A stretch of DNA of 64,000 nt from assembly GCA_000092065.1 (NCBI GenBank), contig CP000584.1. One strand, 5' to 3'. This document shows positions 1-64,000 of the stretch, piece after piece (the first letter of the stretch is position 1; each line of letters starts with the position of its first letter). The stretch is from Ostreococcus lucimarinus. Taxonomy: Eukaryota. The position numbers and the translations under genes are program-made. The notes under the pieces were generated by a model. The model did no database searches. It was not told where the DNA came from and saw only the letters and a program-made list of their open reading frames with translations.

Positions 1-3000
1 GCGGTGGCGTACACACCTTCAAGAACATCGAGTAACACGAAGAGTGTGTCGACGTTGAAAGACGCGCGCGACGACGCCTCGGCAGACAAGTCGTACGCGG
101 CGGACACCAGGAGCGCTTGAGTCTTAACGCGCACGATCGCCGCATTGACGTTCACCTCCCATGCGGCATCATCGTGACCTCGAATGAAAACGTCGAAGTC
201 AGGCGTTGTTTCACCGAAAGCCTTCTTCAGCGCCTCCATGCACTGGTGCCACTCTCGCTCCTTGATTGACGAAGCGCCATTGATGAGCAAGCGCTTGAAA
301 GCCACGACGCCGCACGCGGCGAGCTGCTCGTGCGAACGCGACGCGAGACCGCACAATAGCTCGAGCAAATCTGGCATAACTCCGGCCTCGACGATTGGTT
401 CGTGAAACTGCACCGCCAAATCGACGACGAGTTCAAGACAACGCGTACACGTGCCGTACAACCAATCATCGATGTCCTCCGCCGCTACTTCGTACTCGAC
501 ATCGCCGCCAATCGTTCTCGTGCTCGGCATGATATCCGCACGGACGTGATCAAATATAGGGAAAAGAATGCGTCCGTACACGCGTGACCAAAACCCAGGA
601 GCGAACGAGCCGCCGTGGAACTTGAGCGTGTCGAACAACACCTCGAGCGCTGAGGTGCGAATTTCTGCGCGAGGGTCAAACGTGAGCTCAGAAAGTCCAG
701 CCAAAAGAGGGAACCAAAAGTATGTGTGCGCATCGGCGTCTGTGAAACACGTCGTGGTGACTGTTGACTTCATCTGTGTCACTTCCACGACACCATCCGT
801 CGCGAGCTGCTTCTCCGTCGCGGCGGTTTCTTCCAAGTCTCCGAGCGCGCCTTCGGCGAGCTTGAGAGCGCAAAAGCGCAGAAACGCGAGGGCGTTCAAG
901 CAAACTTCCGAACCCGCCTCAGAGTTTGTGAACGCAACGAGACAATTGACGCAGTCGGTAAACGCCACTGTATCGGTTTCGATGATGTAGTGAAAATGCT
1001 CGCGAATAATTCGCTCGATGGTCTGGAACGCCAGCGCCACGATTTGGCTACTTTCGTCCGCCGCCGCCGTGGTGAACACCATGAACATCGACTTCCAACC
1101 AGACTTGATATGCGCCACGCGAGCCTGCACCATCTGCGAAACACACCGAATGATGAGCTCTCTGATTTCGACAGCCGGAGACTGACGCATGACGATGACA
1201 AATGGTCGCAAAAATTCGTTTTGGAACGAGTAGTTGGCCAATTCGGTACGACTTAAGAATTTCATGGCGAGCTGTCGAAGAGAGTCGACTACTTGCATGG
1301 ATATTTGCAAGTTTGGCGAGCATCCCACCTTGACAAAGAAGTCGCTCAACACTTGCCATACTCTGGCCCAGATAAAACGAATACGATCCATGTTGAATGA
1401 AGCAACCTCGACAATCTTTCCGAGCGCGTACGCTCTCGGATGATTTGAAGACGTTTCTTCAATAGCAAGTTCACACAAGCTTCGAACGAAACCCACGATA
1501 GCATCACCGCTGAGATTGACGCTGGCGTGGAACAAATGATCAAGTTCATCGGGATGAAGTTGTTCGAGCACAGCTCGATCAGGTGGGTTCAAACCATCCA
1601 AGCCAAGTAAATCAAACTTTTGTTCGACCTCGACAGTGCTCGACGAATCGTCTCGCACGTTAACGTTGCTTGACTGCGGTGCGAGTGGAGACTTCAGTGC
1701 TCGGTCTGATGATATCGAACGCCGGAAGAGCCTAGGCCGGGCTTGTTTTTGTGCGTCGTCATCTCTACTGTATCCGGACTCCGAAAACAACGAACTATCG
1801 TTGAAACCGCTCGCGAGCGCATACAGATGCTCGTATCTACTCACACAAGCCAGAATTGTAGTCCACATGTCCCCGAGATCGTTTCCATTTTCGATCGCAA
1901 CGCGCACTAAAGTCTTCACCGCGATGACATTCTTCGTACGCATTGAGTGTGCATGATGCAAAGAAGTCAACTTTGTAAGGGACGCGATAAATGTGTCTCG
2001 AGTCTCTTGCATGCCGAGCGTCGAAGTGACGCTGATGACTCTTCGGAAACACTCCAAACAGTTCGATATCACGGACACACTTTCACTGTCTTCAAATGCA
2101 GTACCAAGCAGCGACAGTATGGGATTCCAGATCAATTCAAGCATCGGTTTCGCGCACCCGGCCTCCACGACGGTCAGAAAGCCTTTCGTCGTTGCGGCCC
2201 GCGCGCGAACTTGACTTATCAAATCGGCGGTGTCGATTTGTATTGTTTCTTCTTCTCGCTTACCAGACATGAGCGAAAAGAGGACATCCATACCTAATCT
2301 AGCGGAAAAGTTGTTCTTATCTTTCTTTTCCGCGGCGCTCAGAGCCACCTCTGCTGGCTCCTTCAATTTGATCTCGTTATTCACGATGCGGTCGTACAAA
2401 TCCTCGAGCACCTCGCTCGGCAAGTCTTGTCCGTCGTCGATCCCTCTGTTATTCCGAACAAACCCTTCCTTGGTCATTTTATTCTTAACCTGTGGGTTAT
2501 GCGCGTCCGTATTAAGCATGATGACAGAAAACGCCAAGACGTAAGCGGTGTCGGCACTCTTGTACACTTCCGGATTCAACTTATGGTAGCGCTCGGCAAA
2601 CTTCTCCATGAGCCTATCGATTTTTTGAGACTCACCTGGGAGGCGAAAGCCTTCTAAAAACTTGCGAATCGCGTCGTCAAGAGTTAGAGATGTGAAATCT
2701 AGCGCGTCAACGTATGCGTGCATGACCTGTAGCATCGGATCGTCGCGTTCACCCAAGTAATCGCCGACTACAGTCTTGTCCAGCCCAGGCGTCGTGCGTA
2801 AGAACTCGGCTATTTCATTGTGAGACGTCCCAAGGCGCCCAATCGATTGCAGATAAGCCAGACCTTTCTTCGCTTTCTTGTTGAAGAGAGTGATTCCCTC
2901 TTGGAACTCTTGCTTATCAGCCTTGAGCTTCGCTATGCTATCACCCAGATCCGCCGGGCTGCTCGTCTTCAAAGGTGTCGAAAATCCAGACTCAGATTCT

Positions 3001-4775
3001 TCCACGACGTCGTGCTGACTATCGCTCGTGCTCGCGTCGCCACCACTTTGTACCCTCACCCAATCGTCAAGTGATGCGACGAGGGTCGTCAAACATTCAA
3101 GCGCTTCGAGCTTGAGCACGGACTCGCGGGCCGCCTCTGGGCCGCTCGCCTGACTGACATCGACACCCTGCGCGATGCGAACCAAGGACAGAACACAGCG
3201 CTCGAACACGTTTTGGCTGTCTAAATCGCAGTCATAGTTCACGAAGAGATCAACCATGAGCTGCGAGTCGGCGCAGATGATTTGAAATCCCTTGACGAGC
3301 GTCGCGCGTTGATTGTATGCGCTCAACGGCGCGCCCTCCACGAGCTCGAGCGGCTTGAGCAACAACATAGGGAAAAAGAAACCAATTTCAGCCTTGAGGT
3401 AGGCCCGGTATCGAGTAAGCAGAGTCAAAAAGATTGAGCACGCTAGCTGATACGCTTCTGGAACATTAGGTGTCGCGTTGCTGACGATTGCGTCGCACAG
3501 ATATTCACGCATGGCGTCGGCAAAACGTGAGCTCGAAGAAAATGCATCCCCGGCGTTTTCGATGATAATCTTGAGCAACTGCAGCGACAACACTTTGCTT
3601 CGAACGAGCGCAACACCATTGACGTCGGAGCCTGGTTTTTTCGAGAGCTTGCACAGCGACCTAAAAACTAAAAAGGCATCTGTTTCGAGCTCAGAAGCTT
3701 GTTCTGTGCCCGAGGTGCGAGCGGGCGTCATAGCTCCCGGCGAAAACGCGTCCAACGACTGCGTCACCGCGTTCGGAGTCATAGGGGCGGTATCATTATC
3801 GAATTCGCTCTCCGTAATCTCGTGCTCGATTGCGTCCGATTTCACCACCGCGTCTGGGTCTGAAAAGTAATTGAACGATCCCACCGAATTCATATCCGTC
3901 GTGACTTTATTTACGAACGACTGTACCGCTGCCGACATGGCCGTAACGCCGTCAACTTCGGCTTCGGAACCAATCGGTCGAAGCAGGTCCGCAACGACAA
4001 TAGTCGGCGCTGAAGCGTGCGGGTCATCCGCCTCCAAACGATGAAAAACAGTCGTCAACATTTGCGTTAGCGTCGCCTTGGCTGTGTTTTGATTCACCTC
4101 TGACTTGCTCGAAAGGTAAATGTTGTAGCACGTCCGCACGACGCGCAAGAGCGCTCTATCGTGCACCTCGAACGTACGACTGCTCACTGCGGTGAGTATG
4201 CCCTTCAACACTTGTAACTCGACCGCCTCGTCTCGCACCTCCGCGGCGCCGCAGATCGCGTCCACGATTTCACCCGCGTGATTTCGCGCACCCGACGGCT
4301 CCGATTCGTCCCGCTCGCGCGACGCCGCGACCGTATCGCTCGCAACGTCGCCGTCATCCCGCGCGTCGACATCAGCCACGGCCTCCGCTCGTCCAGCCGC
4401 GTCGCTCGTCGACTCGAACCGCTCCAGCGTCCCGCCCGCGAGCGTCGCCCGTCCCTCCACCAAACCTCTCGAGATGAGCACCTGCACCGCTCCCAGCGCG
4501 GCCGCGATCACGCTCGCCGACCCGCTGTCCATCGCCGCGCGCAGTGGTGGCAGCACGACATCCATCTGCGCCTCTCGCAGCGCGTCCCCGCGTCCGCTCG
4601 TCGTCGTCGTCGTCGTCGTCGACGCCTTCGTCCCCAACGATTCAAACGTCCCATCCCGCGTCATCGCTCGCACCGCATCGATCGCATCGATGATAGCCGC
4701 GTGTTTCTTCGTCCCGCACGCGCGCTGGACGCGCTCGAGCGCGCCCTCGACGACGTCCACCGCGCCAGATGGCAT
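1..4775 (-). CDS. ARF guanine-nucleotide exchange factor of the BIG/GBF (Sec7-domain) family; continuous frame from ATG 4775 off the left edge (partial, 3' end outside window)
   Basis: Own minus-strand translation (absent from ORF track because no stop inside window): N-term 'MPSGAVDVVEGALERVQRACG...' preceded by in-frame TGA; Sec7 core '...FRLPGESQKIDRLMEKFAERYHKLNPEVYKSADTAYVLAFSVIMLNTDAHNPQVKNKMTKEGF...' read directly from complement of ~2430-2640; Sec7 ~690 aa from N-terminus as in BIG1/BIG2; no minus ORFs of this frame listed anywhere in 1-4775. Confidence 0.88.
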   Translation of the reverse strand, partial: MPSGAVDVVEGALERVQRACGTKKHAAIIDAIDAVRAMTRDGTFESLGTKASTTTTTTTSGRGDALREAQMDVVLPPLRAAMDSGSASVIAAALGAVQVLISRGLVEGRATLAGGTLERFESTSDAAGRAEAVADVDARDDGDVASDTVAASRERDESEPSGARNHAGEIVDAICGAAEVRDEAVELQVLKGILTAVSSRTFEVHDRALLRVVRTCYNIYLSSKSEVNQNTAKATLTQMLTTVFHRLEADDPHASAPTIVVADLLRPIGSEAEVDGVTAMSAAVQSFVNKVTTDMNSVGSFNYFSDPDAVVKSDAIEHEITESEFDNDTAPMTPNAVTQSLDAFSPGAMTPARTSGTEQASELETDAFLVFRSLCKLSKKPGSDVNGVALVRSKVLSLQLLKIIIENAGDAFSSSSRFADAMREYLCDAIVSNATPNVPEAYQLACSIFLTLLTRYRAYLKAEIGFFFPMLLLKPLELVEGAPLSAYNQRATLVKGFQIICADSQLMVDLFVNYDCDLDSQNVFERCVLSLVRIAQGVDVSQASGPEAARESVLKLEALECLTTLVASLDDWVRVQSGGDASTSDSQHDVVEESESGFSTPLKTSSPADLGDSIAKLKADKQEFQEGITLFNKKAKKGLAYLQSIGRLGTSHNEIAEFLRTTPGLDKTVVGDYLGERDDPMLQVMHAYVDALDFTSLTLDDAIRKFLEGFRLPGESQKIDRLMEKFAERYHKLNPEVYKSADTAYVLAFSVIMLNTDAHNPQVKNKMTKEGFVRNNRGIDDGQDLPSEVLEDLYDRIVNNEIKLKEPAEVALSAAEKKDKNNFSARLGMDVLFSLMSGKREEETIQIDTADLISQVRARAATTKGFLTVVEAGCAKPMLELIWNPILSLLGTAFEDSESVSVISNCLECFRRVISVTSTLGMQETRDTFIASLTKLTSLHHAHSMRTKNVIAVKTLVRVAIENGNDLGDMWTTILACVSRYEHLYALASGFNDSSLFSESGYSRDDDAQKQARPRLFRRSISSDRALKSPLAPQSSNVNVRDDSSSTVEVEQKFDLLGLDGLNPPDRAVLEQLHPDELDHLFHASVNLSGDAIVGFVRSLCELAIEETSSNHPRAYALGKIVEVASFNMDRIRFIWARVWQVLSDFFVKVGCSPNLQISMQVVDSLRQLAMKFLSRTELANYSFQNEFLRPFVIVMRQSPAVEIRELIIRCVSQMVQARVAHIKSGWKSMFMVFTTAAADESSQIVALAFQTIERIIREHFHYIIETDTVAFTDCVNCLVAFTNSEAGSEVCLNALAFLRFCALKLAEGALGDLEETAATEKQLATDGVVEVTQMKSTVTTTCFTDADAHTYFWFPLLAGLSELTFDPRAEIRTSALEVLFDTLKFHGGSFAPGFWSRVYGRILFPIFDHVRADIMPSTRTIGGDVEYEVAAEDIDDWLYGTCTRCLELVVDLAVQFHEPIVEAGVMPDLLELLCGLASRSHEQLAACGVVAFKRLLINGASSIKEREWHQCMEALKKAFGETTPDFDVFIRGHDDAAWEVNVNAAIVRVKTQALLVSAAYDLSAEASSRASFNVDTLFVLLDVLEGVYAT

Positions 4776-4818
4776 CTTTCGATTCGCTCGAGAATCGCCG
4801 CCTCACGTCACCGTCTCG

Positions 4819-4872
4819 CGCGTTCGCGACGCGTTCGCGATCGACGCGCGTTCGCGATCTCGCGCGTTCGCG
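4819..4872. promoter_or_regulatory. four tandem/near-tandem copies of CGCGTTCGCG(A) in the 210-bp divergent spacer between the ARF-GEF (ATG 4775, -) and TRAPPC2 (ATG 4985, +)
   Basis: cgcgttcgcgacgcgttcgcgatcgacgcgcgttcgcgatctcgcgcgttcgcg read directly; position in a bidirectional promoter. Confidence 0.35.
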
Positions 4873-4984
4873 CGCGCGCGCCGGGCGCGGTCGCGGCGTC
4901 GCGCGTCGCGGTGTCGCGGTCGCGGAGTCGGCGACCGCGATGTCGTGGCGCGAGTAATCCGCATTCGGCGCCTCTCGACGCGCG

Positions 4985-5533
4985 ATGTCGTACTTCGCGC
5001 TCACGGTGGTGAGCGCGAACGACGTCCCGATATACACGCGCGACTTCACCGCGCGCGAAGACGACGGCGCGCGCGCGGAGGTGCGTCTGAGGGCGAATGT
5101 TTGTTCGAACGCGCGAAGGATGCGAGACCGCGCTCGGAAGACTGACGACGACGACGACGACGACGACGCGCAGACGAGCGCGCCGCTGGACGCGCCGATG
5201 CGCGAACTCGTCGTGCGCGCGGCGCTCGATTTCGTGGACGAACGGTCGTGGGAGACGAACGCGACGTACCTGCGCGTGGTGGATCGATTCAACGACGTCG
5301 ACGCGCACGCGCACTGCGCGCCGACGCGCGCGCGCATGGTGTTGCTCACGAACGGCGCGAGGACGAGCGGAGGCGAGGAAGCGGTGCGAGGGTTTTTCGG
5401 GGAAGTGCACGAGGCGCTGGCGATCGCGACGATGAATCCGATGCTCGGCGAGGACGAGGCGTTGGGGAGCGCGTTCGACGAGCGAGCGCGGTCGGCGGCG
5501 GCGCGGCGGTTGGGCGCGCGCGCGCCCGAGTGA
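4985..5533 (+). CDS. TRAPPC2: TRAPP complex subunit 2 (sedlin/Trs20)
   Basis: 182 aa; 'MSYFALTVVSANDVPIY...VVRAALDFVDERSWETNATYLRVVDRFNDV...MVLLTNG...FFGEVHEALAIATMNPM' matches sedlin longin fold (human 'FIAHAALDLVDENMW..YLKTVDKFNEW..'); ATG verified; internal poly-Asp insert. Confidence 0.82.
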   Translation: MSYFALTVVSANDVPIYTRDFTAREDDGARAEVRLRANVCSNARRMRDRARKTDDDDDDDDAQTSAPLDAPMRELVVRAALDFVDERSWETNATYLRVVDRFNDVDAHAHCAPTRARMVLLTNGARTSGGEEAVRGFFGEVHEALAIATMNPMLGEDEALGSAFDERARSAAARRLGARAPE

Positions 5534-5742
5534 AGAGCGCGGAGAGCGATGGTGTGTAGATGATGTATTTTATATAGTCATAGTCGTGGTCATAGTCGTC
5601 GTAGCGCCGCGTGCGGTGCGCGTTAGGAATCAACCGTCGGTTCCGGTTCGCGACGAAACGACGCGACGCGTCGCGGCGACGCTCGCGACGGCGCTCGACG
5701 CCACACCGCGACGCGCGCGAACCGCCGTCGACGCGCGAAGCG

Positions 5743-6633
5743 ATGCACGCGTCCACGTCGACCGCATCGATCGCGTCCGCGCGCGCGCGCGGCGCCACCG
5801 CGTCGTTTCGCGCGCGAGTTCTCGCGCCGCGTCACCGCGCGCGCACGACGATGACGCGCGCGGAAGCCGCGGGATCTGTGCGTCGAGAGGTGCTGAAGAA
5901 GTCCGATCGCGCGAAGCTCGATCCGAGCTCGGACGCCGCGTTCTACGCCCAGCCGCGCTTCGTGACGCACGTCGACGACGATTTCATCAGCAAAGTGACC
6001 GAGTTGTACAGAAGACGAGTCCCGCGAGGAGCCGCGGTGCTCGACCTGTGCTCGAGCTGGGTGTCGCATCTACCGCGCGAGGTGGAATACGAAAAGGTGT
6101 GGGGCCACGGGATGAACGCGACGGAGCTCGGGAGGAACGAGAGGTTGGATGGGTTCTTCGTGCGGGACTTTAACGAGACGCCGAAAATCGACGCGAAGGA
6201 TTGCAGCTTCGACGCGGTGACGATGTGCGTGAGCGTGCAGTACTTGCAACGACCCGAGGAGGTGTTCGCGGAGATCTTTCGGGTGTTAAAACCGGGCGGT
6301 GTGTGCATCATCACGTTTTCGAATCGATTGTTTTATAGCAAAGCCGTGCAAGCGTGGAGAGACGCGAGCGGTTACTCGCGAACGCAGCTCGTGAAGCAAT
6401 ACTTTTCATCCGTCGCCGGATTCACGGCGCCGGAAGTGATCACCGATTTAGACGACATCGTCGACGACTCTCTGTTCTCCAAGTTTCGTCGGTTCTTTCA
6501 ACGCTCGCAGAGCGACCCATTTTACGCCGTCGTGGCGTATCGCAACTTCAAACCCGTCTACGAAGACGACTGCGTTCGCATGACGGACGAGGGCGAGTGC
6601 CTCACGGACAAGTCTTTCGATTCTATCGATTAA
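5743..6633 (+). CDS. class I SAM-dependent methyltransferase (Methyltransf_11-like), probable organellar presequence; track start 5611 is GTG, first ATG 5743 (alternative 5851)
   Basis: '...AAVLDLCSSWVSHLP...DGFFVRDFNETP...FDAVTMCVSVQYLQRPEEVFAEIFRVLKPGGVCIITFSNRLFY' = SAM-MTase motifs I, post-I, II and III; R/S/A-rich N-terminus. Confidence 0.72.
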   Translation: MHASTSTASIASARARGATASFRARVLAPRHRARTTMTRAEAAGSVRREVLKKSDRAKLDPSSDAAFYAQPRFVTHVDDDFISKVTELYRRRVPRGAAVLDLCSSWVSHLPREVEYEKVWGHGMNATELGRNERLDGFFVRDFNETPKIDAKDCSFDAVTMCVSVQYLQRPEEVFAEIFRVLKPGGVCIITFSNRLFYSKAVQAWRDASGYSRTQLVKQYFSSVAGFTAPEVITDLDDIVDDSLFSKFRRFFQRSQSDPFYAVVAYRNFKPVYEDDCVRMTDEGECLTDKSFDSID

Positions 6634-6771
6634 CGGCGTTCGATTCATTTTACCATCACTCACGATTCCACGGCTTTTGTAATTTCATCGCTCTCGCAGG
6701 CTTTCGCGTCGTCCCGGTGGTCTCGCGCAATCCAATCTCGATTCCCCGGGCGTCACAACCGCGCGCTCGAC

Positions 6772-8583
6772 ATGCGCGTCGCGCGTCGCGCGTCGTCCGC
6801 GCTCGTCGCGCTCGTCGCGCTCGTCGCGCTCGTCGCGTGCGCGCCCGCTCGCGCGCTTCGCGACGGCGCGCCCGCGGTCGACCCGCGCGAGTACACCTCG
6901 TGCCGCCCGCTCGAAGCGCCCGCGCTCGAACGCTGCGCGTACGTCACGCAGAACCCGCTGTGCGCGCGCGACGAAGCGCTGGTGCCGTATTTACGCCTGC
7001 ACTACTGCTCGCTCGCGGGCGATGGGTTCGCGAGCGGGATCGCGAGCGGGGCGCTCGCGCTGACGCTCTTCGCGGCGCTCGCGAGCGTGGCGGAACGCTT
7101 CTTCGTCCCGGCGCTGCGAAACATCGCGCGAGGACTGGCGCTGCGGGATGACGTCGCGGGAGCGACGCTGTTGAGCTTTGGAAACGGGGCGCCGGATATA
7201 TTCGCGCAGATCGCGGCGTTGAGTCACGAGGATGTGGCGGAGAGCGCGGCGTTGGCGGTTGGCGCGGTGACGGGCGCGGGCGCGTTCATCGCGAGTTTCG
7301 TGTTTCCGTGCGTGGTGTTGATCGCGACGAGAGCGGCGAGCGGGCGGGGGTTGGTTTTGGATAAGTGGAACTTCGGGAGAGACGTGGGGTTTTACGCCGT
7401 GGCGTCGGCGATGGCGCTCGGATTTTTTTTGGACGGGCGCGTGGAGGCGTACGAGGCGGCGGCGTTGTTTTCGCTGTACGCGGCGTATTTGTTTGTCTTG
7501 CTTTCGGGGCGAAGGCTGAAGCGGTTCGCGCGCGCCGTCGTCGCGCTCGTTCGCTACGGCGGCGATGATAGCGATAGTGATAGTGATTCATCCGTCGCTT
7601 GGTCGGATGACGAAGCGGCGGGCGAGCTTGTGCGAGACGCCGACGTTCGCGCGCCGATGCTGGAGACGGGCGATGACGGGGACGGCGACGAGGAAGCGCC
7701 AGTCGAAGGTGACGACGACGGCGACGACGACGACGATGACGACGACACGCGTTCGACGTCGTCTGATTCACACAGACCGATCCTGTTGATGATTGGGCAG
7801 AACGTGGCGCACGCGTTCAAGAAGATGGAGATTCCACTCGTCGCCACGCTTCGTTTGACAATGCCAGAGCTCGGCGACGAAACCGTCTCGATGCGGCACG
7901 CGGTGGCGTTGCCGATCGGTGCGCCGCTGTTTTTGTTATTCGCCACGGGTATGATGCCGGATCATATACGCTGGGTTGGCTTGAGTTATGGTATCGGCGT
8001 CTCTCTCGTGTGCGCGTTCATCATCGTTCAGTCGTGGTCGCACATTGGCGATGTAGCATCGATTCGCGCGTTGCTCGTCGCAGTTGCGTTTTTTCAGTCC
8101 ATACTGTGGATGAACACGGCGGCGAGCGAGCTCGTTTCTTTGCTCAGCGCGATCGGCAAGGTGACTGGCGTGAGTGAAGCCTTACTCGGCGCGACAGTCC
8201 TCGCGTGGGGGAACTCAGTCGGTGACTTTGTCTCCAACACCGTCGTCGCTCGCGCGGGCAACCCGAACATGGCAATCGCCGCGTGTTTTGCAGGGCCACT
8301 GATGAATCTTCTCGTCGGCACCTCGTTCGGACTTTTGCTTCACGTCGCCAAATACGGCCCTGTCACCGGCTACGTCATGCCTAACGAGCTGATCTTGCTC
8401 GGTGGTGCGCTGATGTTCGCATTGTTTTACGCGCTCTTCGTCATACCCTTCGTGCACAAGTGGCGCGTGGGGAAGAACGCGGCGTACGGCATGATTGGCT
8501 TTTACTTTTCATTCTCCATAGTGTACGCGTTGACGAGCACGCATTGCATCTTCCGAAAACCTTGGCTTGGGCCACCGCAGTAG
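6772..8583 (+). CDS. cation/Ca2+ exchanger, CaCA superfamily (CCX/NCKX6-like), with signal peptide and acidic cytoplasmic loop
   Basis: alpha-1 'LLSFGNGAPDIFAQI' and alpha-2 'LAWGNSVGDFVSNTVVA' repeats; about 10 TM segments; N-terminal 'ALVALVALVALVACA' encoded by 9-bp tandem repeat gcgctcgtc x4; loop 'DDSDSDSDSS...GDDDGDDDDDDDD'. Confidence 0.85.
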   Translation: MRVARRASSALVALVALVALVACAPARALRDGAPAVDPREYTSCRPLEAPALERCAYVTQNPLCARDEALVPYLRLHYCSLAGDGFASGIASGALALTLFAALASVAERFFVPALRNIARGLALRDDVAGATLLSFGNGAPDIFAQIAALSHEDVAESAALAVGAVTGAGAFIASFVFPCVVLIATRAASGRGLVLDKWNFGRDVGFYAVASAMALGFFLDGRVEAYEAAALFSLYAAYLFVLLSGRRLKRFARAVVALVRYGGDDSDSDSDSSVAWSDDEAAGELVRDADVRAPMLETGDDGDGDEEAPVEGDDDGDDDDDDDDTRSTSSDSHRPILLMIGQNVAHAFKKMEIPLVATLRLTMPELGDETVSMRHAVALPIGAPLFLLFATGMMPDHIRWVGLSYGIGVSLVCAFIIVQSWSHIGDVASIRALLVAVAFFQSILWMNTAASELVSLLSAIGKVTGVSEALLGATVLAWGNSVGDFVSNTVVARAGNPNMAIAACFAGPLMNLLVGTSFGLLLHVAKYGPVTGYVMPNELILLGGALMFALFYALFVIPFVHKWRVGKNAAYGMIGFYFSFSIVYALTSTHCIFRKPWLGPPQ

Positions 8584-8605
8584 ACATTTGTTGTTGTATT
8601 GTACA

Positions 8606-9646
8606 TTACAAGGATCTCGCGTACTCTTTCGCGCGTTCCAAACTACCGTCGAACGCCTCCGCGAGCGCTCGCGCTGCGTCTTCCGCATTTCGTGGCTGTC
8701 CCCCTCGCTCGAATAATTTAATCCAGTGGCGCTTTCGAAAGTTAATGAACCAGTTATTGACCTGCGTCGCGTCGAGTTTTGTTTGCGCGATGAGTTCGCG
8801 CTTATCATCTTCAGTCGGGTACGGCCACACGATGTTTTCGGACCACCAGTTCTTTAGCACCTCTGTGGATTGGTCTGGAAGCTTGCCTTTCTTTCGTTTT
8901 CGCATGAACTCCGACTTGAGCGTCATAATACTGCTCGCGTACTTACGTTTAAGGGCTTCTCTGAGTCGTTCCTCGTGGTCGCGACGCTGTTGCGAGTTAG
9001 ACAGTATCTGATCAAAGTCGCCGCTCGCCGCGGCGTGCTCCGCCGCCGTAGCCGGCGCTCGGCGTTTGCTCTCTGCGGCTTCACCTCGAATATCGGCGCT
9101 TTTCACCACATCCGAACGCACTTTCCGCGCGCGCGTCTCGAGTTCTCGACAGCACGACTTCGCGTCTTCGTATAGCGCGTGTAGCTCCTTGACGTACGAT
9201 TCAAGTTCGTGCGTGCACTCTCGCATGAACCGGTCCAAATCTCGTTGCGGTACGTCATGCGCGCCGCCCGAGCTCGACGCGTCTTCATTCATCACCTGAA
9301 CCGAGTACAACATCGCATCGCGCTCTCGATCGAGCGCTTCCAACACATCACCCTCAGCGCCAATTTGCCGGCACTCGTAATACGCTTCCACAAGCCGCGG
9401 ATACATGGGATGAGCGCGCACCGCGAGCGTCATCTCCTCTGAATCCGTCGCGCTCTCGCTCGAGCCCGTCTCTCTAACCTTTGTCCCGATGAACGCCTCG
9501 ATTTCATCGGCAAAACCGGGCAACGCGTCGACGTCGTCGCAATCAAATCCGCGCGCGCCGTCGTGAAAACAATCGTGCGTCGCGCACGCGAGCACATCCC
9601 ACTGCGCCGACTCCACGCTCGCGTCAAAGTCCATCGAGTCGAACAT
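8606..9646 (-). CDS. KNOX: KNOX-class TALE homeodomain transcription factor (KNOX1/KNOX2/ELK/homeodomain)
   Basis: C-terminal 'RKRKKGKLPDQSTEVLKNWWSENIVWPYPTEDDKRELIAQTKLDATQVNNWFINFRKRHW' = ELK + TALE homeodomain with PYP loop; upstream 'AHPMYPRLVEAYYECRQIGA' = KNOX1; ATG at 9646 verified (cat on plus). Confidence 0.85.
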   Translation of the reverse strand: MFDSMDFDASVESAQWDVLACATHDCFHDGARGFDCDDVDALPGFADEIEAFIGTKVRETGSSESATDSEEMTLAVRAHPMYPRLVEAYYECRQIGAEGDVLEALDRERDAMLYSVQVMNEDASSSGGAHDVPQRDLDRFMRECTHELESYVKELHALYEDAKSCCRELETRARKVRSDVVKSADIRGEAAESKRRAPATAAEHAAASGDFDQILSNSQQRRDHEERLREALKRKYASSIMTLKSEFMRKRKKGKLPDQSTEVLKNWWSENIVWPYPTEDDKRELIAQTKLDATQVNNWFINFRKRHWIKLFERGGQPRNAEDAARALAEAFDGSLERAKEYARSL

Positions 9647-9913
9647 GTCGCGCGCGCGCCGGTCTCAATTCAGTCCCACGCCGCGTCTTCCCGCGCCCCG
9701 CTCGAACGGCACCGCACTGTCAACCACCACAAATCGCGCGTCCGGCGCCGCGGAGCGCTCGCCGCGCGCGCGACCGTGACGCCTCGCGTCGCTCGCCGCG
9801 CGACGAAAATAGTTCGCCGCGCGCCGCAGAGTTAACAATCCAATGCTCACGCCTCCAGACCGCGCCGTCTCGAAACCCGAGACGCGTCCGGGACGCCGCG
9901 CGTCGACGCAGGC

Positions 9914-10519
9914 ATGCGCGATGTGCTCCGCGCCGTCGCGCGCGCTGCGTCGACGTCGCGCGCGCGCGCGGCGACGCTCGACCGCGGCGCGGCGTCGAAG
10001 CGTCACGGCGCATTCGACCGCGCTTTCCGACGTTTTTCTTCCTCGGAAGACGACGTCGCGGCGAGAGTGCGCTCGAAAGTGCGCGCCGGGGAGCAGCCAG
10101 ACTTCATGGACGTCGCGGGGCACGTGTTCGCGAGGCGCGAGGGCGCGAGCGCGCGGACGGGTGGTGGTCGCACGCGCGGCGAGCGAGGCTGGGACTGGCA
10201 CGCGTGGCAACTGCTCGTCGCGTGCGTGCCCGCGGCGATGTCGTACGCGTGCGTGATGTATATCGATAAGAACTACGTGCCGGTGTACGTGAATGAGATG
10301 GAGGCGCGCGAACGGGCGAGGGAGGCGAAGATTATGGAGACCACGGCGCCGGCGGACGCGAGGCGCGACGAAGAGGCGACGAGGCTGCGCGCGCGATTGG
10401 CAGAGTTAGAGGCGAGCGTGCGCGAGGTAGGGGCGCGCATGGCGAGTTTAGAGCAACCGAAACCTAGCGAAGACGCGCAAACGGCGAGTGAAGGCGAGAA
10501 ATCTCGAACGACGGCGTGA
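9914..10519 (+). CDS. hypothetical protein: basic presequence, one TM helix, C-terminal coiled coil
   Basis: 201-aa ATG-initiated ORF; TM 'WHAWQLLVACVPAAMSYACVMYI'; 'EARERAREAKIMETTAPADARRDEEATRLRARLAELEASV' coiled coil; overlapping minus ORF is R-rich nonsense; no homolog recognised. Confidence 0.35.
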   Translation: MRDVLRAVARAASTSRARAATLDRGAASKRHGAFDRAFRRFSSSEDDVAARVRSKVRAGEQPDFMDVAGHVFARREGASARTGGGRTRGERGWDWHAWQLLVACVPAAMSYACVMYIDKNYVPVYVNEMEARERAREAKIMETTAPADARRDEEATRLRARLAELEASVREVGARMASLEQPKPSEDAQTASEGEKSRTTA

Positions 10520-10622
10520 GGCGAGCGCGTTCAATCTTCTCGACGGAGTCGCGACGCAGCACACTAGTCCATAGATCCCACGTAGCGCTTGAACACATCA
10601 ATAGTTAGTTTACATTCCATCA

Positions 10623-11213
10623 TCACACGCGTCCGCGAAGCTTAGACTTCTTCGGCGCTCGAAAATCGACGCGGGTCGTCCCCGCCGACGCCGCCTCCTC
10701 GCGCCAGTAGTGATACGACTCCGTCATCTTCATCAACGTCCCAGACGAGTGCTGCATCGCGTTCCTCTTCCTATCCATCACCATCGCGCTCAAATCATCT
10801 CCGTGCGCTTTCACCAGCGCCTCCACCACGCGCGTTTGTTTCGGCGTCAACCGCTTCGGCGCCGAGAACCCGCTCGTTTTCGTCTCTCCCAGCAGCGCGC
10901 GCGTCTCGTCCCCGTTCGACGTCGCCAGCGTCGCCACCGCCTCTCGCACCGACGCCCCCGGGTCGTCCATCGCGTTTCGTCCGCCGCGTCCCGCGACGTT
11001 CGCGTCGCTCGCGAGTCCGCTCGCCGCGTAGTTTCGCGTCAGCGTCGCGTCCACGTTCCAGGGCTCGGTCGCGCGCGGCGCGCCGGGCAGGCTCACGACG
11101 GCGTGATCGACGCGCGCGCGACCGGTTTGGAAGTTTGTCGTGACGCCGACTTTTTGCGTCTTCTTCCCGGCCGCCGCCTTGGCGCGCTTCTTGCGACGGA
11201 GCGAACCAGCCAT
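10623..11213 (-). CDS. NOP16-like nucleolar ribosome-biogenesis protein (tentative)
   Basis: 196 aa; basic N-term 'MAGSLRRKKRAKAAAGKKTQK'; 'RVVEALVKAHGDDLSAMVMDRKRNAMQHSSGTLMKMTESYHYW' resembles NOP16 'LIDYVRYMVENHGEDYKAMARDEKNYYQDTPKQI'; ATG verified. Confidence 0.45.
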   Translation of the reverse strand: MAGSLRRKKRAKAAAGKKTQKVGVTTNFQTGRARVDHAVVSLPGAPRATEPWNVDATLTRNYAASGLASDANVAGRGGRNAMDDPGASVREAVATLATSNGDETRALLGETKTSGFSAPKRLTPKQTRVVEALVKAHGDDLSAMVMDRKRNAMQHSSGTLMKMTESYHYWREEAASAGTTRVDFRAPKKSKLRGRV

Positions 11214-11343
11214 GGCGACGGCGGCGGTTCGCGTCTTGCACTGCGGCCGGGCTCGGCGCGCTCGGCGCGCGCGCGTCGGTCGTTCGGTCGGCGCTTCTAC
11301 GGTTACAATCGCGCGCGTCGCGTCGCGCCCGAGCTACGGCTAC

Positions 11344-11892
11344 TCACATCGGATCGTCCTCGAAACTCTTCATCATCATGTTCCCCAACAGCACGTCGTC
11401 CACCGTCGTCGTCTTCGCGCACCGCAGCACGCTCGCGAGCTTCGCCGCGAGCTGGTGCTTGCACGCCAACGCCTCGCCTCGATTGACGCACTCCCAAAAA
11501 AACGATCGACACGAGCAAAAGTGCGCGGGAAAGCACAAATACGGCGCCCTTTCGTGCGCGCCGCTGCCGTGCACGGCGTACATCGACCGTCCGCTCCTCT
11601 CGGCGACGACGCGCCGCACGCGTCCCGCCTGCATCACCTCGAGCGCCTTTTGCAGGTGTTTCGCCCCGTACAGCCACGCCAGCGCTTCCAGCGCGTCGTC
11701 CGGGACGTCGATCGCGCGGTTCGCATCGCGCGCGACGCGCGCGCGCCTCGCGAGCGCGTCGAACGCCGCCTCGGCGATCGCCGCGCCGCGATGTCGCGCG
11801 TCGTTCGACGCGTCGCGCCAGCGCTTCGGATTCGAATCATCCTCCGCCTCCGACGTCGACGTCGCGCGTCGTCGCGCGGGCGCCGCGCCCAT
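11344..11892 (-). CDS. SWS1: SWIM zinc-finger protein SWS1/ZSWIM7 homolog (Shu-complex recombination factor); the 330-aa low-complexity extension of the listed ORF upstream (to 12882) is judged spurious; alternative start 11952
   Basis: 'SMYAVHGSGAHERAPYLCFPAHFCSCRSFFWECVNRGEALACKHQLAAKLASVLRCAKTTTVDDVLLGNMMMK' aligns to human ZSWIM7 'VYQVLGSSSKTYTCLASCHYCSCPAFAFSVLRKSDSILCKHLLAVYLSQVM...LSVSDKQLTDILLMEK' (SWIM CxCxnCxH); ATG 11892 verified. Confidence 0.68.
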   Translation of the reverse strand: MGAAPARRRATSTSEAEDDSNPKRWRDASNDARHRGAAIAEAAFDALARRARVARDANRAIDVPDDALEALAWLYGAKHLQKALEVMQAGRVRRVVAERSGRSMYAVHGSGAHERAPYLCFPAHFCSCRSFFWECVNRGEALACKHQLAAKLASVLRCAKTTTVDDVLLGNMMMKSFEDDPM

Positions 11893-12741
11893 GAACGCGG
11901 GCACCGACGACGCGTTCGCGTCCGCGGCGTCCCGGTCGACGTCGCGCGGCATGGCGCGTCGGCGTCGCGCGATGGCGGCGCGAACGGGCGCGCGCGCGTC
12001 GTCGTCGGCACATCGCGACGGCATGCCCGCGGTCGTGCGTCGAGGCGAAGAGTCGAGCTCGGACGACGACGACGACGACGACGACGTCGACGCCGTCGCG
12101 TGCTCGCCCGAGCGCGCGCGCGCGGCGTCGCCGACGACGCGAAGCGCGCGCGCGCGCGCGACGAACGACGGCGACGCGCGCGACGACGCGCGGTCGAACG
12201 CGGCGCGCGTCGTCGAGCGGCGACGCGCGGTGGTGGCGCGCGACGCGAGCGACGACGACGGAGGCGGCGCGCGCGCGCGCGCGGGCGCGGACGGACGGGG
12301 GGAGGGCGCGCCCAACACTAAATTCGTCGCGGCGTGCGTCGCGCCGCTGCGAGACGGACCGATCGCGCGCGCGGCGGTCGCGGCGAAGGCGCGCGATCGA
12401 GATTTGGGGATATTATCGCAGACGTCGGCGTCGATGACGAGGGTGAACGCGCACGCGAGGGAGGCGGCGTTGGCGGCGAGGGAGGCGGCGGATACGACGC
12501 GGCGGTTGACGCGACGGCACGGACGAGACGACGACGACGACGACGAGGCGTAGGCGTGGGCGGCGCACGTTTCGGGGCACACGGAGAGGTGGTATTTCTT
12601 AGACGACGTGTAATAGAGCTTAGCGATGCACCACGAGGGCGACGTCGTCGCCGCGCGCGCCGCGGCGCGCGCGCTCGCCGGCTCGAACGAACCGCCTCGC
12701 CGCACACGCGCGCGCATCGATCGCTCGCCCGCGCGCGCGCC

Positions 12742-15234
12742 ATGTCCGCGCGCGTCGACGACGATGCGCTCGCGGTGTGCGTCAGAGCCGCCGAGCGCGG
12801 GCGCATCGCGCGCGTGCGCGACGACCAAACCGTGTTCAAAGATGAGTGCGCGTTCTCGTTCGACTCTCCGTTGAGCGCGCACGGCGTGTACGTCAACGCG
12901 GAGACGCTGTTCGGGTACTCGCGAAAGTATGTGGCGCTAGACGCCGCGCGCACGGGGTGCGAGGTGTACGTTCGGGTGAAGACGACGCGGACGTTGAAAC
13001 CGACGAGCGAGGGCGAAGCGAAGGACGAGACGCCGACGACGCTCGGATTCGGTGTCGACGGTGGATTCGCGAGTGAGAGCGATAAATACGACGTGGATAC
13101 GACGTATGCGTTAGTGATCGCTCCCGATTTCGACGATGTCTCGCGCGCGCTGCCTTTGGAAGGATTACCGGAGACGCTTCGCGAAGCGTGCGAGAAAATC
13201 GCGCAAAAGCAAGGCTTCCACGACACCGAGGAGACGAAATCTTGGCAAGAGATTCGCGAGGTGTCCAGGTACGCGCTGGAGCTCGCGCAGGAGGACAACG
13301 GAAAGAAGATTCCGAGCGATCCCTCGAAGTGGCGTTGCGAGGAGACCGGAGAGAGTGGAAACTTGTGGGTCAACTTGAGCGACGGTCACATCGGGAGCGG
13401 GCGCAGACATTTTGATGGGTCGGGTGGTAACGGGAGCGCGCTGCGGCACTACGAAGCGATGAAGGCGCAAGGAAAGCACTATCCGCTGGTGGTGAAGCTC
13501 GGTACGATCAGTGCGAACGGCGCGGATGTGTATTCGTACTCCCCAGACGAAGACGACATGGTGGAGGATCCGTACTTGGCCGTGCACCTGCGACACTGGG
13601 GAATCAACATGCTGTCAATGGAGAAGACGGAAAAGAGCATGGCTGAGTTGCAAATTGAGCTCAATAAAGGTTTTGAGTTTGACAAAATCACCGAGGCCGG
13701 GTCGCAGTTGGAGTCGGCGTACGGGCCGCGACTCGTCGGCTTGAAAAACATGGGCAACACGTGCTACTTGAACTCGGTCATGCAGGTGCTTAAGCAAGTG
13801 CCTGCGGTGTGCGATCGGTACTTTGACAAATATGAAATCTTTCAGAGCGCGCCGGAAGATCCCGTGACTGATTTCCCGACGCAAATGTCAAAACTCGTGA
13901 ATGCTCTCGTCTCTGATGAGTACGCGAGTCCAGAGGCTGAGAACGCGGCGGTGGCGGTGTGCCCGCGCATGTTTAAACAGCTCGTCGGCAAAGGACATCC
14001 AGAGTTTAGTACTGGTCGTCAACAAGACGCGGTAGAGTATTTCCAGCACTTGTTAGACGTGATGACTCGCGCTGAACGAGCTGCGAGCTCGCGAGTATCA
14101 GCTGGTCCACCGACTGCGGCGCAGTTTACGTTTGAGATCGAGGACAAGCTCACGTGCGTGGAAAGTGGGAACGTGCGCTACTCGACGCGAAAGGACAACA
14201 TCCTGTCGCTCGGTATTCCTTTAGACAAGGCAACGAACAAGGCATCGGTTGCCGCTTTCAAAGAACGCGAGCTCAAGCGCCAGAAAAAGGAGGAGGAGGA
14301 CGTGGAAGAAATCGTGCGACCCGAGGTGCCGTTTTCTGCGTGCCTTGAAGTCTTCGGCTCGACTGAGACCGTTGAAGACTTCTACAGCACTGCGCTCAAA
14401 CGCAAATCGATCGCGTCAAAAGTGGCGCGCATGAAGACGATGCCCAACTTTCTCGCGGTGCAGCTCAGGCGTTATTACGTTGGTGACGATTGGACGCCGA
14501 AAAAGCTCGACGTCCTCGTCGACGTCCCGAAGACGATTTCGCTCGAGCATCTTCGCGCGCGGGGGCTACAGCCTGGGGAAGTCGAACTTCCCGAAGACCA
14601 AGATGGTGCCGCCATGGAAACCTCATCCACGCCAGCGCCAGCGCGCGTTGAACCCGACATGGCGATCGTAAGCGCGCTCATGTCGATGGGTTTTAGCGAA
14701 AACGGAAGCAAGCGCGCCGCGCTCGCGACGAACAACGCGTCTACTGAGGTGTCGATGGAATGGGTGTTCGCGCACATGGAAGACGCGGACTTCAACGAGC
14801 CGCTTCCCGATCCATCTGAGTTACCATCTGTGAGTGCTCCATCCGCGGTGAATCCAGAATCGGTCATGATGCTCACGTCCATGGGCTTCGGCGAAGACGC
14901 CGCGGAGGCCGCGCTCAAGGCGTGCGCGGGGAATCTGGAGCGCGCGGCGGACTGGTTGTTTTCGCACGCAGATGATCTCCAATCGGCGATCGCTCAAGTG
15001 AACGGTGCCACAAACGATGTGGGTACGGACGTCGACAGCACCACGCTGGACGGCGCCGGCGAATACGAGCTCTTTGGTATCATCAGCCACATGGGCGGGA
15101 ACACGAACTGCGGGCATTACGTCGCCCACGTGGAAATCGACGGCAAGTGGTACATCTTTAACGATCGCAAGGTGGCGCTTTCGAGACAGCCGCCTACCGA
15201 CCTCGGTTACTTGTACGTTTTTAGAAGACGATGA
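12742..15234 (+). CDS. USP5: ubiquitin carboxyl-terminal hydrolase 5 / isopeptidase T (ZnF-UBP, USP catalytic domain, tandem UBA); track start 12334 is GTG with R-rich junk
   Basis: 'MSARVDDD...[29 protein letters not shown]' matches USP5 N-terminus '[29 protein letters not shown]'; Cys box '[18 protein letters not shown]'; His box '...[23 protein letters not shown]'; two UBA-like '[19 protein letters not shown]' / '[32 protein letters not shown]'. Confidence 0.9.
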   Translation: [830 protein letters not shown]

Positions 15235-15369
15235 ATTCCATCGCAAACTCGGAAACTTGCTTCGCCACAACTACTGGGCTGTTGCGTCACCGCTGTCGAC
15301 TGTGCTCGGCATGGATCCGATTCGATTCCACGTCGCGCATCCAAAGCTCTGAGGACTCTCGAAAACTGT

Positions 15370-16443
15370 TTAGCTTCGATTATCGATTGATATTCTACGT
15401 GAATCTTCCTCGTTTTCTCTATGTTTTTCCGCGAGCGATTTATCGTGCGCCACCGTGGTCAACGCGACGCCTAAAATCGTAACAATGGCGCCGACGATTT
15501 CACGCACGGTCAAGATTGGCGTACCTACGAGGGCGTGTGAAAACAATGTTTGAACGATTGGCAACAGCGTCAACGACACGCTCGCGACGAGAAGTGGCAG
15601 GTTTTGAACCGCAACGGTAATCGCCAAGTGTCCCACAGCGATGAGTACACCAACGGCGATGATGAATCGAACATCGTCGCAGTGCGGCCAAGCGAACACG
15701 CCGTAAGGCGGAGTGAGTGACCAGTCAGCTTGATCTGGCACGATCGCAAGAATTAGAAACGAGCACATCATCATGATGATAGTTGCAAATCCTTGAACGA
15801 TGAAGACGCTTGCATTTGTAATCCTGGGTTGTAATCCTGGGTACATCGCATTCTGGGTGCGCCGCATGGATGCGATGTACCCAGCGTACGAGATGGCCGA
15901 ACAAAGTGCAACGAGATCACCAGTGATCGTAGACGGGCGTTGCTGATCACGACGGTTGGAATACGTCGTTGTGATGATTGCCCCAGATATGGTTACGCCC
16001 ACGCCGAACCACTCCGTCCGACTTGGAAACGTCACCAACTCGGACTGGGCATGTCTACTCACGAAAGCAGCACACGCGGCGCCGAGCAAAATGAAAACGG
16101 GATGAACCTGCGCGAAGAGCGCGGTCCGAGGAAACGTCGTCATCTCTAGAGCGATATTCCACGTCGCGTACGACAGTTCTAGGCACACACCGACGACGAA
16201 AAGGGTGAGAATGACCGTTTTCGTCCATCGGATGCTATCGTCAGTAAAACAAGACCAACAGAGCGAAGGAAACAAAAACATCGCCGAAATCTGACTCCTC
16301 CACGAATTGCGCACAATAGGAGGAACCTCGACTAGGTCAAACATCGGGCCGCCAATTCCACAGGCGCACATCACGACGAAAAGCGCGAAAATCCCCGTCC
16401 AACGCGAACGCGGTGCCATGTTGTGAGGACGCACGTGCGACAT
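15370..16443 (-). CDS. multi-pass membrane transporter, drug/metabolite-transporter (EamA-like) superfamily (tentative); first 11 codons of listed ORF lie in a tandem duplication, so start taken at second ATG (alternative 16419)
   Basis: about 10 predicted TM helices across 357 aa; duplicated halves; no soluble domains; family call from topology only. Confidence 0.5.
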   Translation of the reverse strand: MSHVRPHNMAPRSRWTGIFALFVVMCACGIGGPMFDLVEVPPIVRNSWRSQISAMFLFPSLCWSCFTDDSIRWTKTVILTLFVVGVCLELSYATWNIALEMTTFPRTALFAQVHPVFILLGAACAAFVSRHAQSELVTFPSRTEWFGVGVTISGAIITTTYSNRRDQQRPSTITGDLVALCSAISYAGYIASMRRTQNAMYPGLQPRITNASVFIVQGFATIIMMMCSFLILAIVPDQADWSLTPPYGVFAWPHCDDVRFIIAVGVLIAVGHLAITVAVQNLPLLVASVSLTLLPIVQTLFSHALVGTPILTVREIVGAIVTILGVALTTVAHDKSLAEKHRENEEDSRRISIDNRS

Positions 16444-16540
16444 TAAGCATCTAATACAGCATCTAATACACCACAACCGGTGATCACTAACGCGCGACTA
16501 AGCATCTAATACACCACAACTGGTGATCACTAACGCGCGC
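16443..16540. repeat. tandem micro-duplication (about 45-55 bp unit, with an internal 13-bp reduplication gcatctaataca) spanning the cyclophilin stop codon and the transporter start region
   Basis: 'ttaagcatctaatacagcatctaatacaccacaaccggtgatcactaacgcgcgac' followed by 'ctaagcatctaatacaccacaactggtgatcactaacgcgcgc'; unit B encodes the cyclophilin C-terminus '...LVITSCGVLDA*'. Confidence 0.8.
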
Positions 16541-17463
16541 GTCGGTTTGATCCACGCCGCCTTGGCCTTTCCCGCCCGCGAATCGCCTACGAGGTTGGCC
16601 AACGCGTTATACGCTCGCGCCGTCTCGCTCGGCTTGAATGTTTTTTCATTCGAAAGCCGCTGCACGACGTCCAAACCTTGTTCGACGCGACCAAAAACGA
16701 TGTTTTTGTTGTCGAGCGACGGTACCGGCGCTGGACCAGTCGTAATGAGAAATTGAGCCGTCGTTCCGTATTCGCCATCCTTCGCCGCTGACTCGAGCGC
16801 CAGACTCACCGTGCCCGGCCTAAAGTGCCGTCCCTCGAACGCGGACGCGCGCGTGACGTCGCCGTTACTAAACCTCTCCCCGCTCAGCGCCGAAACCTGC
16901 CCCAGTCTCGGACTCCCGCTCTTACCTCCGACGACGTACCCGTTGCCTTTGTCGATTTTATGAAACACCGTCCCCGCCAGCGTCGGCGTCGACGCCGCGT
17001 TCGAGCACAGCGCGAGAAAATTCCGCACCGTATCCGGCGCGGCGTCGCCGTACAATCCGACGACGATCCTCCCGAACGGTTCCGGCGTCGCGCACAGCGC
17101 GCCGCCGTCGTCGCCGAGCGCGCGCGCCGCGTTCGCCGCGCCCTCGCACGCGCCCACGTCCAGGTACACCCTCGCCGTGACGTTCGCCGTCGCGTCCATC
17201 GCGCGCGCGCGCGGCGTCATCACCGCCGCCGCGCACGCGCCGACGAGCGTCGCGCGCCGTCCCGTCGTCGCGTCGTCGTCGTCGTCGTCGTCGTCGTTCG
17301 TTTTCCCGTTTTCCAGCCGCGCGCGCCGCGCCGCCGCGCGCGCCGTCCCTCGCGCCGCGCGCGCGTCGCGTCCGACCGCGCGCGCGCTTCCCGCGTCGCG
17401 TCCGACCGCGCGCGCGCTTCCCGCGTCGCGCGCCGTCGCCGCCGCGACGCCGCGCGACGCCAT
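16498..17463 (-). CDS. cyclophilin-type peptidyl-prolyl cis-trans isomerase with bipartite plastid/thylakoid-lumen (twin-arginine) presequence; alternative start 17220
   Basis: 'GRIVVGLYGDAAPDTVRNFLALCS...FHKIDKGNGYVVGGK...FSNGDV...SLALESAAKDGEYGTTAQFLITTGPAPVPSLDNKNIVFGRVEQGLDVVQRLS...VITSCGVLDA'; upstream 'GRRATLVGACAAAVMTPRARA|MDA' = RR + hydrophobic + AxA; S/A/R-rich leader containing a perfect 30-bp tandem repeat. Confidence 0.78.
   Translation of the reverse strand: MASRGVAAATARDAGSARAVGRDAGSARAVGRDARAARGTARAAARRARLENGKTNDDDDDDDDATTGRRATLVGACAAAVMTPRARAMDATANVTARVYLDVGACEGAANAARALGDDGGALCATPEPFGRIVVGLYGDAAPDTVRNFLALCSNAASTPTLAGTVFHKIDKGNGYVVGGKSGSPRLGQVSALSGERFSNGDVTRASAFEGRHFRPGTVSLALESAAKDGEYGTTAQFLITTGPAPVPSLDNKNIVFGRVEQGLDVVQRLSNEKTFKPSETARAYNALANLVGDSRAGKAKAAWIKPTRALVITSCGVLDA
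17371..17430. repeat. perfect 30-bp tandem repeat x2 inside the cyclophilin transit-peptide coding region
   Basis: tccgaccgcgcgcgcgcttcccgcgtcgcg x2 read directly (encodes ARDAGSARAVGRD AGSARAVGRD on minus strand). Confidence 0.85.
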
Positions 17464-17487
17464 CGCGCGCGACACTGCGGCGCGCGC

Positions 17488-18459
17488 ATGCGCTGCATCG
17501 CGTCCGCGTCGCCGTCGGACGCGCGCGTCGTCGGTCGCGTGAAGCGCATCCACGCCTACGCGCTCAAGGGCGCGCGCTCGACGACGCTCGACGCCGCGGT
17601 CGTGCGTCCCGGCGGCGGCGTCCCCGACGACCGCGCGTTCGCGCTGCTGCGCGCGGAGCACGCCGAGCGCTGGCGACGCGACGGCGCGCGCGACGTCCTG
17701 CGCGCGGGCGAGGGCAAAGACCCGGGACATCACTCGAACAAGCACCTGTTTCACCAGCTCATCACGGACGGCGAGCTGGCGCGCGTGCGGGGACGCGCGT
17801 TCGGCGCGCGCGGCTTGGCGGTGGAGTGCGCGGCGAGCGGGAGGACGCTGGCGACGTGCGCGGACGCGGCGATAGAGAGCGAGCGAGCGAAGATCGAAGC
17901 GTTTTTCGGGACGCTGCTGAAGGGCGCGCGCGGGGCGCCGACGCTGACGCGGGCGGATGGGTGCTCGTTCGCGAACGTCGGCGGACGGCCGGGCGAACAC
18001 ACGCTGCACGTGAACACGACGGCGTCGGTGAGAGAGGCGTACGAGCGAACGTCGTCGTGGGAGCGAACGGGAGAGACGATGGAGGATTTCGCGCGTCGAT
18101 TTCGACCGAATCTCGTCGTCGAGGACGCGGGCGACGGCGCGTTGAAACCTTTCGACGAGTTCGCGTGGTGCGGTCGAGACGTTCGCTTCGGCGAAGTCGT
18201 CGTTCGCGTCGACGAACCGACGATTCGATGTCCGAGCACGCGCGTCCGATACGACGAATCCGGCGACGCCGGCGCGAATATCGACGCCGGCGCCCGTCCC
18301 GACGTCGACATTCGCGCCGCGTTTCCCGCGCTCGAGGCGTCCATATTCGGACGCGACCCCGTCGCGCTCGCCGACCGAGGCTCGTATTTCGGCGTGTACG
18401 CGCGAGTCGTCGTCGGCGGCGTCATTCGCGTCGGCGACGACGTCGCGTTGTTGCCGTGA
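17488..18459 (+). CDS. MOSC-domain protein (YcbX/mARC-like: MOSC_N beta-barrel + MOSC)
   Basis: 'MRCIASASPSDARVVGRVKRIHAYALKGARSTTLDAAVVRPGGGVPDDRAFALL...FRPNLVVEDAGDGALKPFDEFAWCGRDVRFGEVVVRVDEPTIRCPSTRVRYDESG...GVYARVVVGGVIRVGDDVALLP' parallels E. coli YcbX; ATG 17488 verified, 25 bp from divergent cyclophilin ATG. Confidence 0.72.
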   Translation: MRCIASASPSDARVVGRVKRIHAYALKGARSTTLDAAVVRPGGGVPDDRAFALLRAEHAERWRRDGARDVLRAGEGKDPGHHSNKHLFHQLITDGELARVRGRAFGARGLAVECAASGRTLATCADAAIESERAKIEAFFGTLLKGARGAPTLTRADGCSFANVGGRPGEHTLHVNTTASVREAYERTSSWERTGETMEDFARRFRPNLVVEDAGDGALKPFDEFAWCGRDVRFGEVVVRVDEPTIRCPSTRVRYDESGDAGANIDAGARPDVDIRAAFPALEASIFGRDPVALADRGSYFGVYARVVVGGVIRVGDDVALLP

Positions 18460-18634
18460 CGTTCATCGCGTCGAGTCTCCTGGAAGTCTCGCCCGTCGAG
18501 TCTCGCCCGTCCGGCGAACCGGGAGTCGCGGCGTCGACCGCTCGGGAGCGCCCGGCGGGAGTGCCCAGTGACGACGCGCGATTCGGTGTCGATCTGAATC
18601 GGCGTCACAAACCCGCGCGGCGACGCTCGTGACC

Positions 18635-19915
18635 ATGCTGAGCCACGCCATCGCGTTCAGTAACAACAAAGGAGGGTCCGGGAAGACGTTCATGGCGTTT
18701 CAGATCGCGTGCGAGGCCGCGAGGGCGCGGCCGGAGTCGAAAGTGTGCGTCATCGATTTCTCGCTGTACAGCGACATTAGCGCTTTGATGCTCGGCGGAA
18801 GCGCGCGCGAGGGGATCGGTGCGCCCATGCGCGGTCTGCAGACGTGCGTGGACATCACGGAGGCGGATAATCGCGCGGAAGGGCTGGTGCGCGCGCTGGA
18901 GGTGGCGGCGCAGGCGAGAGGGGAAGGGGACGAAGCGAGACGCGGCGAAAACGGCGGACGCGCGGGGCAGAGGAGCGTGTTCGGAACGTGGTTCTCGCGC
19001 GCGGGGAGCTCGGCGCAGTTGAAACACGAACCGCGAACGGATGTGGATTTGACGGATTTCATGATTCGTCCGCACGACGTGAACGAGGAAGTGCCGAAGA
19101 ACTTGTATCTGGTCGCCGGCGCCGGCACGGTGAGTTGGAATAGCGAGACGACGGCGATGGCGACGGATGATGAGATGGAGATTCCTTTGTGGGCGCGCAC
19201 GGGAGATGAGTGGGTTGGCGCTGGAGAAGTGTTTCGCGACGCCGTGCAGGCGTTGCCCGAGGCCTTTGACGCTATTTTTGTCGACACCGATCACTTGGCC
19301 GCGTGCGTGTTGACCAAGCTCGCGTTCGCCGCGATGGATTCCATCGTGATTCCTCTGAGTTACAACGACATGGATTTCAACCGCCTGTTCGCTGATATCA
19401 CCGGTAATGGATTGTTCACCGATGTTTTGCGGACGATGGACGAGCAAGGGCAGCTCCGAGCGCGCGTGAAGAAGTTTATGTTTACGCGCGTCGGGAGCAC
19501 GGCGAACGCTCCGCACAAGTCTCCGGGCGGCATCGCCTCGCCGTTCACTCCGACGAAAACGTCGACGGCTCAGATGGACGATATGGCGAGACAAATCTGG
19601 AGCGCGTGCGACCAGCCGCTGTACAAGGCGTTATTTGCAAACTTGGACGCTCTCGAAGCCGAGGGCGGGAACGTCGTGCAGTCCTTCATGACTGAATACT
19701 TTGGTATGTTCAAGCTCGTTCCAGAACTCGCCTCCCTGATCTCGACCATGAACGGTATCCCAGTGTGCGGCATGACCTCCAAGTCCTACACCGCCGCTAA
19801 TGGTCTGACTGGCTCCACCGGCTCGGCGGTTTTGAACAGCTTGAAGGCTGAGCTCGCGGCGAGCACGCAAACCATCTTGGACGCGCGATACAACGCCGCG
19901 ATTTCCTCCTCGTAA
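18635..19915 (+). CDS. ParA/MinD-superfamily P-loop ATPase (deviant Walker A) with long insertions and S/T-rich C-terminal region; no organellar presequence; track start 18629 is GTG
   Basis: 'MLSHAIAFSNNKGGSGKTFMAFQIACEAA' (xKGGxGK[ST] deviant Walker A with signature Lys), A' 'KVCVIDFSLYSD', Walker B-like 'FDAIFVDTDHLAACVLTKLAFAAMDSIVIPLSYNDMDF'; otherwise no recognisable eukaryotic ortholog. Confidence 0.65.
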   Translation: MLSHAIAFSNNKGGSGKTFMAFQIACEAARARPESKVCVIDFSLYSDISALMLGGSAREGIGAPMRGLQTCVDITEADNRAEGLVRALEVAAQARGEGDEARRGENGGRAGQRSVFGTWFSRAGSSAQLKHEPRTDVDLTDFMIRPHDVNEEVPKNLYLVAGAGTVSWNSETTAMATDDEMEIPLWARTGDEWVGAGEVFRDAVQALPEAFDAIFVDTDHLAACVLTKLAFAAMDSIVIPLSYNDMDFNRLFADITGNGLFTDVLRTMDEQGQLRARVKKFMFTRVGSTANAPHKSPGGIASPFTPTKTSTAQMDDMARQIWSACDQPLYKALFANLDALEAEGGNVVQSFMTEYFGMFKLVPELASLISTMNGIPVCGMTSKSYTAANGLTGSTGSAVLNSLKAELAASTQTILDARYNAAISSS

Positions 19916-20092
19916 TCCGAGCGGACGACGCAACCGTGAAGAATAAACACGCATAAACGAAAGTAGCCCGCGCGCCGCCGTACAGTCGGCGCGACTAGCG
20001 AACCATTGTAATCCACCAATTCCTGCATCGACCAGCCGCCGCGTCGTCGAGACGCGCCGCCCGCACACTTCGCCTGGCGCGCCGGTTCTTTC

Positions 20093-20824
20093 ATGCGAGT
20101 CAAGCGCGCGCGCAAGGTGCGAAAGTACCTGCGCTACTACCGCTCCGCGCACGGTTTTCGCGAGCCGTACAAGGTGATTTGCGACGGAAACTTCATCGCC
20201 GCCTGCGAAAAGCTCAACCTCGGCGACGCCAAAGACGTCGTCGCCAAGTACTTGGGCTCCAACGCGAAGGACGTCAAGGTGTTCACGACGCGATGCGTGC
20301 AAGAGGAGCTGCGAAACATGGGCCCGGAGTACAAGGGGGCGTCGATGCAGACGAAGAAGTTGCACCTGGTGGGCGGCGGACCGGCGCCGGGAGAGGCGAC
20401 GGCGGCGGCGTCCATCGTCGACGCGTGCGGGGCGAAGAACGAGGAACGATTCGTGGTGTGCACGCAAGACGATACATTGAAGGAGAAGTTGCGCGAGTGC
20501 GCGGGGGCGGTGCCGATTGTGTTCGCGCACACGAGTGGGTTGCAGATGGAGCCGCCGCCTGACGCGACGGCTGGGGGATTGACGTCGCAGCAGGAAGAGG
20601 TGCTGGGATTGAGCGCGGAGGAGCTGCGCGCGCTCGGGGTGGATGAACGCGAAGTGCGCGATGTGTACAAGGTTCGTACGAACGTCAAGTTCAAGAAGAA
20701 GTCGGGTGGGAAGAATCCGTTGAGTTGTTTGAAGAAGAAGCAAAAGGCGGCGCCGACGCCGACGCCGACGCAGGGTGGGGAGAAAAAGAAACGAGCTCGA
20801 CGCAAGAAAAAGAATAGCGAATGA
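20093..20824 (+). CDS. UTP23: rRNA-processing protein UTP23 (PIN-domain, Fcf1/Utp23 family)
   Basis: 'MRVKRARKVRKYLRYYRSAHGFREPYKVICDGNFIAA...' matches Utp23 N-terminus; basic C-terminal tail 'KKKQKAAPTPTPTQGGEKKKRARRKKK'; ATG verified. Confidence 0.72.
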   Translation: MRVKRARKVRKYLRYYRSAHGFREPYKVICDGNFIAACEKLNLGDAKDVVAKYLGSNAKDVKVFTTRCVQEELRNMGPEYKGASMQTKKLHLVGGGPAPGEATAAASIVDACGAKNEERFVVCTQDDTLKEKLRECAGAVPIVFAHTSGLQMEPPPDATAGGLTSQQEEVLGLSAEELRALGVDEREVRDVYKVRTNVKFKKKSGGKNPLSCLKKKQKAAPTPTPTQGGEKKKRARRKKKNSE

Positions 20825-20923
20825 TTCTCGCGAGTAGCAATCGCGTGGGATGAATGGGTAGTGTGTATATTACGAGAACTAAAACATGTTTGATCCTCCA
20901 CGAACGCGAAAATCATTTCGCTA

Positions 20924-21970
20924 TTAATCCGCATCCATGTCGGCCGGACCCTTGCCACTTTCGATCGTTGCTTTCGATTCCGTGATCGCCGCGCGCAGTT
21001 CTTCAAACATCTCCAACGCCGCTTCGTCGCCCCCGCGTTGACGCACTATCTCTTCGCCCTGTTCCAAGTGTTCCAACGCGACGTCAAACTCGAGCGCGCC
21101 GTGATGCGCGTACGCGAGCATGTACCAAACGTCAACGTTGTCGTCACGCTCGCGAAGAAGTTCACAGAGAATGTCGATAGCAATCTCGGTCGTGGTGTCC
21201 AGTTCAAGTAACAGCTTGGCGGTCTCGAACCTAAACTCAAAAGATACGTTGAACTCGTGTTGAAACTCTTCGGCGCCGTTTTCTTCGTCCTCGTCCCGAT
21301 GCATCGCCCCTTGACGCCACATCTGTATGGATTCCTTCAAAATCTTCAGCGCTTCGTCGGTTTTTCCTTGTTCGTTTCTCAAGCTCGCTAACAGCTGCAA
21401 AGGCTCCGCCGAGACCGGATCGCTCGCTTTCGCGCGATTTATCAACTCCTCCACCTGAGCGCTCGTCTCCGCGTCCATCTCATCAGCCGTCCCGAGAATT
21501 TGCTCCGCCAGCGCACAACACGCCGAAGCGTGCGCACCTTGCGCGTCTTCATCACCCTTGTGCGCCTGTGCCTCTAATATCGCCAACCCTTGTCTCGTAC
21601 ACTTCGTCGCCGCCTCGCCGTCGTCCAGCAACTGCCCCAGATACATAAACTTTTCGTACCCTTCCGTCGGCGACAGCATCGCCGCTCGTTTCAGCGCCGC
21701 GATCGCCTCTTCTTGCGTTCCAAACTCCGCGAGCGTCATCGCCAGCGTCTCCGCCAGCGACGCATCATTCGGATGTTTCTTCGCCTCGGCGCGCAGCGTC
21801 GCGAGGCCCTCGTCGACGCGACCGTCCTCGATCGCCGCGTACGCCCCCTCGATCGCGCCCTCGATCGCGACGACGCGCGACGTCGTCGCCCCCCTCGGCG
21901 GTCCCGATTTCGCCTGTTTCGCCACTCCCGGCTTCGCCGCGCGCCGTCTCCCGCCTTGGCGCGCGCCCAT
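20924..21970 (-). CDS. acidic TPR-repeat protein (possibly ribosomal-protein chaperone Acl4-like); listed 479-aa ORF trimmed to ATG 21970
   Basis: 'MGARQGGRRRAAKPGVAKQ...' then TPR-like helices '...EEAIAALKRAAMLSPTEGYEKFMYLGQLLDDGE...DVWYMLAYAHHGALEFDVALEHLEQGEEI'; ATG lies in CCATGG palindrome shared with FKBP ORF. Confidence 0.55.
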   Translation of the reverse strand: MGARQGGRRRAAKPGVAKQAKSGPPRGATTSRVVAIEGAIEGAYAAIEDGRVDEGLATLRAEAKKHPNDASLAETLAMTLAEFGTQEEAIAALKRAAMLSPTEGYEKFMYLGQLLDDGEAATKCTRQGLAILEAQAHKGDEDAQGAHASACCALAEQILGTADEMDAETSAQVEELINRAKASDPVSAEPLQLLASLRNEQGKTDEALKILKESIQMWRQGAMHRDEDEENGAEEFQHEFNVSFEFRFETAKLLLELDTTTEIAIDILCELLRERDDNVDVWYMLAYAHHGALEFDVALEHLEQGEEIVRQRGGDEAALEMFEELRAAITESKATIESGKGPADMDAD

Positions 21971-21986
21971 GGTCGCGGTCGGAGCA

Positions 21987-22649
21987 ATGGAACTCCGAAT
22001 TCGATTTCGACTTCGCGTCGCCTCGCGCGCGTTCGACGGCGCCCCGCGCGCCGCCGCTCGACCCGCGCGCGACGCGCGCGCGCGCTCGACGCTCGCTCGC
22101 GCGCGACCGCGCGCGTGCGTGCGAGACGCGGTGCGACGCGCAATGCCGCCGACGCCGAGTGGCGGCGGCAGAATGACGCTCGCCGGCGTCGCGACCGCGC
22201 CGCGCGCGCTCGCGGACACGCGACGGGCGACGATGGCGAAGACGATCGTCGGCGCGCTCGCGCCGCTCGTCGCGGCGCGCGCGCGCGCGAGCGACGGCGT
22301 CGTGATCGTGGAAGAAACCGTCGGTCGCGGCGTCGAGGTGCTCGCCGGCGTCGACGTCGTCAAGGTGAATTACACCGTCGCGCTCGCGTCGAGCAAGGCG
22401 AGGGTCGACTCGGCAAAGTTTTTCGTCTTCGGCGTCGGCGCCGGAGAGGTGGTCGAAGGATTCGACGCGATCGTGGGCGGGGACGGGGCGACGCCGCCGA
22501 TGCGCGTCGGCGGCGCGCGAAGAGCGGTGGTGCCGGCGGCGCTGGCGTACGGCGATCGCGGCGCGGGGTGCGATAAGACGGGAAATGCGTGTTCGATTCC
22601 GCCAGGGGAAGATTTAGAGTTCACCGTGGAGCTTTTAGAGGTCAAGTGA
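21987..22649 (+). CDS. FKBP-type peptidyl-prolyl isomerase with plastid + twin-arginine lumen-targeting presequence (alternative start 21969 overlapping the divergent TPR ATG)
   Basis: C-terminal FKBP domain 'DVVKVNYTVALASSKARVDSAKFFVFGVGAGEVVEGFDAIVGG...MRVGGARRAVVPAALAYGDRG...IPPGEDLEFTVELLEVK'; 'TRRATMAKTIVGALAPLVAARARA|SDG' Tat-type signal; R/A/S-rich leader. Confidence 0.72.
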   Translation: MELRIRFRLRVASRAFDGAPRAAARPARDARARSTLARARPRACVRDAVRRAMPPTPSGGGRMTLAGVATAPRALADTRRATMAKTIVGALAPLVAARARASDGVVIVEETVGRGVEVLAGVDVVKVNYTVALASSKARVDSAKFFVFGVGAGEVVEGFDAIVGGDGATPPMRVGGARRAVVPAALAYGDRGAGCDKTGNACSIPPGEDLEFTVELLEVK

Positions 22650-22682
22650 CGCGGCGCGCGTTGCTTTGTAAATTACAGCGAC

Positions 22683-23945
22683 TCAACGCGCGGAGAGACT
22701 GGCGCACGCTTTTTGCGCGGCGTCGTCGAGGTCTTCGGCGGTGACGATGGTCATCCCGGACGACTTGAGAATCTTGTTCCCAGCCTCGACGTTCGTTCCC
22801 TCTAATCGCACGATGAGCGGGACTTTGAGATCGACTTGCTTGGCCGCGGCGACGATGCCGGCGGCGATGACGTCGCACTTCATGATGCCGCCGAAAATGT
22901 TCACCAAGATGGCTTGAACTTTCGGGTCGGCGGTCAAAATCTTGAAAGCTTCGACGACTTGCTCTTCGCTCGCGTTCCCGCCGACGTCGAGGAAATTCGC
23001 GGGCGAACCTCCGTAGAGTTGGATGATGTCCATGGTCGCCATGGCCAAACCCGCTCCGTTCACCATGCATCCGATGTTGCCGTCCAATCCGATGTAGTTC
23101 AAGTCGAATTTGCTCGCCTGCACCTCGCGCGGATCTTCCTGCGATGTATCGCGAAGGGAGAACAACTCGCTCTGTCGATATTCGGCGTTGTCGTCGAAGT
23201 TTAACTTGGCGTCCGCGGCGACGACGCGTCCGTCTTGATCCTCCGCGAGCGGATTCACCTCGATCATCGTGCAGTCGGTCTTGGAGAACGTTTCGTACAA
23301 CCCCATGAGTTGTTTCGCCGCCTCATCGACGTGTTTCAAAATTCCGAGTCGTTTCACCAGCTCGTCCGCCTGCGTCTTCGTCATCCCGCGCTCGATGTCC
23401 AACCGCATCTTAATAATCTTCTCCGGATGACTCTGCGCCAAGTCCTCGATCGACGTGCCGCCCTCCGCGCTCGCGATCACCAACGGTCCCGCGCTCGCCC
23501 TATCGAGCGTGATCGCGAAGTACATCTCCCGCGTCAGCGTCATTTTCTCCGCCACGTACACCACGTTCACCGGTTTCCCCGCCGGTCCGCTCTGTTTCGT
23601 CACCAACGTCCCCCCCAGCATCTTCGCCGCCGTCTCTCGCGCGCGCGTCTTCGCCACCGCGTGCACCCCTCCCTCGAACCCGCTCGCGAACGTCCCGAGT
23701 CCGCGCCCACCGGCGAGGATCTGCGACTTCACCACCACCTCGTCTCCGCGCATCGCGCGCGCGGCGTCGTCGACCTCGTCCAGCGTCCCGCACGCCGCGC
23801 CGATCGGCACGCGCACGCCAAACTTCTTCATGATTTCCGCGCCTTGGTACTCGTGCACGTGCAGCGCGCGCCGCGCGACGCGCGTCCACGGCGCGCGTTC
23901 GCGCGTCGCGCGTCGCGCGATCGCGATCGCGATCGCGCGCGACAT
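22683..23945 (-). CDS. SUCLA2: succinyl-CoA ligase [ADP-forming] beta subunit, mitochondrial
   Basis: 420 aa; '[20 protein letters not shown]...[16 protein letters not shown]...[11 protein letters not shown]...[44 protein letters not shown]' ATP-grasp + CoA-ligase; presequence '[17 protein letters not shown]'; ATG verified. Confidence 0.93.
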
Positions 23946-24037
23946 CGTCGGCGCGCGAGGGAGTGACGCGCGATCGCGATCGCGCGGGCGTAACGACTTT
24001 GCACCGCGCGGGCGTCACTCGTCGACGCGCGCGCGCG

Positions 24038-24370
24038 ATGGCGACGTCGGCGCGCGACGTCGGCGCGAGGGACGACTCGCGAGACGCGGTGACGGCGTTC
24101 GCGAGCGCGGGGGCGGCGTCGCTCGCGAGCGCGGTGTATTTCTGGAGGAAACGCGCGACGATGCCTTTTAAAATCAGCGCCGCGGCGACGTGGTTGACCG
24201 CGGGACCGGCGGCGGTGCTGTGGTACGCCCCGTCGCGGGCGTCGCTGGAGCGGGAGTTGGCGGAGAAGGCGGCGGCGCGAGGGGCGAGCGCGCGCGAGGA
24301 CGCGATACGGCGCGACGGGGTCGCGGCGGCGAGGACGCTGTTGGAGAAGAGAGCGAGCGAGGAAAGCTAG
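24038..24370 (+). CDS. small (111 aa) two-TM membrane protein, unknown function; track start 23963 is GTG
   Basis: strong GC3 bias; 'AVTAFASAGAASLASAVYFW' and 'ISAAATWLTAGPAAVLWYA' hydrophobic helices then 'ELAEKAAARGASAREDAIRRD'; no homolog recognised. Confidence 0.4.
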   Translation: MATSARDVGARDDSRDAVTAFASAGAASLASAVYFWRKRATMPFKISAAATWLTAGPAAVLWYAPSRASLERELAEKAAARGASAREDAIRRDGVAAARTLLEKRASEES

Positions 24371-24376
24371 GAGAAA

Positions 24377-25369
24377 CTACGGGTGGGCTAGACTATTCGC
24401 GGCGCGCTGTTCGCCCGCCGCGCAGCGGGAACACGCGCAATCGAAGGCGTAGGAATTCGCGAGACGCGCGCGTCTGGCGTCGCGCGGAGAATCGGCGTCC
24501 ACGTACGTTATCGTGAGCTCTTCGCCCGGAGCGATTTCGCGAAGCGCGCGAATCGTGAGCGACGAATCGCCGTTTTCCCAGTGCGTGTGACAGTTGGGCG
24601 CGCACGAGTGATTGAGTAGGGACACGTACTTGTATACCGCCGAACCCGACGCGGTGCCTTGCGTGATGGCGTCCAATCCGGCGGATAGGACGTCCTTGAA
24701 ATCCGTCGTCGACGCCGCGGCGTCGACTGGAATTTCCACTCGGAACGAGTTTAAATGAAGACGGGACGTGATTCCGGCGTACCACGCGGGTGTGATGATA
24801 TCTTTCCCCGCGTCGCCGAATGCTCGTCGCAACACATCGCACTCTTCGAGCCACTGCGCGGGCGGATTGGTTTCCACGTCGTTCGCCGCGCACAACCATT
24901 CCAGCGTGCTCTTGTTCAACGCTCCGCTGGCGATCATAGACGCCGCTCTGGCGGTGATCAAAGGAAATTTTAAACCACCATTCTTTTCGCAGTACGCTTC
25001 GAGCTCGCTCAAATCCACCCCGTGCGTCTTTTCGAAATCGCCGTACGCCAATCGACGCGCGTCGGCGCACGATTCGCACGTCGCCCCGCCCGCGGACGCC
25101 CGCAAGCACCACTCGCACCTCGATCGCGCGTTGTCCATGGTTCTGTGCCACATCAACGGTCTTTCCCGCGATATGACCGCCTCGTTCGCCGCCAGCGCGC
25201 GCGCGGCGTACGCCCCTCGCCCCGAACGCGCCGTCGCGCCGATGAAGAACGCATCCTCGGCCCCGTACGTGGGCACGCTTTTCGACGCATCCGTGCGATG
25301 CGAGCGCGCGTCCGACCGCCGCGCGCGCGCGCGAGAAGCTCTCGCGCACCGCCGCGCCGCCGCGCGCAT
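24377..25369 (-). CDS. SET + MYND zinc-finger (SMYD-like) protein-lysine methyltransferase; track start 25459 is GTG
   Basis: 'GRGAYAARALAANEAVISRERPL' (N-SET), MYND 'CEWCLRASAGGATCESCADARRLAYGD', 'NHSCAPNCHTHWENGDSSLTIRALREIAPGEELTITY' SET core, Cys-rich post-SET 'FDCACSRCAAGE'. Confidence 0.8.
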   Translation of the reverse strand: MRAAARRCARASRARARRSDARSHRTDASKSVPTYGAEDAFFIGATARSGRGAYAARALAANEAVISRERPLMWHRTMDNARSRCEWCLRASAGGATCESCADARRLAYGDFEKTHGVDLSELEAYCEKNGGLKFPLITARAASMIASGALNKSTLEWLCAANDVETNPPAQWLEECDVLRRAFGDAGKDIITPAWYAGITSRLHLNSFRVEIPVDAAASTTDFKDVLSAGLDAITQGTASGSAVYKYVSLLNHSCAPNCHTHWENGDSSLTIRALREIAPGEELTITYVDADSPRDARRARLANSYAFDCACSRCAAGEQRAANSLAHP

Positions 25370-25494
25370 GCGATCGCGCTCGGCGATGCGCTCTGCGGCG
25401 CCGCGCGCGCGAGCGTTGGATGACTGACAATGGATAACGCGGGAAACGAGACGGCACACCTCGACGCCGCGCTCGCGAGCGATCGCGCGCCGCG

Positions 25495-26712
25495 ATGACC
25501 GTCGCGCGAACGATGCAAACCTCGCCCGTCGTCCGCGCGCGCGCGACGACGCTCGCGAAGCGCTCGAACCGACGCGCGGCGACGAAAACGATCGTCACGC
25601 GCGCGAGCGCGGGCGACGCCTGGGGACCGTGCTCGTGCCACGGCGGCGCGCATCTCTCGAGCGAGCGCAAGGCTGAGCTCGAGGCGGTGTGCGCGGCGAT
25701 CGGACAGGCGGGGAAAGGGATCACGGCGTGCGATGAGGGACCGGGGACGATCGGGATGCGGTTCGAGAACGTGGGGGTGACGAATACGGAGGAAAACCGA
25801 CGGGCGTATCGACAAATGTTGTTCGAAACGCCCGGGGCGAACAAGTACCTGAGCGCGGCTATTTTGGACCCGGAAACGTTGTATCAAAAGAGCACGACGA
25901 ACGGGAAGCTGTTCCCGGAGGTGCTGAGCGAACTCGGCATCGTGCCGGGCGTGAAACCGCACTTGAAGGTGTACGCGCTGCCGGGCCAGAGCGGAGCGAC
26001 GGTGATGCAAGGCTTGGACTCGCTCGCGGTGCGATTGCAAGAGTACAAAGACGCCGGGTGCAAATTCGCCAAATGGCGCTCGCCGTTGGAGATTGACTTG
26101 GCCACCGGTCAGCCGAGCGAGCTCACCATCGAGACGAACATGAAGGATTTGGCGCGATACGCGTTGATTTGCCAAGACGTCGGCTTGGTGCCGATCGTGG
26201 AGCCGGATATTTCTCTCAAGGGTGATCACGACCTTGAGACCGCGGTTCGCGTGAACGTCAAGGTGCAGAGCATGCTGTTCAAGTCGATGCTCGACCACGG
26301 CGTGTACATGGAAGGCGCGCTCCTCAAGTCCAACATGGTGAACCCGGGTAAGAAGTGCAAGACCAACTACACCGTGGACGAACTCGCGATTGCGAATCTG
26401 CAAGTCTTCCGTCGATGCTTCCCGACCGCCATGGTGAGCGCCAACTTCTTGTCCGGCGGCCAATCGCTCGAAGACGCCGCTGCTCGCCTCGATGCCATCA
26501 ACAAGCACAAGTCCGCGAAGGATCCTTGGAACTTGTCTTTCTCCTGGTCTGCGGCGCTGCAGATGCCACTTTTCGAGCTTTGCCGAGGTAAGACTGAGCT
26601 TCCGCTCAAGGAGATGGGTGACTTGTACATCGCCGAATTGGAAAAGGCAGGCGCCGCCGCGCTCGGCCAATATTCGCGCAACGGCAAGGAGGGCGACCAC
26701 TCCGCCAAGTAA
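25495..26712 (+). CDS. FBA: fructose-bisphosphate aldolase, class I, with about 55-aa plastid transit-like extension
   Basis: 405 aa; 'GKGITACDEGPGTIGMRFENVGV...LFETPGANKYLSAAILDPETL...VLSELGIVPGVKPHLKVYALPGQSGATVMQGLDSL...ALLKSNMVNPG' canonical class I aldolase; ATG verified. Confidence 0.95.
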   Translation: MTVARTMQTSPVVRARATTLAKRSNRRAATKTIVTRASAGDAWGPCSCHGGAHLSSERKAELEAVCAAIGQAGKGITACDEGPGTIGMRFENVGVTNTEENRRAYRQMLFETPGANKYLSAAILDPETLYQKSTTNGKLFPEVLSELGIVPGVKPHLKVYALPGQSGATVMQGLDSLAVRLQEYKDAGCKFAKWRSPLEIDLATGQPSELTIETNMKDLARYALICQDVGLVPIVEPDISLKGDHDLETAVRVNVKVQSMLFKSMLDHGVYMEGALLKSNMVNPGKKCKTNYTVDELAIANLQVFRRCFPTAMVSANFLSGGQSLEDAAARLDAINKHKSAKDPWNLSFSWSAALQMPLFELCRGKTELPLKEMGDLYIAELEKAGAAALGQYSRNGKEGDHSAK

Positions 26713-26936
26713 GACGGCGTCGTACCACCACCGTCGCGAGTGATATCATATCATATCGAAAATCTCGCGTACGTCGCGCGTATCCCGTATTTTTAATACA
26801 CGCATCCTCTACCTGCCTCTCGCACCGTCGCTCGCTCGACCAAAAAGCGCATCCAGCAGCGACCATCTTTATCCACGTCATTCACGCGCGCGAGCGGTGC
26901 AGGTCTGCGATCCAATCGCCTAACACGCGTGTCGCA

Positions 26937-28184
26937 ATGTTCGCTCCGTCAATTTCGCGCGCGACGCCGTGTGTGGCGCTCGAGCGCGCCACGACAACGC
27001 GACGAACCACCCGCAGACGTCATCACAACACGCGCGCATCGACGCCCGATGACGCGTCCGCGCCGCCTGCGCTCGCGCGTTCGCGGCGCGACTTCGTTCG
27101 CGACGCTGTTTTACTGTCGACGCTCGGCGTTGGGCTCGCGGCGCGCGCGGATGCGGACGTCGACGTCGACGTCGCGCCCGCGGCGGCGACGAAGACGCCG
27201 TGCGTGCTGATAACCGGCGCCAATTCAGGCGTGGGGTACACGGCGGCGAAACAGATCGCCGCGCAGGGCAAGACAGTCGTTATCGCGTGCAGAAGCGTGC
27301 ATAAGGCTGAGCAAGCGGCTCGAGAGTTGAAGGAAGACGTCGGCGCGAACGCGAAGGTGGTGACGCTGCCAGTCGGTTTGGAACTCACGGATTTGGCGAG
27401 CGTGCGCGAGTATGCGCTCGCGTTTTTAGATCGTTCGGATTTGGCACTCGAGGCATTGGTGTGTAACGCCGGGATCATGGCGGCGCCGTTGGAGCGCACC
27501 ACGCAAGGACACGAATTGCACTTCGGTATTAACCATTTGGGACATTTTTTACTCGCCGACGCGCTGACGCCGGCGTTGAGAGAAACCAAAGGGCGCGTCG
27601 TGAGCGTATCGAGTTTGCTCTCGATGATTGGCGATTTCGCGTTGGACTTAGACGACTTAGATTGGAACAGACGCGAGTACGACCCTTGGTACGCGTACGG
27701 TGCGTCGAAGGCGCAAAACGTCTTGTTCGCCGACGAATTCGCTCGCCGCGAAGGCAAGAATGGTATCGTGGCGAACAGTTTGCACCCAGGAATCGTAACG
27801 ACCAATTTAGTCCGTTATTCGGTGCCCGACTTGGTGCAGTCCAAGCGTGATTTGGCGAAAGAGCGCGAGAGCTTCGCGGGGCGACTCGCGGCGAAAGCTG
27901 GCATTCGCAACCCGGACGAAGGCGGCCGGACGTCCGTCTGGCTCGCCACTTCCGATGCCGCGGCGAAAGAAACCGGCAAGTTCTTCATTGATCCTGGTTT
28001 GGTTTACCCGGGTGCCACGCGCGCGCAACTCGTCGAAGCTGGCGACTGGTTCTTGTCGAGTGGTACCGAGTTTTTGGCGCCGCAGCTCGGGATGCCGGAA
28101 AAATTGTTTGAATGGCGCACCGAGGCTAACGCGACCGCGCTCTGGTCAAAGTCGCAAGAGATGGTGAGCAAGTACACAATCTAG
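26937..28184 (+). CDS. short-chain dehydrogenase/reductase (RDH/WWOX/TIC32-like) with N-terminal targeting/anchor segment
   Basis: 'VLITGANSGVGYTAAKQIAAQGKTVVIACRSVHKAEQAAREL...LVCNAGIMAAP...YAYGASKAQNVLFADEFARRE...SLHPGIVTTNL' (TGxxxGxG, NAG, YxxxK); leader 'SRRDFVRDAVLLSTLGVGLAARADA' RR-type. Confidence 0.85.
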   Translation: MFAPSISRATPCVALERATTTRRTTRRRHHNTRASTPDDASAPPALARSRRDFVRDAVLLSTLGVGLAARADADVDVDVAPAAATKTPCVLITGANSGVGYTAAKQIAAQGKTVVIACRSVHKAEQAARELKEDVGANAKVVTLPVGLELTDLASVREYALAFLDRSDLALEALVCNAGIMAAPLERTTQGHELHFGINHLGHFLLADALTPALRETKGRVVSVSSLLSMIGDFALDLDDLDWNRREYDPWYAYGASKAQNVLFADEFARREGKNGIVANSLHPGIVTTNLVRYSVPDLVQSKRDLAKERESFAGRLAAKAGIRNPDEGGRTSVWLATSDAAAKETGKFFIDPGLVYPGATRAQLVEAGDWFLSSGTEFLAPQLGMPEKLFEWRTEANATALWSKSQEMVSKYTI

Positions 28185-28231
28185 TCTTCGCAATTAAATA
28201 CAGCACATTGACGCCGCGCGTCTACCAACGT

Positions 28232-29095
28232 TCACGAAGCGTCAACCACCGCTGGTAATTCTTCATCGCTCTCCAACTCAAACGTTTGCACGCTCGTGTC
28301 GTTGAACGCGCCTTGCACGGCAAACGTATCCCCCGGATCAAGCAGTGATGCGCGAGCGATGGACGACGCCGCGATGACGTGCGAGGGTCGCTTCTTCTCG
28401 GGATCCGCGCTCTTCGCTCGCCATCGATCGGCGTACGTCTCAAACGTGTTCCCGACGCACACTAAATCTCTCAACGCGCCCACGCTCCAACGCGCGCGAA
28501 CGACGTCTTCGTACAAGTGTCCCTCACAATGCGGCATGTAAAACACCACCAACTCATCCCTCGTCGACGAAGACGCCGACACGTACTCGTCGCACCTTTC
28601 CCGCGTCAACGTCTCGCATTCGTCGCCGTCGCCCGCGAGCACCTTTTCGTCCACAATCGTAAAGCACGGATCGTACGCCTTCAACCGCACGCGCGTCGCG
28701 TCGTCGTTCGACCGTTCGCGCAACCGCTCGCACGCGCGCGACGCGAACGCGAGCTGACACCTCGCCGCCGCGCTCGCGTCCGGCGACCCCAAACCCAACG
28801 CGAGCACCGTCACCGCCCGCCCGCGCGCGCGCGTCGCCGCCGCGTCGCGCACCGCGTCGACGGCGGCGTCCAGGCGCGACGCCGCGCGCACGTCCGCCGT
28901 CGCGCGTTCGACGCGCGTCGCGCACGCGGCGACGCGCGCGGCGAGTTCTTCCGCCGACAGCGCCGCTTCCTCGGCGCGCGCGTCGACGGCGCGGTTCGTC
29001 GCCGCCGCGCGCGCGGCGAGCGCGGCCTCGGCCCTGGCGCCGATCGCGCGCTTACCCGCGCGCGTCACCGGCGTCCAGGCGTCGTCGGGCGCCAT
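28232..29095 (-). CDS. SRR1: SRR1-domain protein (sensitivity to red light reduced 1 family); listed ORF trimmed to ATG 29095
   Basis: 'VTVLALGLGSPDASAAARCQLAFASRACERL...RLKAYDPCFTIVDEKVL...LVVFYMPHCEGHLYEDVVRARWSVGALRDLVCVGNTFETYADRW' matches SRR1/SRRD core. Confidence 0.72.
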   Translation of the reverse strand: MAPDDAWTPVTRAGKRAIGARAEAALAARAAATNRAVDARAEEAALSAEELAARVAACATRVERATADVRAASRLDAAVDAVRDAAATRARGRAVTVLALGLGSPDASAAARCQLAFASRACERLRERSNDDATRVRLKAYDPCFTIVDEKVLAGDGDECETLTRERCDEYVSASSSTRDELVVFYMPHCEGHLYEDVVRARWSVGALRDLVCVGNTFETYADRWRAKSADPEKKRPSHVIAASSIARASLLDPGDTFAVQGAFNDTSVQTFELESDEELPAVVDAS

Positions 29096-29388
29096 CGCGC
29101 CGCCGCGACGTCGCGCGCGCGGTGTGACGTTTCGCGACGGCGCGCGCGCGTCGGCCGCGTCGCGCGACGGCGCGCCCGTAACTTTCGCGAGCTCGCGGCG
29201 CGCGACGCGCGCCGCTTGGCTTACGGGTACACTAAATACGCACTGTACCTGAAAGTGTCCGAACCCTAAATTTTTTTGTTTACGACGCGAACCGACGGTT
29301 TTGACGCGACACTCTCGAGGCGACGCTCGGGCGTTACGACGCACACGACGACGCGCGAGGACGACGACGACGACGACGCGCGAGGACG

Positions 29389-29947
29389 ATGCGGGTGCAC
29401 ATCAAGCCCAGGCTGCAGCAGGAGAAGTGGAGCCTGTACTGGAAGACGTCGATGTCCACGAGAACGTTCGCGCTCGACGAATTCGACTTGGAGGTGAAGC
29501 ACGACGAGACGACGGCGAAGGAGGTGAGGACGCGCGAAAACTTTGAAATGCGGCATTCGATGACGTTTCACGCGCGCAGGTGAAGGCGAGAGTGGCGGAG
29601 TTCATCGGGCTCCCGCCCGTGGAGACGTTGCATCGATTGGAAGAGTTCGTCGAGCCTTGGGAGTTGATGTGCGCGCGAGACGACGCGACGGCGACGGCGA
29701 AGACGCGACTCCGTCGATAGTCTCGCGAAACGTGACTGACTGCGTCGTGAATTGACCTGTGTTTCCGATTTAAAACAGTATGTATAACGGCCGCGAGCTC
29801 GATGACGGCAAAACGCTCGCCGCGTGCGGCGTTCCGGCCGAAGACGGCGTGAGCGTCGTCGTCGTACGCAAGCAGCTCGTCGCCGAAGGTTGGAAGCTAC
29901 GATTTGAAGATAACGAAGACTCGGACACGGAAGACGACGATTTTTAA
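29389..29947 (+). CDS. Elongin-B-like ubiquitin-like protein, 3 exons: 29389..29523, 29580..29668, 29779..29947 (model tentative for exon 2/3 junction)
   Basis: exon 3 'IMYNGRELDDGKTLAACGVPAEDGVSVVVVRKQL...DSDTEDDDF*' vs human ELOB '[21 protein letters not shown]'; exon 1-2 '...LEVKHDETTAKEVKARVAEFIGLPPVETLHRL' is the Ubl beta-grasp/helix; unspliced ORF ends at 29583; introns GTGAGG...CAG (56 nt) and GTGCGCGCGAGACG...GTGACTGACTG...AAAACAG (110 nt). Confidence 0.5.
29524..29579 (+). other. spliceosomal intron 1 of Elongin-B-like gene (56 nt, GTGAGG...CGCGCAG)
   Basis: restores Ubl reading frame; phase 0. Confidence 0.45.
29669..29778 (+). other. spliceosomal intron 2 of Elongin-B-like gene (110 nt, GTGCGCG donor, GTGACTGACTG branch motif, AAAACAG acceptor)
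   Basis: joins '...EPWEL' + 'I' (split codon at+t) + 'MYNGRELDDGKTL'; motif set shared with other introns in window. Confidence 0.5.
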
Positions 29948-30002
29948 GCCATCGTAACGACGCGCGCGGATGTAACGTAACGTGATCATGAGAAGCGTGC
30001 GA

Positions 30003-31022
30003 TTACATTGCGGGTTCCTCCGCGTCTTGCGTCTCGGGCGCCGATTTCGTGAACTCGGCCTCGAACGCCATGACTTGTGATTCCGCCGCTTGCACGGCTT
30101 CGCGGTCCATGAGCGCCAAGAATTCGTCCAACTTCCCGATCGCGCTCTTGCTCGCCTTGCTCGAAAACTTGGCGTACTCGGCGGCTTTGCCGCCTCCGAC
30201 GGCGCCCATGTTCTCGAAATACTTCGAGTAGTTGACCTTTTCCATGTACTCCAAGAAATCGAACGCGATCTCGCGCGCCTTTTGCTCTTTACTCCCGCTC
30301 AAGTACGCCGCGGCTTTGAATAGATTATCCTTCACGTTGTTCGGCGGTCCCACGACGCGACTCACCGTCGAGTTCAACTCGTCCCACGCGCCGTCCTCCG
30401 CCAACGTCGCCGCCCTGCGCAGCAACTCCCGACTCCGCACCACGGGCACCAAATAAAAGAACAACGGTTTCACCGGCTCCGGGCTCTCGATCGAGATCTG
30501 ACTCAGCCCCACGAACGCCGCCGTCAGCGCCGCGCCGACGATCGCTCGTCGCCGCACCGTCTTCTCCTCCTCCTCCGTCATCCCAGCCTCACCGACCCCA
30601 CCCGCCTCGCTCGGCTGTTCGCGCACCAAGAACTCCATTCCATCTTTCAACCACGCGTCGCCCTCGCTCCTCGTTCCGAACAGCGTCTCTCGCTTTCCGA
30701 CGCCGTCCACGCGCGCCTTGCCCGTCGTCCCGCGCGGCGTCTCGCGCGCCAGCTCGTCCACCGTCTTCACCGTCGCCGCGCCGCCGCTCTTCGCCTCCAG
30801 CGCCGCGCGCAGGCGCTCGCGATCCTCCTCCGCGCGTTTCAGCCGCTCGACGACGTCCGCGAGCGACGCCTCGCTCAGCGGCGCGTCGTCGCCGTCGTCG
30901 TCGCGCGACGTCGACGCGCGTCGCGATCGCCGCGCGTCGCCTCGTCGCGCGCGTCGCCTCGTCGCCGCGCGGACGCGCGACGACGCGCCGCGCGTCGTCG
31001 TCGTCGTCGCGCGCGCGCGCAT
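30003..31022 (-). CDS. PsbQ-like (OEE3 fold) protein with twin-arginine lumen-type signal; N-terminal extent uncertain (ATG candidates 31229, 31022, 30638, 30581)
   Basis: 'VRRRAIVGAALTAAFVGLSQ' RR + hydrophobic; C-terminal about 150 aa helical 'ELLRRAATLAEDGAWDELNS...NLFKAAAYLSGSKEQKAREIAFDFLEYMEKVNYSKYFENMGAVGGGKAAEYAKFSSKASKSAIGKLDEFLALM' with PsbQ-like register; overlaps TrmB ORF on other strand at its 5' end. Confidence 0.45.
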   Translation of the reverse strand: MRARATTTTTRGASSRVRAATRRRARRGDARRSRRASTSRDDDGDDAPLSEASLADVVERLKRAEEDRERLRAALEAKSGGAATVKTVDELARETPRGTTGKARVDGVGKRETLFGTRSEGDAWLKDGMEFLVREQPSEAGGVGEAGMTEEEEKTVRRRAIVGAALTAAFVGLSQISIESPEPVKPLFFYLVPVVRSRELLRRAATLAEDGAWDELNSTVSRVVGPPNNVKDNLFKAAAYLSGSKEQKAREIAFDFLEYMEKVNYSKYFENMGAVGGGKAAEYAKFSSKASKSAIGKLDEFLALMDREAVQAAESQVMAFEAEFTKSAPETQDAEEPAM

Positions 31023-32241
31023 GGCGTCGCGTCGCGTCGCGTCGCGGCGTCGCGCGTCGCCGTCTCGCGCGTCGTCACTTCGCGCGTCGATGCGACGCGC
31101 GGCGTCGACGCTTCGCTTCGCGGCGCGACGCGAGGCCTCGAGCGCGAGCGCGCGAAGGGTCGTCTCGGGATCGGCGTCGCGCGCGCGCGTCGGGACGGCG
31201 CGTCGCGCGCGCGCGCGCGCGGCGAGCATGCGCGCGCGCGTCGACGGCGGCGGCGGCGGCGAACGCGTCGCGGACGCGCGCGGCGAGGAGACGCGCGGCG
31301 AGGGCGCGAGCGCGAGCGAGGGCGGTAAAAAGCAAAAGCGCGACCCGGCGGCGTCGCTGGGCGTGACGGGGATGCGGAACTTTACGCTGAAGCACGGCGC
31401 GCTGCTCATGACGGAGGCGAGCGCGTTCGCGGATTTGAACCTGCAGGAGGCGAGTAAAAAGGTGAGAGGGGTGCGCGTGCGTCAGCACGTGAACCCGCTG
31501 ACGAAGAGGTTTCAAACGCAGGCGCCGGCGCCGGCGTGGAGGGAGGTGTATAGGGACGCGGGGAAGCCGTTGACGATCGACGTGGGGTGCGCGGGCGGGC
31601 GGTTCGATTTGTTGTACGCGAAGCGGAATCCGGATAAGAACGTGCTGGGGTTGGACATCCGCGAACCGCTCGTCGAACGAGGGTTATCGTGGGGAGAGGC
31701 GTCGGGGGTGGTGGATAACGTGCACTTCGCGACGTGTAACGCGACGGTGTCCATCGGGGAGTGGATCAAGAGTTATCACGAGACGAGCGGCGCGACGGTG
31801 GACTTGGTGACCATTTTACACCCGGATCCGCACTTTAAGACGAAGCACAAGAAGCGTCGAATCGTGCAGGCGACGATGGTTCGGCAGCTGGCGAGGGAGA
31901 TGCGCCCCGGTGCGCGCGTGTACTTGCAATCGGATGTGGAAGAGCTCACCGAGGACATGCGCGAGAAATTCGAGCGCTTTTCCGACGGGTGCTTCGATTT
32001 GGACCATGAGTTGTACGACGTCGACGACGTTCGCGCGAAGGCGACAGCGGCGGCCAACGAACCAGTGGATGATAACGACTCTGACGACGACGATGGGTGG
32101 CGATCGACGTGGGTGCACGGCGGATGGCTGAGCGAGAATCCAATCGGCATTCCTTCAGAACGCGAGGTGCAGACGCTCGGCGAAGGGCTTCCCGTGTACC
32201 GAGTCATGCTCCGTCGCACCGAGAAAGCCTGTGCAAACTAA
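31021..32241 (+). CDS. TRMB: tRNA (guanine-N7)-methyltransferase, TrmB-type, with S/R-rich organellar presequence (alternative ATG 31228)
   Basis: 'VRQHVNPLTKRFQ...LTIDVGCAGGRFDLLYAKRNPDKNVLGLDIREPLV...VDLVTILHPDPHFKTKHKKRRIVQATMVRQLAREMRPGARVYLQSDVEELTEDM' = TrmB core; 'MASRRVASRRRASPSRASSLRAS' leader. Confidence 0.78.
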   Translation: MASRRVASRRRASPSRASSLRASMRRAASTLRFAARREASSASARRVVSGSASRARVGTARRARARAASMRARVDGGGGGERVADARGEETRGEGASASEGGKKQKRDPAASLGVTGMRNFTLKHGALLMTEASAFADLNLQEASKKVRGVRVRQHVNPLTKRFQTQAPAPAWREVYRDAGKPLTIDVGCAGGRFDLLYAKRNPDKNVLGLDIREPLVERGLSWGEASGVVDNVHFATCNATVSIGEWIKSYHETSGATVDLVTILHPDPHFKTKHKKRRIVQATMVRQLAREMRPGARVYLQSDVEELTEDMREKFERFSDGCFDLDHELYDVDDVRAKATAAANEPVDDNDSDDDDGWRSTWVHGGWLSENPIGIPSEREVQTLGEGLPVYRVMLRRTEKACAN

Positions 32242-32265
32242 TTCGATGTTACAATAATTTCTTTC

Positions 32266-34785
32266 CTATACGTTACTGGTCGACCCTCTGCTCGCCGAAG
32301 TCGCCGCGCGTTGCCTCGAAGCTCGCGCTTCGATTAAACGCGAAGATGGCCCCGCCGCGCGCGGTTCGCTCGGCGCTCGCCGGGGACTGCTATTCGTCGA
32401 GAGACGCTGGATGTATCCAAACAATCCGCCGTTATTTGGCGCGCTCGAGCGGACGTATTCGCCACGCGAACTCATCGAACCGGACAGCGGTCTCGCGCTC
32501 AGCGGTCTGGAGCGATCGATTCGCGAACGATTCGAAGCCGGCGTCGTCGGCGTCGTCGGCACGATATCGAGCGCCACCGCACGCCGGCGCGCTGCAAGCG
32601 GGCGTGGTGTTTGTGCTTGCGCGCCCGTCACTTTTTCCACGGAATGCGTCCTTCCATGTCGTGGCGATGGTTCCAAACGACCGTCCGCGGGCTTCCACTT
32701 GTCGTCGTTTTGCGCGGAAATTCCACTCTGAAATTCCTTGCTCGCGCGAAGCGAGCTCTCGTTTTGCGTTCGCGATATGCTCGCGCGAGCGCTGTCGATG
32801 CGTATACCCTCACGAGTTGCGATGTCTTGCACTAGAGTCTTACTCAATCCAGCGTGGGCCATGACTTCCCAAAACCCACGAATCATCTCACGCTGCTCGC
32901 TGACTATTTGATCGCGAATGGCGAGCTGAAAGTGCAACTCCATGTTCTTCACCCCGACGAGCCTGTACTGTGAAAGAATTCGCAAGAAACTAGGCGATTT
33001 ACCTTCAGCGATCGCGGCGTCTATGCGCGATTGAATGGCGACTCGAACGAGTTCATTCGCTTCTATGTCTTTTCGGTACTTTGCGCCGAGGGATTCATTC
33101 GCGCGAATGGTTTCATCGATGGCGTCGATGCGCCCGCGAAGATTCCGTCGTTCGACGTTGTTCGGGTTCTTTTCTGTGATTTCCACCAGCCTGCGTTTGA
33201 GCGCCGAACGCTCGTACACGTTTTGTGCGTTGATATCTTCGAGCTCAAACAGTGCCTTTTGAATATTAATGCGCTCCTCGACGTTTTCATTTATATCGTC
33301 GCTCAACGCATCCAACCAAGCCTCGGAGAAAGAACCACCCCCGCTCATTCTCGGCTGACTCGTGCTCGGCGTCGCCTCTTTATTCGCCAACTGTGTCTTC
33401 AAACGCGCGACTTTCGATTGCAAATCATCAATCACGTGTTGATAATCGCCGATGTGATGCCGCTCGCGAGTGATGACGACGTTTTGCGCCACGTTGGTCT
33501 TGATCTCCTTCGCCCGATTGGCATATTTCAAGGTATTGATGGTGTGGTTGTACTGTTCGCTCGAAGCACTCACGGTGGCTATCATCGCTGTTCGTGAATT
33601 TCCCGACAAACCATCCTTCAACAGACGGGTCAACTTGGAATTGCGGTATGGGATGTACATGCGGCCCTTCGCCTTCGAGTTGCTGTGACGTCCCAGAGCG
33701 TTGATGCAGTTTGCCAATGCCAGTAAGCTCTTGTTGATATTCGCACCGTCACGGAGTTTCTGTCCGCAGTTTTGCGTGTCCGACGCTCGCTCGCTCCCTG
33801 CCAAATCAACCAAGGAGAGCTTGCCGCATAAAACGTGTTTCTCTTTGCCCTTGGCGCTCTTCTCCCAACGCTTCACGCTAATCTCTAAGACTGCGTGAGA
33901 ACGGCTACTCGTCGCGTTTGCTTCGGTGTGATCGATGCTACGACGCTCGTTACCTTCGTGCAAGAGTTTCGTGATGTCGTCCGGACCCTTGACTGCGATG
34001 CGCGTCAAGCCCATCGGAACTGGGCCGCGCTCGGGATCCTCGCGCAGTTCGAGCGGTGGGCTGTCAACGATGAGTAAATCGTAAATCAGCTCGTTGTACA
34101 CCTCCAAGTACGAGCACTTGACTTCGAATTCGTAGCTCTCGCGCAATGACTTGATTTGATCGAATATGTCAACGAGTGAAAGAAACATCATTCCCGGTTC
34201 ATCGTAGTTGCCGATCATCGTGTGCGTCTTGCCTGAACCCGTCGCGCCGTACGCGAACACGGTCGAGTTCATGCCGTTTACGACGCCCGATATCAAACCA
34301 CGACCAGTAGCGTCGTAGACTTCCGCATTCGTCGCCGTGTCGTTGAAGGCGACGTCAAAGGTGTATCGCCGCGCCTTGCTCCGCCGTTGCACTTGGTCCA
34401 AGTATGCTTTCTCTTCGTCGGGGTCCATCACGACCACTGTGTCGCGATTGACGACGCGTAATATGCTCTTCTTGCGACCAATTCCAGATAAGGACTGCAC
34501 CGAAGACGACAGTGCGTTCGTCGAGCTCGTTAAACGTGCGTTTGGCGTCGATACGGATGTAGCGCTACGCTCCGCGTTTTCGCCTCTCGCCGCGTTGTCC
34601 ACCGATACTTCAACTGGTCTCGTTCGCACTGCGACAAGAAGCTTGGCCGTCTGCGCCGACGGACTCGTCACTGGTCGTCGAGCTTGCTTTTCGACTCCAC
34701 GAAGCCGAGATGGTGGCACGCGGACGTATATAGAGTCATCAGAGGTCGACGTAGACGTGAGAGGTGTCTCAACTTGCGCACGCAT
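32266..34785 (-). CDS. kinesin-8 family motor protein (Kip3/KIF18-like); track start 34821 is GTG
   Basis: motor 'STVFAYGATGSGKTHTMIG...SSRSHAVLEISV...LSLVDLAGSERA...GRMYIPYRNSKLTRLLKDGLSGNSRTAMIATVS...LKYANRAKEIK'; the 'YIPYRNSKLTRLLKD' neck-proximal motif is kinesin-8 typical; coiled-coil tail. Confidence 0.9.
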   Translation of the reverse strand: MRAQVETPLTSTSTSDDSIYVRVPPSRLRGVEKQARRPVTSPSAQTAKLLVAVRTRPVEVSVDNAARGENAERSATSVSTPNARLTSSTNALSSSVQSLSGIGRKKSILRVVNRDTVVVMDPDEEKAYLDQVQRRSKARRYTFDVAFNDTATNAEVYDATGRGLISGVVNGMNSTVFAYGATGSGKTHTMIGNYDEPGMMFLSLVDIFDQIKSLRESYEFEVKCSYLEVYNELIYDLLIVDSPPLELREDPERGPVPMGLTRIAVKGPDDITKLLHEGNERRSIDHTEANATSSRSHAVLEISVKRWEKSAKGKEKHVLCGKLSLVDLAGSERASDTQNCGQKLRDGANINKSLLALANCINALGRHSNSKAKGRMYIPYRNSKLTRLLKDGLSGNSRTAMIATVSASSEQYNHTINTLKYANRAKEIKTNVAQNVVITRERHHIGDYQHVIDDLQSKVARLKTQLANKEATPSTSQPRMSGGGSFSEAWLDALSDDINENVEERINIQKALFELEDINAQNVYERSALKRRLVEITEKNPNNVERRNLRGRIDAIDETIRANESLGAKYRKDIEANELVRVAIQSRIDAAIAEGKSPSFLRILSQYRLVGVKNMELHFQLAIRDQIVSEQREMIRGFWEVMAHAGLSKTLVQDIATREGIRIDSARASISRTQNESSLRASKEFQSGISAQNDDKWKPADGRLEPSPRHGRTHSVEKVTGAQAQTPRPLAARRRAVALDIVPTTPTTPASNRSRIDRSRPLSARPLSGSMSSRGEYVRSSAPNNGGLFGYIQRLSTNSSPRRAPSEPRAAGPSSRLIEARASRQRAATSASRGSTSNV

Positions 34786-35032
34786 CGAACCGTCGCGCGC
34801 AATAAGTCCACGCCGATCCACCGAGCGATGTTGTTATCAGCAAGTGTTTGTCGTTTGCGTAAAGCTCACGCGCGCGTGCGTCCAAGCTTGCATCGCATTG
34901 TGAAGCCACGCGCGGCAGTCAAACTCGGTCAACCGTGTTGACTTTTCGCCGCGACGACAAACTCACGCACACGTGGCAGCAAAATCACGCGCCCCGTGCG
35001 GGGAGGCCGGACGCGAATAAATAGTCAGCGTC

Positions 35033-35741
35033 TTAAAACGAAAGCGTTTGTAACTCGCGGTATAAACCCTGAAGCCGCCGTCGCCGCGCGTCCAACTCCG
35101 GCCGCCCGCTCGTCGTCGTCGCCGCCGCCGCTTCGCACTCCTCATCCGACGCGTCGTCCTCGTCGCATCGCGTTGCGTCGCGCGCACTCACCGACGCGGT
35201 CACACGTTCCTTCTCCACACACGCACCATCAGCTCGTTCACGCTTCAACCGCTCGACGTCTGCCGTCAGTCGCTCGACGTCCCTCGCGCGCGCCTCGCGT
35301 TCGGCGCGCAACGCCTCCCGCAGCGCGTCAACCTCTCCCCGCGTCGTCGTCATCGTCTCCGCGCTCACCAGCGTCGCGTTCCGCTGCACCGCATTCACGA
35401 CGAGTTCCAATAATCGATCCACTCTGGCGTCCATGCGCCGCTCAAACGCCGCGTGATCGAACGTCGTCGTCGTCGACGCGCCGCCGCCGCCGCGCGTCTC
35501 CTCCCTCGCGTCCCCGCCCGCGTCCTCCACCCGCGCCCGCACGCGCTCGACCACGTCCAGCGCCCCTGAAATCATCTCTTGATCTTCCTCTCGCGCGCAC
35601 TTGATGAGCTTGGCGAGCGCGTGCGTGCGCTGATGGCACTTTTCAACCGACATTTCAATCATTCGCAAGCGACGCTCGCGCGCGTCGTCTTCGCGCGCCT
35701 GCGCGTCTCGCGCGGCGCGCGCGCGGTCGTGGAGCTTATCT

Positions 35742-35776
<35 letters not shown>

Positions 35777-35818
35777 GCGCGCCGCGTCGTCGACGCCGTC
35801 GGGACCTGCCGGCGTCAT
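35033..35818 (-). CDS. coiled-coil protein of unknown function (262 aa); poly-Thr tract
   Basis: ATG 35818 verified; 'RLRMIEMSVEKCHQRTHALAKLIKCAREEDQEMISGALDVVERVRARVEDAG...LREALRAEREARARDVERLTADVERLKRE'; TTTTTTTTTT from (acg)10; 23 bp from divergent UBX ATG. Confidence 0.42.
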
Positions 35819-35840
35819 AGTGTGACGCGTTCGTCGCGCG

Positions 35841-37193
35841 ATGGCGCCGCGCGACGTCCTCATCGCGACGTTCGCGAGCGTCACCGGGTGCGCGGACCTG
35901 CGGTACTGCTCGCGCGGGCTGAAGGTGCGCGCGAGGACGCGCGAGGACGCGCGAGGACGCGCGAGACGCGGATTAAAGATGACGATGGCGACGCGATGGT
36001 TTTCGAATTCAACGACGACGCGACGACGCGCGCGCGACGCGAGAGCGCGAGGACGCGAACGCTGACGAACGCCGCGACGATTCGATTGCAAACAGGCGTG
36101 TAACGACGATTTAGACGCGGCGGTGGACGCGTTCTACAACGGGACGCTGGACGCGCGCGCGGCGTCTCTCGACGACGACGACGACGACGAGATCGATCGA
36201 ACGCGAGCGACGCGCGACGGCGCGAGCGGCGATCGCGTGGGCCGAAGAGGCGAGAACGCGGACGATGCGATGGTGATCAGCGACGGCGAAGGGACCATGG
36301 ATGAGGATTCGGATGATTATTGGGACGACGACGGGTCGTCGCCGATCGATTTGATGGGCGAGGACGAGGACGACCCGAGTGACGCGCGGATCTTTGGAAA
36401 TTCGGCCACGGTGAACGCGCGGATGGGACAAGATGCGTGGGGGGGAGATGCGAGAACTCGGGCGCGGATGGAGACGAGAGATCGACTTGGGTTCGGTGGT
36501 GCGGGGGCGTCGGCGTTCCAGGCTCGCGACGGCGGCGACATCGATTTACCGGACGGCATCGATCGCGAGGAGGCGCGAATGTTAGAGGCGGCCATGTTGG
36601 GTGTGGCGTACATTCCACCAGATAACGCAACGGCGAGTAGAATGGCAGATTACGGGCCGAGCGCGCCGGCGCCGGCGAGTGTTTTGAACGCGCGGTCGAT
36701 CACGACGGAGACGGATCGAGCGTACGAAGAGTCGCTGCGGGCGGATCGAGAGAAAGAGGCGCAACGACGGGCGGAGAAAATCGCGAAGGAAATGATTGAG
36801 GCAGAAAAGGCACAGGCGGAGGCGCGAGAAAAAGCCGAAAGAGAGGCCGAGGAAGCGGCGCGCGCGAAAATCGCCGCCGACGCCGCCGAGGCGCTGCCGG
36901 ACGAACCCAACATCGGGGACGACGACGTGGTGAACATTGCGTTTAGATTACCGGACGGTTCACGCGTGATGCGCCGATTTCTATCATCACACAGCGCACG
37001 AGCGCTGTTTTTGTTTATCGACGGTTACGAGAAGCTCCATGCTGGTAGTTCTCGGCTCGCTGTCGAGCCAGGGACGTACAGACTCGTCGCGCAACATCCT
37101 CGTCGGGTCATAGAAAGCGACGACGCGGGGACTATCGCGGAAGCGGGAATCACGCACAAGCAAGAGGCGCTGATGATTGACTTGCTCGGTTAG
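35841..37193 (+). CDS. UBA/UAS/UBX-domain protein (FAF2/UBXD8- or PUX-like), 2 exons: 35841..35924, 36096..37193
   Basis: exon 1 + 2 give 'MAPRDVLIATFASVTGCADLRYCSRGLK|ACNDDLDAAVDAFYNGTL' = UBA-like (cf FAF2 'LQEFCAITGASEEVARHYLEQTDWDLNAAVQLFFE'); C-terminal UBX 'VVNIAFRLPDGSRVMRRFLSSHSARALFLFIDGY...YRLVAQHPRRVI'; intron GTGCGCGCGAGGAC...CGCTGACGAACG...AAACAG. Confidence 0.72.
35925..36095 (+). other. spliceosomal intron of UBX gene (171 nt; contains (GCGCGAGGAC)x3)
   Basis: donor 'aag|gtgcgcgcgag', branch 'cgctgacg' 26 nt before 'aaacag|'; phase 0. Confidence 0.65.
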
Positions 37194-37263
37194 ACTGTGA
37201 ACGCGATTAGCTATGCATTTTTATTAAAGTTCATCGAACGATATGCATGCACTATGCTTCCTA

Positions 37264-38718
37264 TTAATCTACTTTATCGCCGTGGCGGTTGAACACATCT
37301 CTCGGATTACTCCCCGGCATGACTCCGGGAGGTAACATGAACGATGTGATGGCCGCCACGATTGCGACTGTTGAATAGCCGATGAACACGATGTTGGTGT
37401 CGTGATACGATGCCCAATATGTCGTCACAAATGCCCCTCCCCGCGCGGCCATGTTCGCCCAACTGTGTCCCGTGGCGCGCACTTGCGTTGGATACGCCTC
37501 CGGAGAGATTAGCCAAGTGAGATTCCCTGCAATTGTCGCGCAAAGTCTCGCCAACATTGCAAAAACTACCATGATCACGTCGGGAACGTCTGTAATGATG
37601 ACTGGGAACGTCAACGCGAAGCCAGCAAAGAAGAAACTCATCAACTTTGAGCGACTGTAAATTTGAACGCAAAATAACGCCAAAAAGTTTGCCAAGAGTT
37701 CTCCGGCGCAAGACGCAAAGAGCGCCCAGTACGGGTACTCCGTCGACATTTCGGTCGTCTTTTTGTTCTTACCGTCCGCGAGCACTAAGAACGCTCGCGG
37801 CAAATAGAGCACGATTCCATAATAGATGAAGGTTTGCGCAAAGCTCACGATCCAAACCATCACCGTGCGCGCCGAATTCCCATCCTTGAACAACAGCGTC
37901 ACGTCCAGCGAGGCGTGCTCTTCCACCTCTAGCTCCATCTCTCCTAAGTCCACATCATTCATTTTTGCCGCTTTTGCAAGTATTTGCTCAGCCTCCTTGC
38001 GTCTGCCTTTGATGACGAGCCAGTTCGGGCTCTCGTCGACCCAATACAAACCGATGGAGCTCAAAAGCGGTGGAATCGCGCAGTACAAGCACAACATTCG
38101 CCAACCCTGACTCTCGAGCGTCGTCGCCGCTATCTGGAGCGTCATGAACGACCCGACCGTCCACCAAATCCACAATCCCATCATCACAACTCCCCGACTC
38201 GTGTTCGGACAAAACTCGCACAACAAATCGTACGGCACGCTGAAACCGCCGATGCCGACGCCGCACCCGAACCGAAACAATATCAACTGCGTCGACGATT
38301 GACTAAACGCCGAGGCGATCCCGAACGCAGTGACGAGGAACACACCCAACGCGAACGCCGGCCGTCGGCCCACGGCGTCGGCGATGAGCCCGAACAGCAC
38401 GCACCCCGCGACTTCGCCCAGGAACACGCTCCCCGCGATGTCATCCGCCTTCGCGGCGCTCAGTCCCCACTCCCGCTTACATTCGATCGTCAAGAACGAC
38501 AACAGATTTACCTCTATGCTCTCCGCCATGATGCACAGCCCGCAGACGCAGAACAGCCGCCACTGGTACGTCGACCAACCGAGCGCGTCTTTCATTTCCG
38601 CGACCGAGCGTTGCGTCGCCGACTGCGAATCGACGCGCGAGAGCGTCGCCGACCGCGGTTCGCTCGCCGAGCCGTCGGCGACGCCATCGTCGTCGTTCGT
38701 CGCGCCGGGGCGTTGCAT
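37264..38718 (-). CDS. major facilitator superfamily transporter, SV2/SVOP/organic-cation-transporter-like; track start 38781 is TTG
   Basis: 12 TM; 'LLSFLTIECKREWGLS...GLIADAVGRRPAF' (MFS motif A), 'FRFGCGVGIGGFSVPYDLLCEFCP', C-terminal half '...LYLPRAFL...'; ATG 38718 verified. Confidence 0.82.
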   Translation of the reverse strand: MQRPGATNDDDGVADGSASEPRSATLSRVDSQSATQRSVAEMKDALGWSTYQWRLFCVCGLCIMAESIEVNLLSFLTIECKREWGLSAAKADDIAGSVFLGEVAGCVLFGLIADAVGRRPAFALGVFLVTAFGIASAFSQSSTQLILFRFGCGVGIGGFSVPYDLLCEFCPNTSRGVVMMGLWIWWTVGSFMTLQIAATTLESQGWRMLCLYCAIPPLLSSIGLYWVDESPNWLVIKGRRKEAEQILAKAAKMNDVDLGEMELEVEEHASLDVTLLFKDGNSARTVMVWIVSFAQTFIYYGIVLYLPRAFLVLADGKNKKTTEMSTEYPYWALFASCAGELLANFLALFCVQIYSRSKLMSFFFAGFALTFPVIITDVPDVIMVVFAMLARLCATIAGNLTWLISPEAYPTQVRATGHSWANMAARGGAFVTTYWASYHDTNIVFIGYSTVAIVAAITSFMLPPGVMPGSNPRDVFNRHGDKVD

Positions 38719-38927
38719 GGCGCGACGCTCCGCGCGCGCGCGGCGATGGCGTCGGCGTAACACCCTGGCGCTAGGACGCAACCACGGTCAAACACGGATC
38801 ACTCGTGACGAAACGCCGAAAAGGGCGCTTTTAACGCCGTCGACGCGACGCGTCGGTGACGACGCGGCGGTGGCGGGCGCGGGAAAGCGTGCGCTAACTC
38901 TAATGTGACCTACACGCGCGATTGGCG

Positions 38928-39905
38928 CTACCTATGACGACAGGGGGTCGTGGCGTCGACGCTACGCGCGTCGGGGGGCTCGGGACAGAGCATGTGTCCC
39001 ATGATGGGGACGCATTTGTCTCGGCACGCCCCGTACGCGACGCCGCGGACGCGAAAGTCGCGCGGTCGAGACGCGCCGATCCATATTTCGGCGATCGACG
39101 TCGGAGTGATCCCGAGGGTGTGCGCCCAGGCTAAGAGTTTGGGCGCGGCGCAATCCGCGCACCCGCACGGAAGCGCGGCGACGGGCGGATGAAACACGTC
39201 GCGAAGCGGACGAACTTGTCCACCGAGGCTCGGTAATTTATAACCTTCCCAGATTTTATCCTGCAACGCGCGCGATAAGGCTTTGCGCTCGGACTTCATG
39301 TCGTCGATGCGAGCGCGCAAGCGCGCCAAGATTTCGAGTTTCGGCGCGACGGCGGCGTCGCGCGCTTTCTTCAACGTCGACATCGCTCGTTTCGACGCGC
39401 GACTCTCTTCATCCAGCGTTTCGACGATCGCATCGCTCGCCCCGTCCGCTCTGGCTCTTCGTCTCGCCTCTTTCGCGCGTTTCGCCTCCGCCGCGAGCGC
39501 TTTCGCCTCGTCGTCTCGCGCCGCCGTCGCCTCGCGCACCTCGGCGCGCGTCATCCTCTCCTCCATCTCCGCCTTCGCGATGCGCTCGCTCAGCGCCTTT
39601 ATTTTCCCGTGTTCACTCTTGTAATACGCCGTATCGTGCGTCAGCTCCCCCACCGGCGGCGCCCATCCCTCGACTCTCCACTCGCCGAACAGTTGTCCGC
39701 TAAACGCCTTCAGCGTCACCCGCTCGCCCGTCGTCTTCCGCCTCCCCACCAGCGCGCCGATCATCTTCCCTCCCTCCGCCGTCTCTAAATATTTCGCATC
39801 GAACCGCGCGTCCGCGACCGTCGCGTCGTAATCCATCCTTCCGCTCGCCCGTATCCTCTCCGCGACGTCTCGCGCCGCCGCCTCCGCCTCCGCCGTCCTC
39901 GCCAT
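38928..39905 (-). CDS. hypothetical protein with central coiled coil and C-terminal Cys/His cluster (deaminase-like 'PCGCADCAAPKLLAWAH' helix?); listed 590-aa ORF trimmed to ATG 39905
   Basis: 'MARTAEAEAAARDVAERIRASGRMDYDATVADARFDAKYLETAEGGKMIGALVGRRKTTGERVTLKAFSGQLFGEWRVEGW...' ... 'LPCGCADCAAPKLLAWAHTLGITPTSIAEIWIGA...GACRDKCVPIMGHMLCP'; upstream part of ORF overlaps PcyA coding on other strand. Confidence 0.45.
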   Translation of the reverse strand: MARTAEAEAAARDVAERIRASGRMDYDATVADARFDAKYLETAEGGKMIGALVGRRKTTGERVTLKAFSGQLFGEWRVEGWAPPVGELTHDTAYYKSEHGKIKALSERIAKAEMEERMTRAEVREATAARDDEAKALAAEAKRAKEARRRARADGASDAIVETLDEESRASKRAMSTLKKARDAAVAPKLEILARLRARIDDMKSERKALSRALQDKIWEGYKLPSLGGQVRPLRDVFHPPVAALPCGCADCAAPKLLAWAHTLGITPTSIAEIWIGASRPRDFRVRGVAYGACRDKCVPIMGHMLCPEPPDARSVDATTPCRHR

Positions 39906-41142
39906 GGCGTGTTCGCGTCCGCACCGCGCGCACGTCCCTCGACACGCGCGCGCGCGGTCGGTGTCGTCGTCGATCTCATCGCGCATCTTTCGCGCGTGTC
40001 GTTCCGCCGCGCGCGCGTTCGCGCGTCCCGCGGCGCGCGGTTCGTTCGTCGGTTCGTTCGTCGCGCGCGCGTTCGGTCGCGCCGTCGTCGCCGCGCGCGT
40101 CGCACGCGCGCGCCGGTCGCGCGCGCGCGTCGCCGACGCGTTCGCGAGCGCGCGCGCGCCGCGCGCGAGGCGCATCGCGCGGCAGCGCGCGCGCGCGACG
40201 GCGCGCGCGCGCGCGAGGGCGCGCGCGGCGACGGCGCCGACGCGCGCGCGGCGGCGCGAGGCGTCGAGCGCGCGCGCGCGCGACGACGCGCGGCGACGAC
40301 GCGCGACGCCGAAGATTCGCGTCGACGGCGACCGCGGGGCGCGGACGCGCGCGCGCGCGACGACGCTCGCGTGGCGAGGCGCCGAACGCGCGCCCGAGGG
40401 CTCGACGACGCGGCGCGCGGCGGAGGCGTTCGTCGCGCGATGGGAAGCGGCGGGGGCGAGGGCGAGCGCGCTGCCGGCGGCGATGACGTCGATGCGGCCG
40501 GGAAAAGACGCGGAGGCGAAGCTGTCGGTGGAGAACGCGGTGTACGAGAGCGACGTGTTTCGTAAGATGCACTGCGAGCTGGCGTGGGGCGACGGTGGGT
40601 TCGAGGTGCTGCACGTGGTGATGTATCCGTGGGCGGAGCGCGCGGCGCCGGTGTTCGCGGCGGACGTCGTCGGCTTCGGCGGACGCGTGTCGCTGTGCAT
40701 CGCCGACGTCGCGCCGGTGACGAAAGATTTGAGCCTGCCGAGATCTTACGTCGACGCGCTCGCGCCCGAGCTCGAACGCGCGCTCGGGGACGGGTTGACG
40801 CGACGCGAGCTCCCGGACTGGGGCCGCGCGATTCTCGGCCCGTTGTGCCTGTGCGTCGGTCCCAAAGTCGGCGACGACGCCCGAGCCGACGTCGACGCCT
40901 TCTTCCGCTACGCTTTCAAGCTTCACGACGCCAACTGCGCGCTCGCGAGCGCGCCCGAACTCATTCTTCCGAGCGATTCCTCCGTCGCGCTCGACGCCCA
41001 GGTTCGATTTTGCGAGCGTCAGCTCGAAAACGTCAAGACTCGCAGAGCGCTCGAGCGCGCCTTCGGCGTCGATCTCACCGATCGTTACATGCGTCAGGTC
41101 TTATTCGACGTCACCCCGTCCACGCCGCGCCGGCCGTCGTGA
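39904..41142 (+). CDS. PCYA: phycocyanobilin:ferredoxin oxidoreductase (ferredoxin-dependent bilin reductase, PcyA-type) with long R/A-rich plastid transit region
   Basis: 'FVARWEAAGARASALPAA...KLSVENAVYESDVFRKMHCELAWGDGGFEVLHVVMYPWAERAAPVFAADVVGFGGRVSLCIADVAP...NVKTRRALERAFGVDLTDRYMRQVLFDV' aligns to Synechocystis PcyA '[62 protein letters not shown]...[28 protein letters not shown]'; only ATG in ORF is 39904. Confidence 0.85.
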   Translation: MACSRPHRAHVPRHARARSVSSSISSRIFRACRSAARAFARPAARGSFVGSFVARAFGRAVVAARVARARRSRARVADAFASARAPRARRIARQRARATARARARARAATAPTRARRREASSARARDDARRRRATPKIRVDGDRGARTRARATTLAWRGAERAPEGSTTRRAAEAFVARWEAAGARASALPAAMTSMRPGKDAEAKLSVENAVYESDVFRKMHCELAWGDGGFEVLHVVMYPWAERAAPVFAADVVGFGGRVSLCIADVAPVTKDLSLPRSYVDALAPELERALGDGLTRRELPDWGRAILGPLCLCVGPKVGDDARADVDAFFRYAFKLHDANCALASAPELILPSDSSVALDAQVRFCERQLENVKTRRALERAFGVDLTDRYMRQVLFDVTPSTPRRPS

Positions 41143-41243
41143 CTCTCGCCGCGACGTTGTATTTATTACGCCCCTCCCCGTCTCGCCCGCGGCGTCTCGC
41201 GTTTATTTTCGTAACACCTTTCGCGATCCCACACATCGCGACG

Positions 41244-42842
41244 ATGGCGTCGAGCGAGCGCACGCCCTTGCGCTCCGACCGCGAGTCCACGCGATCGGTG
41301 TTCGCGTTCTCACCGTCGCGCGCGCGCGGGCGCGACGCCGCCGAGCCGCGCGCGGCGACGGTCGACGTCGACCCGAGCGCGGACGCAACACCCTCCGCGA
41401 GCTACGCGCGCTGGCCGCGACGCCGAGGGTACTCGATCGCCGTCCTCTGGTTCGTCGCGCTGACGCTGTGCGGGGCGGTGTTGTACGCGGTCGAACCGTC
41501 GTCGAGCGCGGCGAGCGCGCCGGCGAGCGCGACGCCGGCGAGCGCGAGCGAGGAGACGACGAGACTGGCGACGACGACGAGCGGGACGACGGCGACGAGC
41601 GGAACGACGGCGGCGAGGACGACGACGGACGGCGCGACGGATGGAACGTTGACGTTTGCGCCGGCGACGAATGAGACGACGACGACGGACGGGACGACGA
41701 CGGATGGGACGAGCGCGAGCGCGGCGACGCCGCTGACGGTGGATTGGGGCGAGGTGTTGCAGCCGGCGGGCGACGAACCGGCGACGACTGTTTCGTTGGA
41801 TGGCGAGCCGACGCCGACGTTTTCGGCGACGCCGACGCCGCCATCGCCGGCACCGATACCACCGCCCGAACCGCCGGCACCGCCGCCGGCGTTGAGCCTG
41901 TTGACGAGACATTTATTCTCGCCGAGCGCGTTCGCGCTCGGCGTCGTCGAGCGCTGCGCGGCGTGGACGACGCCCGCTTCGTGCTTGGGAGATAAGGATC
42001 TGTACGGATGCACGTGGACGGGGGTGGCGTGTCAGGTAGGGTGCGCCACGTTTGAGAGTCAAATCGGGTGCGACACGCAGGGCAGTCTGTGCGCGTTCGA
42101 TCAAGACGCCGGCGTGTGTTCGTTCGCGACGCACGGGTGCGCGGCGTACCGGGACATCGCGTCGTGCACCACGGCGGGCGGCGCGTGCGACTGGTCGGAA
42201 GGCACGTGTTTCGACATCGCGCGGGCGAACATCGTCTGCCACGCGACGTCACAGGAGGAGTGCAGAAGAGATCCAGCCGTGCCCATCGCGGAGCAGATAC
42301 CGTGCACGTGGCACGTCGAGGAGACGATTGAAATCGCCGACGCGCGCGTGTACACGGGCGCAGACGCCGCGGCTCCGAACTCGACCGGCCTGTGCGTGGC
42401 CGAACGTCGTTGCGCCGTGTTCACGAACAGTCACGATTGCGCGCAGTTATCGCCGCGATGCGTGTTCAATTTCGACCAAGGCGCGTGCGTCTCCTCGAGG
42501 CGCGTGCGCGAACAGCACAGACTGTGTTCGCCCAACGCCGACGAGCGCCATCGCTCGTGCCGCGAAGACCCTCAAACGGGCGGCGCCACATTTTGCAACT
42601 TCAGTTTTGGCCCCGCCGCTGGTTTCTGTCAGCGTTGCGGCGCCTTCGCGAGCGCCGACGCGTGCGACGCCCTCTTCAGCGATCGCGGCGCGCGCCGCTG
42701 CCGCGCCAAGTGCTTTCCGGACGAACCCATCCCGGCGCGCCTTCGCGATCACACGACGTACGAATATCCCGCCGGATATCCGACGTACGAATATCCCGCC
42801 GGATATCCCACCAACGTCACGCGACGCTCGCCGTCGCTTTAG
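41244..42842 (+). CDS. type II membrane protein: short cytosolic tail, one TM, Thr/Ser/Ala/Pro-rich mucin-like stalk, novel Cys-rich repeat ectodomain, C-terminal YEYPAGYP x2
   Basis: 'MASSERTPLRSDRE...' TM 'YSIAVLWFVALTLCGAVLYAV'; stalk 'TTTSGTTATSGTTAARTTTDGATDGT...PTPPSPAPIPPPEPPAPPPA'; about 40 Cys in repeated pattern 'CxWxGxxCxxGC', 'GCDTQGSLCAFDQDAGVCSF', 'GCAAYRDIASCTTAGGACDWSEGTCFD'; listed ORF start 40584 overlaps PcyA and is rejected. Confidence 0.62.
   Translation: MASSERTPLRSDRESTRSVFAFSPSRARGRDAAEPRAATVDVDPSADATPSASYARWPRRRGYSIAVLWFVALTLCGAVLYAVEPSSSAASAPASATPASASEETTRLATTTSGTTATSGTTAARTTTDGATDGTLTFAPATNETTTTDGTTTDGTSASAATPLTVDWGEVLQPAGDEPATTVSLDGEPTPTFSATPTPPSPAPIPPPEPPAPPPALSLLTRHLFSPSAFALGVVERCAAWTTPASCLGDKDLYGCTWTGVACQVGCATFESQIGCDTQGSLCAFDQDAGVCSFATHGCAAYRDIASCTTAGGACDWSEGTCFDIARANIVCHATSQEECRRDPAVPIAEQIPCTWHVEETIEIADARVYTGADAAAPNSTGLCVAERRCAVFTNSHDCAQLSPRCVFNFDQGACVSSRRVREQHRLCSPNADERHRSCREDPQTGGATFCNFSFGPAAGFCQRCGAFASADACDALFSDRGARRCRAKCFPDEPIPARLRDHTTYEYPAGYPTYEYPAGYPTNVTRRSPSL
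42754..42807 (+). repeat. 27-bp direct tandem repeat x2 in coding sequence (TYEYPAGYP TYEYPAGYP)
   Basis: cgacgtacgaatatcccgccggatatc x2 read directly. Confidence 0.8.
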
Positions 42843-42992
42843 CGCCTCACTCTAGCCTTGTAGTCTGCGCGCGCGACTCGCGTTCGTCCTCGCCGCGCGA
42901 CGCCGACGCCCCCGAACCGCGCGCGTCGCGTCCCTCGCCCCGCGGCGCGCGTTACACGTCGACGCGTCGACGCGCGGCGCGCCCGCGGGACG

Positions 42993-43128
42993 ATGAAACG
43001 ACGATCGAGCGAAGACGCGGCCGACGCGGACGCGAGCGAGACGCCGAGCGCGGGCAAACGCGCGCGCGCGACGACGGCGACGATCGCCGAGAATCCGACG
43101 GGCGACGACGACGTGCGTGGAGACGCGC

Positions 43129-43165
<37 letters not shown>

Positions 43166-43546
43166 ACGGCGCGATGGCCGCCGAACCGCGACGCGCGCGC
43201 GGGACGAACGCGCGACGACGACGACGGTCGGGAACGCGTCGCGTCGGATCGCGCGCGAGCGAAGGCGCGAACGGCGCGTTTAAAGAAGAGACGCGCGCGA
43301 CGGATTCGACGCGCGCGCGGAACGCGGTGACTGACGACGCGCGCGAATGTGAACGTTGATGCATAGAAATCGAACGCGAAGTCGAACCGCAGGAGCTCGC
43401 GGACGTCGAACGCCGAGCCGGAGGCGGCGGCGGAGAAGGCGAACGGGAAACCCGCCGGCAAGGCGAAGACGAAGGCGAACGGAAACGGGAAGGGCGCGAC
43501 GAAAGGAGGTGCGCGCGTCGACGATCGCGCGATTCGCGCGTTTTGA
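42993..43546 (+). CDS. candidate 2-exon small basic protein (42993..43112 + 43367..43546) or spliced 5' leader/uORF of the downstream gene
   Basis: 'MKRRSSEDAADADASETPSAGKRARATTATIAENPTGDDD' then donor 'gac|gtgcgtggagacg', (CGCGA)n, branch 'ggtgactgacgacg', acceptor 'gatgcatag|'; exon 2 'KSNAKSNRRSSRTSNAEPEAAAEKANGKPAGKAKTKANGNGKGATKGG...' stops 3 nt before next gene ATG. Confidence 0.25.
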
Positions 43547-43549
43547 GTG

Positions 43550-44509
43550 ATGATGCGTGACGGGGGACTGACGATAGGACGGTGTTTCGACGCGATCGTA
43601 GACGACGTGACGAGCGTTGACTATCGCGAGGGCGAGTCGCTCGCGGCGCACTTGAAGCTCGACGAGGGCGTGCTCGATGTGTGCATTCCCGCCGAGGCTA
43701 CGTCGACCGCGAATCAGCACTTGCGCACGAGGCAGTTGTGGGGCACGGATGTTTACACGGCGGATTCCGATATCGTCGCCGTGCTCACGCACACTGGATA
43801 TTATCGTCCGAGCGGCGTCATGCCGCCGAATCTCGGCGCGGTGCGCGCCGTCATTCGAGCGACGCCGCACCCGGAAGATGGCTATCCCTCGACGAGTCGT
43901 AACGGTATTCGATCGCGATCGTGGGGACACATCAAAGAAGGGTGCGGATTTGTCGTCGAGAGCGCGCGGGCGGTGACGAGCTCTGGCGTCGAAATCGACT
44001 TGACGCCGAACACGATGCGTCGCAAGGTTTCGCCAACGTTTTTCCCGATTGAGAAGGAGCACGTCGTGCACACGCGTAATTCTGCGGCTAACGCCACGGG
44101 TAAGAAGGGTTTGATTCGTGAAGTGACGATTCAGTACAATTTATGCAACGAACCGTGGATGAAGTACAGCGTCAGCCTCGTCGCAGATCAAGGCTTCAAG
44201 AGATCGCAGTGGACGTGCGCGCGACTTCGCCGGGAAGTCTTGTACGTCGAGACGCATCACAAGAGGTACGAGTTGAGCTGCGTGCCTGGAAAGGATGGTG
44301 AAGAGAGTAGATTCAGATGGGCCGCGAGTAAGAAGCCGCTCCCGCTTGATAAGACGCGCGAAGTGGGAGTGCCGTTGCCGAAGGCGCACGTCGACGTCGC
44401 CGCCGACGATTTGCGCTGGGACGAGATTCATTGGGGATCGAACTCGGTGATCATTCGCGACAAGGAGTACCAGCTCGCGCGCTTACAATACCTTCCGCGC
44501 GGTAAGTGA
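43550..44509 (+). CDS. conserved eukaryotic protein, possibly Rxt3-like histone-deacetylase-complex subunit (name tentative); track start 43547 is GTG
   Basis: 319 aa, strong GC3; 'GTDVYTADSDIVAVLTHTGYYRPSG...GHIKEGCGFVVESARAV...IQYNLCNEPWMKYSVSLVADQGFKRSQWTCARLRREVLYVETHHKRYELSCVP'. Confidence 0.6.
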   Translation: MMRDGGLTIGRCFDAIVDDVTSVDYREGESLAAHLKLDEGVLDVCIPAEATSTANQHLRTRQLWGTDVYTADSDIVAVLTHTGYYRPSGVMPPNLGAVRAVIRATPHPEDGYPSTSRNGIRSRSWGHIKEGCGFVVESARAVTSSGVEIDLTPNTMRRKVSPTFFPIEKEHVVHTRNSAANATGKKGLIREVTIQYNLCNEPWMKYSVSLVADQGFKRSQWTCARLRREVLYVETHHKRYELSCVPGKDGEESRFRWAASKKPLPLDKTREVGVPLPKAHVDVAADDLRWDEIHWGSNSVIIRDKEYQLARLQYLPRGK

Positions 44510-44564
44510 GGTCACTAGAAGAAATACACGCCCTTGAAAATACAATCTTATTAAAGTCTAGACT

Positions 44565-45674
44565 TCATCGCGACGAACCGAGTCGACCGCGCGGTCCTCG
44601 ACCGAACGTCTCGTCAACCATCAAATCAACGTCACCGTACTCACTTCCCTCAGTGGTCCAGTCTTCGTTTACACCACCGACGATGACTTGCTTCAAACCG
44701 AAGTACTCGCGCGAAAACTGAATCAAAGAGTTTATCAAAACGTCAAACGCCATCTCGTCCGCGGTGCCCAGATCCACCCACACGCGGGCCCACTCCGCCT
44801 TGTACTCCACCTCTGACATTTCGTGGAACACGTGCGACGATGTATCGGTGCTAAATTCGTGCGCTTGTTCCATTGAATAGTCCATGAACGACACCGAATC
44901 AAAATTTTCACCCGCCTGCATGTTGTACGAGTTGAATCCGCCCAATTTTCCGAGCACAAACCACGCTTTAAACACTTCCTCAAACAACGGTTTTTCCATC
45001 TCCGCGATCGCGTTGTGCGACTCGACCCATATCCAGCAATTGAACGGGTTCACCTCGCGAAACCTCACGAGCGTCGGCACGGTAGATCCACTCCTCTCTT
45101 GATAAATCTTCGCCTTTTTCTGCTCAAACCGTTCTCGAATCTTCGCCTCGACCGCCTTCGGATCCCCATTCGCCCCCTCCAGCAACGCCGCGATCTCCGG
45201 ATCGCGCGCCGATTCTTCCTTTAATATTTCCATCCATTTTTCATTCGCCGCCCTCGCGTCTTCGCCTTCTTCGTCCCCCGCGCGCGTCCCGCTCGCGCTC
45301 GCGCCGTCGCCGCGCGTCTCGCCTCGTCCTCCCGTCCGCCGTCGCGCCTCCCGTCGCGCCTCCCTCGCCGCGTCCGCGTCCTCGTCACTCCCGCGCGTCT
45401 CTCCTGCGCCCTCTCCCGCCGTCGCGCGCGTCCCGATCGCTCCCGCGCGTCGCCTCGCGCTCGCCCTCGCGCCGCCGCCGCCGCCCTCGCGTCGTCGTCG
45501 TCGTCGCGTCCCTCGCGCGTCGATCGCGCCGCGCGCGCGCGCGTTCGCCCGCGCCGCGCTCGCGCGCATCGTCGCCGACGCGCGCGTCGCGACGCGAGCC
45601 GTCGTCGCGCGTCGTCGTCGTGTGCGGCGCGCGAATCGCGTCGAGGGGAACGAAGCCGCGAGACCAATCGACAT
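44565..45674 (-). CDS. conserved green-lineage protein with plastid transit-like leader and Gly/acidic linker, unknown function
   Basis: ATG 45674 verified; 'MSIGLAASFPSTRFARRTRRRRATTARVATRASA...' leader; C-terminal 200 aa 'ANEKWMEILKEESARDPEIAALLEG...LVRFREVNPFNCWIWVESHNAIAEMEKPLFEEVFKAWFVLGKLGGFNSYNMQAGENFD...EWARVWVDLGTADEMAFDVLINSLIQFSREYFGLKQVIVGG'. Confidence 0.58.
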   Translation of the reverse strand: MSIGLAASFPSTRFARRTRRRRATTARVATRASATMRASAARANARARGAIDARGTRRRRRREGGGGGARASARRRAGAIGTRATAGEGAGETRGSDEDADAAREARREARRRTGGRGETRGDGASASGTRAGDEEGEDARAANEKWMEILKEESARDPEIAALLEGANGDPKAVEAKIRERFEQKKAKIYQERSGSTVPTLVRFREVNPFNCWIWVESHNAIAEMEKPLFEEVFKAWFVLGKLGGFNSYNMQAGENFDSVSFMDYSMEQAHEFSTDTSSHVFHEMSEVEYKAEWARVWVDLGTADEMAFDVLINSLIQFSREYFGLKQVIVGGVNEDWTTEGSEYGDVDLMVDETFGRGPRGRLGSSR

Positions 45675-45785
45675 TCATTTAATCCGCGCGCGGCGCGTCA
45701 CTTGTCGACGCGAGCGCGCCTCATCGCGCGTCCAACGCACGGCCTTCGACGAGGGCGTATTTTTCGTGATCTTTGCGACGCGACC

Positions 45786-47493
45786 ATGCTGAGTCCGACG
45801 CGACGACGCGCGACGGTTGAGTCGACGACGTCGTTCGAGCACTGTCGAGCGGGGACGCCGACGGGACGAGCGCAGGTGCGCGCGCGCGACGGCGAGGCGA
45901 GGCGAGGCGCGCGCGCGCGGAATTCGCGTCGCGAAAACCGTTCGCGTCGCGCGCGGTGATAAGCGCGGTTCGACGCGCGCGCGGGACGCGCGGGACGCGC
46001 GGATGGCGATGGCGATGGCGATCGAGGGGATGGATGATCGTCGAGCGAATCGACGCGCGAGACTGACGATGTTGACGGTTCGATAGGTCGATCGATTCAT
46101 CCCGAGCCGTAGCGCGTTGGATTTGGACGTGGCGCACTACAATTTGTCCCGAGAGGGCGGGGAATCGGAGGTGGATGATGCGGTAAAGGAGATCAAGTCT
46201 CCGGCGAAGGTGCGCGCGTCGACGCGCTCGAAGCGCGCGCGGACGAACGCGTGGAGTGAATGAATGAGTTCGTTGAGACTGACGACGAAATCGATCGCGC
46301 GATGATATGATGCACAGGAAGCGTATAAGAAAAGTCTTGCGGATAACTTCCACGTGGATAACGGAAGCGATTCGGCGAAGATTCTCGCGTTCAAGTCAAA
46401 GGCGCCGGCGCCGCCGAGCGGGTTGGAAAACTCGGCGCGCGGTGTCTACACGAACAACTCCGCGGGAGTGAAGGCGAAGAAGACGTTCCGTCAGATTCCC
46501 AGCGCTCCCGAACGCATCTTAGATGCGCCGGAGTTGATCGATGACTACTATTTGAACCTTATCGACTGGGGGTCGTCGAACCAAGTCGCGGTGGCGTTGG
46601 GGTGCACCGTGTACATGTGGAACGCGGATACTGGGGCTATCAACCAATTGTGCCAGACCAACCCGGATGACGAAGATGATTACATCACCTCCGTCAACTG
46701 GGGTGCGGACGGTAAGCACATTGCGGTGGGTACGAACAGTGCGGAGGTTCAAATTTGGGACGCGGCGCAGTGCAAGAAGGTGCGTACGTTGCGAGGTCAC
46801 GCCGCGCGGGTGGGTGCGGTCTCGTGGAACGGTTCGCAGCTTGCAACGGGTAGTCGTGATAACAACATCATGATTCACGACGTTCGCATTCGCGAGCATT
46901 GCACCTCGACGCTCCAGGTTCACCAGCAAGAGGTTTGTGGCTTGAAGTGGAGCCCGAGTGGCAATCAGCTCGCGTCTGGCGGTAACGACAACTTGTTGCA
47001 CATCTTTGATGCGAGCTCCATCGGCAATCAACAAGCGTTGCACAGATTAGATGCGCATCAAGCTGCCGTTAAGGCTCTCGCCTGGTGTCCGTTCCAGTCC
47101 AACTTGCTCGCTTCGGGCGGCGGTACCGCCGACCGTTGCATCAAGTTTTGGAACACGAACACCGGCGCCATGCTCAACTCTGTGGACACGCACTCGCAAG
47201 TGTGCTCGTTGCAGTGGAACACGCATGAGCGGGAGCTTTTGTCGTCGCACGGTTACAGCCAAAACCAGTTGTGTTTGTGGAAGTATCCGACGATGACCAA
47301 GATGGCCGAGTTGACGGGTCACCAAGCGCGAGTGCTTCACATGGCGCAGTCTCCGGACGGTACCACGGTGGTATCGGCGGCCGCGGATGAGACTTTGCGA
47401 TTCTGGAAGTGCTTCGATAACGCTAGCGAGAAGACCAAGAAGGTGCGCGATTCCAATGACTCATCTGTTTTGCGCAGGTTCAATTTCCGCTAA
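45786..47493 (+). CDS. CDC20: APC/C activator CDC20/Fizzy (C-box + WD40), 3 exons: 45786..45875, 46087..46209, 46318..47493
   Basis: exon 2 '[25 protein letters not shown]...[10 protein letters not shown]' (C-box DRFIPxR) + exon 3 '[11 protein letters not shown]...[32 protein letters not shown]...' parallels plant CDC20 '[21 protein letters not shown]...SSPSREAYRKQLAE'; in-frame stops at 46084, 46261, 46303 removed by introns; WD40 'IAVGT..VQIWD', C-terminal IR-like tail; track start 46354 is GTG. Confidence 0.8.
45876..46086 (+). other. CDC20 intron 1 (211 nt; GTGCGCGCG donor, GAGACTGACG branch 18 nt before GATAG acceptor; contains (GGCGAG)3 and (GATGGC)3 microsatellites)
   Basis: phase 0; links [30 protein letters not shown] to C-box exon. 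Confidence 0.6.
46210..46317 (+). other. CDC20 intron 2 (108 nt; GTGCGCGCG donor, GAGACTGACG branch, CACAG acceptor)
   Basis: junction 'SPAK|EAYKK' matches plant 'SPSR-EAYRK'. Confidence 0.75.
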
Positions 47494-47966
47494 GGCGAGG
47501 GCGGCTGTACCATCTGTATCCATCCATTCCCGCGCAATCCGACACCACCGAACGATTCCGTGCATGCAGATTCCCTCACCCATTATTTTCACTAGCAGTT
47601 GGTGACTGACTCTTCGACCACACACCGCGCTCGCTTTCGATTTTTATTGTGTTTTCACGGCTTACGTCTCGCCGCGGCGTCGTCTCGCCGCGACCGTCGC
47701 TCATCACCGTCGGCGCGGCGAACCACGACGACGTCGCACCGCGCGCGCCACGCCCAGGAAAAAGGAAAGAAAAACGAGGTCTTCATCGGTTTATGTACTA
47801 CATTGGGTCCAAGGGTGTTTTCATCAACACCACCAGCGCTCAAGATTGTCGTCTCGCTCTCTCGTCTCACATTCCATGCATTCCGCGCTCAAAGTGTTCA
47901 ATTTAAATCTCGTCCAGCGACAGGTGACCGTCATCCCTCCGCACACTCGCGCGCGCGCGCCGCGCC

Positions 47967-49884
47967 ATGCTCGTGGGCGCGAATAATTTCCGTGCGTGAT
48001 CGCGCGCGCGCGTTTCGCGATCACTCGTCGCGCTCGACCGCGCGCGCGTCGCGCGCGACCGCGACGGATCGACATTTGATTTTGAATGCGCTCGACGCGA
48101 GACTGACGCACCGCGCGCGCGAACGCGCGACTCGAACGACAGATTTCGCGTATAGCACGATCCGCGATGAAGGCGCGAACTGCCCCGTGCTCGTGTACGT
48201 GTCCACGGCGGACGTGGACGCGCTGTGCGCGTTTAGAACGCTGAAGCTGATGCTTCGGAGCGACAACGTGGCGTATTCGGTGTTCCCGGTGAGTGGATAC
48301 GGCGAGTTGCAGCGGCTCGGGGAGGAAATCCCGGACGATGGGCAACAGCGAGCGATCGTGTTGATAAACTGTGGGGGCACGGAGGATGTGAAGACGGTGA
48401 TGGGGTTGCGCGAGGGCGCGAGAGCGTACGTGTTCGATTCGCACAGGCCGTTGGATTTGGAGAACACGAGGGCGGATAATCAGGATGTGTTGGTGATGCG
48501 GGACGATAAGGAAGGAGAAGAGTCGTTTCCAGAGCCGGACTCGGAGGATGACAGCGACAGCGACGATGATGATGACGAAGATGACGACGCGGGGGCAAAA
48601 GGTGGAGAGTCGCCGAGGACGAGACGGTTGCGAAAGGCGGAAAAGCAGCGCGAAAGGGCGGCGTATTACGCGCGCGGGTCGTTCTACGGACGATCGAGTG
48701 GGATGGTGATGTATGACATAGCGTACAGAATGAGCAAGGATAGGTTGGAAAATTATTTACCGCTTTGGTTGGCGGTGTTGTCGATGACGGATCAGTACTT
48801 GCATCAAAGGTTGTCGCACGAGATGTACACTTCGTGCGTCATGGAGCTCGCAACTCGCGTGAGCGCGATGTCGAACGCCGATATGCCGACGACGCGGTCT
48901 TTAGAAGATGGCACTATCGTCAAGGCGTTCGACGAACGGCGTTTGCAGTACAATGAGGAGTTTAGATTTATGCTTTTACGCCACTGGACGCTGTACGAGT
49001 CAATGCTGCATAGCAATTACGTTGCGACGCAGTTGCAAACGTGGACGGAGCGTGGCCGAGCGAACTTGAACTCCCTCTTCGCGCATGTGGGGATCCCTTT
49101 GGACGTGGCGAAGCAAAAGTATTCGCACATGTCTCCGGCGCAAGTGAAACAATTTGAGGAAAGGTTGGATGAGTACGGCGCGTCGCACGGATTGGATAAC
49201 GTCAAGTTTTGGTCGTTTCAGTATTCCCATGGCTATGCACTGAGAGTGTGTGCTGCGGATGTCGTGTACGGCGCGACAGCGTTGCTCGAAGGCATGCTTG
49301 ACAGAGAAGAGGAGGATAGAACACCCGCGGATAACTTTTGGCGAGCATCGCAGGCGCTGTCGTTGGGCAATTGGGACGAGATGGAGGCGGGCATCAGCCA
49401 CGCCATCCGATTGCAACAAGCTGTTATGCGACAAGGTGGGATCGCGCTCGCTTCTTCCGCGCACATTCGCACGACTGGGAGTTTGCGATGCTTTTCTTTG
49501 CTCGATCATGGATCGCCGGCGGATGTCAAATTGTTCATGCACCCGCTGTCGTTGTTGAAGCTCGCGTTGTTCGTGCAAGACGCACTTCGCGTGACAAAGA
49601 AACGGCTTCGGCCACTTGTCTGCATTGGTCCATCTGCGGAAGATGAATCCCTCGCGCTCATCGTCGGTGTCACCGCCAAGCCAAACACCGACGACGCCGC
49701 TGGCGGAAACTTCTTCACGCACTCGTTCAAAATGGCCGCTGAACGTATTCACGCGCGTTTCCGACACGACTCTTTCGAAGCCTCCGTGATACAAGTCGCT
49801 CGACGTGACTTGGGACCATTCATCGAGGCGCTATCTGACATTGACGCCGAGCGTCTGGCGCGTTTGCGAATGGCCGCCGCATAG
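47967..49884 (+). CDS. CDC45: DNA replication initiation factor CDC45, 2 exons: 47967..47991, 48143..49884
   Basis: spliced N-term 'MLVGANNF|H|FAYSTIRDEGANCPVLVYVSTADVDALCAFRTLKLMLRSDNVAYSVFPVSGYGEL' vs human '[58 protein letters not shown]'; no in-frame ATG between TTG track start (47599) and conserved block; acidic loop 'DSEDDSDSDDDDDEDDD'; DHH-like and C-terminal CDC45 homology to end. Confidence 0.8.
47992..48142 (+). other. CDC45 intron (151 nt; GTGCGTG donor, GAGACTGACG branch 34 nt before ACAG acceptor)
   Basis: phase 1 (c|at = His); same motif set as CDC20/UBC7 introns. Confidence 0.6.
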
Positions 49885-49950
49885 GATGCAGAAGCTCGTT
49901 GGATGTTTTTGTGTTGTAATGAATCTCTGTTTTACAAACGCATTTTGGTT

Positions 49951-51432
49951 CTAGTCTTTATGCGATAGCCACGCGAGCATAAGCTTCAAGTCCGTTAGCA
50001 TCAGTTGAAGCGCTTGCGTCCAGTTCTCGTCTCGATTAAACGTAAACGTCATCTTTTTTCCGTCCACCTTGTCGCCAGAAATTGGGTACGGCAGTTCAAA
50101 CGGTGGATTCACGCCCTGGCGTACATCTCTCGCCCGCATGAATTCAGCTAACTCGGAGAGGCAGGTGAGAAATCCTATAACTGCTTTGTCGTACTTATGA
50201 GACGATATGATAGACACCGGCCCGAAAAGTTCGAACACGTTACCCTTGGCGTCGCACACTTTGGGAAAGCTACCCATCGGCTTGAGCGTGTATTGCGTAA
50301 ACGTAAACTTGCAAATGCGCGCCATGGAGTGCAACAGCAAACACACCAGCCCAAACGCAGTATTGATTTCTTCCCATTCCACCACAGGCGCGGGGAGACG
50401 CCCGAGACGAAAGCCATTAATCGTGCCAAACGCACCGTCGCGCCAGATGTGAAACGCATCGTTGAACACGTTCGTCTTTTCCAAACGTTCGAGATGCGTT
50501 TGCGCTTGCTCCGTTCGCGCCACGATGGAATCTCTTTTTTCTAAGTGCGCGTTTAAATTCTTCTTAAACGCGTGGAACTCGCGCCAGTACGTATTCTCAG
50601 CCTCGTCCAAAGCCGCCGCTTTCTTGGCCAACTTGCTCCTCGCCGCGCGCGTTGACTCAAGCTCGATTTCCAACGCCCTCAATGTTTCCTCCGCTTCCCG
50701 CTCCGCCTTCTCCATGTCCCTCACGGCGTGCGAAATCACCTTTGTCACGCCACCACGCCCGCTCGTCCTGCCGTCGATCCCTCTGGACTCGCTCCGTTCC
50801 TCTTCCTCCTCCGCCTCGCGCAACGCCTCCAACGTCTCCTCGTACTCCGCGCACTCCGCCTCCGCCTCCTTCGTCCGCCTTTCAATCTCCGCCACCACGG
50901 ACGACGAACACGCATCGCACAACGGATGATCCATATCGCTCAAATCACTCGCGATATCGAATATCCGCGCCATGACGCTCGCATCCGCGTCGCCTCCCTC
51001 GCCTCGCAGTTCGGCGCTCGGCAGCACCACGAACGACTCCCCCATCGTCCCTCCCTCGTGCGTCGTTCGTCCGCGCAGCGTCGCCGCCAGCGTCACAGGT
51101 GATGGCGCGCCGCTCGAAGATTTCGACGCGTCCGATTTTCTCGCGCGCAACGCGAGTTCGGGCGCTAAAACGACGAAAGATTCCTCCAACGTGGCGTTTC
51201 TGGACAGCGCTGGGACGTTGACGAATTCGAGCGCGCGCGCGCACGCGGCGCATCGGAAACGCACGGGCGCGGGCTCTGACGGTCGCGACGACGGTTGCGG
51301 TTGCGTCGGGCGCAGGGGCGATCGCGAGGGCGACGATGGATGCGACGCCATCGCGTCGTTCTGCCGAATGGTCGTTCGTCGGCTGATGGTTGGCGTTTGA
51401 AAAGAAGCGACGAGGGGCGACGACGACGTCAT
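49951..51432 (-). CDS. ATG6: Beclin-1 / ATG6 / VPS30 autophagy protein; track start 51462 is GTG (alternative ATG 51351)
   Basis: 'FRCAACARALEF' CxxC, 'DHPLCDACSSSVVAEIE' second CxxC, coiled coil, BARA/ECD 'LEKTNVFNDAFHIWRDGAFGTINGFRLGRLPAPVVEWEEINTAFGLVCLLLHSMARI...WTQALQLMLTDLKLMLAWLS' almost identical in register to human BECN1. Confidence 0.9.
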   Translation of the reverse strand: MTSSSPLVASFQTPTISRRTTIRQNDAMASHPSSPSRSPLRPTQPQPSSRPSEPAPVRFRCAACARALEFVNVPALSRNATLEESFVVLAPELALRARKSDASKSSSGAPSPVTLAATLRGRTTHEGGTMGESFVVLPSAELRGEGGDADASVMARIFDIASDLSDMDHPLCDACSSSVVAEIERRTKEAEAECAEYEETLEALREAEEEEERSESRGIDGRTSGRGGVTKVISHAVRDMEKAEREAEETLRALEIELESTRAARSKLAKKAAALDEAENTYWREFHAFKKNLNAHLEKRDSIVARTEQAQTHLERLEKTNVFNDAFHIWRDGAFGTINGFRLGRLPAPVVEWEEINTAFGLVCLLLHSMARICKFTFTQYTLKPMGSFPKVCDAKGNVFELFGPVSIISSHKYDKAVIGFLTCLSELAEFMRARDVRQGVNPPFELPYPISGDKVDGKKMTFTFNRDENWTQALQLMLTDLKLMLAWLSHKD

Positions 51433-51462
51433 AAATTTCGTCTGTAAAACTGATCTACTCAC

Positions 51463-53166
51463 TCAGCTAGCGCTAGTGGATGCTTCCTCCGCCTGGTCAT
51501 CCTCGGTTGCTAATGAATCCCCCTGTGCGTCGCCGTCCAAGGCGTCGAAGATGGCGTCGACGTCCATCGACGCGAACGCGGCTTTGATGTCGTCGCGAGC
51601 GACGCCGTCGATGGCAGCCTTCATCGATTCGCGAAGCTCGTCGCGGGACGGCTCTCCGTTGAAGTTCTCTTCGACGTAAAGCTTGCGCGGCCAATCCGCG
51701 AGCACTGCCACAATCTGGTCTTGAACGTTGTACGTCTTGAGCTCGAAGCCGCGCGTGTTGTCGTGAATATCCGTACGCAGTTGCTTTCTCGTGGTGTGCT
51801 CAAACGACGGGATGCTGTCCAGCATGCGAGTCGCGCTCGCGACATCGCGATTAAGTAGATGCGCTCGGACCACGTGAACGTAATAAAAAGGCGTAATCGG
51901 CATCACGTCGGGCTCTCGCCACTTTGCTGGAATTTCGAGCTTCTCGGCGCCCCTGTGCGTGTGCGTGCCCGCCTCGATGGCGGCGTTGATGCGCTCCATT
52001 CGCTCAATACGGGATTGAAGCGTTGCTCGAATACTCGCGATATGCTCTTCGTTCGCCCACAACGCGTGCTCGGGCTCGCCAATCCTCGTGGCCCATTTCA
52101 AAAACTTGAAATACGTTCTGCTCGGAACGACGGCGCCGCTCTCTTTAAACGCGACGGCGTACTCTCGAGCGAGATCCATGTGCCTGTTATCGAGCGAGGC
52201 CCCGATCATCGTAGCCACGGTGAAGTCTTCCGTGCCGTAACTTTCGCGCACCGCTTCGTACACGCGATAGACGTACTCAAAAGGTCCAGTGTACGTGTTG
52301 AAAAATGCCTGCTTGGCCACCGTCCGCGTCAACTTTACGCCCAGCGACGCGTGGTTTTCAACCATCTCCACCGCGGCTTCGTGATCGTCAAATTTGCGAA
52401 TTTCATTGAACAATTCCAACGCCACCTGTTCGCGCCAAACCATGTGCCCTCCCCACTGCGAACGGTTCGCCGCTTCCTCGGGCGTGTCCGTCGCGACGGG
52501 TTCGTACTTTGCCAACCGAATGCGGTGCATCTTCGCCATGAAAGCAAAAACCTCGCGAATATCCTCCTTGGTCTTAATCTTGGTGATCATGATGCGAACT
52601 TGTCTCGAGGACGTGGGGTAATCTCCGTCCGCCACGCTATCGGTGGCGATCTTAATCGCCTCGCTCACCGTCTCCGCGCACGCCAACGTCACGTCGAGTC
52701 TTCTCTTCACCAACGTCGACCGCAACAACGGCGGATCGTGCGGCACCTCGTCCGGAATATCGATCAACTTATGCGCGGTCTCGTGCTTGTTCGTTTTCGA
52801 GTCTCCGTCGACGTTCCCATCACCGTCCTCGCCGTCGTCGTCGCGTTCGCCTTCCCGTTCGCTCCCCGTCGCCGTCGCGAACGCGCGTCGTCCCGCCGTC
52901 GTCCACGTCGCGAACGTCCCTCTTCCCGCGCGCAGCGCCTCCCCCGCGCGTTCCGCGCGTCGACCCGTCCCTCGCTCGTCCGTTCGCGTCGCCCGCGCCT
53001 CGCGCGCGCCTCCGCGCGCCGTCGCCGTCGTCGTCGTCGCGAACCCTCCGTCGTCGCCCGTCGTCGTCGTCGCCTCGCGCGTCGTCCCCGCGCGCCCTCG
53101 CGCGCGCTCGCACAGCGCGCGCACCGAGCCGATGACGTCCTTGGCCGTCGACGCGCGTCGCAGCAT
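51463..53166 (-). CDS. helical-repeat protein (PPR/TPR-like), probably organellar, unknown function
   Basis: ATG 53166 verified; R/T/A-rich leader 'MLRRASTAKDVIGSVRALCERARGRAGTTREATTTT'; body '...FNEIRKFDDHEAAVEMVENHASLGVKLTRTVAKQAFFNTYTGPFEYVYRVYEAVRESYG...' ; acidic C-terminus; only about 30 bp from Beclin ATG. Confidence 0.5.
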   Translation of the reverse strand: MLRRASTAKDVIGSVRALCERARGRAGTTREATTTTGDDGGFATTTTATARGGAREARATRTDERGTGRRAERAGEALRAGRGTFATWTTAGRRAFATATGSEREGERDDDGEDGDGNVDGDSKTNKHETAHKLIDIPDEVPHDPPLLRSTLVKRRLDVTLACAETVSEAIKIATDSVADGDYPTSSRQVRIMITKIKTKEDIREVFAFMAKMHRIRLAKYEPVATDTPEEAANRSQWGGHMVWREQVALELFNEIRKFDDHEAAVEMVENHASLGVKLTRTVAKQAFFNTYTGPFEYVYRVYEAVRESYGTEDFTVATMIGASLDNRHMDLAREYAVAFKESGAVVPSRTYFKFLKWATRIGEPEHALWANEEHIASIRATLQSRIERMERINAAIEAGTHTHRGAEKLEIPAKWREPDVMPITPFYYVHVVRAHLLNRDVASATRMLDSIPSFEHTTRKQLRTDIHDNTRGFELKTYNVQDQIVAVLADWPRKLYVEENFNGEPSRDELRESMKAAIDGVARDDIKAAFASMDVDAIFDALDGDAQGDSLATEDDQAEEASTSAS

Positions 53167-53591
53167 CCTCGCCGTCGACGCGCGCGATCACGCGCGGCAG
53201 AGTGCGCCGTCGATCGCGAGCGATCGCGCCGCAGGGCGGCGAGAAACCCATAACTTCGACGGCGACGGCGGCGACGCGCGATGGTGGCCGAAACCTCGAC
53301 GTAACTGTTTGCCAGGGTGAGCTTCGCTGGCGCGGAGTGCGGCCTTCAAAGCCGTAGCGGCTTAGCGGCCGAGTCGTTCGATTCGACCTCACTGGCGACG
53401 CGATTTTTGCCGACGCCGACGCCGACGACGGCGACGCGCGACGACGGCGCGCGCGCGCGCGGCCGACGCGTTCTTCGACGTCGCGCGCGCGAGCGTTTTT
53501 TGTTTTTTCACGGTGATAAATCGAATGTAGACTACATACATCTCGTATTCGAGCCACCTCGAATCCTATACATTCCCTATATGCGCGCCCA

Positions 53592-53924
53592 TCACGCGTC
53601 GCCCGCCAACCGTCGCATCGCGCGCTCGACGCGCGTCGTCCACGTCGTCCACGCCGGGACGACGTGTTTCATCAGCAGTGGTTCCGTGTGTCTCGCGATG
53701 TACCTCCGGTACAGCCCCGTCGCGAGCGACACGGCGTAGACGACGTAGAGAAACGCCGCGAGCGTGACGACGGTGACGCCCGCGCCGGCGATCGGATGGC
53801 GGTCGAACCATCGGTCGACCCTGGCGGTGTAGTACGCGAGCGGATCGGCGCGTCGGTCGAGCGCGCGCGATTTTTTCCCGCGCGCGCTCGGGCGCCGGCG
53901 CCGAGGCGCGGTCGGCGCCATCCG
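53592..53924 (-). CDS. small single-TM membrane protein (110 aa), unknown
   Basis: 'MAPTAPRRRRPSARGKKSRALDRRADPLAYYTARVDRWFDRHPIAGAGVTVVTLAAFLYVVYAVSLATGLYRRYIARH...'; GC3-biased codons on minus strand; embedded in otherwise R-rich nonsense ORFs. Confidence 0.35.
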   Translation of the reverse strand, partial: RMAPTAPRRRRPSARGKKSRALDRRADPLAYYTARVDRWFDRHPIAGAGVTVVTLAAFLYVVYAVSLATGLYRRYIARHTEPLLMKHVVPAWTTWTTRVERAMRRLAGDA

Positions 53925-54165
53925 CGTCGCGAAGTCGCGATTCGCGCCGACGGATGGAAAATTTTCGGGGGAACCAAACCGACACAGCGACGCGCGCGGC
54001 ATTACGCGACGCGACGCGCGAGACGCGCGCGAGCGACGAGCGACGCGCGAGGGGGTAGATCACGCGACGCGTGTTCGTCGCGCGCGACGTCGAGCTGGGA
54101 CGCGCGCGAGACGAACGCGAGCGGATTCGCGCGTCGGGCGAACGATCGAACGAACGTTGAGCGGC

Positions 54166-57100
54166 ATGGCGACGACGGAACGCGGCGACGCCGACGCGCT
54201 GTGGCGCGCGATCAGCGCGGTGACCGCGGTGGGGGGTGCGCGTGAGAGCGATGCGTCGGAGACGCGCGCGACGGAGGCGCGGGATGGGACGGCGGGTGGG
54301 ATGGGAGGGAAGATGAAGGACGCGCGCGCGCGAGGGGACGCCGTCGACGACGCGCGGCGGCCGAGCGCTCGCGCGAGCGGGGAGCGACGACGGGCGGTTT
54401 TGAGCGAGCCGGACGCGGTGCCGGTGGTGCGATTCGGCGCGGTCGACGTGGGAGGTACCGGGTGCGAGGGGTTGGATATCGTGAACGACACGGCGTTGAC
54501 GCAAGAAGTCGCGTTCGCGGATTGCGAAGCGATCGCTCGAGACGGCTTCTCGCTCGATCGAGAGACGTTGACGATTCAACCCGGCACGACGGAGCGCGTA
54601 CAGTTGACGTGGACGCCGCAGAGGGCGATGGCGGCGACGTACTGCGGGCAAATCTCGTTCGTGGTCGTCGCGGAGGCGCCGGTACCCATGCCCGAGGTGG
54701 AGATGAAGGCGCGCATTCGCGGCGTGGCCAAGGGCGAAGTTTTACGACCGTTGACGAATGAAGCGCCCGAGGAACGCGTGGCGAGCGCGACGAAACGTCC
54801 GCGAGATGCGAGGTTGGCGACGCGGCGGTCGCTCGCGACGTCGCCGCGCAAACTCGCGGGTGAGGATAAGTTGGCGTTGGACGCGATGCGTGCGAAGCAG
54901 CGTCGGCTGGAGGACGAACCGGCGACTTTGGCGCTCGCGCCGGTGGCGCGAGCGCTGCAACTTCAGCGAGAAGATTCGGCGTCGGGCGACGCCCACGAGG
55001 GTTCTACGAGTCGAAACGTGTCCGACGAGTTCCAAGCGGGAATATGGTTGCGTCAGCAAGAGCTCGCGTTCATTGCGTGGTTGAATCACACCATCGTCAT
55101 CGACGACGTCGGCACGATGGGCGACGACTCGCCGTCTGCGAACCGAGGAGGGAACGCCTCGGCTCGCGAAGTGCGGCAAACTGTTCGAAACAAACTCACG
55201 TCATTGTACAGCTACGATGACGAGCTCGGGAGAGTCCTGAAAAAGACCTACAGACACGTTGACAACGCTCGATTCAGATTGAACACCGGACAGACGTTCA
55301 TGGATAACGTCGCGCTCAAGGAGGAATTTGCGCGCGCGCTGTCGTGCTTCTCACCGTTTTGGTTGCAACTCGGCGTCGATGTGGTTGTCGGCGGAGGCAT
55401 CGTGTGGAAGCGACGCGGCGATTTGCACGAGATTCAGAAGGAATGCATCGCCGCCTTGTTCCGTGATAGAGATTTGGAGATTGAATTTGGAACCGGGCAC
55501 GTGCCCGGCGCGCCGCCGTTCGCACACGGATACGAAGAGGCGTTGAGCCGAAGCGTTCTCAAGCGCGTTTTACTGCTGGTGTTCATTCTCGATCGCGCAG
55601 CGATGAGTGGGTTACCCCCGAACACGCCATTACTTATGCGTCCTCACGCGGCGCTCAAACGAAGTGAAGACATACTTCGCACGGCGTTGCAAGGCTCGAT
55701 GTACGGCGAAGGCGACGTCATTCGCAACTTGAGTCAATGTTCGTACAAGTTGCACTACAAACAAAATCCCATTCGTGAGTACGACTTTCAGTGCACGAAC
55801 TTGGCTGTCGATTTGCGCGACGGCGTGCGTCTATGCCGACTCATGGAAGTTTTGAACGCCGACGTACTCTTCATGAGCTACGACGAAAAGAACAAGGAAT
55901 GGAAGCGAAGTCTGTTGAGCGAGGTGCACTTCCCATGCGCATCCAGGGCTCACAGGGTGCAGAATGTCGAGGTTGCGCTGCGAGCGATCAAGGATCAACA
56001 AGTTGGCTTGCCTGGTACGTGGAGCCGAATCAAAGCTGAGGATATCGTCGATGGTCACCTCGAGCACACGATGGGGTTGTTGTGGGCGTTGATGATGCAC
56101 TATTCGGCGCCGGGCTTGCTCCTGCCCAAGTCGTTGGACTCAGAGATCACTAGATTGGGCGGTAAAGTGCCAGATATCAAGCGTATCGAACGGCTGTCAG
56201 CGGCACGACGCGGTGATTCCGTCATAGAAGCGCCGCAGTGCGCCATGGAAGCGCGCCTATACGCCTGGGCGCGGGCTGCGTGCGCGACTCAAAACGTTGA
56301 GCTCAACAATCTCGGCGGCGCTTTCACCGATGGTCGCGCTCTGTGCGCTCTTATTCGCGCTTACGCGCCCATGATGATTCCAAAGCGTCGCATTGGTAAT
56401 GCTCCGCTGAAGCTCGACGATGCGAATGCGGATACGGCAAAACACGCTCGGGAGTTGGCGCGTGACAACTTTGCTGCGGTTGCCAAGGCACTTCAAGCGC
56501 TCGGCGGCGTGCCGAACCCAACGTTTGATATACGATTTACCAGTGACGAAGGCCTGGACTCTCCTGATCCACGGGCAGTAAGTGGATACTTGCTGTTTCT
56601 CAGCGCGCGCTTGCTGTTATTGCGGCAGCAAGAAGTCGCTTGCGTCCGCATCCAACGCTGGTGGAGATGGAATCGTCCAAACCGACCCAAGTTTGCCGAA
56701 GTCGTTCGCAAGTGGAACGCGGCGTCGACGGTAATTGCATCGCACGTTCGCCGCGTACAGGCAGTGGACGCGGTAAATGCGCGAAAGAATGCAATCGTAA
56801 AGCTGCAATCTTTCCGACGCGCGTGCGTAGCGCGGCGAGAGTTCCTCAATATGAAGAATGCCGCGGTGAAGATTCAATCCTTCAAACGCATGCACACGGC
56901 GCGCCTGGAATTCCAAGACACAAAGTGGGCGGTGGAAAAGGTGCAAAAGATGCGACGAGGTTGCGCGCAAAGAAATCAGTTCTTGCGCAAAAAGCAAGCT
57001 GCGACTTTGATCCAAGGTTGGTACCGAACGGTTTGTGCGCGTAACGAATACGTGAACAAGACGTGCGCTGCGACCATTATACAGATGCACTGGAGGGCTT

Positions 57101-58524
57101 TTGCCGCGCGCGCCGAAGCAAAGCGCATCGTCGAAGCGCGAATGAAAATAATTCACAGCGCTGCAACGAAGATTCAAGCTGCGTTTCGAAAATGTATGAT
57201 GCGCAAGCACTTCCTTCGCTTGCGTTGGTTCGTGATTTTATCGCAAGCGCGCGCTCGCGCCGCCGCCGCGCGCCGGACCTTTGTGGCGCAAAAGAAGGCT
57301 AGCGTGACAATCCAACGGCGTGTTCGACGATTTTTGGACTACAATGCGTACAAACGTCGTTCGCAAATGATAGAAAACGAGCGTCAGAAGAAAGCTGCGA
57401 CGACGATTCAACGTCACTGGCGTGGATACAACACGCGCGACGGACTCGACAACATTCAATGGAAGACGTACTTCGTCACGTTGCTGCAAGCATACGTGCG
57501 ACGTTGGCAAACTCGTCGCAAGTTCGTGAACGAAATTTTACCGCGTCAAAAAGAGCTCAAGTTGCAAGCGCGGAAGACGCAGATGCGTGCGCGAATGGCT
57601 CGTGAGCGCGAGGCGGCGACATGCATTCAAAAGTTCTGCCGCGGTCACCTCGCTAGAAAAACAGTGAGAAAGATGCGGCGCAAGGCGTCCAAGGCGAAAC
57701 GAGCCGAGAAGGATGCCGCCGCGAATCTACTTCAAAAGGAAGAGAAATCTAGCGAGGAAATCACTCAGCGAAGTCGGCGTCCTGTGTCGGCGTTCACGAG
57801 AAAAGCTTTGCTCGAACAACACGTGGTGGTAATCCAAGCCTTCGTTCGCGGCTGGCTCGCGCGAAAGCACGCGGTGCATAAATTGGAGTGGCATCGCAAG
57901 AGAATCGCCGCCAAGGCGCAGCCTGTCAATCCTTTACACGCGCGCGCTGAACAAGCTGCGAATATGATCGCCGCACCGCACGCACGCGATGACTGCCTGC
58001 GTGGTTGCACGTTCTTCACCGAACACTGGAATCTGTCCAAGACGTGTCGAGGCATCGTCACCTCGCCTCGCGTGCTGCACGCGTTGATGCGCAACGTTCG
58101 ACAGTGCAGCCGCTCGGCGTCACAAGTACCTTTGTTGACCGCGGCGTACGATTTGTTCGAGATCATCGCACGCGATAAGCACTACGCGAGTGCGTTGGAA
58201 CAATGCCCCGACAGTGTGATGACCATGACGGAGCATCTGCAACAGTACCGCGACAGGCCGACGCTTTTGGAATCCGCGGTGAACACGATGGTGGCGTTGT
58301 TTGAAAACTCGTCCAACAAGCGGTCTTTGGTAAGCGAAAAGTTTTTGACGCGCGTCGAAAAAATGAGAGATATCATCGACAGCAATCGCATCGTGCACAG
58401 ACGTCGGGCGATGACTTTTGCGCAGCAAGGAAGATACAAGGAAGAAACCGAAGCGCGCGACGCGTTGGTCAAGACGGAGCAAACGCTCGCGTGCTTGAAA
58501 AAGTTGACTCGTACGTTGACGTAA
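54166..58524 (+). CDS. ASPM: abnormal-spindle (ASPM/Asp)-like protein: N-terminal ASH-like region, tandem calponin-homology domains, long IQ-motif array, C-terminal Armadillo-like region; track start 54157 is TTG
   Basis: CH 'FQAGIWLRQQELAFIAWLNHTIVIDD...' and 'GRALCALIRAYAPMMIP'; more than 25 IQ motifs 'IQRWWRW...', 'VKLQSFRRACVARREF', 'VKIQSFKRMHTARLEF', 'ATLIQGWYRTVCARNEY', 'TIIQMHWRAFAARAEAKR', 'TKIQAAFRKCMMRKHF'...; 1453 aa single exon. Confidence 0.88.
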   Translation: MATTERGDADALWRAISAVTAVGGARESDASETRATEARDGTAGGMGGKMKDARARGDAVDDARRPSARASGERRRAVLSEPDAVPVVRFGAVDVGGTGCEGLDIVNDTALTQEVAFADCEAIARDGFSLDRETLTIQPGTTERVQLTWTPQRAMAATYCGQISFVVVAEAPVPMPEVEMKARIRGVAKGEVLRPLTNEAPEERVASATKRPRDARLATRRSLATSPRKLAGEDKLALDAMRAKQRRLEDEPATLALAPVARALQLQREDSASGDAHEGSTSRNVSDEFQAGIWLRQQELAFIAWLNHTIVIDDVGTMGDDSPSANRGGNASAREVRQTVRNKLTSLYSYDDELGRVLKKTYRHVDNARFRLNTGQTFMDNVALKEEFARALSCFSPFWLQLGVDVVVGGGIVWKRRGDLHEIQKECIAALFRDRDLEIEFGTGHVPGAPPFAHGYEEALSRSVLKRVLLLVFILDRAAMSGLPPNTPLLMRPHAALKRSEDILRTALQGSMYGEGDVIRNLSQCSYKLHYKQNPIREYDFQCTNLAVDLRDGVRLCRLMEVLNADVLFMSYDEKNKEWKRSLLSEVHFPCASRAHRVQNVEVALRAIKDQQVGLPGTWSRIKAEDIVDGHLEHTMGLLWALMMHYSAPGLLLPKSLDSEITRLGGKVPDIKRIERLSAARRGDSVIEAPQCAMEARLYAWARAACATQNVELNNLGGAFTDGRALCALIRAYAPMMIPKRRIGNAPLKLDDANADTAKHARELARDNFAAVAKALQALGGVPNPTFDIRFTSDEGLDSPDPRAVSGYLLFLSARLLLLRQQEVACVRIQRWWRWNRPNRPKFAEVVRKWNAASTVIASHVRRVQAVDAVNARKNAIVKLQSFRRACVARREFLNMKNAAVKIQSFKRMHTARLEFQDTKWAVEKVQKMRRGCAQRNQFLRKKQAATLIQGWYRTVCARNEYVNKTCAATIIQMHWRAFAARAEAKRIVEARMKIIHSAATKIQAAFRKCMMRKHFLRLRWFVILSQARARAAAARRTFVAQKKASVTIQRRVRRFLDYNAYKRRSQMIENERQKKAATTIQRHWRGYNTRDGLDNIQWKTYFVTLLQAYVRRWQTRRKFVNEILPRQKELKLQARKTQMRARMAREREAATCIQKFCRGHLARKTVRKMRRKASKAKRAEKDAAANLLQKEEKSSEEITQRSRRPVSAFTRKALLEQHVVVIQAFVRGWLARKHAVHKLEWHRKRIAAKAQPVNPLHARAEQAANMIAAPHARDDCLRGCTFFTEHWNLSKTCRGIVTSPRVLHALMRNVRQCSRSASQVPLLTAAYDLFEIIARDKHYASALEQCPDSVMTMTEHLQQYRDRPTLLESAVNTMVALFENSSNKRSLVSEKFLTRVEKMRDIIDSNRIVHRRRAMTFAQQGRYKEETEARDALVKTEQTLACLKKLTRTLT

Positions 58525-58575
58525 TAAAGTTGTAAAATCACATCTCGACTACTACAAGCTCTTCTTTCGATGGCA

Positions 58576-59493
58576 TCACCCTCTGATGCGCATGGTGAAC
58601 GGAATGCGCAGATACACGCGAACGAAATCTAACAAACACAGCACCGCCATGCCGCTCCCCATCGCTTCCCAAAACACTTGCGACATCGGCATCGCCTTCG
58701 TCTCGTCCACGCGCAGGAACATTGGGAACGACACCAAGAAGTAAATTCCATAAAATGCCGATCCGAGCGTGTACGCCATGTGCCGATCGGCGAAGGAGTA
58801 ATACGGGAATCCGCAAATGGTTAAACTCTCCATGAACGCCGTCGAGTACGCCATCGCGCCCACCGCCGCGCACTCGAATCCGAAACGCCAAGCGTCGTTC
58901 ACGTACCCCGTTCGAATCCGTCGCAACGCCGCGTTCGACAACACGTGGTAAAACATGAAATACGCGTGCGTCATGAGATACATCGAGATCGGCACGTCGT
59001 TCAAGCGGTGCGCGTCGAACGTGTACTCCGCCTTGAGCACCGCGTAAAAGTAGTGCGTGTACCAGTAATTTCCGATAAAGCTGAACACCGCGATCCACAC
59101 GTTCGCCTTCACGATGTAACGCTCGCTCAGCGCTTTCCCTCGATCGCTCGCGCTCGGGCGCATCAGCGGCGCGACGATCGCCGGCGCCGCGCACGCGCCG
59201 CAATACGCCAGGTACCCCCCACGCCCGAACGACTCGTACGCCCGCGTCGCGATCACCACCCCCACGCTCGCGATCCAGCACGCCGAGTACTTCAGGCAAA
59301 ACATCTCCCCCTCCGCCTTGCTCGCGCGCGTCTTCGCGCACGCGAACCACCGCGCGCCGCTCGTCGCCGCCGTCGTCGTCGTCCGCCGCCTCGTCGTCTT
59401 CACCGGCGTCAGCGTCGCGTACGACGCCAGGATCGTCGCCAGGATCGCGGTGAATATCACCGCCATGTCCGTCCACACGTCCCCGGTCGTCAT
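58576..59493 (-). CDS. CPI1: cycloeucalenol cycloisomerase (cyclopropyl sterol isomerase CPI1)-like multi-pass membrane enzyme; name from recalled homology; track start 59637 is TTG
   Basis: 'RYIVKANVWIAVFSFIGNYWYTHYFYAVLKAEYTFDAHRLNDVPISMYLMTHAYFMFYHVLSNAALRRIR...FPYYSFADRHMAYTLGSAFYGIYFLVSFPMFLRVDE' resembles plant CPI1 'KANLWIIVFSYVGNYFWTHYFFKVLGASYTF...FPYYEF'; about 7 TM. Confidence 0.6.
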   Translation of the reverse strand: MTTGDVWTDMAVIFTAILATILASYATLTPVKTTRRRTTTTAATSGARWFACAKTRASKAEGEMFCLKYSACWIASVGVVIATRAYESFGRGGYLAYCGACAAPAIVAPLMRPSASDRGKALSERYIVKANVWIAVFSFIGNYWYTHYFYAVLKAEYTFDAHRLNDVPISMYLMTHAYFMFYHVLSNAALRRIRTGYVNDAWRFGFECAAVGAMAYSTAFMESLTICGFPYYSFADRHMAYTLGSAFYGIYFLVSFPMFLRVDETKAMPMSQVFWEAMGSGMAVLCLLDFVRVYLRIPFTMRIRG

Positions 59494-59569
59494 CGCGCGC
59501 GTCGTCGCGATCGCGCGTCGCTCTGGCGTCTCGGCGTCGTCACTCTGGCGCGTCTCGATCGTCGACGCG

Positions 59570-59990
59570 ATGAGCGGCAAGGCGCTCGCGAGCGACAGCG
59601 AAGACGACGACGTCGCCGTCCCGGCGAAGCGCGTCAACGACGTCGACGCCGCCGACGCGCCGCCGGCGAAGAAGGTGCGCCGCGCGCGACGCCGCGACGC
59701 GCGAACGACGGACCGACTGACGCTTTTTAAATCAGACGGCGACGAAACCGACGACGAGCGACGCGCGCGAGGGCAAGAAGCCCGCGCGCGAGGACGACGA
59801 CGACGACGACGATAGCGACGCGGATTCGGTCGACAGCGAGTGCGTGGACGATCTGTCGGGGGACGAGGTGGACGCGTCGAACATCATAGAGGGCGGTCGA
59901 CGCGCCAGGCGCGGACGACCGACGACGTTCACGGCGGAGATGTACGCCAAGGCGGGGCCGGCGTTCGGCAGCGATTCGGACGATGAGTGA
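59570..59990 (+). CDS. small acidic protein (about 119 aa), 2 exons: 59570..59674, 59736..59990; unknown function
   Basis: 'MSGKALASDSEDDDVAVPAKRVNDVDAADAPPAKK|TATKPTTSDAREGKKPAREDDDDDDDSDADSVDSECVDDLSGDEVDASNIIEGGRRARRGRPTTFTAEMYAKAGPAFGSDSDDE*'; intron 59675..59735 with GTGCGCC donor, CCGACTGACGC branch, TTTTTAAATCAG acceptor; divergent from CPI1 by 77 bp. Confidence 0.5.
59675..59735 (+). other. 61-nt spliceosomal intron of the small acidic gene
   Basis: aag|GTGCGCCGCGCG...GACCGACTGACGCTTTTTAAATCAG|acg; phase 0; joins two frames both GC3-biased. Confidence 0.6.
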
Positions 59991-60055
59991 GCGCGCGCGA
60001 GGTGAAACGCTAGCGATGTGATCGAACGAACGAACGAAACGGTAAACGACACACC

Positions 60056-60454
60056 ATGGCGCGCGGAGACGGCGCCGCCGCGGCGCTGTTTCGCCGCATC
60101 ATCCGCGCCGCGCGCGCGCTCGATCGCGTCGAGGCGAGGGACGCCGTCGTCGAAGCGCGCGCGGCGTTTCGAGCGCGCGCCGACGTCAGCGGCGCCGCGC
60201 TCGAGGACGCGCTCGAACGGGGCGAGCAAAGACTAGCGCTGGCTTCACATTATGGCATCGCGTACGAACGCATAGCGCACGCGAAACTCGCGGGAGGCGG
60301 GAATAAAGACGTCGAGGTGCCGTCGACGAAGGCGTTTAACACCGCCGTCGCGCGAGCGCAGTTCCCGGTGAACCCGGCGAACGCGGCGGCGCGGGCGAAG
60401 GCGCGGGCGAGACGAGGGGCGGTGGCGAACGCCGAGCGACGGACGAACGAATGA
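60056..60454 (+). CDS. LYR-motif (Complex1_LYR) family mitochondrial protein
   Basis: 'MARGDGAAAALFRRIIRAARALDRVEARDAVVEARAAFRARADVSGAALEDALERGEQRLALASHYGIAY' = L-x-x-L-[YF]-R + downstream F/R helix pattern of LYRM/SDHAF1/ISD11 family; ATG verified. Confidence 0.58.
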   Translation: MARGDGAAAALFRRIIRAARALDRVEARDAVVEARAAFRARADVSGAALEDALERGEQRLALASHYGIAYERIAHAKLAGGGNKDVEVPSTKAFNTAVARAQFPVNPANAAARAKARARRGAVANAERRTNE

Positions 60455-60509
60455 ATCGAGCGTGGGAATCTATCTATGCCTATGATCTAGCCCTAGCAAC
60501 CTAGCTGTT

Positions 60510-61676
60510 TTACTGCGATGACCATAGCGATCGCGTGCCGTAGTTTTTCGTCTCTCGGTACGCGGGCGCGGTGTAGAGAAATTGCAACACCGGTCGATTG
60601 GCGAGCGAGTCGTTCGCCATGCCGCGGTGGAGTAAGCGGTAGTCGTACGCCACGCTTTGACCCGCGTCGAGAATTCCATCGAAGGAGAGTCGTAAGATCA
60701 AGCTCGCGTCGCCAAAACCGATGAGTTTACTCGTCTTGTGACTGCGCATGAAGAACTGCGTAAAACCGGTTTCGCGCGATAAATCGATCAACGGCATGAA
60801 GACGCAGACGCCGTACGGCGGTGCGTGACCGCATCCCGTGCGGACGTCGCACTCGACGTCGAGATGTCGACCGTCTGCGTGCCACTCTTGATTTTTCGCG
60901 CCGGGTCTGGAATACACCACCGACACGTGCACGTTCCAACCGTTCGGCATGAGCGCGTCGACGAGCGCGCGCCACGGCGCGTCGTCGCGCGCGAGCGCGC
61001 GAAGCGTCGCCCACTCCTCGAGTTCTAAATCTACTAGAGCATCGAATCGCTCGCCTCCACGCGAACCAATCTCTCGAAACGCGAATCGATCGCGCCCGTA
61101 CACTATATCCCCGAACGATTCCTCGAACCTCCGCTCGACGCGTTCCACGAATCGCTCCGTCGCCTCGCGAATTTCCCGCGTCGTCTCTTCGTCCACCGCT
61201 TTCAAGCACGTCGCCACGCCCGCGTCTGCGAACGCCGCCACGCGCTCTTCATCCGTCCTGTCCTTCCGTCCCCAATCGAGCGTCTCTTTCGTCACCGCAT
61301 CGATCGATCCCAGCGGCACGTATCCCGGCGCCGTCATCGTCGTCGTCGCCTCGGCGTCCCAACCGCGCGTCGCCATCCACGCCCGCACCCGCCGTTCCAG
61401 CCGCGCGTCCTCGCTCGAGCACGCGCGACACCGCCACGCGATCGTGACGTCCATCGCGCGCGCGTCGTCGTCGTCGTCGGCGCTCGCGCGCGCGCGCTCG
61501 AGCTCGACGACGCGCGCGTCGCGTTTCGCCGTCCATCGCAGCGCGGCGAGGTGCGCGGCGAGCGCGTCGTCGTCGCGCGCGCGCGTCGTCACGCGCAGGA
61601 CGTGCGTGGAGAGCGCGCGATCGTCGTCGTACAGCGCCTCGTCGCTCGCCTCGTCGTCGTCGTCGTCGTCAGTCAT
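60510..61676 (-). CDS. phytanoyl-CoA dioxygenase (PhyH) family 2-oxoglutarate/Fe(II) oxygenase; track start 61712 is GTG
   Basis: 'NQEWHADGRHL' (HxD), '...PYGVCVFMPLIDLSRETGFTQFFMRSH...' second His, 'RPVLQFLY'; N-terminal poly-Asp 'MTDDDDDDEASDE'; ATG 61676 verified. Confidence 0.78.
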   Translation of the reverse strand: MTDDDDDDEASDEALYDDDRALSTHVLRVTTRARDDDALAAHLAALRWTAKRDARVVELERARASADDDDDARAMDVTIAWRCRACSSEDARLERRVRAWMATRGWDAEATTTMTAPGYVPLGSIDAVTKETLDWGRKDRTDEERVAAFADAGVATCLKAVDEETTREIREATERFVERVERRFEESFGDIVYGRDRFAFREIGSRGGERFDALVDLELEEWATLRALARDDAPWRALVDALMPNGWNVHVSVVYSRPGAKNQEWHADGRHLDVECDVRTGCGHAPPYGVCVFMPLIDLSRETGFTQFFMRSHKTSKLIGFGDASLILRLSFDGILDAGQSVAYDYRLLHRGMANDSLANRPVLQFLYTAPAYRETKNYGTRSLWSSQ

Positions 61677-61738
61677 GACGATGACTCGAGACGCGACGCC
61701 GAGTGGCGGCACTGCGCGCCGCGCGCACGGAAGGAACG

Positions 61739-62403
61739 ATGAGCGATCAGGCGGTGTTGCTGCTCCGGAAGCAGCTCAAAGGTGCGACGCGCGCGACGCG
61801 ACGCGCGCGACGCGGATTCGGGCGCGACGCGCGACGCGACGACGGCGCGAGCGATGGGATTTCGACCGATCGCTGGCGGCGGTGTCGCGCGTCTGTTTCG
61901 GCGCGCACGCGCGGGAGACTGACGCGAACGCGTCGCGAACGCGAGCAGAGCTTTCGAGAAACCCGATCGAGGGGTTCTCCGCGGGTTTGGTGGATGATTG
62001 CAACGTGTTCGAGTGGCAAGTCACGGTCATGGGACCGCCCGAGACGCTGTACGAGGGCGGGTTCTTTACGTGTAACATGTCGTTTCCGAAAGATTATCCG
62101 AATAAGCCGCCGACGGTGAAGTTCGTGAGCGAGATGTGGCATCCGAACGTGTACGCCGATGGACGGGTGTGCATATCGATCTTACACTCGCCTGGGAATG
62201 ATCCCAACGGGTACGAGGACGCGAGCGAGCGATGGAGTCCGGTGCAGACGGTGGAGACGATTATGTTGAGCGTGATTTCTATGCTTTCCGATCCGAACGA
62301 TGAGAGCCCGGCGAACGTAGACGCGGCCAAGGAGTGGCGTGATGATTATCCGGCGTTCAAGAAGCGTGTGGCGCGATGTGTGCGAAGGAGTCAAGAGGAG
62401 TAA
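61739..62403 (+). CDS. UBC7: ubiquitin-conjugating enzyme E2, UBC7/UBE2G2-type (acidic loop insertion), 2 exons: 61739..61781, 61949..62403
   Basis: 'MSDQAVLLLRKQLK|E|LSRNPIEGFSAGLVDDCNVFEWQVTVMGPPETLYEGGFFTCNMSFPKDYPNKPPTVKFVSEMWHPNVYADGRVCISILHSPGNDPNGYEDASERWSPVQTVETIMLSVISMLSDPNDESPANVDAAKEWRDDYPAFKKRVARCVRRSQEE' near-colinear with yeast Ubc7/human UBE2G2; exons lie in two different frames joined by GTGCGACG...GGGAGACTGACGCG...GCGAGCAG intron. Confidence 0.85.
61782..61948 (+). other. UBC7 intron (167 nt; phase 1)
   Basis: aaa g|GTGCGACGCGCG...GGGAGACTGACGCGAACGCG...GAGCAG|ag ctt; reconstitutes 'KQLKELSRNP'. Confidence 0.78.
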
Positions 62404-62542
62404 TCGCGCGGTTGATTCGGCGCCGATGCGAAAAATCGGTGACTCAGTAGACAAACAACTCAGCAAATAGCGAGAGCCCAACGGCGCTCTATAGATAGAA
62501 GCTCGATGATGACGATGCTGAAGCAGCTCCAAGAACGACGGC

Positions 62543-62575
<33 letters not shown>

Positions 62576-62751
62576 AGATTTATTTGTAATACGACGCACT
62601 GGAATTTGTTATGGAAGTGTTGCACGCCGTTTGCACGTCATAAAGAATGTGCCACTAAAGTGACAGTCATTTTGATCCGACGCGCACATCGCGCGCGCGA
62701 ACGCGCGCTAATCACTGGAGTTTTTTTATGGATATTGCATGATGTTTTAGT

Positions 62752-64000
62752 TTAAATGGCGAGTTTCGCGAACGCTTCGGCGGCGGCGACGGCATCTGGA
62801 ACAGCGTCGACGTTCGGTCCTTGACCTTGCGCCAAACCACCCTTACCGCCGCCACCCTTACCACCGAGCGGGCCGCACGACGCCGCAAGCCAGCCCTTGA
62901 CGTCGATGCCGACATCCGGAGGCACGCTGCAGTAAACGAACTCTTTACCCTTGCAGTTCGCCAAGAGTGTGCACGCGATACCTTCGGCGAAAGCGACCGC
63001 CGCCGCTTCCTTCATAGCGCCAGCATCAGTACCGTCCGCCAGGGTGGCGACAAAGTACTTTGCACCCGCAGACTTTGTCGCGGCGGTTTTTTCTTGAACG
63101 TCTACGATGGCTTGCGCCTTGGCCGCCGCGGCGGCTTCCTTTTGCGCGTCCAGGACTCGCTTGACTTGACTAGTGACAGCGGCACGAATTTCCTCGCGCT
63201 GAATGACGGGAAGAACTTCAGTGTCGACGACGTTTTTCAACACACCCAGTTGTTTGTCGAGCGCTTCGCCGGACAACGAATCGCAACTCTTCACCAGAGC
63301 GAGAACGTCCGCAGCGCGCGCGAGCGCCGCTTTAGCCCCTTCGCGCGTCGCCCCGGTGATGCGACGAATACCCTTTGCGATACCACTTTCTTCAAGAATG
63401 ACGAATTGCTCCGCGAAATCGGTCGACGCCAAGTGGGTGCCGCCACAGAACTCTATGGAGTAGTTTTTCCACTTGTCATCCGACGGGTTGGCGAGCAAGT
63501 CGTCGATGCTCGGACCTACAGACACCACACGAACGGGGTCGGGGTACACCTCACCGAACACCGCGCGTAAACCGTTGATAGTCATCGCCTTGTCTAACGC
63601 TACCTCGCGTTTGTCTACTGCGAGCTTTGATTTGATTTGCTCGTTCACGATGGCCTCGATTTCAGCAATTTGTTTCGTCGTCGCCCCCTTGTTGTGAGAA
63701 AAATCGAATCGCAACTTTTCTTCATCTACTAACGAACCTTTTTGATCGACACCATCACCCATCACCTTGCGCAACGCATAATTGAGCACGTGCGTCATCG
63801 TGTGGTTGGGCATGATGTTATCTCGACGGTCATAATCGACTGCGCACTTCGCGGCATCGCCAACACTCACTGTGCCGGATACGTCGCCGGTGTGCATCAC
63901 GTACGCCGCAGCAACCTTGACATCCGATACGGACATCGAGCCACTCGGGGTGGTAATCAAACCCGAGTCACACACTTGACCACCCGACTCGGCGTAAAAC
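62752..64000 (-). CDS. AARS: alanyl-tRNA synthetase, C-terminal portion (editing domain + C-Ala); 5' part beyond right edge of window
   Basis: '...HTMTHVLNYALRKVMGDGVDQKGSLVDEEKLRFDFSHNKGATTKQIAEIEAIVNEQIK...FGEVYPDPVRVVSVG...EFCGGTHLASTDFAEQFVILEESGIAKGIRRITGATRE' = AlaRS HxxxH editing site and oligomerisation region; frame open to position 64000. Confidence 0.9.
   Translation of the reverse strand, partial: FYAESGGQVCDSGLITTPSGSMSVSDVKVAAAYVMHTGDVSGTVSVGDAAKCAVDYDRRDNIMPNHTMTHVLNYALRKVMGDGVDQKGSLVDEEKLRFDFSHNKGATTKQIAEIEAIVNEQIKSKLAVDKREVALDKAMTINGLRAVFGEVYPDPVRVVSVGPSIDDLLANPSDDKWKNYSIEFCGGTHLASTDFAEQFVILEESGIAKGIRRITGATREGAKAALARAADVLALVKSCDSLSGEALDKQLGVLKNVVDTEVLPVIQREEIRAAVTSQVKRVLDAQKEAAAAAKAQAIVDVQEKTAATKSAGAKYFVATLADGTDAGAMKEAAAVAFAEGIACTLLANCKGKEFVYCSVPPDVGIDVKGWLAASCGPLGGKGGGGKGGLAQGQGPNVDAVPDAVAAAEAFAKLAI

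What the first reader, a model, noticed from the sequence alone, without database searches (positions are those of the whole stretch)
8606..9646. KNOX TALE-homeobox gene in a picoalgal-type genome
This is a complete KNOX1/KNOX2/ELK/TALE homeodomain protein. In Chlamydomonas the KNOX (GSM1) and BELL (GSP1) heterodimer is the gamete-to-zygote switch. In Mamiellophyceae-like picoalgae sex has not been observed, so an intact KNOX gene is evidence for a cryptic sexual or diploid programme. The gene is head-to-head (268 bp) with an uncharacterised TM/coiled-coil gene that could be co-regulated.
Basis: partly seen in the sequence, partly recalled or inferred. Interest (0 to 1): 0.5.

Follow-up and report, generated by a model that had tools for sequence, protein, structure and literature searches.

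The report
Known Ostreococcus lucimarinus KNOX homeobox gene
This is the intact, single-copy KNOX-type homeobox gene of the marine picoalga Ostreococcus lucimarinus; it is real and under purifying selection, but published surveys of algal TALE homeobox genes have already catalogued and classified it, so it is ordinary.

Summary
Window 8606-9646 (minus strand) is an uninterrupted 346-aa ORF. Homeobox_KN, ELK and KNOX1 pass Pfam's curated cut-offs. KNOX2 falls below the cut-off but aligns column for column with the KNOX2 domain of a moss KNOX protein.

Residues 75-346 are 100% identical to the published "Ostlu_5313_KNOX" of Ostreococcus lucimarinus CCE9901 (Joo et al. 2018, class KNOX-Chloro, domains KN-A/KN-B/ELK/KN-C1). 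Gao et al. 2015 had already listed a four-domain KNOX protein in this species.

The O. tauri ortholog (70% identical, chromosome 4, same gene order) binds both non-KNOX TALE partners, Mam-A and Mam-B, in yeast two-hybrid assays. All seven orthologs examined are intact. dN/dS against the nearest distinct lineage is 0.10.

The gene is not in the candidate mating-type region, which the literature places on chromosome 2. No partner gene lies in the window.

The head-to-head neighbour is a conserved orphan found only in Ostreococcus-like lineages. Its 267-bp spacing is ordinary for this compact genome, and nothing indicates co-regulation.

Cryptic sex in this group is already argued from meiosis genes, recombination and mating-type loci. 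Verdict: already known, low interest. A role in the zygote programme is inferred, not shown.

The parts
8606..9646 (-). Complete, intronless coding sequence of the O. lucimarinus KNOX-Chloro TALE homeobox protein (346 aa; stop codon at 8606-8608)
   Evidence: ORF found. Residues 75-346 are identical to the published Ostlu_5313_KNOX. The exact protein occurs on about 500 contigs and in 1100 blocks of marine metagenome assemblies.
9425..9646 (-). N-terminal acidic region (residues 1-74), absent from the published 272-aa JGI-derived model. It contains a motif, DALPGF..E.EAF.G, shared by the closer (Ostreococcus-like) orthologs but not recognisable in the most distant one (L011)
   Evidence: The alignment with the O. 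tauri 346-aa model and metagenomic orthologs starts at the same MF... N-terminus. In M. commoda an N-terminally truncated KNOX construct was used in yeast two-hybrid assays 'for preventing self-activation' (PMC6219170). A role as a transactivation region here is inferred.
9329..9421 (-). KNOX1 / KN-A half of the MEINOX heterodimerisation domain (residues 76-106)
   Evidence: Pfam KNOX1 scores 31.0 bits against a cut-off of 26. The stretch is identical to the KN-A extraction printed for O. lucimarinus g5313 in Joo et al. Data S2, apart from one residue (Tyr82) missing from the machine-read supplement text.
9134..9244 (-). KNOX2 / KN-B half of the MEINOX domain (residues 135-171), divergent
   Evidence: Pfam KNOX2 scores 13.7 bits, below the cut-off of 27. 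11 of 16 family members hit KNOX2 at E<=1. The motif DLDRFMRECTHEL aligns with DLDRFMSEYSYLL inside the moss KNOX2 domain, residues 315-363. The KN-B HMM of Joo et al. gives E 1.3e-05 for Ostlu_5313.
8903..8968 (-). ELK domain (residues 227-248)
   Evidence: Pfam ELK scores 34.0 bits against a cut-off of 21.3. It is present in 15 of 16 family members.
8723..8902 (-). TALE homeodomain (residues 249-308) with the three-residue loop extension (W-P-Y-P at 274-277) and recognition helix NNWFINFRKRHW
   Evidence: Homeobox_KN scores 62.3 bits. The best solved-structure relatives are the PKNOX1, TGIF and MEIS homeodomains. Residues W274 P275 Y276 P277 and N297-W308 are invariant or nearly invariant in the family alignments.
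8609..8722 (-). C-terminal extension (residues 309-346) corresponding to the chlorophyte-specific KN-C1 domain
   Evidence: It is conserved to the last residue (…GSLE.A..YARSL) in all seven orthologs. Ostlu_5313 is annotated KN-A/KN-B/ELK/KN-C1 in Joo et al. Table S2.
9647..9913 (.). 267-bp divergent intergenic region shared with the neighbour gene; presumed promoter region
   Evidence: Coordinates. Conservation between species is weak, with only a short CTATTTT..GCGCGC patch shared. Divergent-pair spacers elsewhere in the window range from overlap to 940 bp.
9914..10519 (+). Head-to-head neighbour: a 201-aa orphan protein restricted to Ostreococcus-like lineages. It is listed as context and is not shown to belong to the KNOX system
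   Evidence: No Pfam family. Only 3 homolog clusters in 5.8 billion proteins. It has a conserved core (VRAG.RP.F.DV..HVF … GWDWHAW plus a hydrophobic stretch plus a charged helix) and is syntenic in every orthologous locus long enough to show the KNOX upstream flank (L001-L007, L009-L011, L013).
8584..8605 (.). 22-bp tail-to-tail spacer between the KNOX stop codon and the stop codon of the convergent Na/Ca-exchanger gene (6772-8583, +)
   Evidence: The same arrangement occurs in other lineages with spacers of 19-47 bp.

Best explanation
The feature is the single KNOX-class (KNOX-Chloro) TALE homeobox gene of Ostreococcus lucimarinus, on the chromosome syntenic with O. tauri chromosome 4. The protein is a transcription factor. 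Its TALE homeodomain binds DNA, and its N-terminal MEINOX region (KN-A/KNOX1 plus KN-B/KNOX2) mediates heterodimerisation with a non-KNOX TALE partner. In Mamiellophyceae the partners are Mam-A (the GSP1 homolog, Ostlu_27999) and Mam-B (Ostlu_33640), both encoded elsewhere in the genome. Shown here: gene identity, domain architecture, integrity and purifying selection. Shown in the literature for the O. tauri ortholog (70% identical) and the M. commoda ortholog: physical interaction with both partners. Inferred by analogy with Chlamydomonas GSM1/GSP1 and land-plant KNOX/BELL: the dimer forms after gamete fusion and switches on a diploid (zygote) programme. I put that biological role at roughly 0.55; the 0.85 confidence given below covers only gene identity and the heterodimerising transcription-factor mechanism.
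For: The ORF is intact. Homeobox_KN, ELK and KNOX1 exceed the Pfam cut-offs. The protein aligns colinearly with moss and Haematococcus KNOX proteins across KNOX1-KNOX2-ELK-homeodomain, whereas mammalian PKNOX2 and the O. lucimarinus Mam-A and Mam-B proteins match only the homeodomain. No Meis_PKNOX_N or POX domain appears in any of 16 family members. Residues 75-346 are 100% identical to the published Ostlu_5313_KNOX, class KNOX-Chloro. The O. tauri ortholog lies on CAID01000004.2 (chromosome 4) with the same flanking genes. Gene order is also conserved in more distant lineages. dN/dS is 0.096 at dS 0.72 against the 87%-identical lineage, and all seven orthologs lack stops. The coding sequence is invariant apart from one synonymous site across six metagenome contigs whose surrounding region differs by 0.1-0.4% from the window. 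Yeast two-hybrid interaction of KNOX with Mam-A and Mam-B in O. tauri and M. commoda is reported in PMC6219170. A four-domain KNOX protein was listed for O. lucimarinus in PMC4617109.
Against: No expression, localisation, DNA-binding or genetic data exist for this gene in O. lucimarinus. No paper in the searched library mentions the O. tauri locus tag. Sex has not been directly observed in this group (PMC8557840). In another prasinophyte, Pseudoscourfieldia, both GSM1 and GSP1 homologs are co-expressed in the haploid strain, so Chlamydomonas-style partitioning between gametes is not universal (PMC13213038). KNOX2 is below Pfam's cut-off. Interaction was tested for the O. tauri protein, not this one.
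Confidence: 0.85

Rival explanations
1. The gene is a functional KNOX/TALE heterodimer component, but it acts in vegetative haploid cells (for example in stress, cell-cycle or diel regulation) rather than as a sensor of gamete fusion. Its retention would then say nothing about sex.
For: In Pseudoscourfieldia marina both Gsm1 and Gsp1 homologs are upregulated together in the haploid strain (PMC13213038). Mamiellophyceae carry two non-KNOX partners that both bind KNOX, which is more than a simple plus/minus pair requires. The KNOX gene is not on the chromosome that carries the mating-type locus.
Against: In every green-lineage organism where KNOX has been tested genetically (Chlamydomonas, Physcomitrium, Marchantia), it acts in the haploid-to-diploid transition or the diploid phase (PMC6219170; abstracts of PMC8478417 and PMC8476127). 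Vegetative-culture transcriptomes of Mamiellophyceae yielded only 0-1 TALE sequences against 3 in each genome (Table S1 of PMC6219170). That fits silence of most TALE genes in vegetative cells. Chlamydomonas GSM1 is, from my own knowledge, likewise not encoded within the mating-type locus, so an autosomal position is not evidence against a sexual role.
Confidence: 0.12
2. The gene is a decaying relic of a lost sexual cycle, that is, a pseudogene or a gene under relaxed constraint.
For: Sex has never been directly observed. The gene's GC3 (0.66) is lower than that of its immediate neighbours (0.78-0.87). One ortholog (L010) looks frame-broken at first sight.
Against: dN/dS is 0.096 with unsaturated dS. 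There are 40 invariant columns across 16 proteins, including moss and Haematococcus, and 79 invariant columns among the 14 prasinophyte orthologs. The identical protein occurs in 1100 blocks of the assembly collection. The L010 frame break is resolved by a canonical 91-nt GT-AG intron that restores a colinear 351-aa protein.
Confidence: 0.02
3. The gene is a generic MEIS/PKNOX-like or BELL-like TALE protein rather than a KNOX-clade member.
For: The best solved-structure matches are animal PKNOX1, TGIF and MEIS homeodomains. KNOX2 is below the Pfam cut-off.
Against: The structure database hits reflect which structures have been solved and cover only the homeodomain. ELK and KNOX1 pass their cut-offs. 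There is no Meis_PKNOX_N or POX hit. The full-length colinear alignment is with plant and algal KNOX proteins only. Published phylogenies place this very sequence in the green-algal KNOX clade.
Confidence: 0.01

Closest known systems
Ostlu_5313_KNOX of Ostreococcus lucimarinus CCE9901 (Joo et al. 2018, BMC Biol 16:136, Table S2; class KNOX-Chloro)
   Same: It is the same gene. The 272 published residues are 100% identical to window residues 75-346, with the same KN-A/KN-B/ELK/homeodomain/KN-C1 architecture.
   Different: The published model is N-terminally truncated and has no start methionine. The window ORF adds 74 residues that align with the O. tauri 346-aa model.
Ostreococcus tauri KNOX, ostta04g04290 / Q01AF4 / XP_003078964 ('Homeobox KN domain')
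   Same: It is the ortholog: 70% amino-acid identity, 345-346 aa, intronless, with identical flanking gene order (UBP protease, Nop16, orphan, KNOX, Na/Ca exchanger, methyltransferase, sedlin, Sec7 GEF). It was shown by yeast two-hybrid to bind Mam-A and Mam-B.
   Different: It belongs to a different species, and dS is saturated between the two. No experiment has been done on the O. lucimarinus protein.
Chlamydomonas reinhardtii GSM1 (KNOX), which pairs with GSP1 in the zygote
   Same: It belongs to the same class (KNOX-Chloro, a single KNOX gene per chlorophyte genome) and uses the same MEINOX-mediated heterodimer logic (PMC6219170).
   Different: GSM1's role as a minus-gamete factor that activates zygote genes is demonstrated. 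Here that role is only inferred. The Mamiellophyceae partners (Mam-A, Mam-B) lack the PBL homology domain found in GSP1/GLX.
Land-plant class I/II KNOX proteins (for example STM, KNAT3, moss MKN)
   Same: The KNOX1-KNOX2-ELK-TALE homeodomain order is colinear, with hhalign probability 99.9% against a moss KNOX protein.
   Different: There is no class I/II split. A chlorophyte-specific KN-C1 tail replaces the plant C-terminal extensions. KNOX2 is more divergent.
Animal MEIS/PKNOX
   Same: The TALE homeodomains are homologous (51% identity to PKNOX2 over 57 residues), and MEINOX homology is deep and ancient.
   Different: There is no Meis_PKNOX_N hit, an ELK domain is present, and similarity is confined to the homeodomain.

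Membership tests
KNOX (green-lineage KNOTTED-like TALE homeobox; class KNOX-Chloro) | TALE homeodomain with a three-residue loop extension between helices 1 and 2 | tested here: met
   Homeobox_KN scores 62.3 bits against a cut-off of 24. W-P-Y-P at residues 274-277 is invariant in the family.
KNOX (green-lineage KNOTTED-like TALE homeobox; class KNOX-Chloro) | KNOX1 / KN-A subdomain of MEINOX | tested here: met
   PF03790 scores 31.0 bits against a cut-off of 26. 15 of 16 members hit it. The KN-A HMM of Joo et al. gives E 2.3e-12 for this protein.
KNOX (green-lineage KNOTTED-like TALE homeobox; class KNOX-Chloro) | KNOX2 / KN-B subdomain of MEINOX | tested here: met
   On its own the Pfam score fails the cut-off (13.7 against 27). 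However, the profile alignment places residues about 135-172 opposite the above-cut-off KNOX2 domain (315-363) of a moss KNOX protein (probability 99.9%). 11 of 16 members hit at E<=1. The published KN-B HMM gives E 1.3e-05. I count the feature as met, but divergent.
KNOX (green-lineage KNOTTED-like TALE homeobox; class KNOX-Chloro) | ELK domain immediately upstream of the homeodomain | tested here: met
   PF03789 scores 34.0 bits against a cut-off of 21.3, at residues 227-248.
KNOX (green-lineage KNOTTED-like TALE homeobox; class KNOX-Chloro) | KN-C1 C-terminal domain specific to chlorophyte KNOX | tested here: met
   Residues 309-346 are conserved to the C-terminus in all seven orthologs. 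The sequence is annotated as KN-C1-bearing in Joo et al. Table S2. No independent KN-C1 profile was available to score.
KNOX (green-lineage KNOTTED-like TALE homeobox; class KNOX-Chloro) | Phylogenetic placement inside the Viridiplantae KNOX clade | tested here: inconclusive
   No tree was built here. The supporting proxy is that only KNOX proteins align outside the homeodomain. Published trees place this sequence in the green-algal KNOX clade (PMC6219170; PMC4617109).
KNOX (green-lineage KNOTTED-like TALE homeobox; class KNOX-Chloro) | Heterodimerisation with a non-KNOX TALE partner | not testable with these tools
   This was shown by yeast two-hybrid for the O. tauri and M. commoda orthologs. 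The partner genes Ostlu_27999 (Mam-A) and Ostlu_33640 (Mam-B) exist in the species but not in this window.
KNOX (green-lineage KNOTTED-like TALE homeobox; class KNOX-Chloro) | Function in the haploid-to-diploid transition | not testable with these tools
   This is inferred from Chlamydomonas and bryophytes only.
Animal-type MEIS/PKNOX | Meis_PKNOX_N (PF16493) N-terminal domain | tested here: not met
   No hit at E<=1 in any of 16 family members, whereas the mammalian PKNOX2 hit P0018 carries it.
Plant BELL / algal GSP1-GLX (non-KNOX TALE) | POX/SKY-BELL or PBL domain, and a BELL-type recognition helix | tested here: not met
   No POX hit. Similarity to O. lucimarinus Mam-A and Mam-B is limited to 39-58 residues of the homeodomain.

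The most novel reading that the evidence does not exclude
The evidence does not exclude that the Ostreococcus KNOX protein, with its two alternative partners Mam-A and Mam-B, works within a single haploid cell. In that case it would be a condition-dependent switch (as the co-expression of both TALE partners in haploid Pseudoscourfieldia hints) rather than a detector of gamete fusion. The Ostreococcus-specific acidic N-terminal motif (DALPGF..E.EAF.G) and the KN-C1 tail would then be lineage-specific regulatory modules. An intact KNOX gene would then not be evidence for sex at all.
Probability: 0.12. Interest if true: 0.45.

Novelty: already known. Interest (0 to 1): 0.1.

Why it matters
KNOX and its TALE partners form the conserved haploid-to-diploid switch of the green lineage. 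Their retention in the smallest free-living eukaryotes is one of several indirect arguments that these ecologically dominant picoalgae are sexual. That argument has been in print since the Ostreococcus and Micromonas genome papers and the 2008-2018 TALE surveys. This window adds three small things. First, it extends the O. lucimarinus gene model by 74 N-terminal residues. Second, it gives a quantitative purifying-selection estimate. Third, it shows that the protein is essentially invariant in the O. lucimarinus-like assemblies of the many metagenome samples that carry it. The finding is useful as a sanity check and is not a discovery.

Tried and rejected
(1) I looked for a second TALE or BELL-like gene in the window. 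tblastn with the KNOX homeodomain and with the published O. lucimarinus Mam-A and Mam-B proteins found only the KNOX gene itself.

(2) I looked for mating-type-locus features. The window's GC content (0.52-0.73, mean about 0.6) is that of ordinary chromosomes. The O. tauri ortholog is on chromosome 4, whereas the candidate mating-type locus is in the low-GC part of chromosome 2. The 87%-identical variant (L008, L013) could have been a second mating-type haplotype. I rejected that because its flanking Nop16 and Na/Ca-exchanger genes are equally diverged (88-91% aa), which marks it as a sister lineage.

(3) I looked for conserved promoter elements in the divergent spacer. Alignment across four lineages is poor, with only a short CTATTTT/GCGCGC patch, and nothing is interpretable.

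(4) I tried to assign a function to the neighbour. It has no Pfam family and only three homolog clusters, all in close relatives.

(5) The apparent frameshift in the L010 ortholog is better explained by a 91-nt GT-AG intron.

(6) dN/dS between more distant pairs is unusable because dS is saturated or undefined.

(7) A literature search for expression data on the O. tauri locus tag found nothing.

(8) Rfam and tRNA scans of the window found nothing related to the gene.

I did not use structure prediction, fold search or the 1.84-billion-protein representative search, because the identity was already settled.

Full report
**Observation**

Window 8606-9646 on the minus strand is an uninterrupted ATG-to-stop ORF of 346 codons.

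- Pfam places a Homeobox_KN domain at residues 267-306 (62.3 bits, cut-off 24).
- It places an ELK domain at 227-248 (34.0 bits, cut-off 21.3).
- It places a KNOX1 domain at 78-106 (31.0 bits, cut-off 26).
- A KNOX2 match at 135-171 reaches only 13.7 bits, against a cut-off of 27.

So three of the four claimed domains pass curated thresholds and the fourth does not on its own. I tested the fourth separately. BLASTP aligns residues 76-308 colinearly with residues 258-500 of a Ceratodon (moss) KNOX protein (E 1e-32). A profile of 14 prasinophyte orthologs aligns to the same moss protein with hhalign probability 99.9% (E 3e-31, 231 columns). The moss protein's own KNOX2 domain passes the Pfam cut-off and lies at residues 315-363. 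That is exactly opposite the window's DLDRFMRECTHEL… stretch. 11 of 16 family members hit KNOX2 at E<=1. The four-domain architecture is therefore real, with a divergent KNOX2.

**Whose gene it is**

The homolog search returned 18 proteins. The cluster at 70% identity contains the Ostreococcus tauri protein Q01AF4 / XP_003078964, 'Homeobox KN domain'.

The supplement of Joo et al. 2018 (BMC Biol 16:136, PMC6219170) prints the sequence 'Ostlu_5313_KNOX' of O. lucimarinus CCE9901. It is classed KNOX-Chloro with domains KN-A/KN-B/ELK/KN-C1 and is 272 aa long. A string comparison shows those 272 residues are 100% identical to window residues 75-346. The window is thus O. lucimarinus, or a strain indistinguishable at this locus, and the gene is already catalogued. 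Gao et al. 2015 (PMC4617109) had also listed O. lucimarinus among green algae with a four-domain KNOX protein.

The published model lacks a start codon. The window ORF supplies 74 further N-terminal residues, which align from the first methionine with the O. tauri 346-aa model. This is a small annotation improvement.

The rest of the window fits a compact picoeukaryote nuclear genome. It holds closely packed, apparently intronless genes for an ASPM-like protein, a kinesin, CDC45, Beclin/ATG6, an MFS transporter and others.

**KNOX versus other TALE classes**

The best solved-structure matches are animal PKNOX1, TGIF and MEIS homeodomains. This only reflects which TALE homeodomains have been solved.

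- Outside the homeodomain, the protein aligns only with KNOX proteins: Haematococcus over residues 43-328 and moss over 76-308.
- Mammalian PKNOX2 and the O. lucimarinus non-KNOX TALEs Mam-A and Mam-B match only 39-58 residues of the homeodomain.
- None of the 16 family members hits Meis_PKNOX_N or the BELL POX domain.
- The C-terminal 38 residues, the chlorophyte-specific KN-C1 of Joo et al., are conserved to the last residue in all orthologs.

I did not build a new tree. The published phylogenies place this very sequence in the green-algal KNOX clade.

**Integrity and selection**

I recovered the coding DNA of six other lineages from public assemblies. They are 87, 70, 66, 66, 56 and 50% identical in protein.

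All are free of internal stops. One of them, L010, appeared to have its N-terminal segment in another frame. A canonical 91-nt GT…AG intron at L010 5956-6046 joins the two parts into a colinear 351-aa protein. The intron is inferred, not verified by RNA.

Nei-Gojobori dN/dS against the closest distinct lineage is 0.096 (dN 0.070, dS 0.72). Other pairs have saturated dS and are uninformative.

Within the species, six metagenome contigs differ from the window by about 0.1-0.4% over most of the aligned region (one 856-bp stretch of L002 reaches 1.8%). Across the 1041-bp coding sequence they show a single difference, which is synonymous. The identical protein is indexed in 1100 blocks of the assembly collection. 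The pseudogene reading is excluded.

**Genomic context**

The O. tauri ortholog lies at about 727-740 kb of CAID01000004.2 (chromosome 4). Its gene order matches the window: UBP protease, small ORFs, Nop16, orphan, KNOX, Na/Ca exchanger, methyltransferase, sedlin, Sec7-type GEF. The block is also preserved in lineages only 50-56% identical in KNOX.

The candidate mating-type loci of Mamiellophyceae are large (450 and 650 kb) low-GC regions of chromosome 2 (PMC5498103; PMC8557840). So KNOX is not linked to the mating-type locus.

The 87%-identical variant is not a second haplotype. Its flanking genes are equally diverged (88-91% aa), which indicates a sister lineage. No partner TALE gene is in the window. 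The literature places the O. tauri Mam-A gene on chromosome 17.

**The neighbour**

The neighbour at 9914-10519 (+) is head-to-head with KNOX across 267 bp.

- It has no Pfam family and only three homolog clusters, all in close relatives.
- Its orthologs share a conserved core: VRAG.RP.F.DV..HVF, then GWDWHAW followed by a moderately hydrophobic 19-mer, then a charged helix.
- Nothing points to co-regulation. Divergent-pair spacers in my crude gene map of the window range from overlap to 940 bp.
- The whole block, not just this pair, is syntenic.
- The spacer is poorly conserved between species.

**How it most likely works**

- Shown in this analysis: the protein has a TALE homeodomain with an invariant recognition helix (NNWFINFRKRHW). 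It also has a MEINOX region.
- Shown in the literature: the O. tauri and Micromonas commoda orthologs interact in yeast two-hybrid assays with both Mam-A and Mam-B, while the two partners do not interact with each other. Domains outside the homeodomain are required. An N-terminally truncated M. commoda KNOX construct was used to prevent self-activation. This suggests the acidic N-terminus is an activation region.
- Inferred only: by analogy with Chlamydomonas GSM1/GSP1 and with bryophyte KNOX/BELL, the heterodimer forms after gamete fusion and turns on the diploid programme.

One further observation fits silence in vegetative cells. Vegetative-culture transcriptomes of related strains yielded 0-1 TALE sequences, against 3 per genome (Table S1 of PMC6219170). 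This is weak evidence.

A real rival is a non-sexual or within-cell role. In Pseudoscourfieldia both partners are co-expressed in the haploid strain.

**Novelty and verdict**

The gene, its class, its partners and the biochemical interaction of its ortholog are all published. The case for cryptic sex in this group already rests on stronger evidence: meiosis genes, recombination signatures and two ancient mating-type haplotypes. The co-regulation idea is unsupported. This is an already known feature of low interest.

Noticed in passing
window 53311-53397 (+): A selenocysteine tRNA gene (anticodon TCA). Rfam tRNA-Sec scores 72.9 bits and ARAGORN agrees. From my own knowledge, this fits the selenoprotein-rich proteome reported for Ostreococcus.
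   Followed up: partly
window 9425-9646 (-): The published O. lucimarinus KNOX model (Ostlu_5313, 272 aa) lacks the first 74 residues. The window ORF starts at an ATG whose product aligns with the O. tauri N-terminus. It carries an acidic motif, DALPGF..E.EAF.G, that is shared by the closer orthologs (not recognisable in L011).
   Followed up: yes
protein of window 8606-9646: The exact protein is deposited in NCBI only as MDA9599192.1, 'homeobox domain-containing protein [bacterium]'. An Ostreococcus contig has evidently been binned into a bacterial metagenome-assembled genome.
   Followed up: no
L010 5956-6046: An Ostreococcus-like lineage (56% identical KNOX) appears to have a 91-nt GT-AG phase-1 intron in the N-terminal region. 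The gene is intronless in O. lucimarinus and O. tauri. The prokaryote-style gene call there (336 aa, GTG start) is wrong as a result.
   Followed up: partly
L013 ~1170-1200 (minus strand): In the 87%-identical sister lineage, the orphan neighbour gene carries an in-frame stop inside its most conserved motif (GWDWHAW*LLVAF). This rests on a single contig, so it could be a sequencing error or a true nonsense allele.
   Followed up: no
window 8584-8605: Only 22 bp separate the stop codons of the convergent KNOX and Na/Ca-exchanger genes (19-47 bp in other lineages). Their 3' UTRs must therefore overlap or be extremely short.
   Followed up: partly
window ~11258-11341, 12196-12249, 15235-15409, 17232-17427: Alignments of six metagenome contigs to the window break at these places, which lie between or at the edges of genes. 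This indicates small indel or structural polymorphisms among otherwise 99.6-99.9% identical O. lucimarinus genomes.
   Followed up: no
window 1-4775 (-): The lowest-GC stretch of the window (0.52-0.53 over bases 1-4000) coincides with the 3' part of a 1761-aa Sec7/BIG-type ARF-GEF gene that runs off the left end of the window. The gene was placed by synteny with L001-L006.
   Followed up: partly
window 8606-9646 vs neighbours: KNOX has a lower third-position GC content (0.66) than its immediate neighbours (0.78-0.87). This may reflect low expression or weak codon bias. It was not tested.
   Followed up: no

What the first reader, a model, noticed from the sequence alone, without database searches (positions are those of the whole stretch)
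29389..62403. Uniform, unusually rigid intron grammar (GTGCGNG donor, RCTGACG branch, YAG acceptor), possibly an introner-like family
Every intron I could reconstruct shares the same signals. These are CDC20 (45876-46086 and 46210-46317), CDC45 (47992-48142), UBC7 (61782-61948), UBX (35925-36095), Elongin-B-like intron 2 (29669-29778), the small acidic gene (59675-59735) and the candidate at 43113-43366. Each starts GTGCG[C/A/T]G, usually GTGCGCGCG. Each carries (GA)GACTGACG, or the close variants GTGACTGAC, CGCTGACG or CCGACTGACG, about 18 to 35 nt upstream of a CAG/TAG acceptor. Several also share GCGAACG / CGCGAGAC blocks and internal microsatellites. The 10-mer GAGACTGACG is identical in four introns. 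This points either to an extended, yeast-like strict branch-point consensus in this lineage, or to descent from a common introner-type element of the kind that proliferated in Micromonas.
Basis: seen in the sequence. Interest (0 to 1): 0.6.

Follow-up and report, generated by a model that had tools for sequence, protein, structure and literature searches.

The report
Known strict Ostreococcus intron splice signals
The shared GTGCG start and GACTGACG branch motif are real, but they are the already published standard splicing signals of ordinary introns in the tiny marine alga Ostreococcus lucimarinus, not copies of a mobile "introner" element.

Summary
The window is Ostreococcus lucimarinus CCE9901 nuclear DNA. 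Six are confirmed to the base by spliced transcript assemblies, one by gap-free alignment of homologues, and one by comparative and reading-frame logic only. I found three more introns: 5081-5173, 29524-29579 and 43509-43601. The total is 11 introns in 8 genes. Ten start GTGCG, against a 4% chance expectation. Nine carry ACTGAC, and eight the full GACTGACG, with the branch A 15-39 nt from the YAG acceptor. ACTGAC is about 99-fold enriched in introns. One intron (29524-29579; GTGAGG donor, ATGACG branch-like motif) breaks the grammar, so "every intron" is slightly overstated.

This grammar is already published. Irimia & Roy 2008 report GTGCGTG and GACTGACG, 87% ACTGAC and a 20-35 nt BP-AG distance for O. 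lucimarinus introns outside chromosome 2. Verhelst 2013 gives the same signals for canonical Mamiellophyceae introns.

The introner alternative fails. Intron interiors share only (CG)n/(GACGCG)n low complexity, and 0 of 55 pairs reach 80% identity over 80% of length. There are no TSDs or TIRs. Five introns are orthologous in a sister lineage, with invariant signals and fast-diverging interiors.

Verdict: already known, low interest.

The parts
5081..5173 (+). 93 nt, donor GTGCGTC, branch GAAGACTGACG at 5142, acceptor CGCAG. It is in frame with no stop codon.
   Evidence: Splicing gives a 151-aa protein. Sedlin_N aligns in one stretch (profile 1-127 of 129) and mouse sedlin 1h3q aligns across the junction. 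In related strains the segment changes frame and length while both flanks stay conserved. No spliced transcript was found, and GenBank has only a partial 109-aa model.
29524..29579 (+). Intron 1 of the ubiquitin-like ('Elongin-B-like') gene. 56 nt. It is an exception to the grammar: donor GTGAGG, branch-like ATGACG at 29560, acceptor CGCAG.
   Evidence: Read-through hits a stop at the 3' junction. The GenBank model P0124 splices it, and full-length homologues align without a gap across the junction. It is absent in a more distant Ostreococcus, L033.
29669..29778 (+). Intron 2 of the ubiquitin-like gene. 110 nt, donor GTGCGCGCG, branch GTGACTGACTG at 29736, acceptor AACAG.
   Evidence: Frame continuity. 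The Pfam ubiquitin domain (residues 31-106) spans both junctions. Homologues P0123, P0125 and P0126 are collinear across it. The same position with a GTGCGCG donor is found in L033. The GenBank model reads into it, so it is unannotated.
35925..36095 (+). Intron of the UBA-UBX gene. 171 nt, donor GTGCGCGCG, branch GAACGCTGACG at 36062, acceptor AACAG.
   Evidence: Spliced transcript contigs L031 and L032 join 35924 to 36096. The UBA_4 domain spans the junction. The intron has an in-frame stop.
43113..43366 (+). 254 nt, donor GTGCGTG, branch GGTGACTGACG at 43331, acceptor CATAG.
   Evidence: Four transcript contigs (L015-L018) join 43112 to 43367. It is orthologous in sister lineage L027-L030 with conserved signals and a 65%-identical interior.
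43509..43601 (+). Intron 2 of the Rxt3-domain gene (new). 93 nt, donor GTGCGCGCG, branch GGGGACTGACG at 43568, acceptor CGTAG.
   Evidence: The same four transcript contigs join 43508 to 43602. The 3-exon 389-aa protein exists as an exact sequence only on transcript assemblies.
45876..46086 (+). CDC20 intron 1. 211 nt, donor GTGCGCGCG, branch CGAGACTGACG at 46063, acceptor GATAG.
   Evidence: Six transcript contigs (L019-L024) confirm it. The spliced protein equals XP_001417356.1. It is orthologous in L027-L030.
46210..46317 (+). CDC20 intron 2. 108 nt, donor GTGCGCGCG, branch TGAGACTGACG at 46279, acceptor CACAG.
   Evidence: Same transcripts and annotation as CDC20 intron 1. Orthologous in L027-L030.
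47992..48142 (+). CDC45 intron after an 8-codon first exon. 151 nt, donor GTGCGTG, branch CGAGACTGACG at 48103, acceptor GACAG.
   Evidence: Transcript contig L019 joins 47991 to 48143. The spliced protein equals XP_001417357.1. Orthologous in L027-L030.
59675..59735 (+). Intron of a small acidic CHZ-domain gene. 61 nt, donor GTGCGCC, branch CCGACTGACG at 59717, acceptor ATCAG.
   Evidence: The exons are in different frames and are joined only by removing the 61 nt. A CHZ motif lies in exon 2. Relative P0148 conserves both exon peptides with a different, longer segment starting AKK|VR at the same position. No spliced transcript was found.
61782..61948 (+). UBC7/UBE2G-type E2 gene intron. 167 nt, donor GTGCGAC, branch GGAGACTGACG at 61919, acceptor AGCAG.
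   Evidence: Transcript contigs L025 and L026 join 61781 to 61949. The spliced protein equals XP_001417359.1.

Best explanation
These are ordinary, independent U2-type spliceosomal introns of Ostreococcus lucimarinus. They belong to the 'canonical' intron class found on all chromosomes of Mamiellophyceae except the low-GC part of chromosome 2. In this intron-poor lineage the splicing signals have evolved to a strong consensus: exon AG|GTGCG(Y) at the donor, (G)ACTGAC(G) at the branch site roughly 15-40 nt upstream of the acceptor, and a YAG (often CGCAG) acceptor without a polypyrimidine tract.

Shown here:
- The introns are excised at exactly these junctions.
- The signals are held constant by selection while the interiors drift rapidly.
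- The interiors are unrelated to each other apart from CG-rich low-complexity runs.

Inferred from established spliceosome biology: the ACUGAC core pairs with the U2 snRNA GUAGUA box with the A bulged out. The strictness reflects a spliceosome that needs strong sites in an intron-poor genome, as proposed by Irimia & Roy 2008.
For: - The organism is identified by exact protein matches to XP_001417603.1, XP_001417356.1, XP_001417357.1 and XP_001417359.1.
- Seven introns are excised in transcript assemblies at the predicted bases. These are the only gaps in the roughly 13.7 kb covered by transcripts, so this sub-census is unbiased: 7 of 7 have GTGCG and 7 of 7 have CTGACG.
- Signal statistics: GTGCG 10 of 11 (p about 2e-13), ACTGAC 9 of 11 (p about 6e-24), ACTGAC 99-fold enriched in introns.
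- In the sister lineage L027-L030 all five introns sit at the same positions, with donor and GACTGACG invariant. Interiors are 65-87% identical counting gaps (CDC45 intron 95%), against exons 91-100% identical.
- In the more distant L033, intron 2 of the ubiquitin-like gene is at the same position with a GTGCGCG donor.
- Published genome-wide data match: of 319 EST-confirmed introns outside chromosome 2, 87.2% have ACTGAC and 66.5% GACTGACG. The donor consensus is GTGCGTG at 4.8 bits, the BP-AG peak is 20-35 nt, and CGCAG is the preferred acceptor (PMC2483917).
- Canonical Mamiellophyceae introns have AG|GTGCGT plus NCTGAC (PMC3879977).
Against: - One of the 11 introns (29524-29579) uses GTGAGG and has no CTGAC, and UBX has GCTGACG where the others have ACTGACG. 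In L033 the orthologous branch-like motif is TTGACG. The grammar is therefore a strong preference, not a rule.
- Three junctions lack direct transcript evidence: 5081-5173, 59675-59735 and the pair in the ubiquitin-like gene.
- Branch points are inferred from motif and position. They have not been mapped.
Confidence: 0.95

Rival explanations
1. The introns are recent copies of an introner-type mobile element, as in Micromonas pusilla CCMP1545 or the short IE-C/ABC-IE family of M. commoda RCC299. On this view their shared motifs come from common descent.
For: - The short RCC299 IE-C family carries the same GACTGACG branch motif (PMC3879977).
- Intron-to-intron BLAST HSPs are over-represented: 14% of non-self HSPs against a 2.3% share of the sequence.
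- The mean interior pair score is slightly above dinucleotide shuffles: 11.9 against 10.8 +/- 0.34.
Against: - The similarity is confined to (CG)n/(GACGCG)n runs, and the best pair score of 24.5 is within the shuffle range of 22.6 +/- 2.6.
- Each intron's best hit is to a non-intron low-complexity tract.
- 0 of 55 pairs reach 80% identity over 80% of length, which is the published clustering criterion; the best coverage is 37%.
- There is no TSD beyond AG and no TIR.
- Lengths range from 56 to 254 nt.
- Five introns are orthologous in a sister lineage and one in a more distant lineage.
- Introner elements were reported as seemingly absent from the other published mamiellophycean genomes.
Confidence: 0.02
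2. All canonical Mamiellophyceae introns descend from an ancient introner burst in the common ancestor. The interiors have since decayed, leaving only the selected signals.
For: The signals are uniform across genera. A living introner family in Micromonas uses the same extended branch motif. The interiors evolve very fast, so ancient homology would be erased.
Against: No positive evidence was found. The same pattern of strong signals in intron-poor genomes has arisen convergently in yeasts, Trichomonas, Giardia and others without introners (PMC2483917). Signal uniformity is maintained by selection in present lineages, which is sufficient on its own.
Confidence: 0.03
3. The motif triplet is a chance or ascertainment artefact of a CG-rich genome, in which GTGCG and CTGACG are common words.
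For: GTGCG (326 against 389 expected) and CTGACG (37 against 57 expected) are not enriched in the window as a whole. A loose composite pattern is found less often than in shuffles: 31 against 54.
Against: The motifs are concentrated precisely at transcript-verified junctions. ACTGAC is 99-fold enriched in introns. The chance probabilities are 1e-13 to 1e-24.
Confidence: 0

Closest known systems
Canonical (regular) spliceosomal introns of Ostreococcus lucimarinus and other Mamiellophyceae outside the low-GC chromosome-2 region (Irimia & Roy 2008, PMC2483917; Verhelst et al. 2013, PMC3879977)
   Same: The donor GTGCG(T/C), the extended branch motif GACTGACG, the BP-AG distance of about 20-35 nt, the CGCAG/YAG acceptor, a few introns per gene, no similarity between introns, and positions shared between relatives. 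The window's proportions (10 of 11 GTGCG, 9 of 11 ACTGAC, 8 of 11 GACTGACG) match the published 87% and 66.5%.
   Different: Nothing substantive. The window adds individual introns that are missing or wrong in the GenBank models: 5081-5173, 29669-29778, and the 3-exon Rxt3 model.
Micromonas introner elements (IE-A/D-IE1, D-IE2 in CCMP1545; IE-C/ABC-IE in RCC299)
   Same: They are functional spliceosomal introns on the sense strand in a sister genus. IE-C carries the identical GACTGACG branch motif.
   Different: Introners show high within-family identity along their whole length, occur in hundreds to thousands of copies, sit at lineage-specific positions and show presence/absence polymorphism. 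The introns here share only their signals, differ in length (56-254 nt) and are orthologous between lineages.
Hemiascomycete yeast introns (GTATGT donor, TACTAAC branch site)
   Same: An intron-poor genome with near-invariant extended donor and branch-site consensus, a strong 5' position bias of introns in genes, and a U1 snRNA with the standard pairing region despite a +4 mismatch (preprint 10.1101/2022.06.08.495308).
   Different: The consensus words differ (GTGCGY and GACTGACG), the context is GC-rich, and the origin is independent (convergent).
BOC1 introns of the low-GC half of chromosome 2 in Ostreococcus/Micromonas
   Same: Same genome and presumably the same spliceosome.
   Different: BOC1 introns are short (40-75 nt), AT-rich, dense, and have weak GTRNGT donors and no discernible branch motif. 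The introns here have 55-75% GC and strong signals.

Membership tests
Canonical Mamiellophyceae spliceosomal introns | GT-AG boundaries, and excision from mRNA at those boundaries | tested here: met
   Seven of 11 introns are absent from transcript assemblies exactly at GT...AG. The other four have GT...AG and restore reading frames or domains.
Canonical Mamiellophyceae spliceosomal introns | Donor consensus (AG)|GTGCG(T/C) | tested here: met
   10 of 11 start GTGCG and 8 of 11 are preceded by AG. The exception is 29524 (GTGAGG).
Canonical Mamiellophyceae spliceosomal introns | Branch motif NCTGAC / extended GACTGACG, about 20-35 nt from the acceptor in O. lucimarinus | tested here: met
   CTGAC in 10 of 11, ACTGAC in 9 of 11, GACTGACG in 8 of 11. 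The branch A is 15-39 nt from the 3' end. The branch nucleotide itself was not mapped.
Canonical Mamiellophyceae spliceosomal introns | Singletons: no significant similarity to other introns | tested here: met
   Tested within the window only. The whole genome was not available.
Canonical Mamiellophyceae spliceosomal introns | Positions often conserved between related lineages | tested here: met
   5 of 5 are conserved in the sister lineage L027-L030. In L033, intron 2 of the ubiquitin-like gene is conserved and intron 1 is absent.
Introner elements (Micromonas-type or DNA-transposon type) | High sequence identity along the element among many copies (clustering at 80% identity or more over 80% or more of length) | tested here: not met
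   0 of 55 pairs. The best local match covers 37% of the length and consists of CG-rich low complexity (criterion).
Introner elements (Micromonas-type or DNA-transposon type) | Lineage-specific insertion sites / presence-absence polymorphism | tested here: not met
   The grammar-conforming introns are present at identical positions in all population and sister-lineage contigs examined. Only the non-conforming intron 29524-29579 is absent in L033.
Introner elements (Micromonas-type or DNA-transposon type) | Terminal inverted repeats and target-site duplications (transposon-type introners) | tested here: not met
   There is no exon/intron-end duplication longer than the 2-nt AG (4 nt in the non-conforming intron). 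Terminal 15-mers match at 2-7 of 15 positions.
Introner elements (Micromonas-type or DNA-transposon type) | Match to the published IE consensus motifs (D-IE1, D-IE2, ABC-IE/IE-C) | not tested
   The consensus sequences are only in figures and supplements that were not retrieved. Only the shared GACTGACG is documented in text.
BOC1 (chromosome-2 low-GC) introns | Short (under 75 nt), AT-rich (under 43% GC), no branch motif, in a low-GC region | tested here: not met
   Intron GC is 55-75%, lengths are 56-254 nt, and the branch motif is strong.

The most novel reading that the evidence does not exclude
The most novel reading not excluded is that the uniform signals are the residue of an ancient introner burst in the ancestor of Mamiellophyceae, with the Micromonas IE-C family (same GACTGACG) as a surviving relative. 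A related possibility is that positions not explained by standard snRNA pairing are read by a co-evolved trans factor (SF1/BBP, U2, U6 or a U1 protein). Those positions are +4 C in the donor and the G flanking ACUGAC on each side. U1 itself has been reported as unchanged.
Probability: 0.05. Interest if true: 0.55.

Novelty: already known. Interest (0 to 1): 0.1.

Why it matters
It matters little as a discovery. The consensus (GTGCGTG, GACTGACG, BP-AG 20-35 nt) was published for this very genome in 2008 and extended to the whole class in 2013.

The practical value is that the grammar works well as a gene-finding prior. In this one window it recovers exons that the GenBank models miss or truncate: exon 1 of the Sedlin-like gene, exon 3 of the ubiquitin-like gene, and the 3-exon Rxt3 model.

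The open biological question is why an intron-poor alga demands a donor that mismatches its standard U1 at +4, and an extended branch motif. This window does not make that question more tractable.

Tried and rejected
- A codon-usage sliding-window coding map was too noisy in this GC-rich sequence to define gene models. It was reused only as a ranking score.
- I tried to obtain the GenBank exon structure through the look-up of encoding contigs. Only prokaryote-style gene calls on metagenome contigs came back. They were useful for Pfam labels and population variants, but not for introns.
- One concatenated protein query (UBX, ubiquitin-like, CHZ and Sedlin N-termini) was swamped by acidic low-complexity words and returned 3 uninformative hits.
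- Exact look-ups of my spliced Sedlin, ubiquitin-like and CHZ models, and of a longer CHZ start, found nothing.
- These extra motif hits were examined and rejected as introns:
  - + 1180 (GAGACTGACG antisense to a minus-strand coding region);
  - - 61673 (ATG ACT GAC start codon region of the PhyH-like gene);
  - - 16245 (in-frame CFTDDS in a membrane protein);
  - - 23500-23816, + 20497-20590, - 10771-10949, - 16587-16939 and + 18709-18913, all inside continuous ORFs of recognisable proteins.
- U12-type introns were considered and dismissed, because there is no ATATCC/GTATCC donor.
- I did not search for the Ostreococcus U2 snRNA in metagenomes. An exact pattern would hit all eukaryotes and the hits could not be assigned to a species with these tools.


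Full report
**Source.** The window (61.7% GC) is nuclear DNA of Ostreococcus lucimarinus CCE9901. The ORF at 51463-53166(-) is exactly XP_001417603.1. Three of my spliced gene models are exactly XP_001417356.1 (CDC20), XP_001417357.1 (CDC45) and XP_001417359.1 (UBC7-type E2). The same sequences are common in marine metagenome assemblies.

**Observation.** As plain words the motifs are not special in this CG-rich sequence. GTGCG occurs 326 times on both strands against 389 +/- 17 in dinucleotide shuffles. CTGACG occurs 37 times against 57 +/- 7. A loose composite pattern is rarer than in shuffles. The signal lies in where the words occur.

**Are the junctions real?** Conceptual splicing restores open frames with recognisable motifs. 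These include the CDC20 C-box DRFIPSR just after intron 1, the E2 N-terminus LLLRKQLK^ELSRNP, and the CDC45 N-terminus after an 8-codon first exon.

- Contigs from public run assemblies carry the coding sequences of Rxt3, CDC20, CDC45, UBC7 and UBX uninterrupted, so they are spliced transcripts.
- Aligned to the window, they place the junctions at 35924|36096, 43112|43367, 43508|43602, 45875|46087, 46209|46318, 47991|48143 and 61781|61949.
- These seven are the only gaps in about 13.7 kb of transcript-covered sequence. That sequence also spans the intronless minus-strand DUF3531, PhyH-like and MFS genes. Within it, 7 of 7 introns have GTGCG and CTGACG without any selection by motif.
- For the ubiquitin-like ('Elongin-B-like') gene, full-length homologues from related lineages align without a gap across both junctions, and the Pfam ubiquitin domain spans both.
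- The CHZ-domain acidic gene intron (59675-59735) has no transcript support. It rests on the frame change between two exon peptides that are both conserved in a relative, where the intervening segment differs.
- A new 93-nt intron at 5081-5173 in a Sedlin-like gene is supported by uninterrupted Sedlin_N and PDB 1h3q alignments across the junction. In related strains the segment also shifts frame and length between conserved flanks.

**Census.** I listed every CTGAC site on both strands and ran a symmetric scan with relaxed signals ranked by coding continuity. No further introns emerged. Non-3n indels against sister-lineage contigs also cluster in the known introns and spacers.

- The window holds 11 introns in 8 genes.
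- Ten start GTGCG. With P(GTGCG|GT) = 0.042, that gives p about 2e-13.
- Ten have CTGAC, nine ACTGAC and eight GACTGACG, with the branch A 15-39 nt from the 3' end (p about 1e-18 to 6e-24).
- ACTGAC is about 99-fold enriched in introns.
- All acceptors are YAG, three of them CGCAG, and no polypyrimidine tract precedes them.
- The exception is intron 1 of the ubiquitin-like gene (29524-29579). It has a GTGAGG donor and an ATGACG branch-like motif.
- UBC7 and CHZ fit GTGCG but not GTGCG[C/A/T]G.

**What it is.** This is the published grammar of canonical Ostreococcus introns.

- Irimia & Roy (2008, PMC2483917) analysed 319 EST-confirmed O. lucimarinus introns outside chromosome 2. They reported 87.2% with ACTGAC, 66.5% with GACTGACG and an 'atypical consensus GTGCGTG' at 4.8 bits. 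They also found a BP-AG peak of about 20-35 bp and a CGCAG acceptor preference.
- Verhelst et al. (2013, PMC3879977) describe AG|GTGCGT plus NCTGAC as the signals of the canonical introns present in all Mamiellophyceae.
- A 2022 preprint (10.1101/2022.06.08.495308) reports that U1 snRNA candidates in five Mamiellales keep the standard pairing region, so no compensatory U1 change is known.

**Introner test.** With donor and branch regions stripped, interior pair scores reach at most 24.5 against 22.6 +/- 2.6 in shuffles, and the mean is 11.9 against 10.8 +/- 0.34. The alignments are (CG)n/(GACGCG)n runs.

- Each intron's best BLAST hits are to low-complexity tracts in exons and spacers, not to other introns. 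Intron-intron HSPs are nonetheless over-represented, because introns are rich in this composition.
- None of the 55 pairs meets the published clustering criterion of 80% identity over 80% of length.
- There is no TSD beyond AG and no TIR.
- Syntenic contigs from a sister lineage (about 93% identical overall) carry all five compared introns at the same positions. Donors and GACTGACG are invariant there. Interiors are 65-87% identical counting gaps (CDC45 intron 95%), while exons are 91-100% identical.
- In a more distant Ostreococcus (L033), intron 2 of the ubiquitin-like gene is at the same position with a GTGCGCG donor and CGCAG acceptor, but a TTGACG branch-like motif. Intron 1 is absent there.
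- These are old, independent introns whose signals are under purifying selection. They are not recent copies of one element.

**Mechanism.** Excision at these sites and selective maintenance of the signals are shown. The rest is inferred from general spliceosome knowledge. ACUGAC would pair with the U2 GUAGUA box with the A bulged out. The extended positions, and the +4 C that mismatches standard U1, would be read by other components. The strictness would reflect the intron-poor state, as argued by Irimia & Roy.

**Verdict.** The introner interpretation is rejected.

Noticed in passing
window 53311-53397 (+): A selenocysteine tRNA gene (tRNA-Sec, anticodon TCA). It scores 72.9 bits against Rfam RF01852 and ARAGORN also calls it.
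   Followed up: no
window 4985-5533, 29389-29949, 42993-44509: The GenBank gene models look incomplete here. The Sedlin-like protein XP_001417338.1 is a 109-aa partial without exon 1. The annotated ubiquitin-like protein (P0124, 91 aa) reads into intron 2 and so misses the last exon. My 3-exon Rxt3 protein is found only on transcript assemblies, not under an NCBI accession.
   Followed up: partly
whole window: All 8 intron-containing genes (11 introns) are on the + strand, although genes are split roughly evenly between strands. No minus-strand intron was found by symmetric scans, and three minus-strand genes are shown by transcripts to be intronless. This may be chance: about 0.5^8, assessed post hoc.
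   Followed up: partly
all 11 introns: Every intron lies near the 5' end of its gene. The donor is 25-516 nt downstream of the ATG, and first exons are as short as 8-14 codons. This is typical of intron-poor genomes.
   Followed up: no
whole window, both strands: Outside introns the branch-like words are depleted relative to dinucleotide shuffles: CTGAC 62 against 109 +/- 11, CTRAY 153 against 256 +/- 17, GTGCG 326 against 389 +/- 17. This could reflect codon usage or selection against cryptic splice signals.
   Followed up: no
window 29524-29579; L033 7001-7540: The one intron that breaks the grammar (GTGAGG donor, ATGACG) is absent in a more distant Ostreococcus lineage, where the coding sequence is continuous (…TAKEIKAAV…). 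It is therefore a lineage-specific gain or loss.
   Followed up: partly
window 4985-5533 and 26937-28184: NCBI holds proteins labelled '[bacterium]' (MDA9599195.1, MDA9627171.1) that are identical to ORFs of this Ostreococcus nuclear sequence. One is the unspliced 182-aa read-through of the Sedlin-like gene. They look like eukaryotic contigs mis-binned into bacterial MAGs.
   Followed up: no
introns versus coding sequence: Intron sense strands are purine-rich and T-poor (G 38.6%, A 19.6%, C 28.5%, T 13.3%; CpG observed/expected 2.2). Coding sense strands show the same direction of skew more weakly (G 32.7%, T 19.4%), so this is an accentuated transcribed-strand bias and not an intron-specific feature.
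   Followed up: partly
window 1-4000: The first 4 kb have clearly lower GC (52-53%) than the rest of the window (about 62%). The region appears to be coding on the minus strand.
   Followed up: no
L033 about 13560-13805: The end of this related contig carries at least two and a half tandem copies of a roughly 105-nt unit (…GGTAAAACGGACCATCGACCGATCGATCGACGTCGTGGTTCAT…).
   Followed up: no
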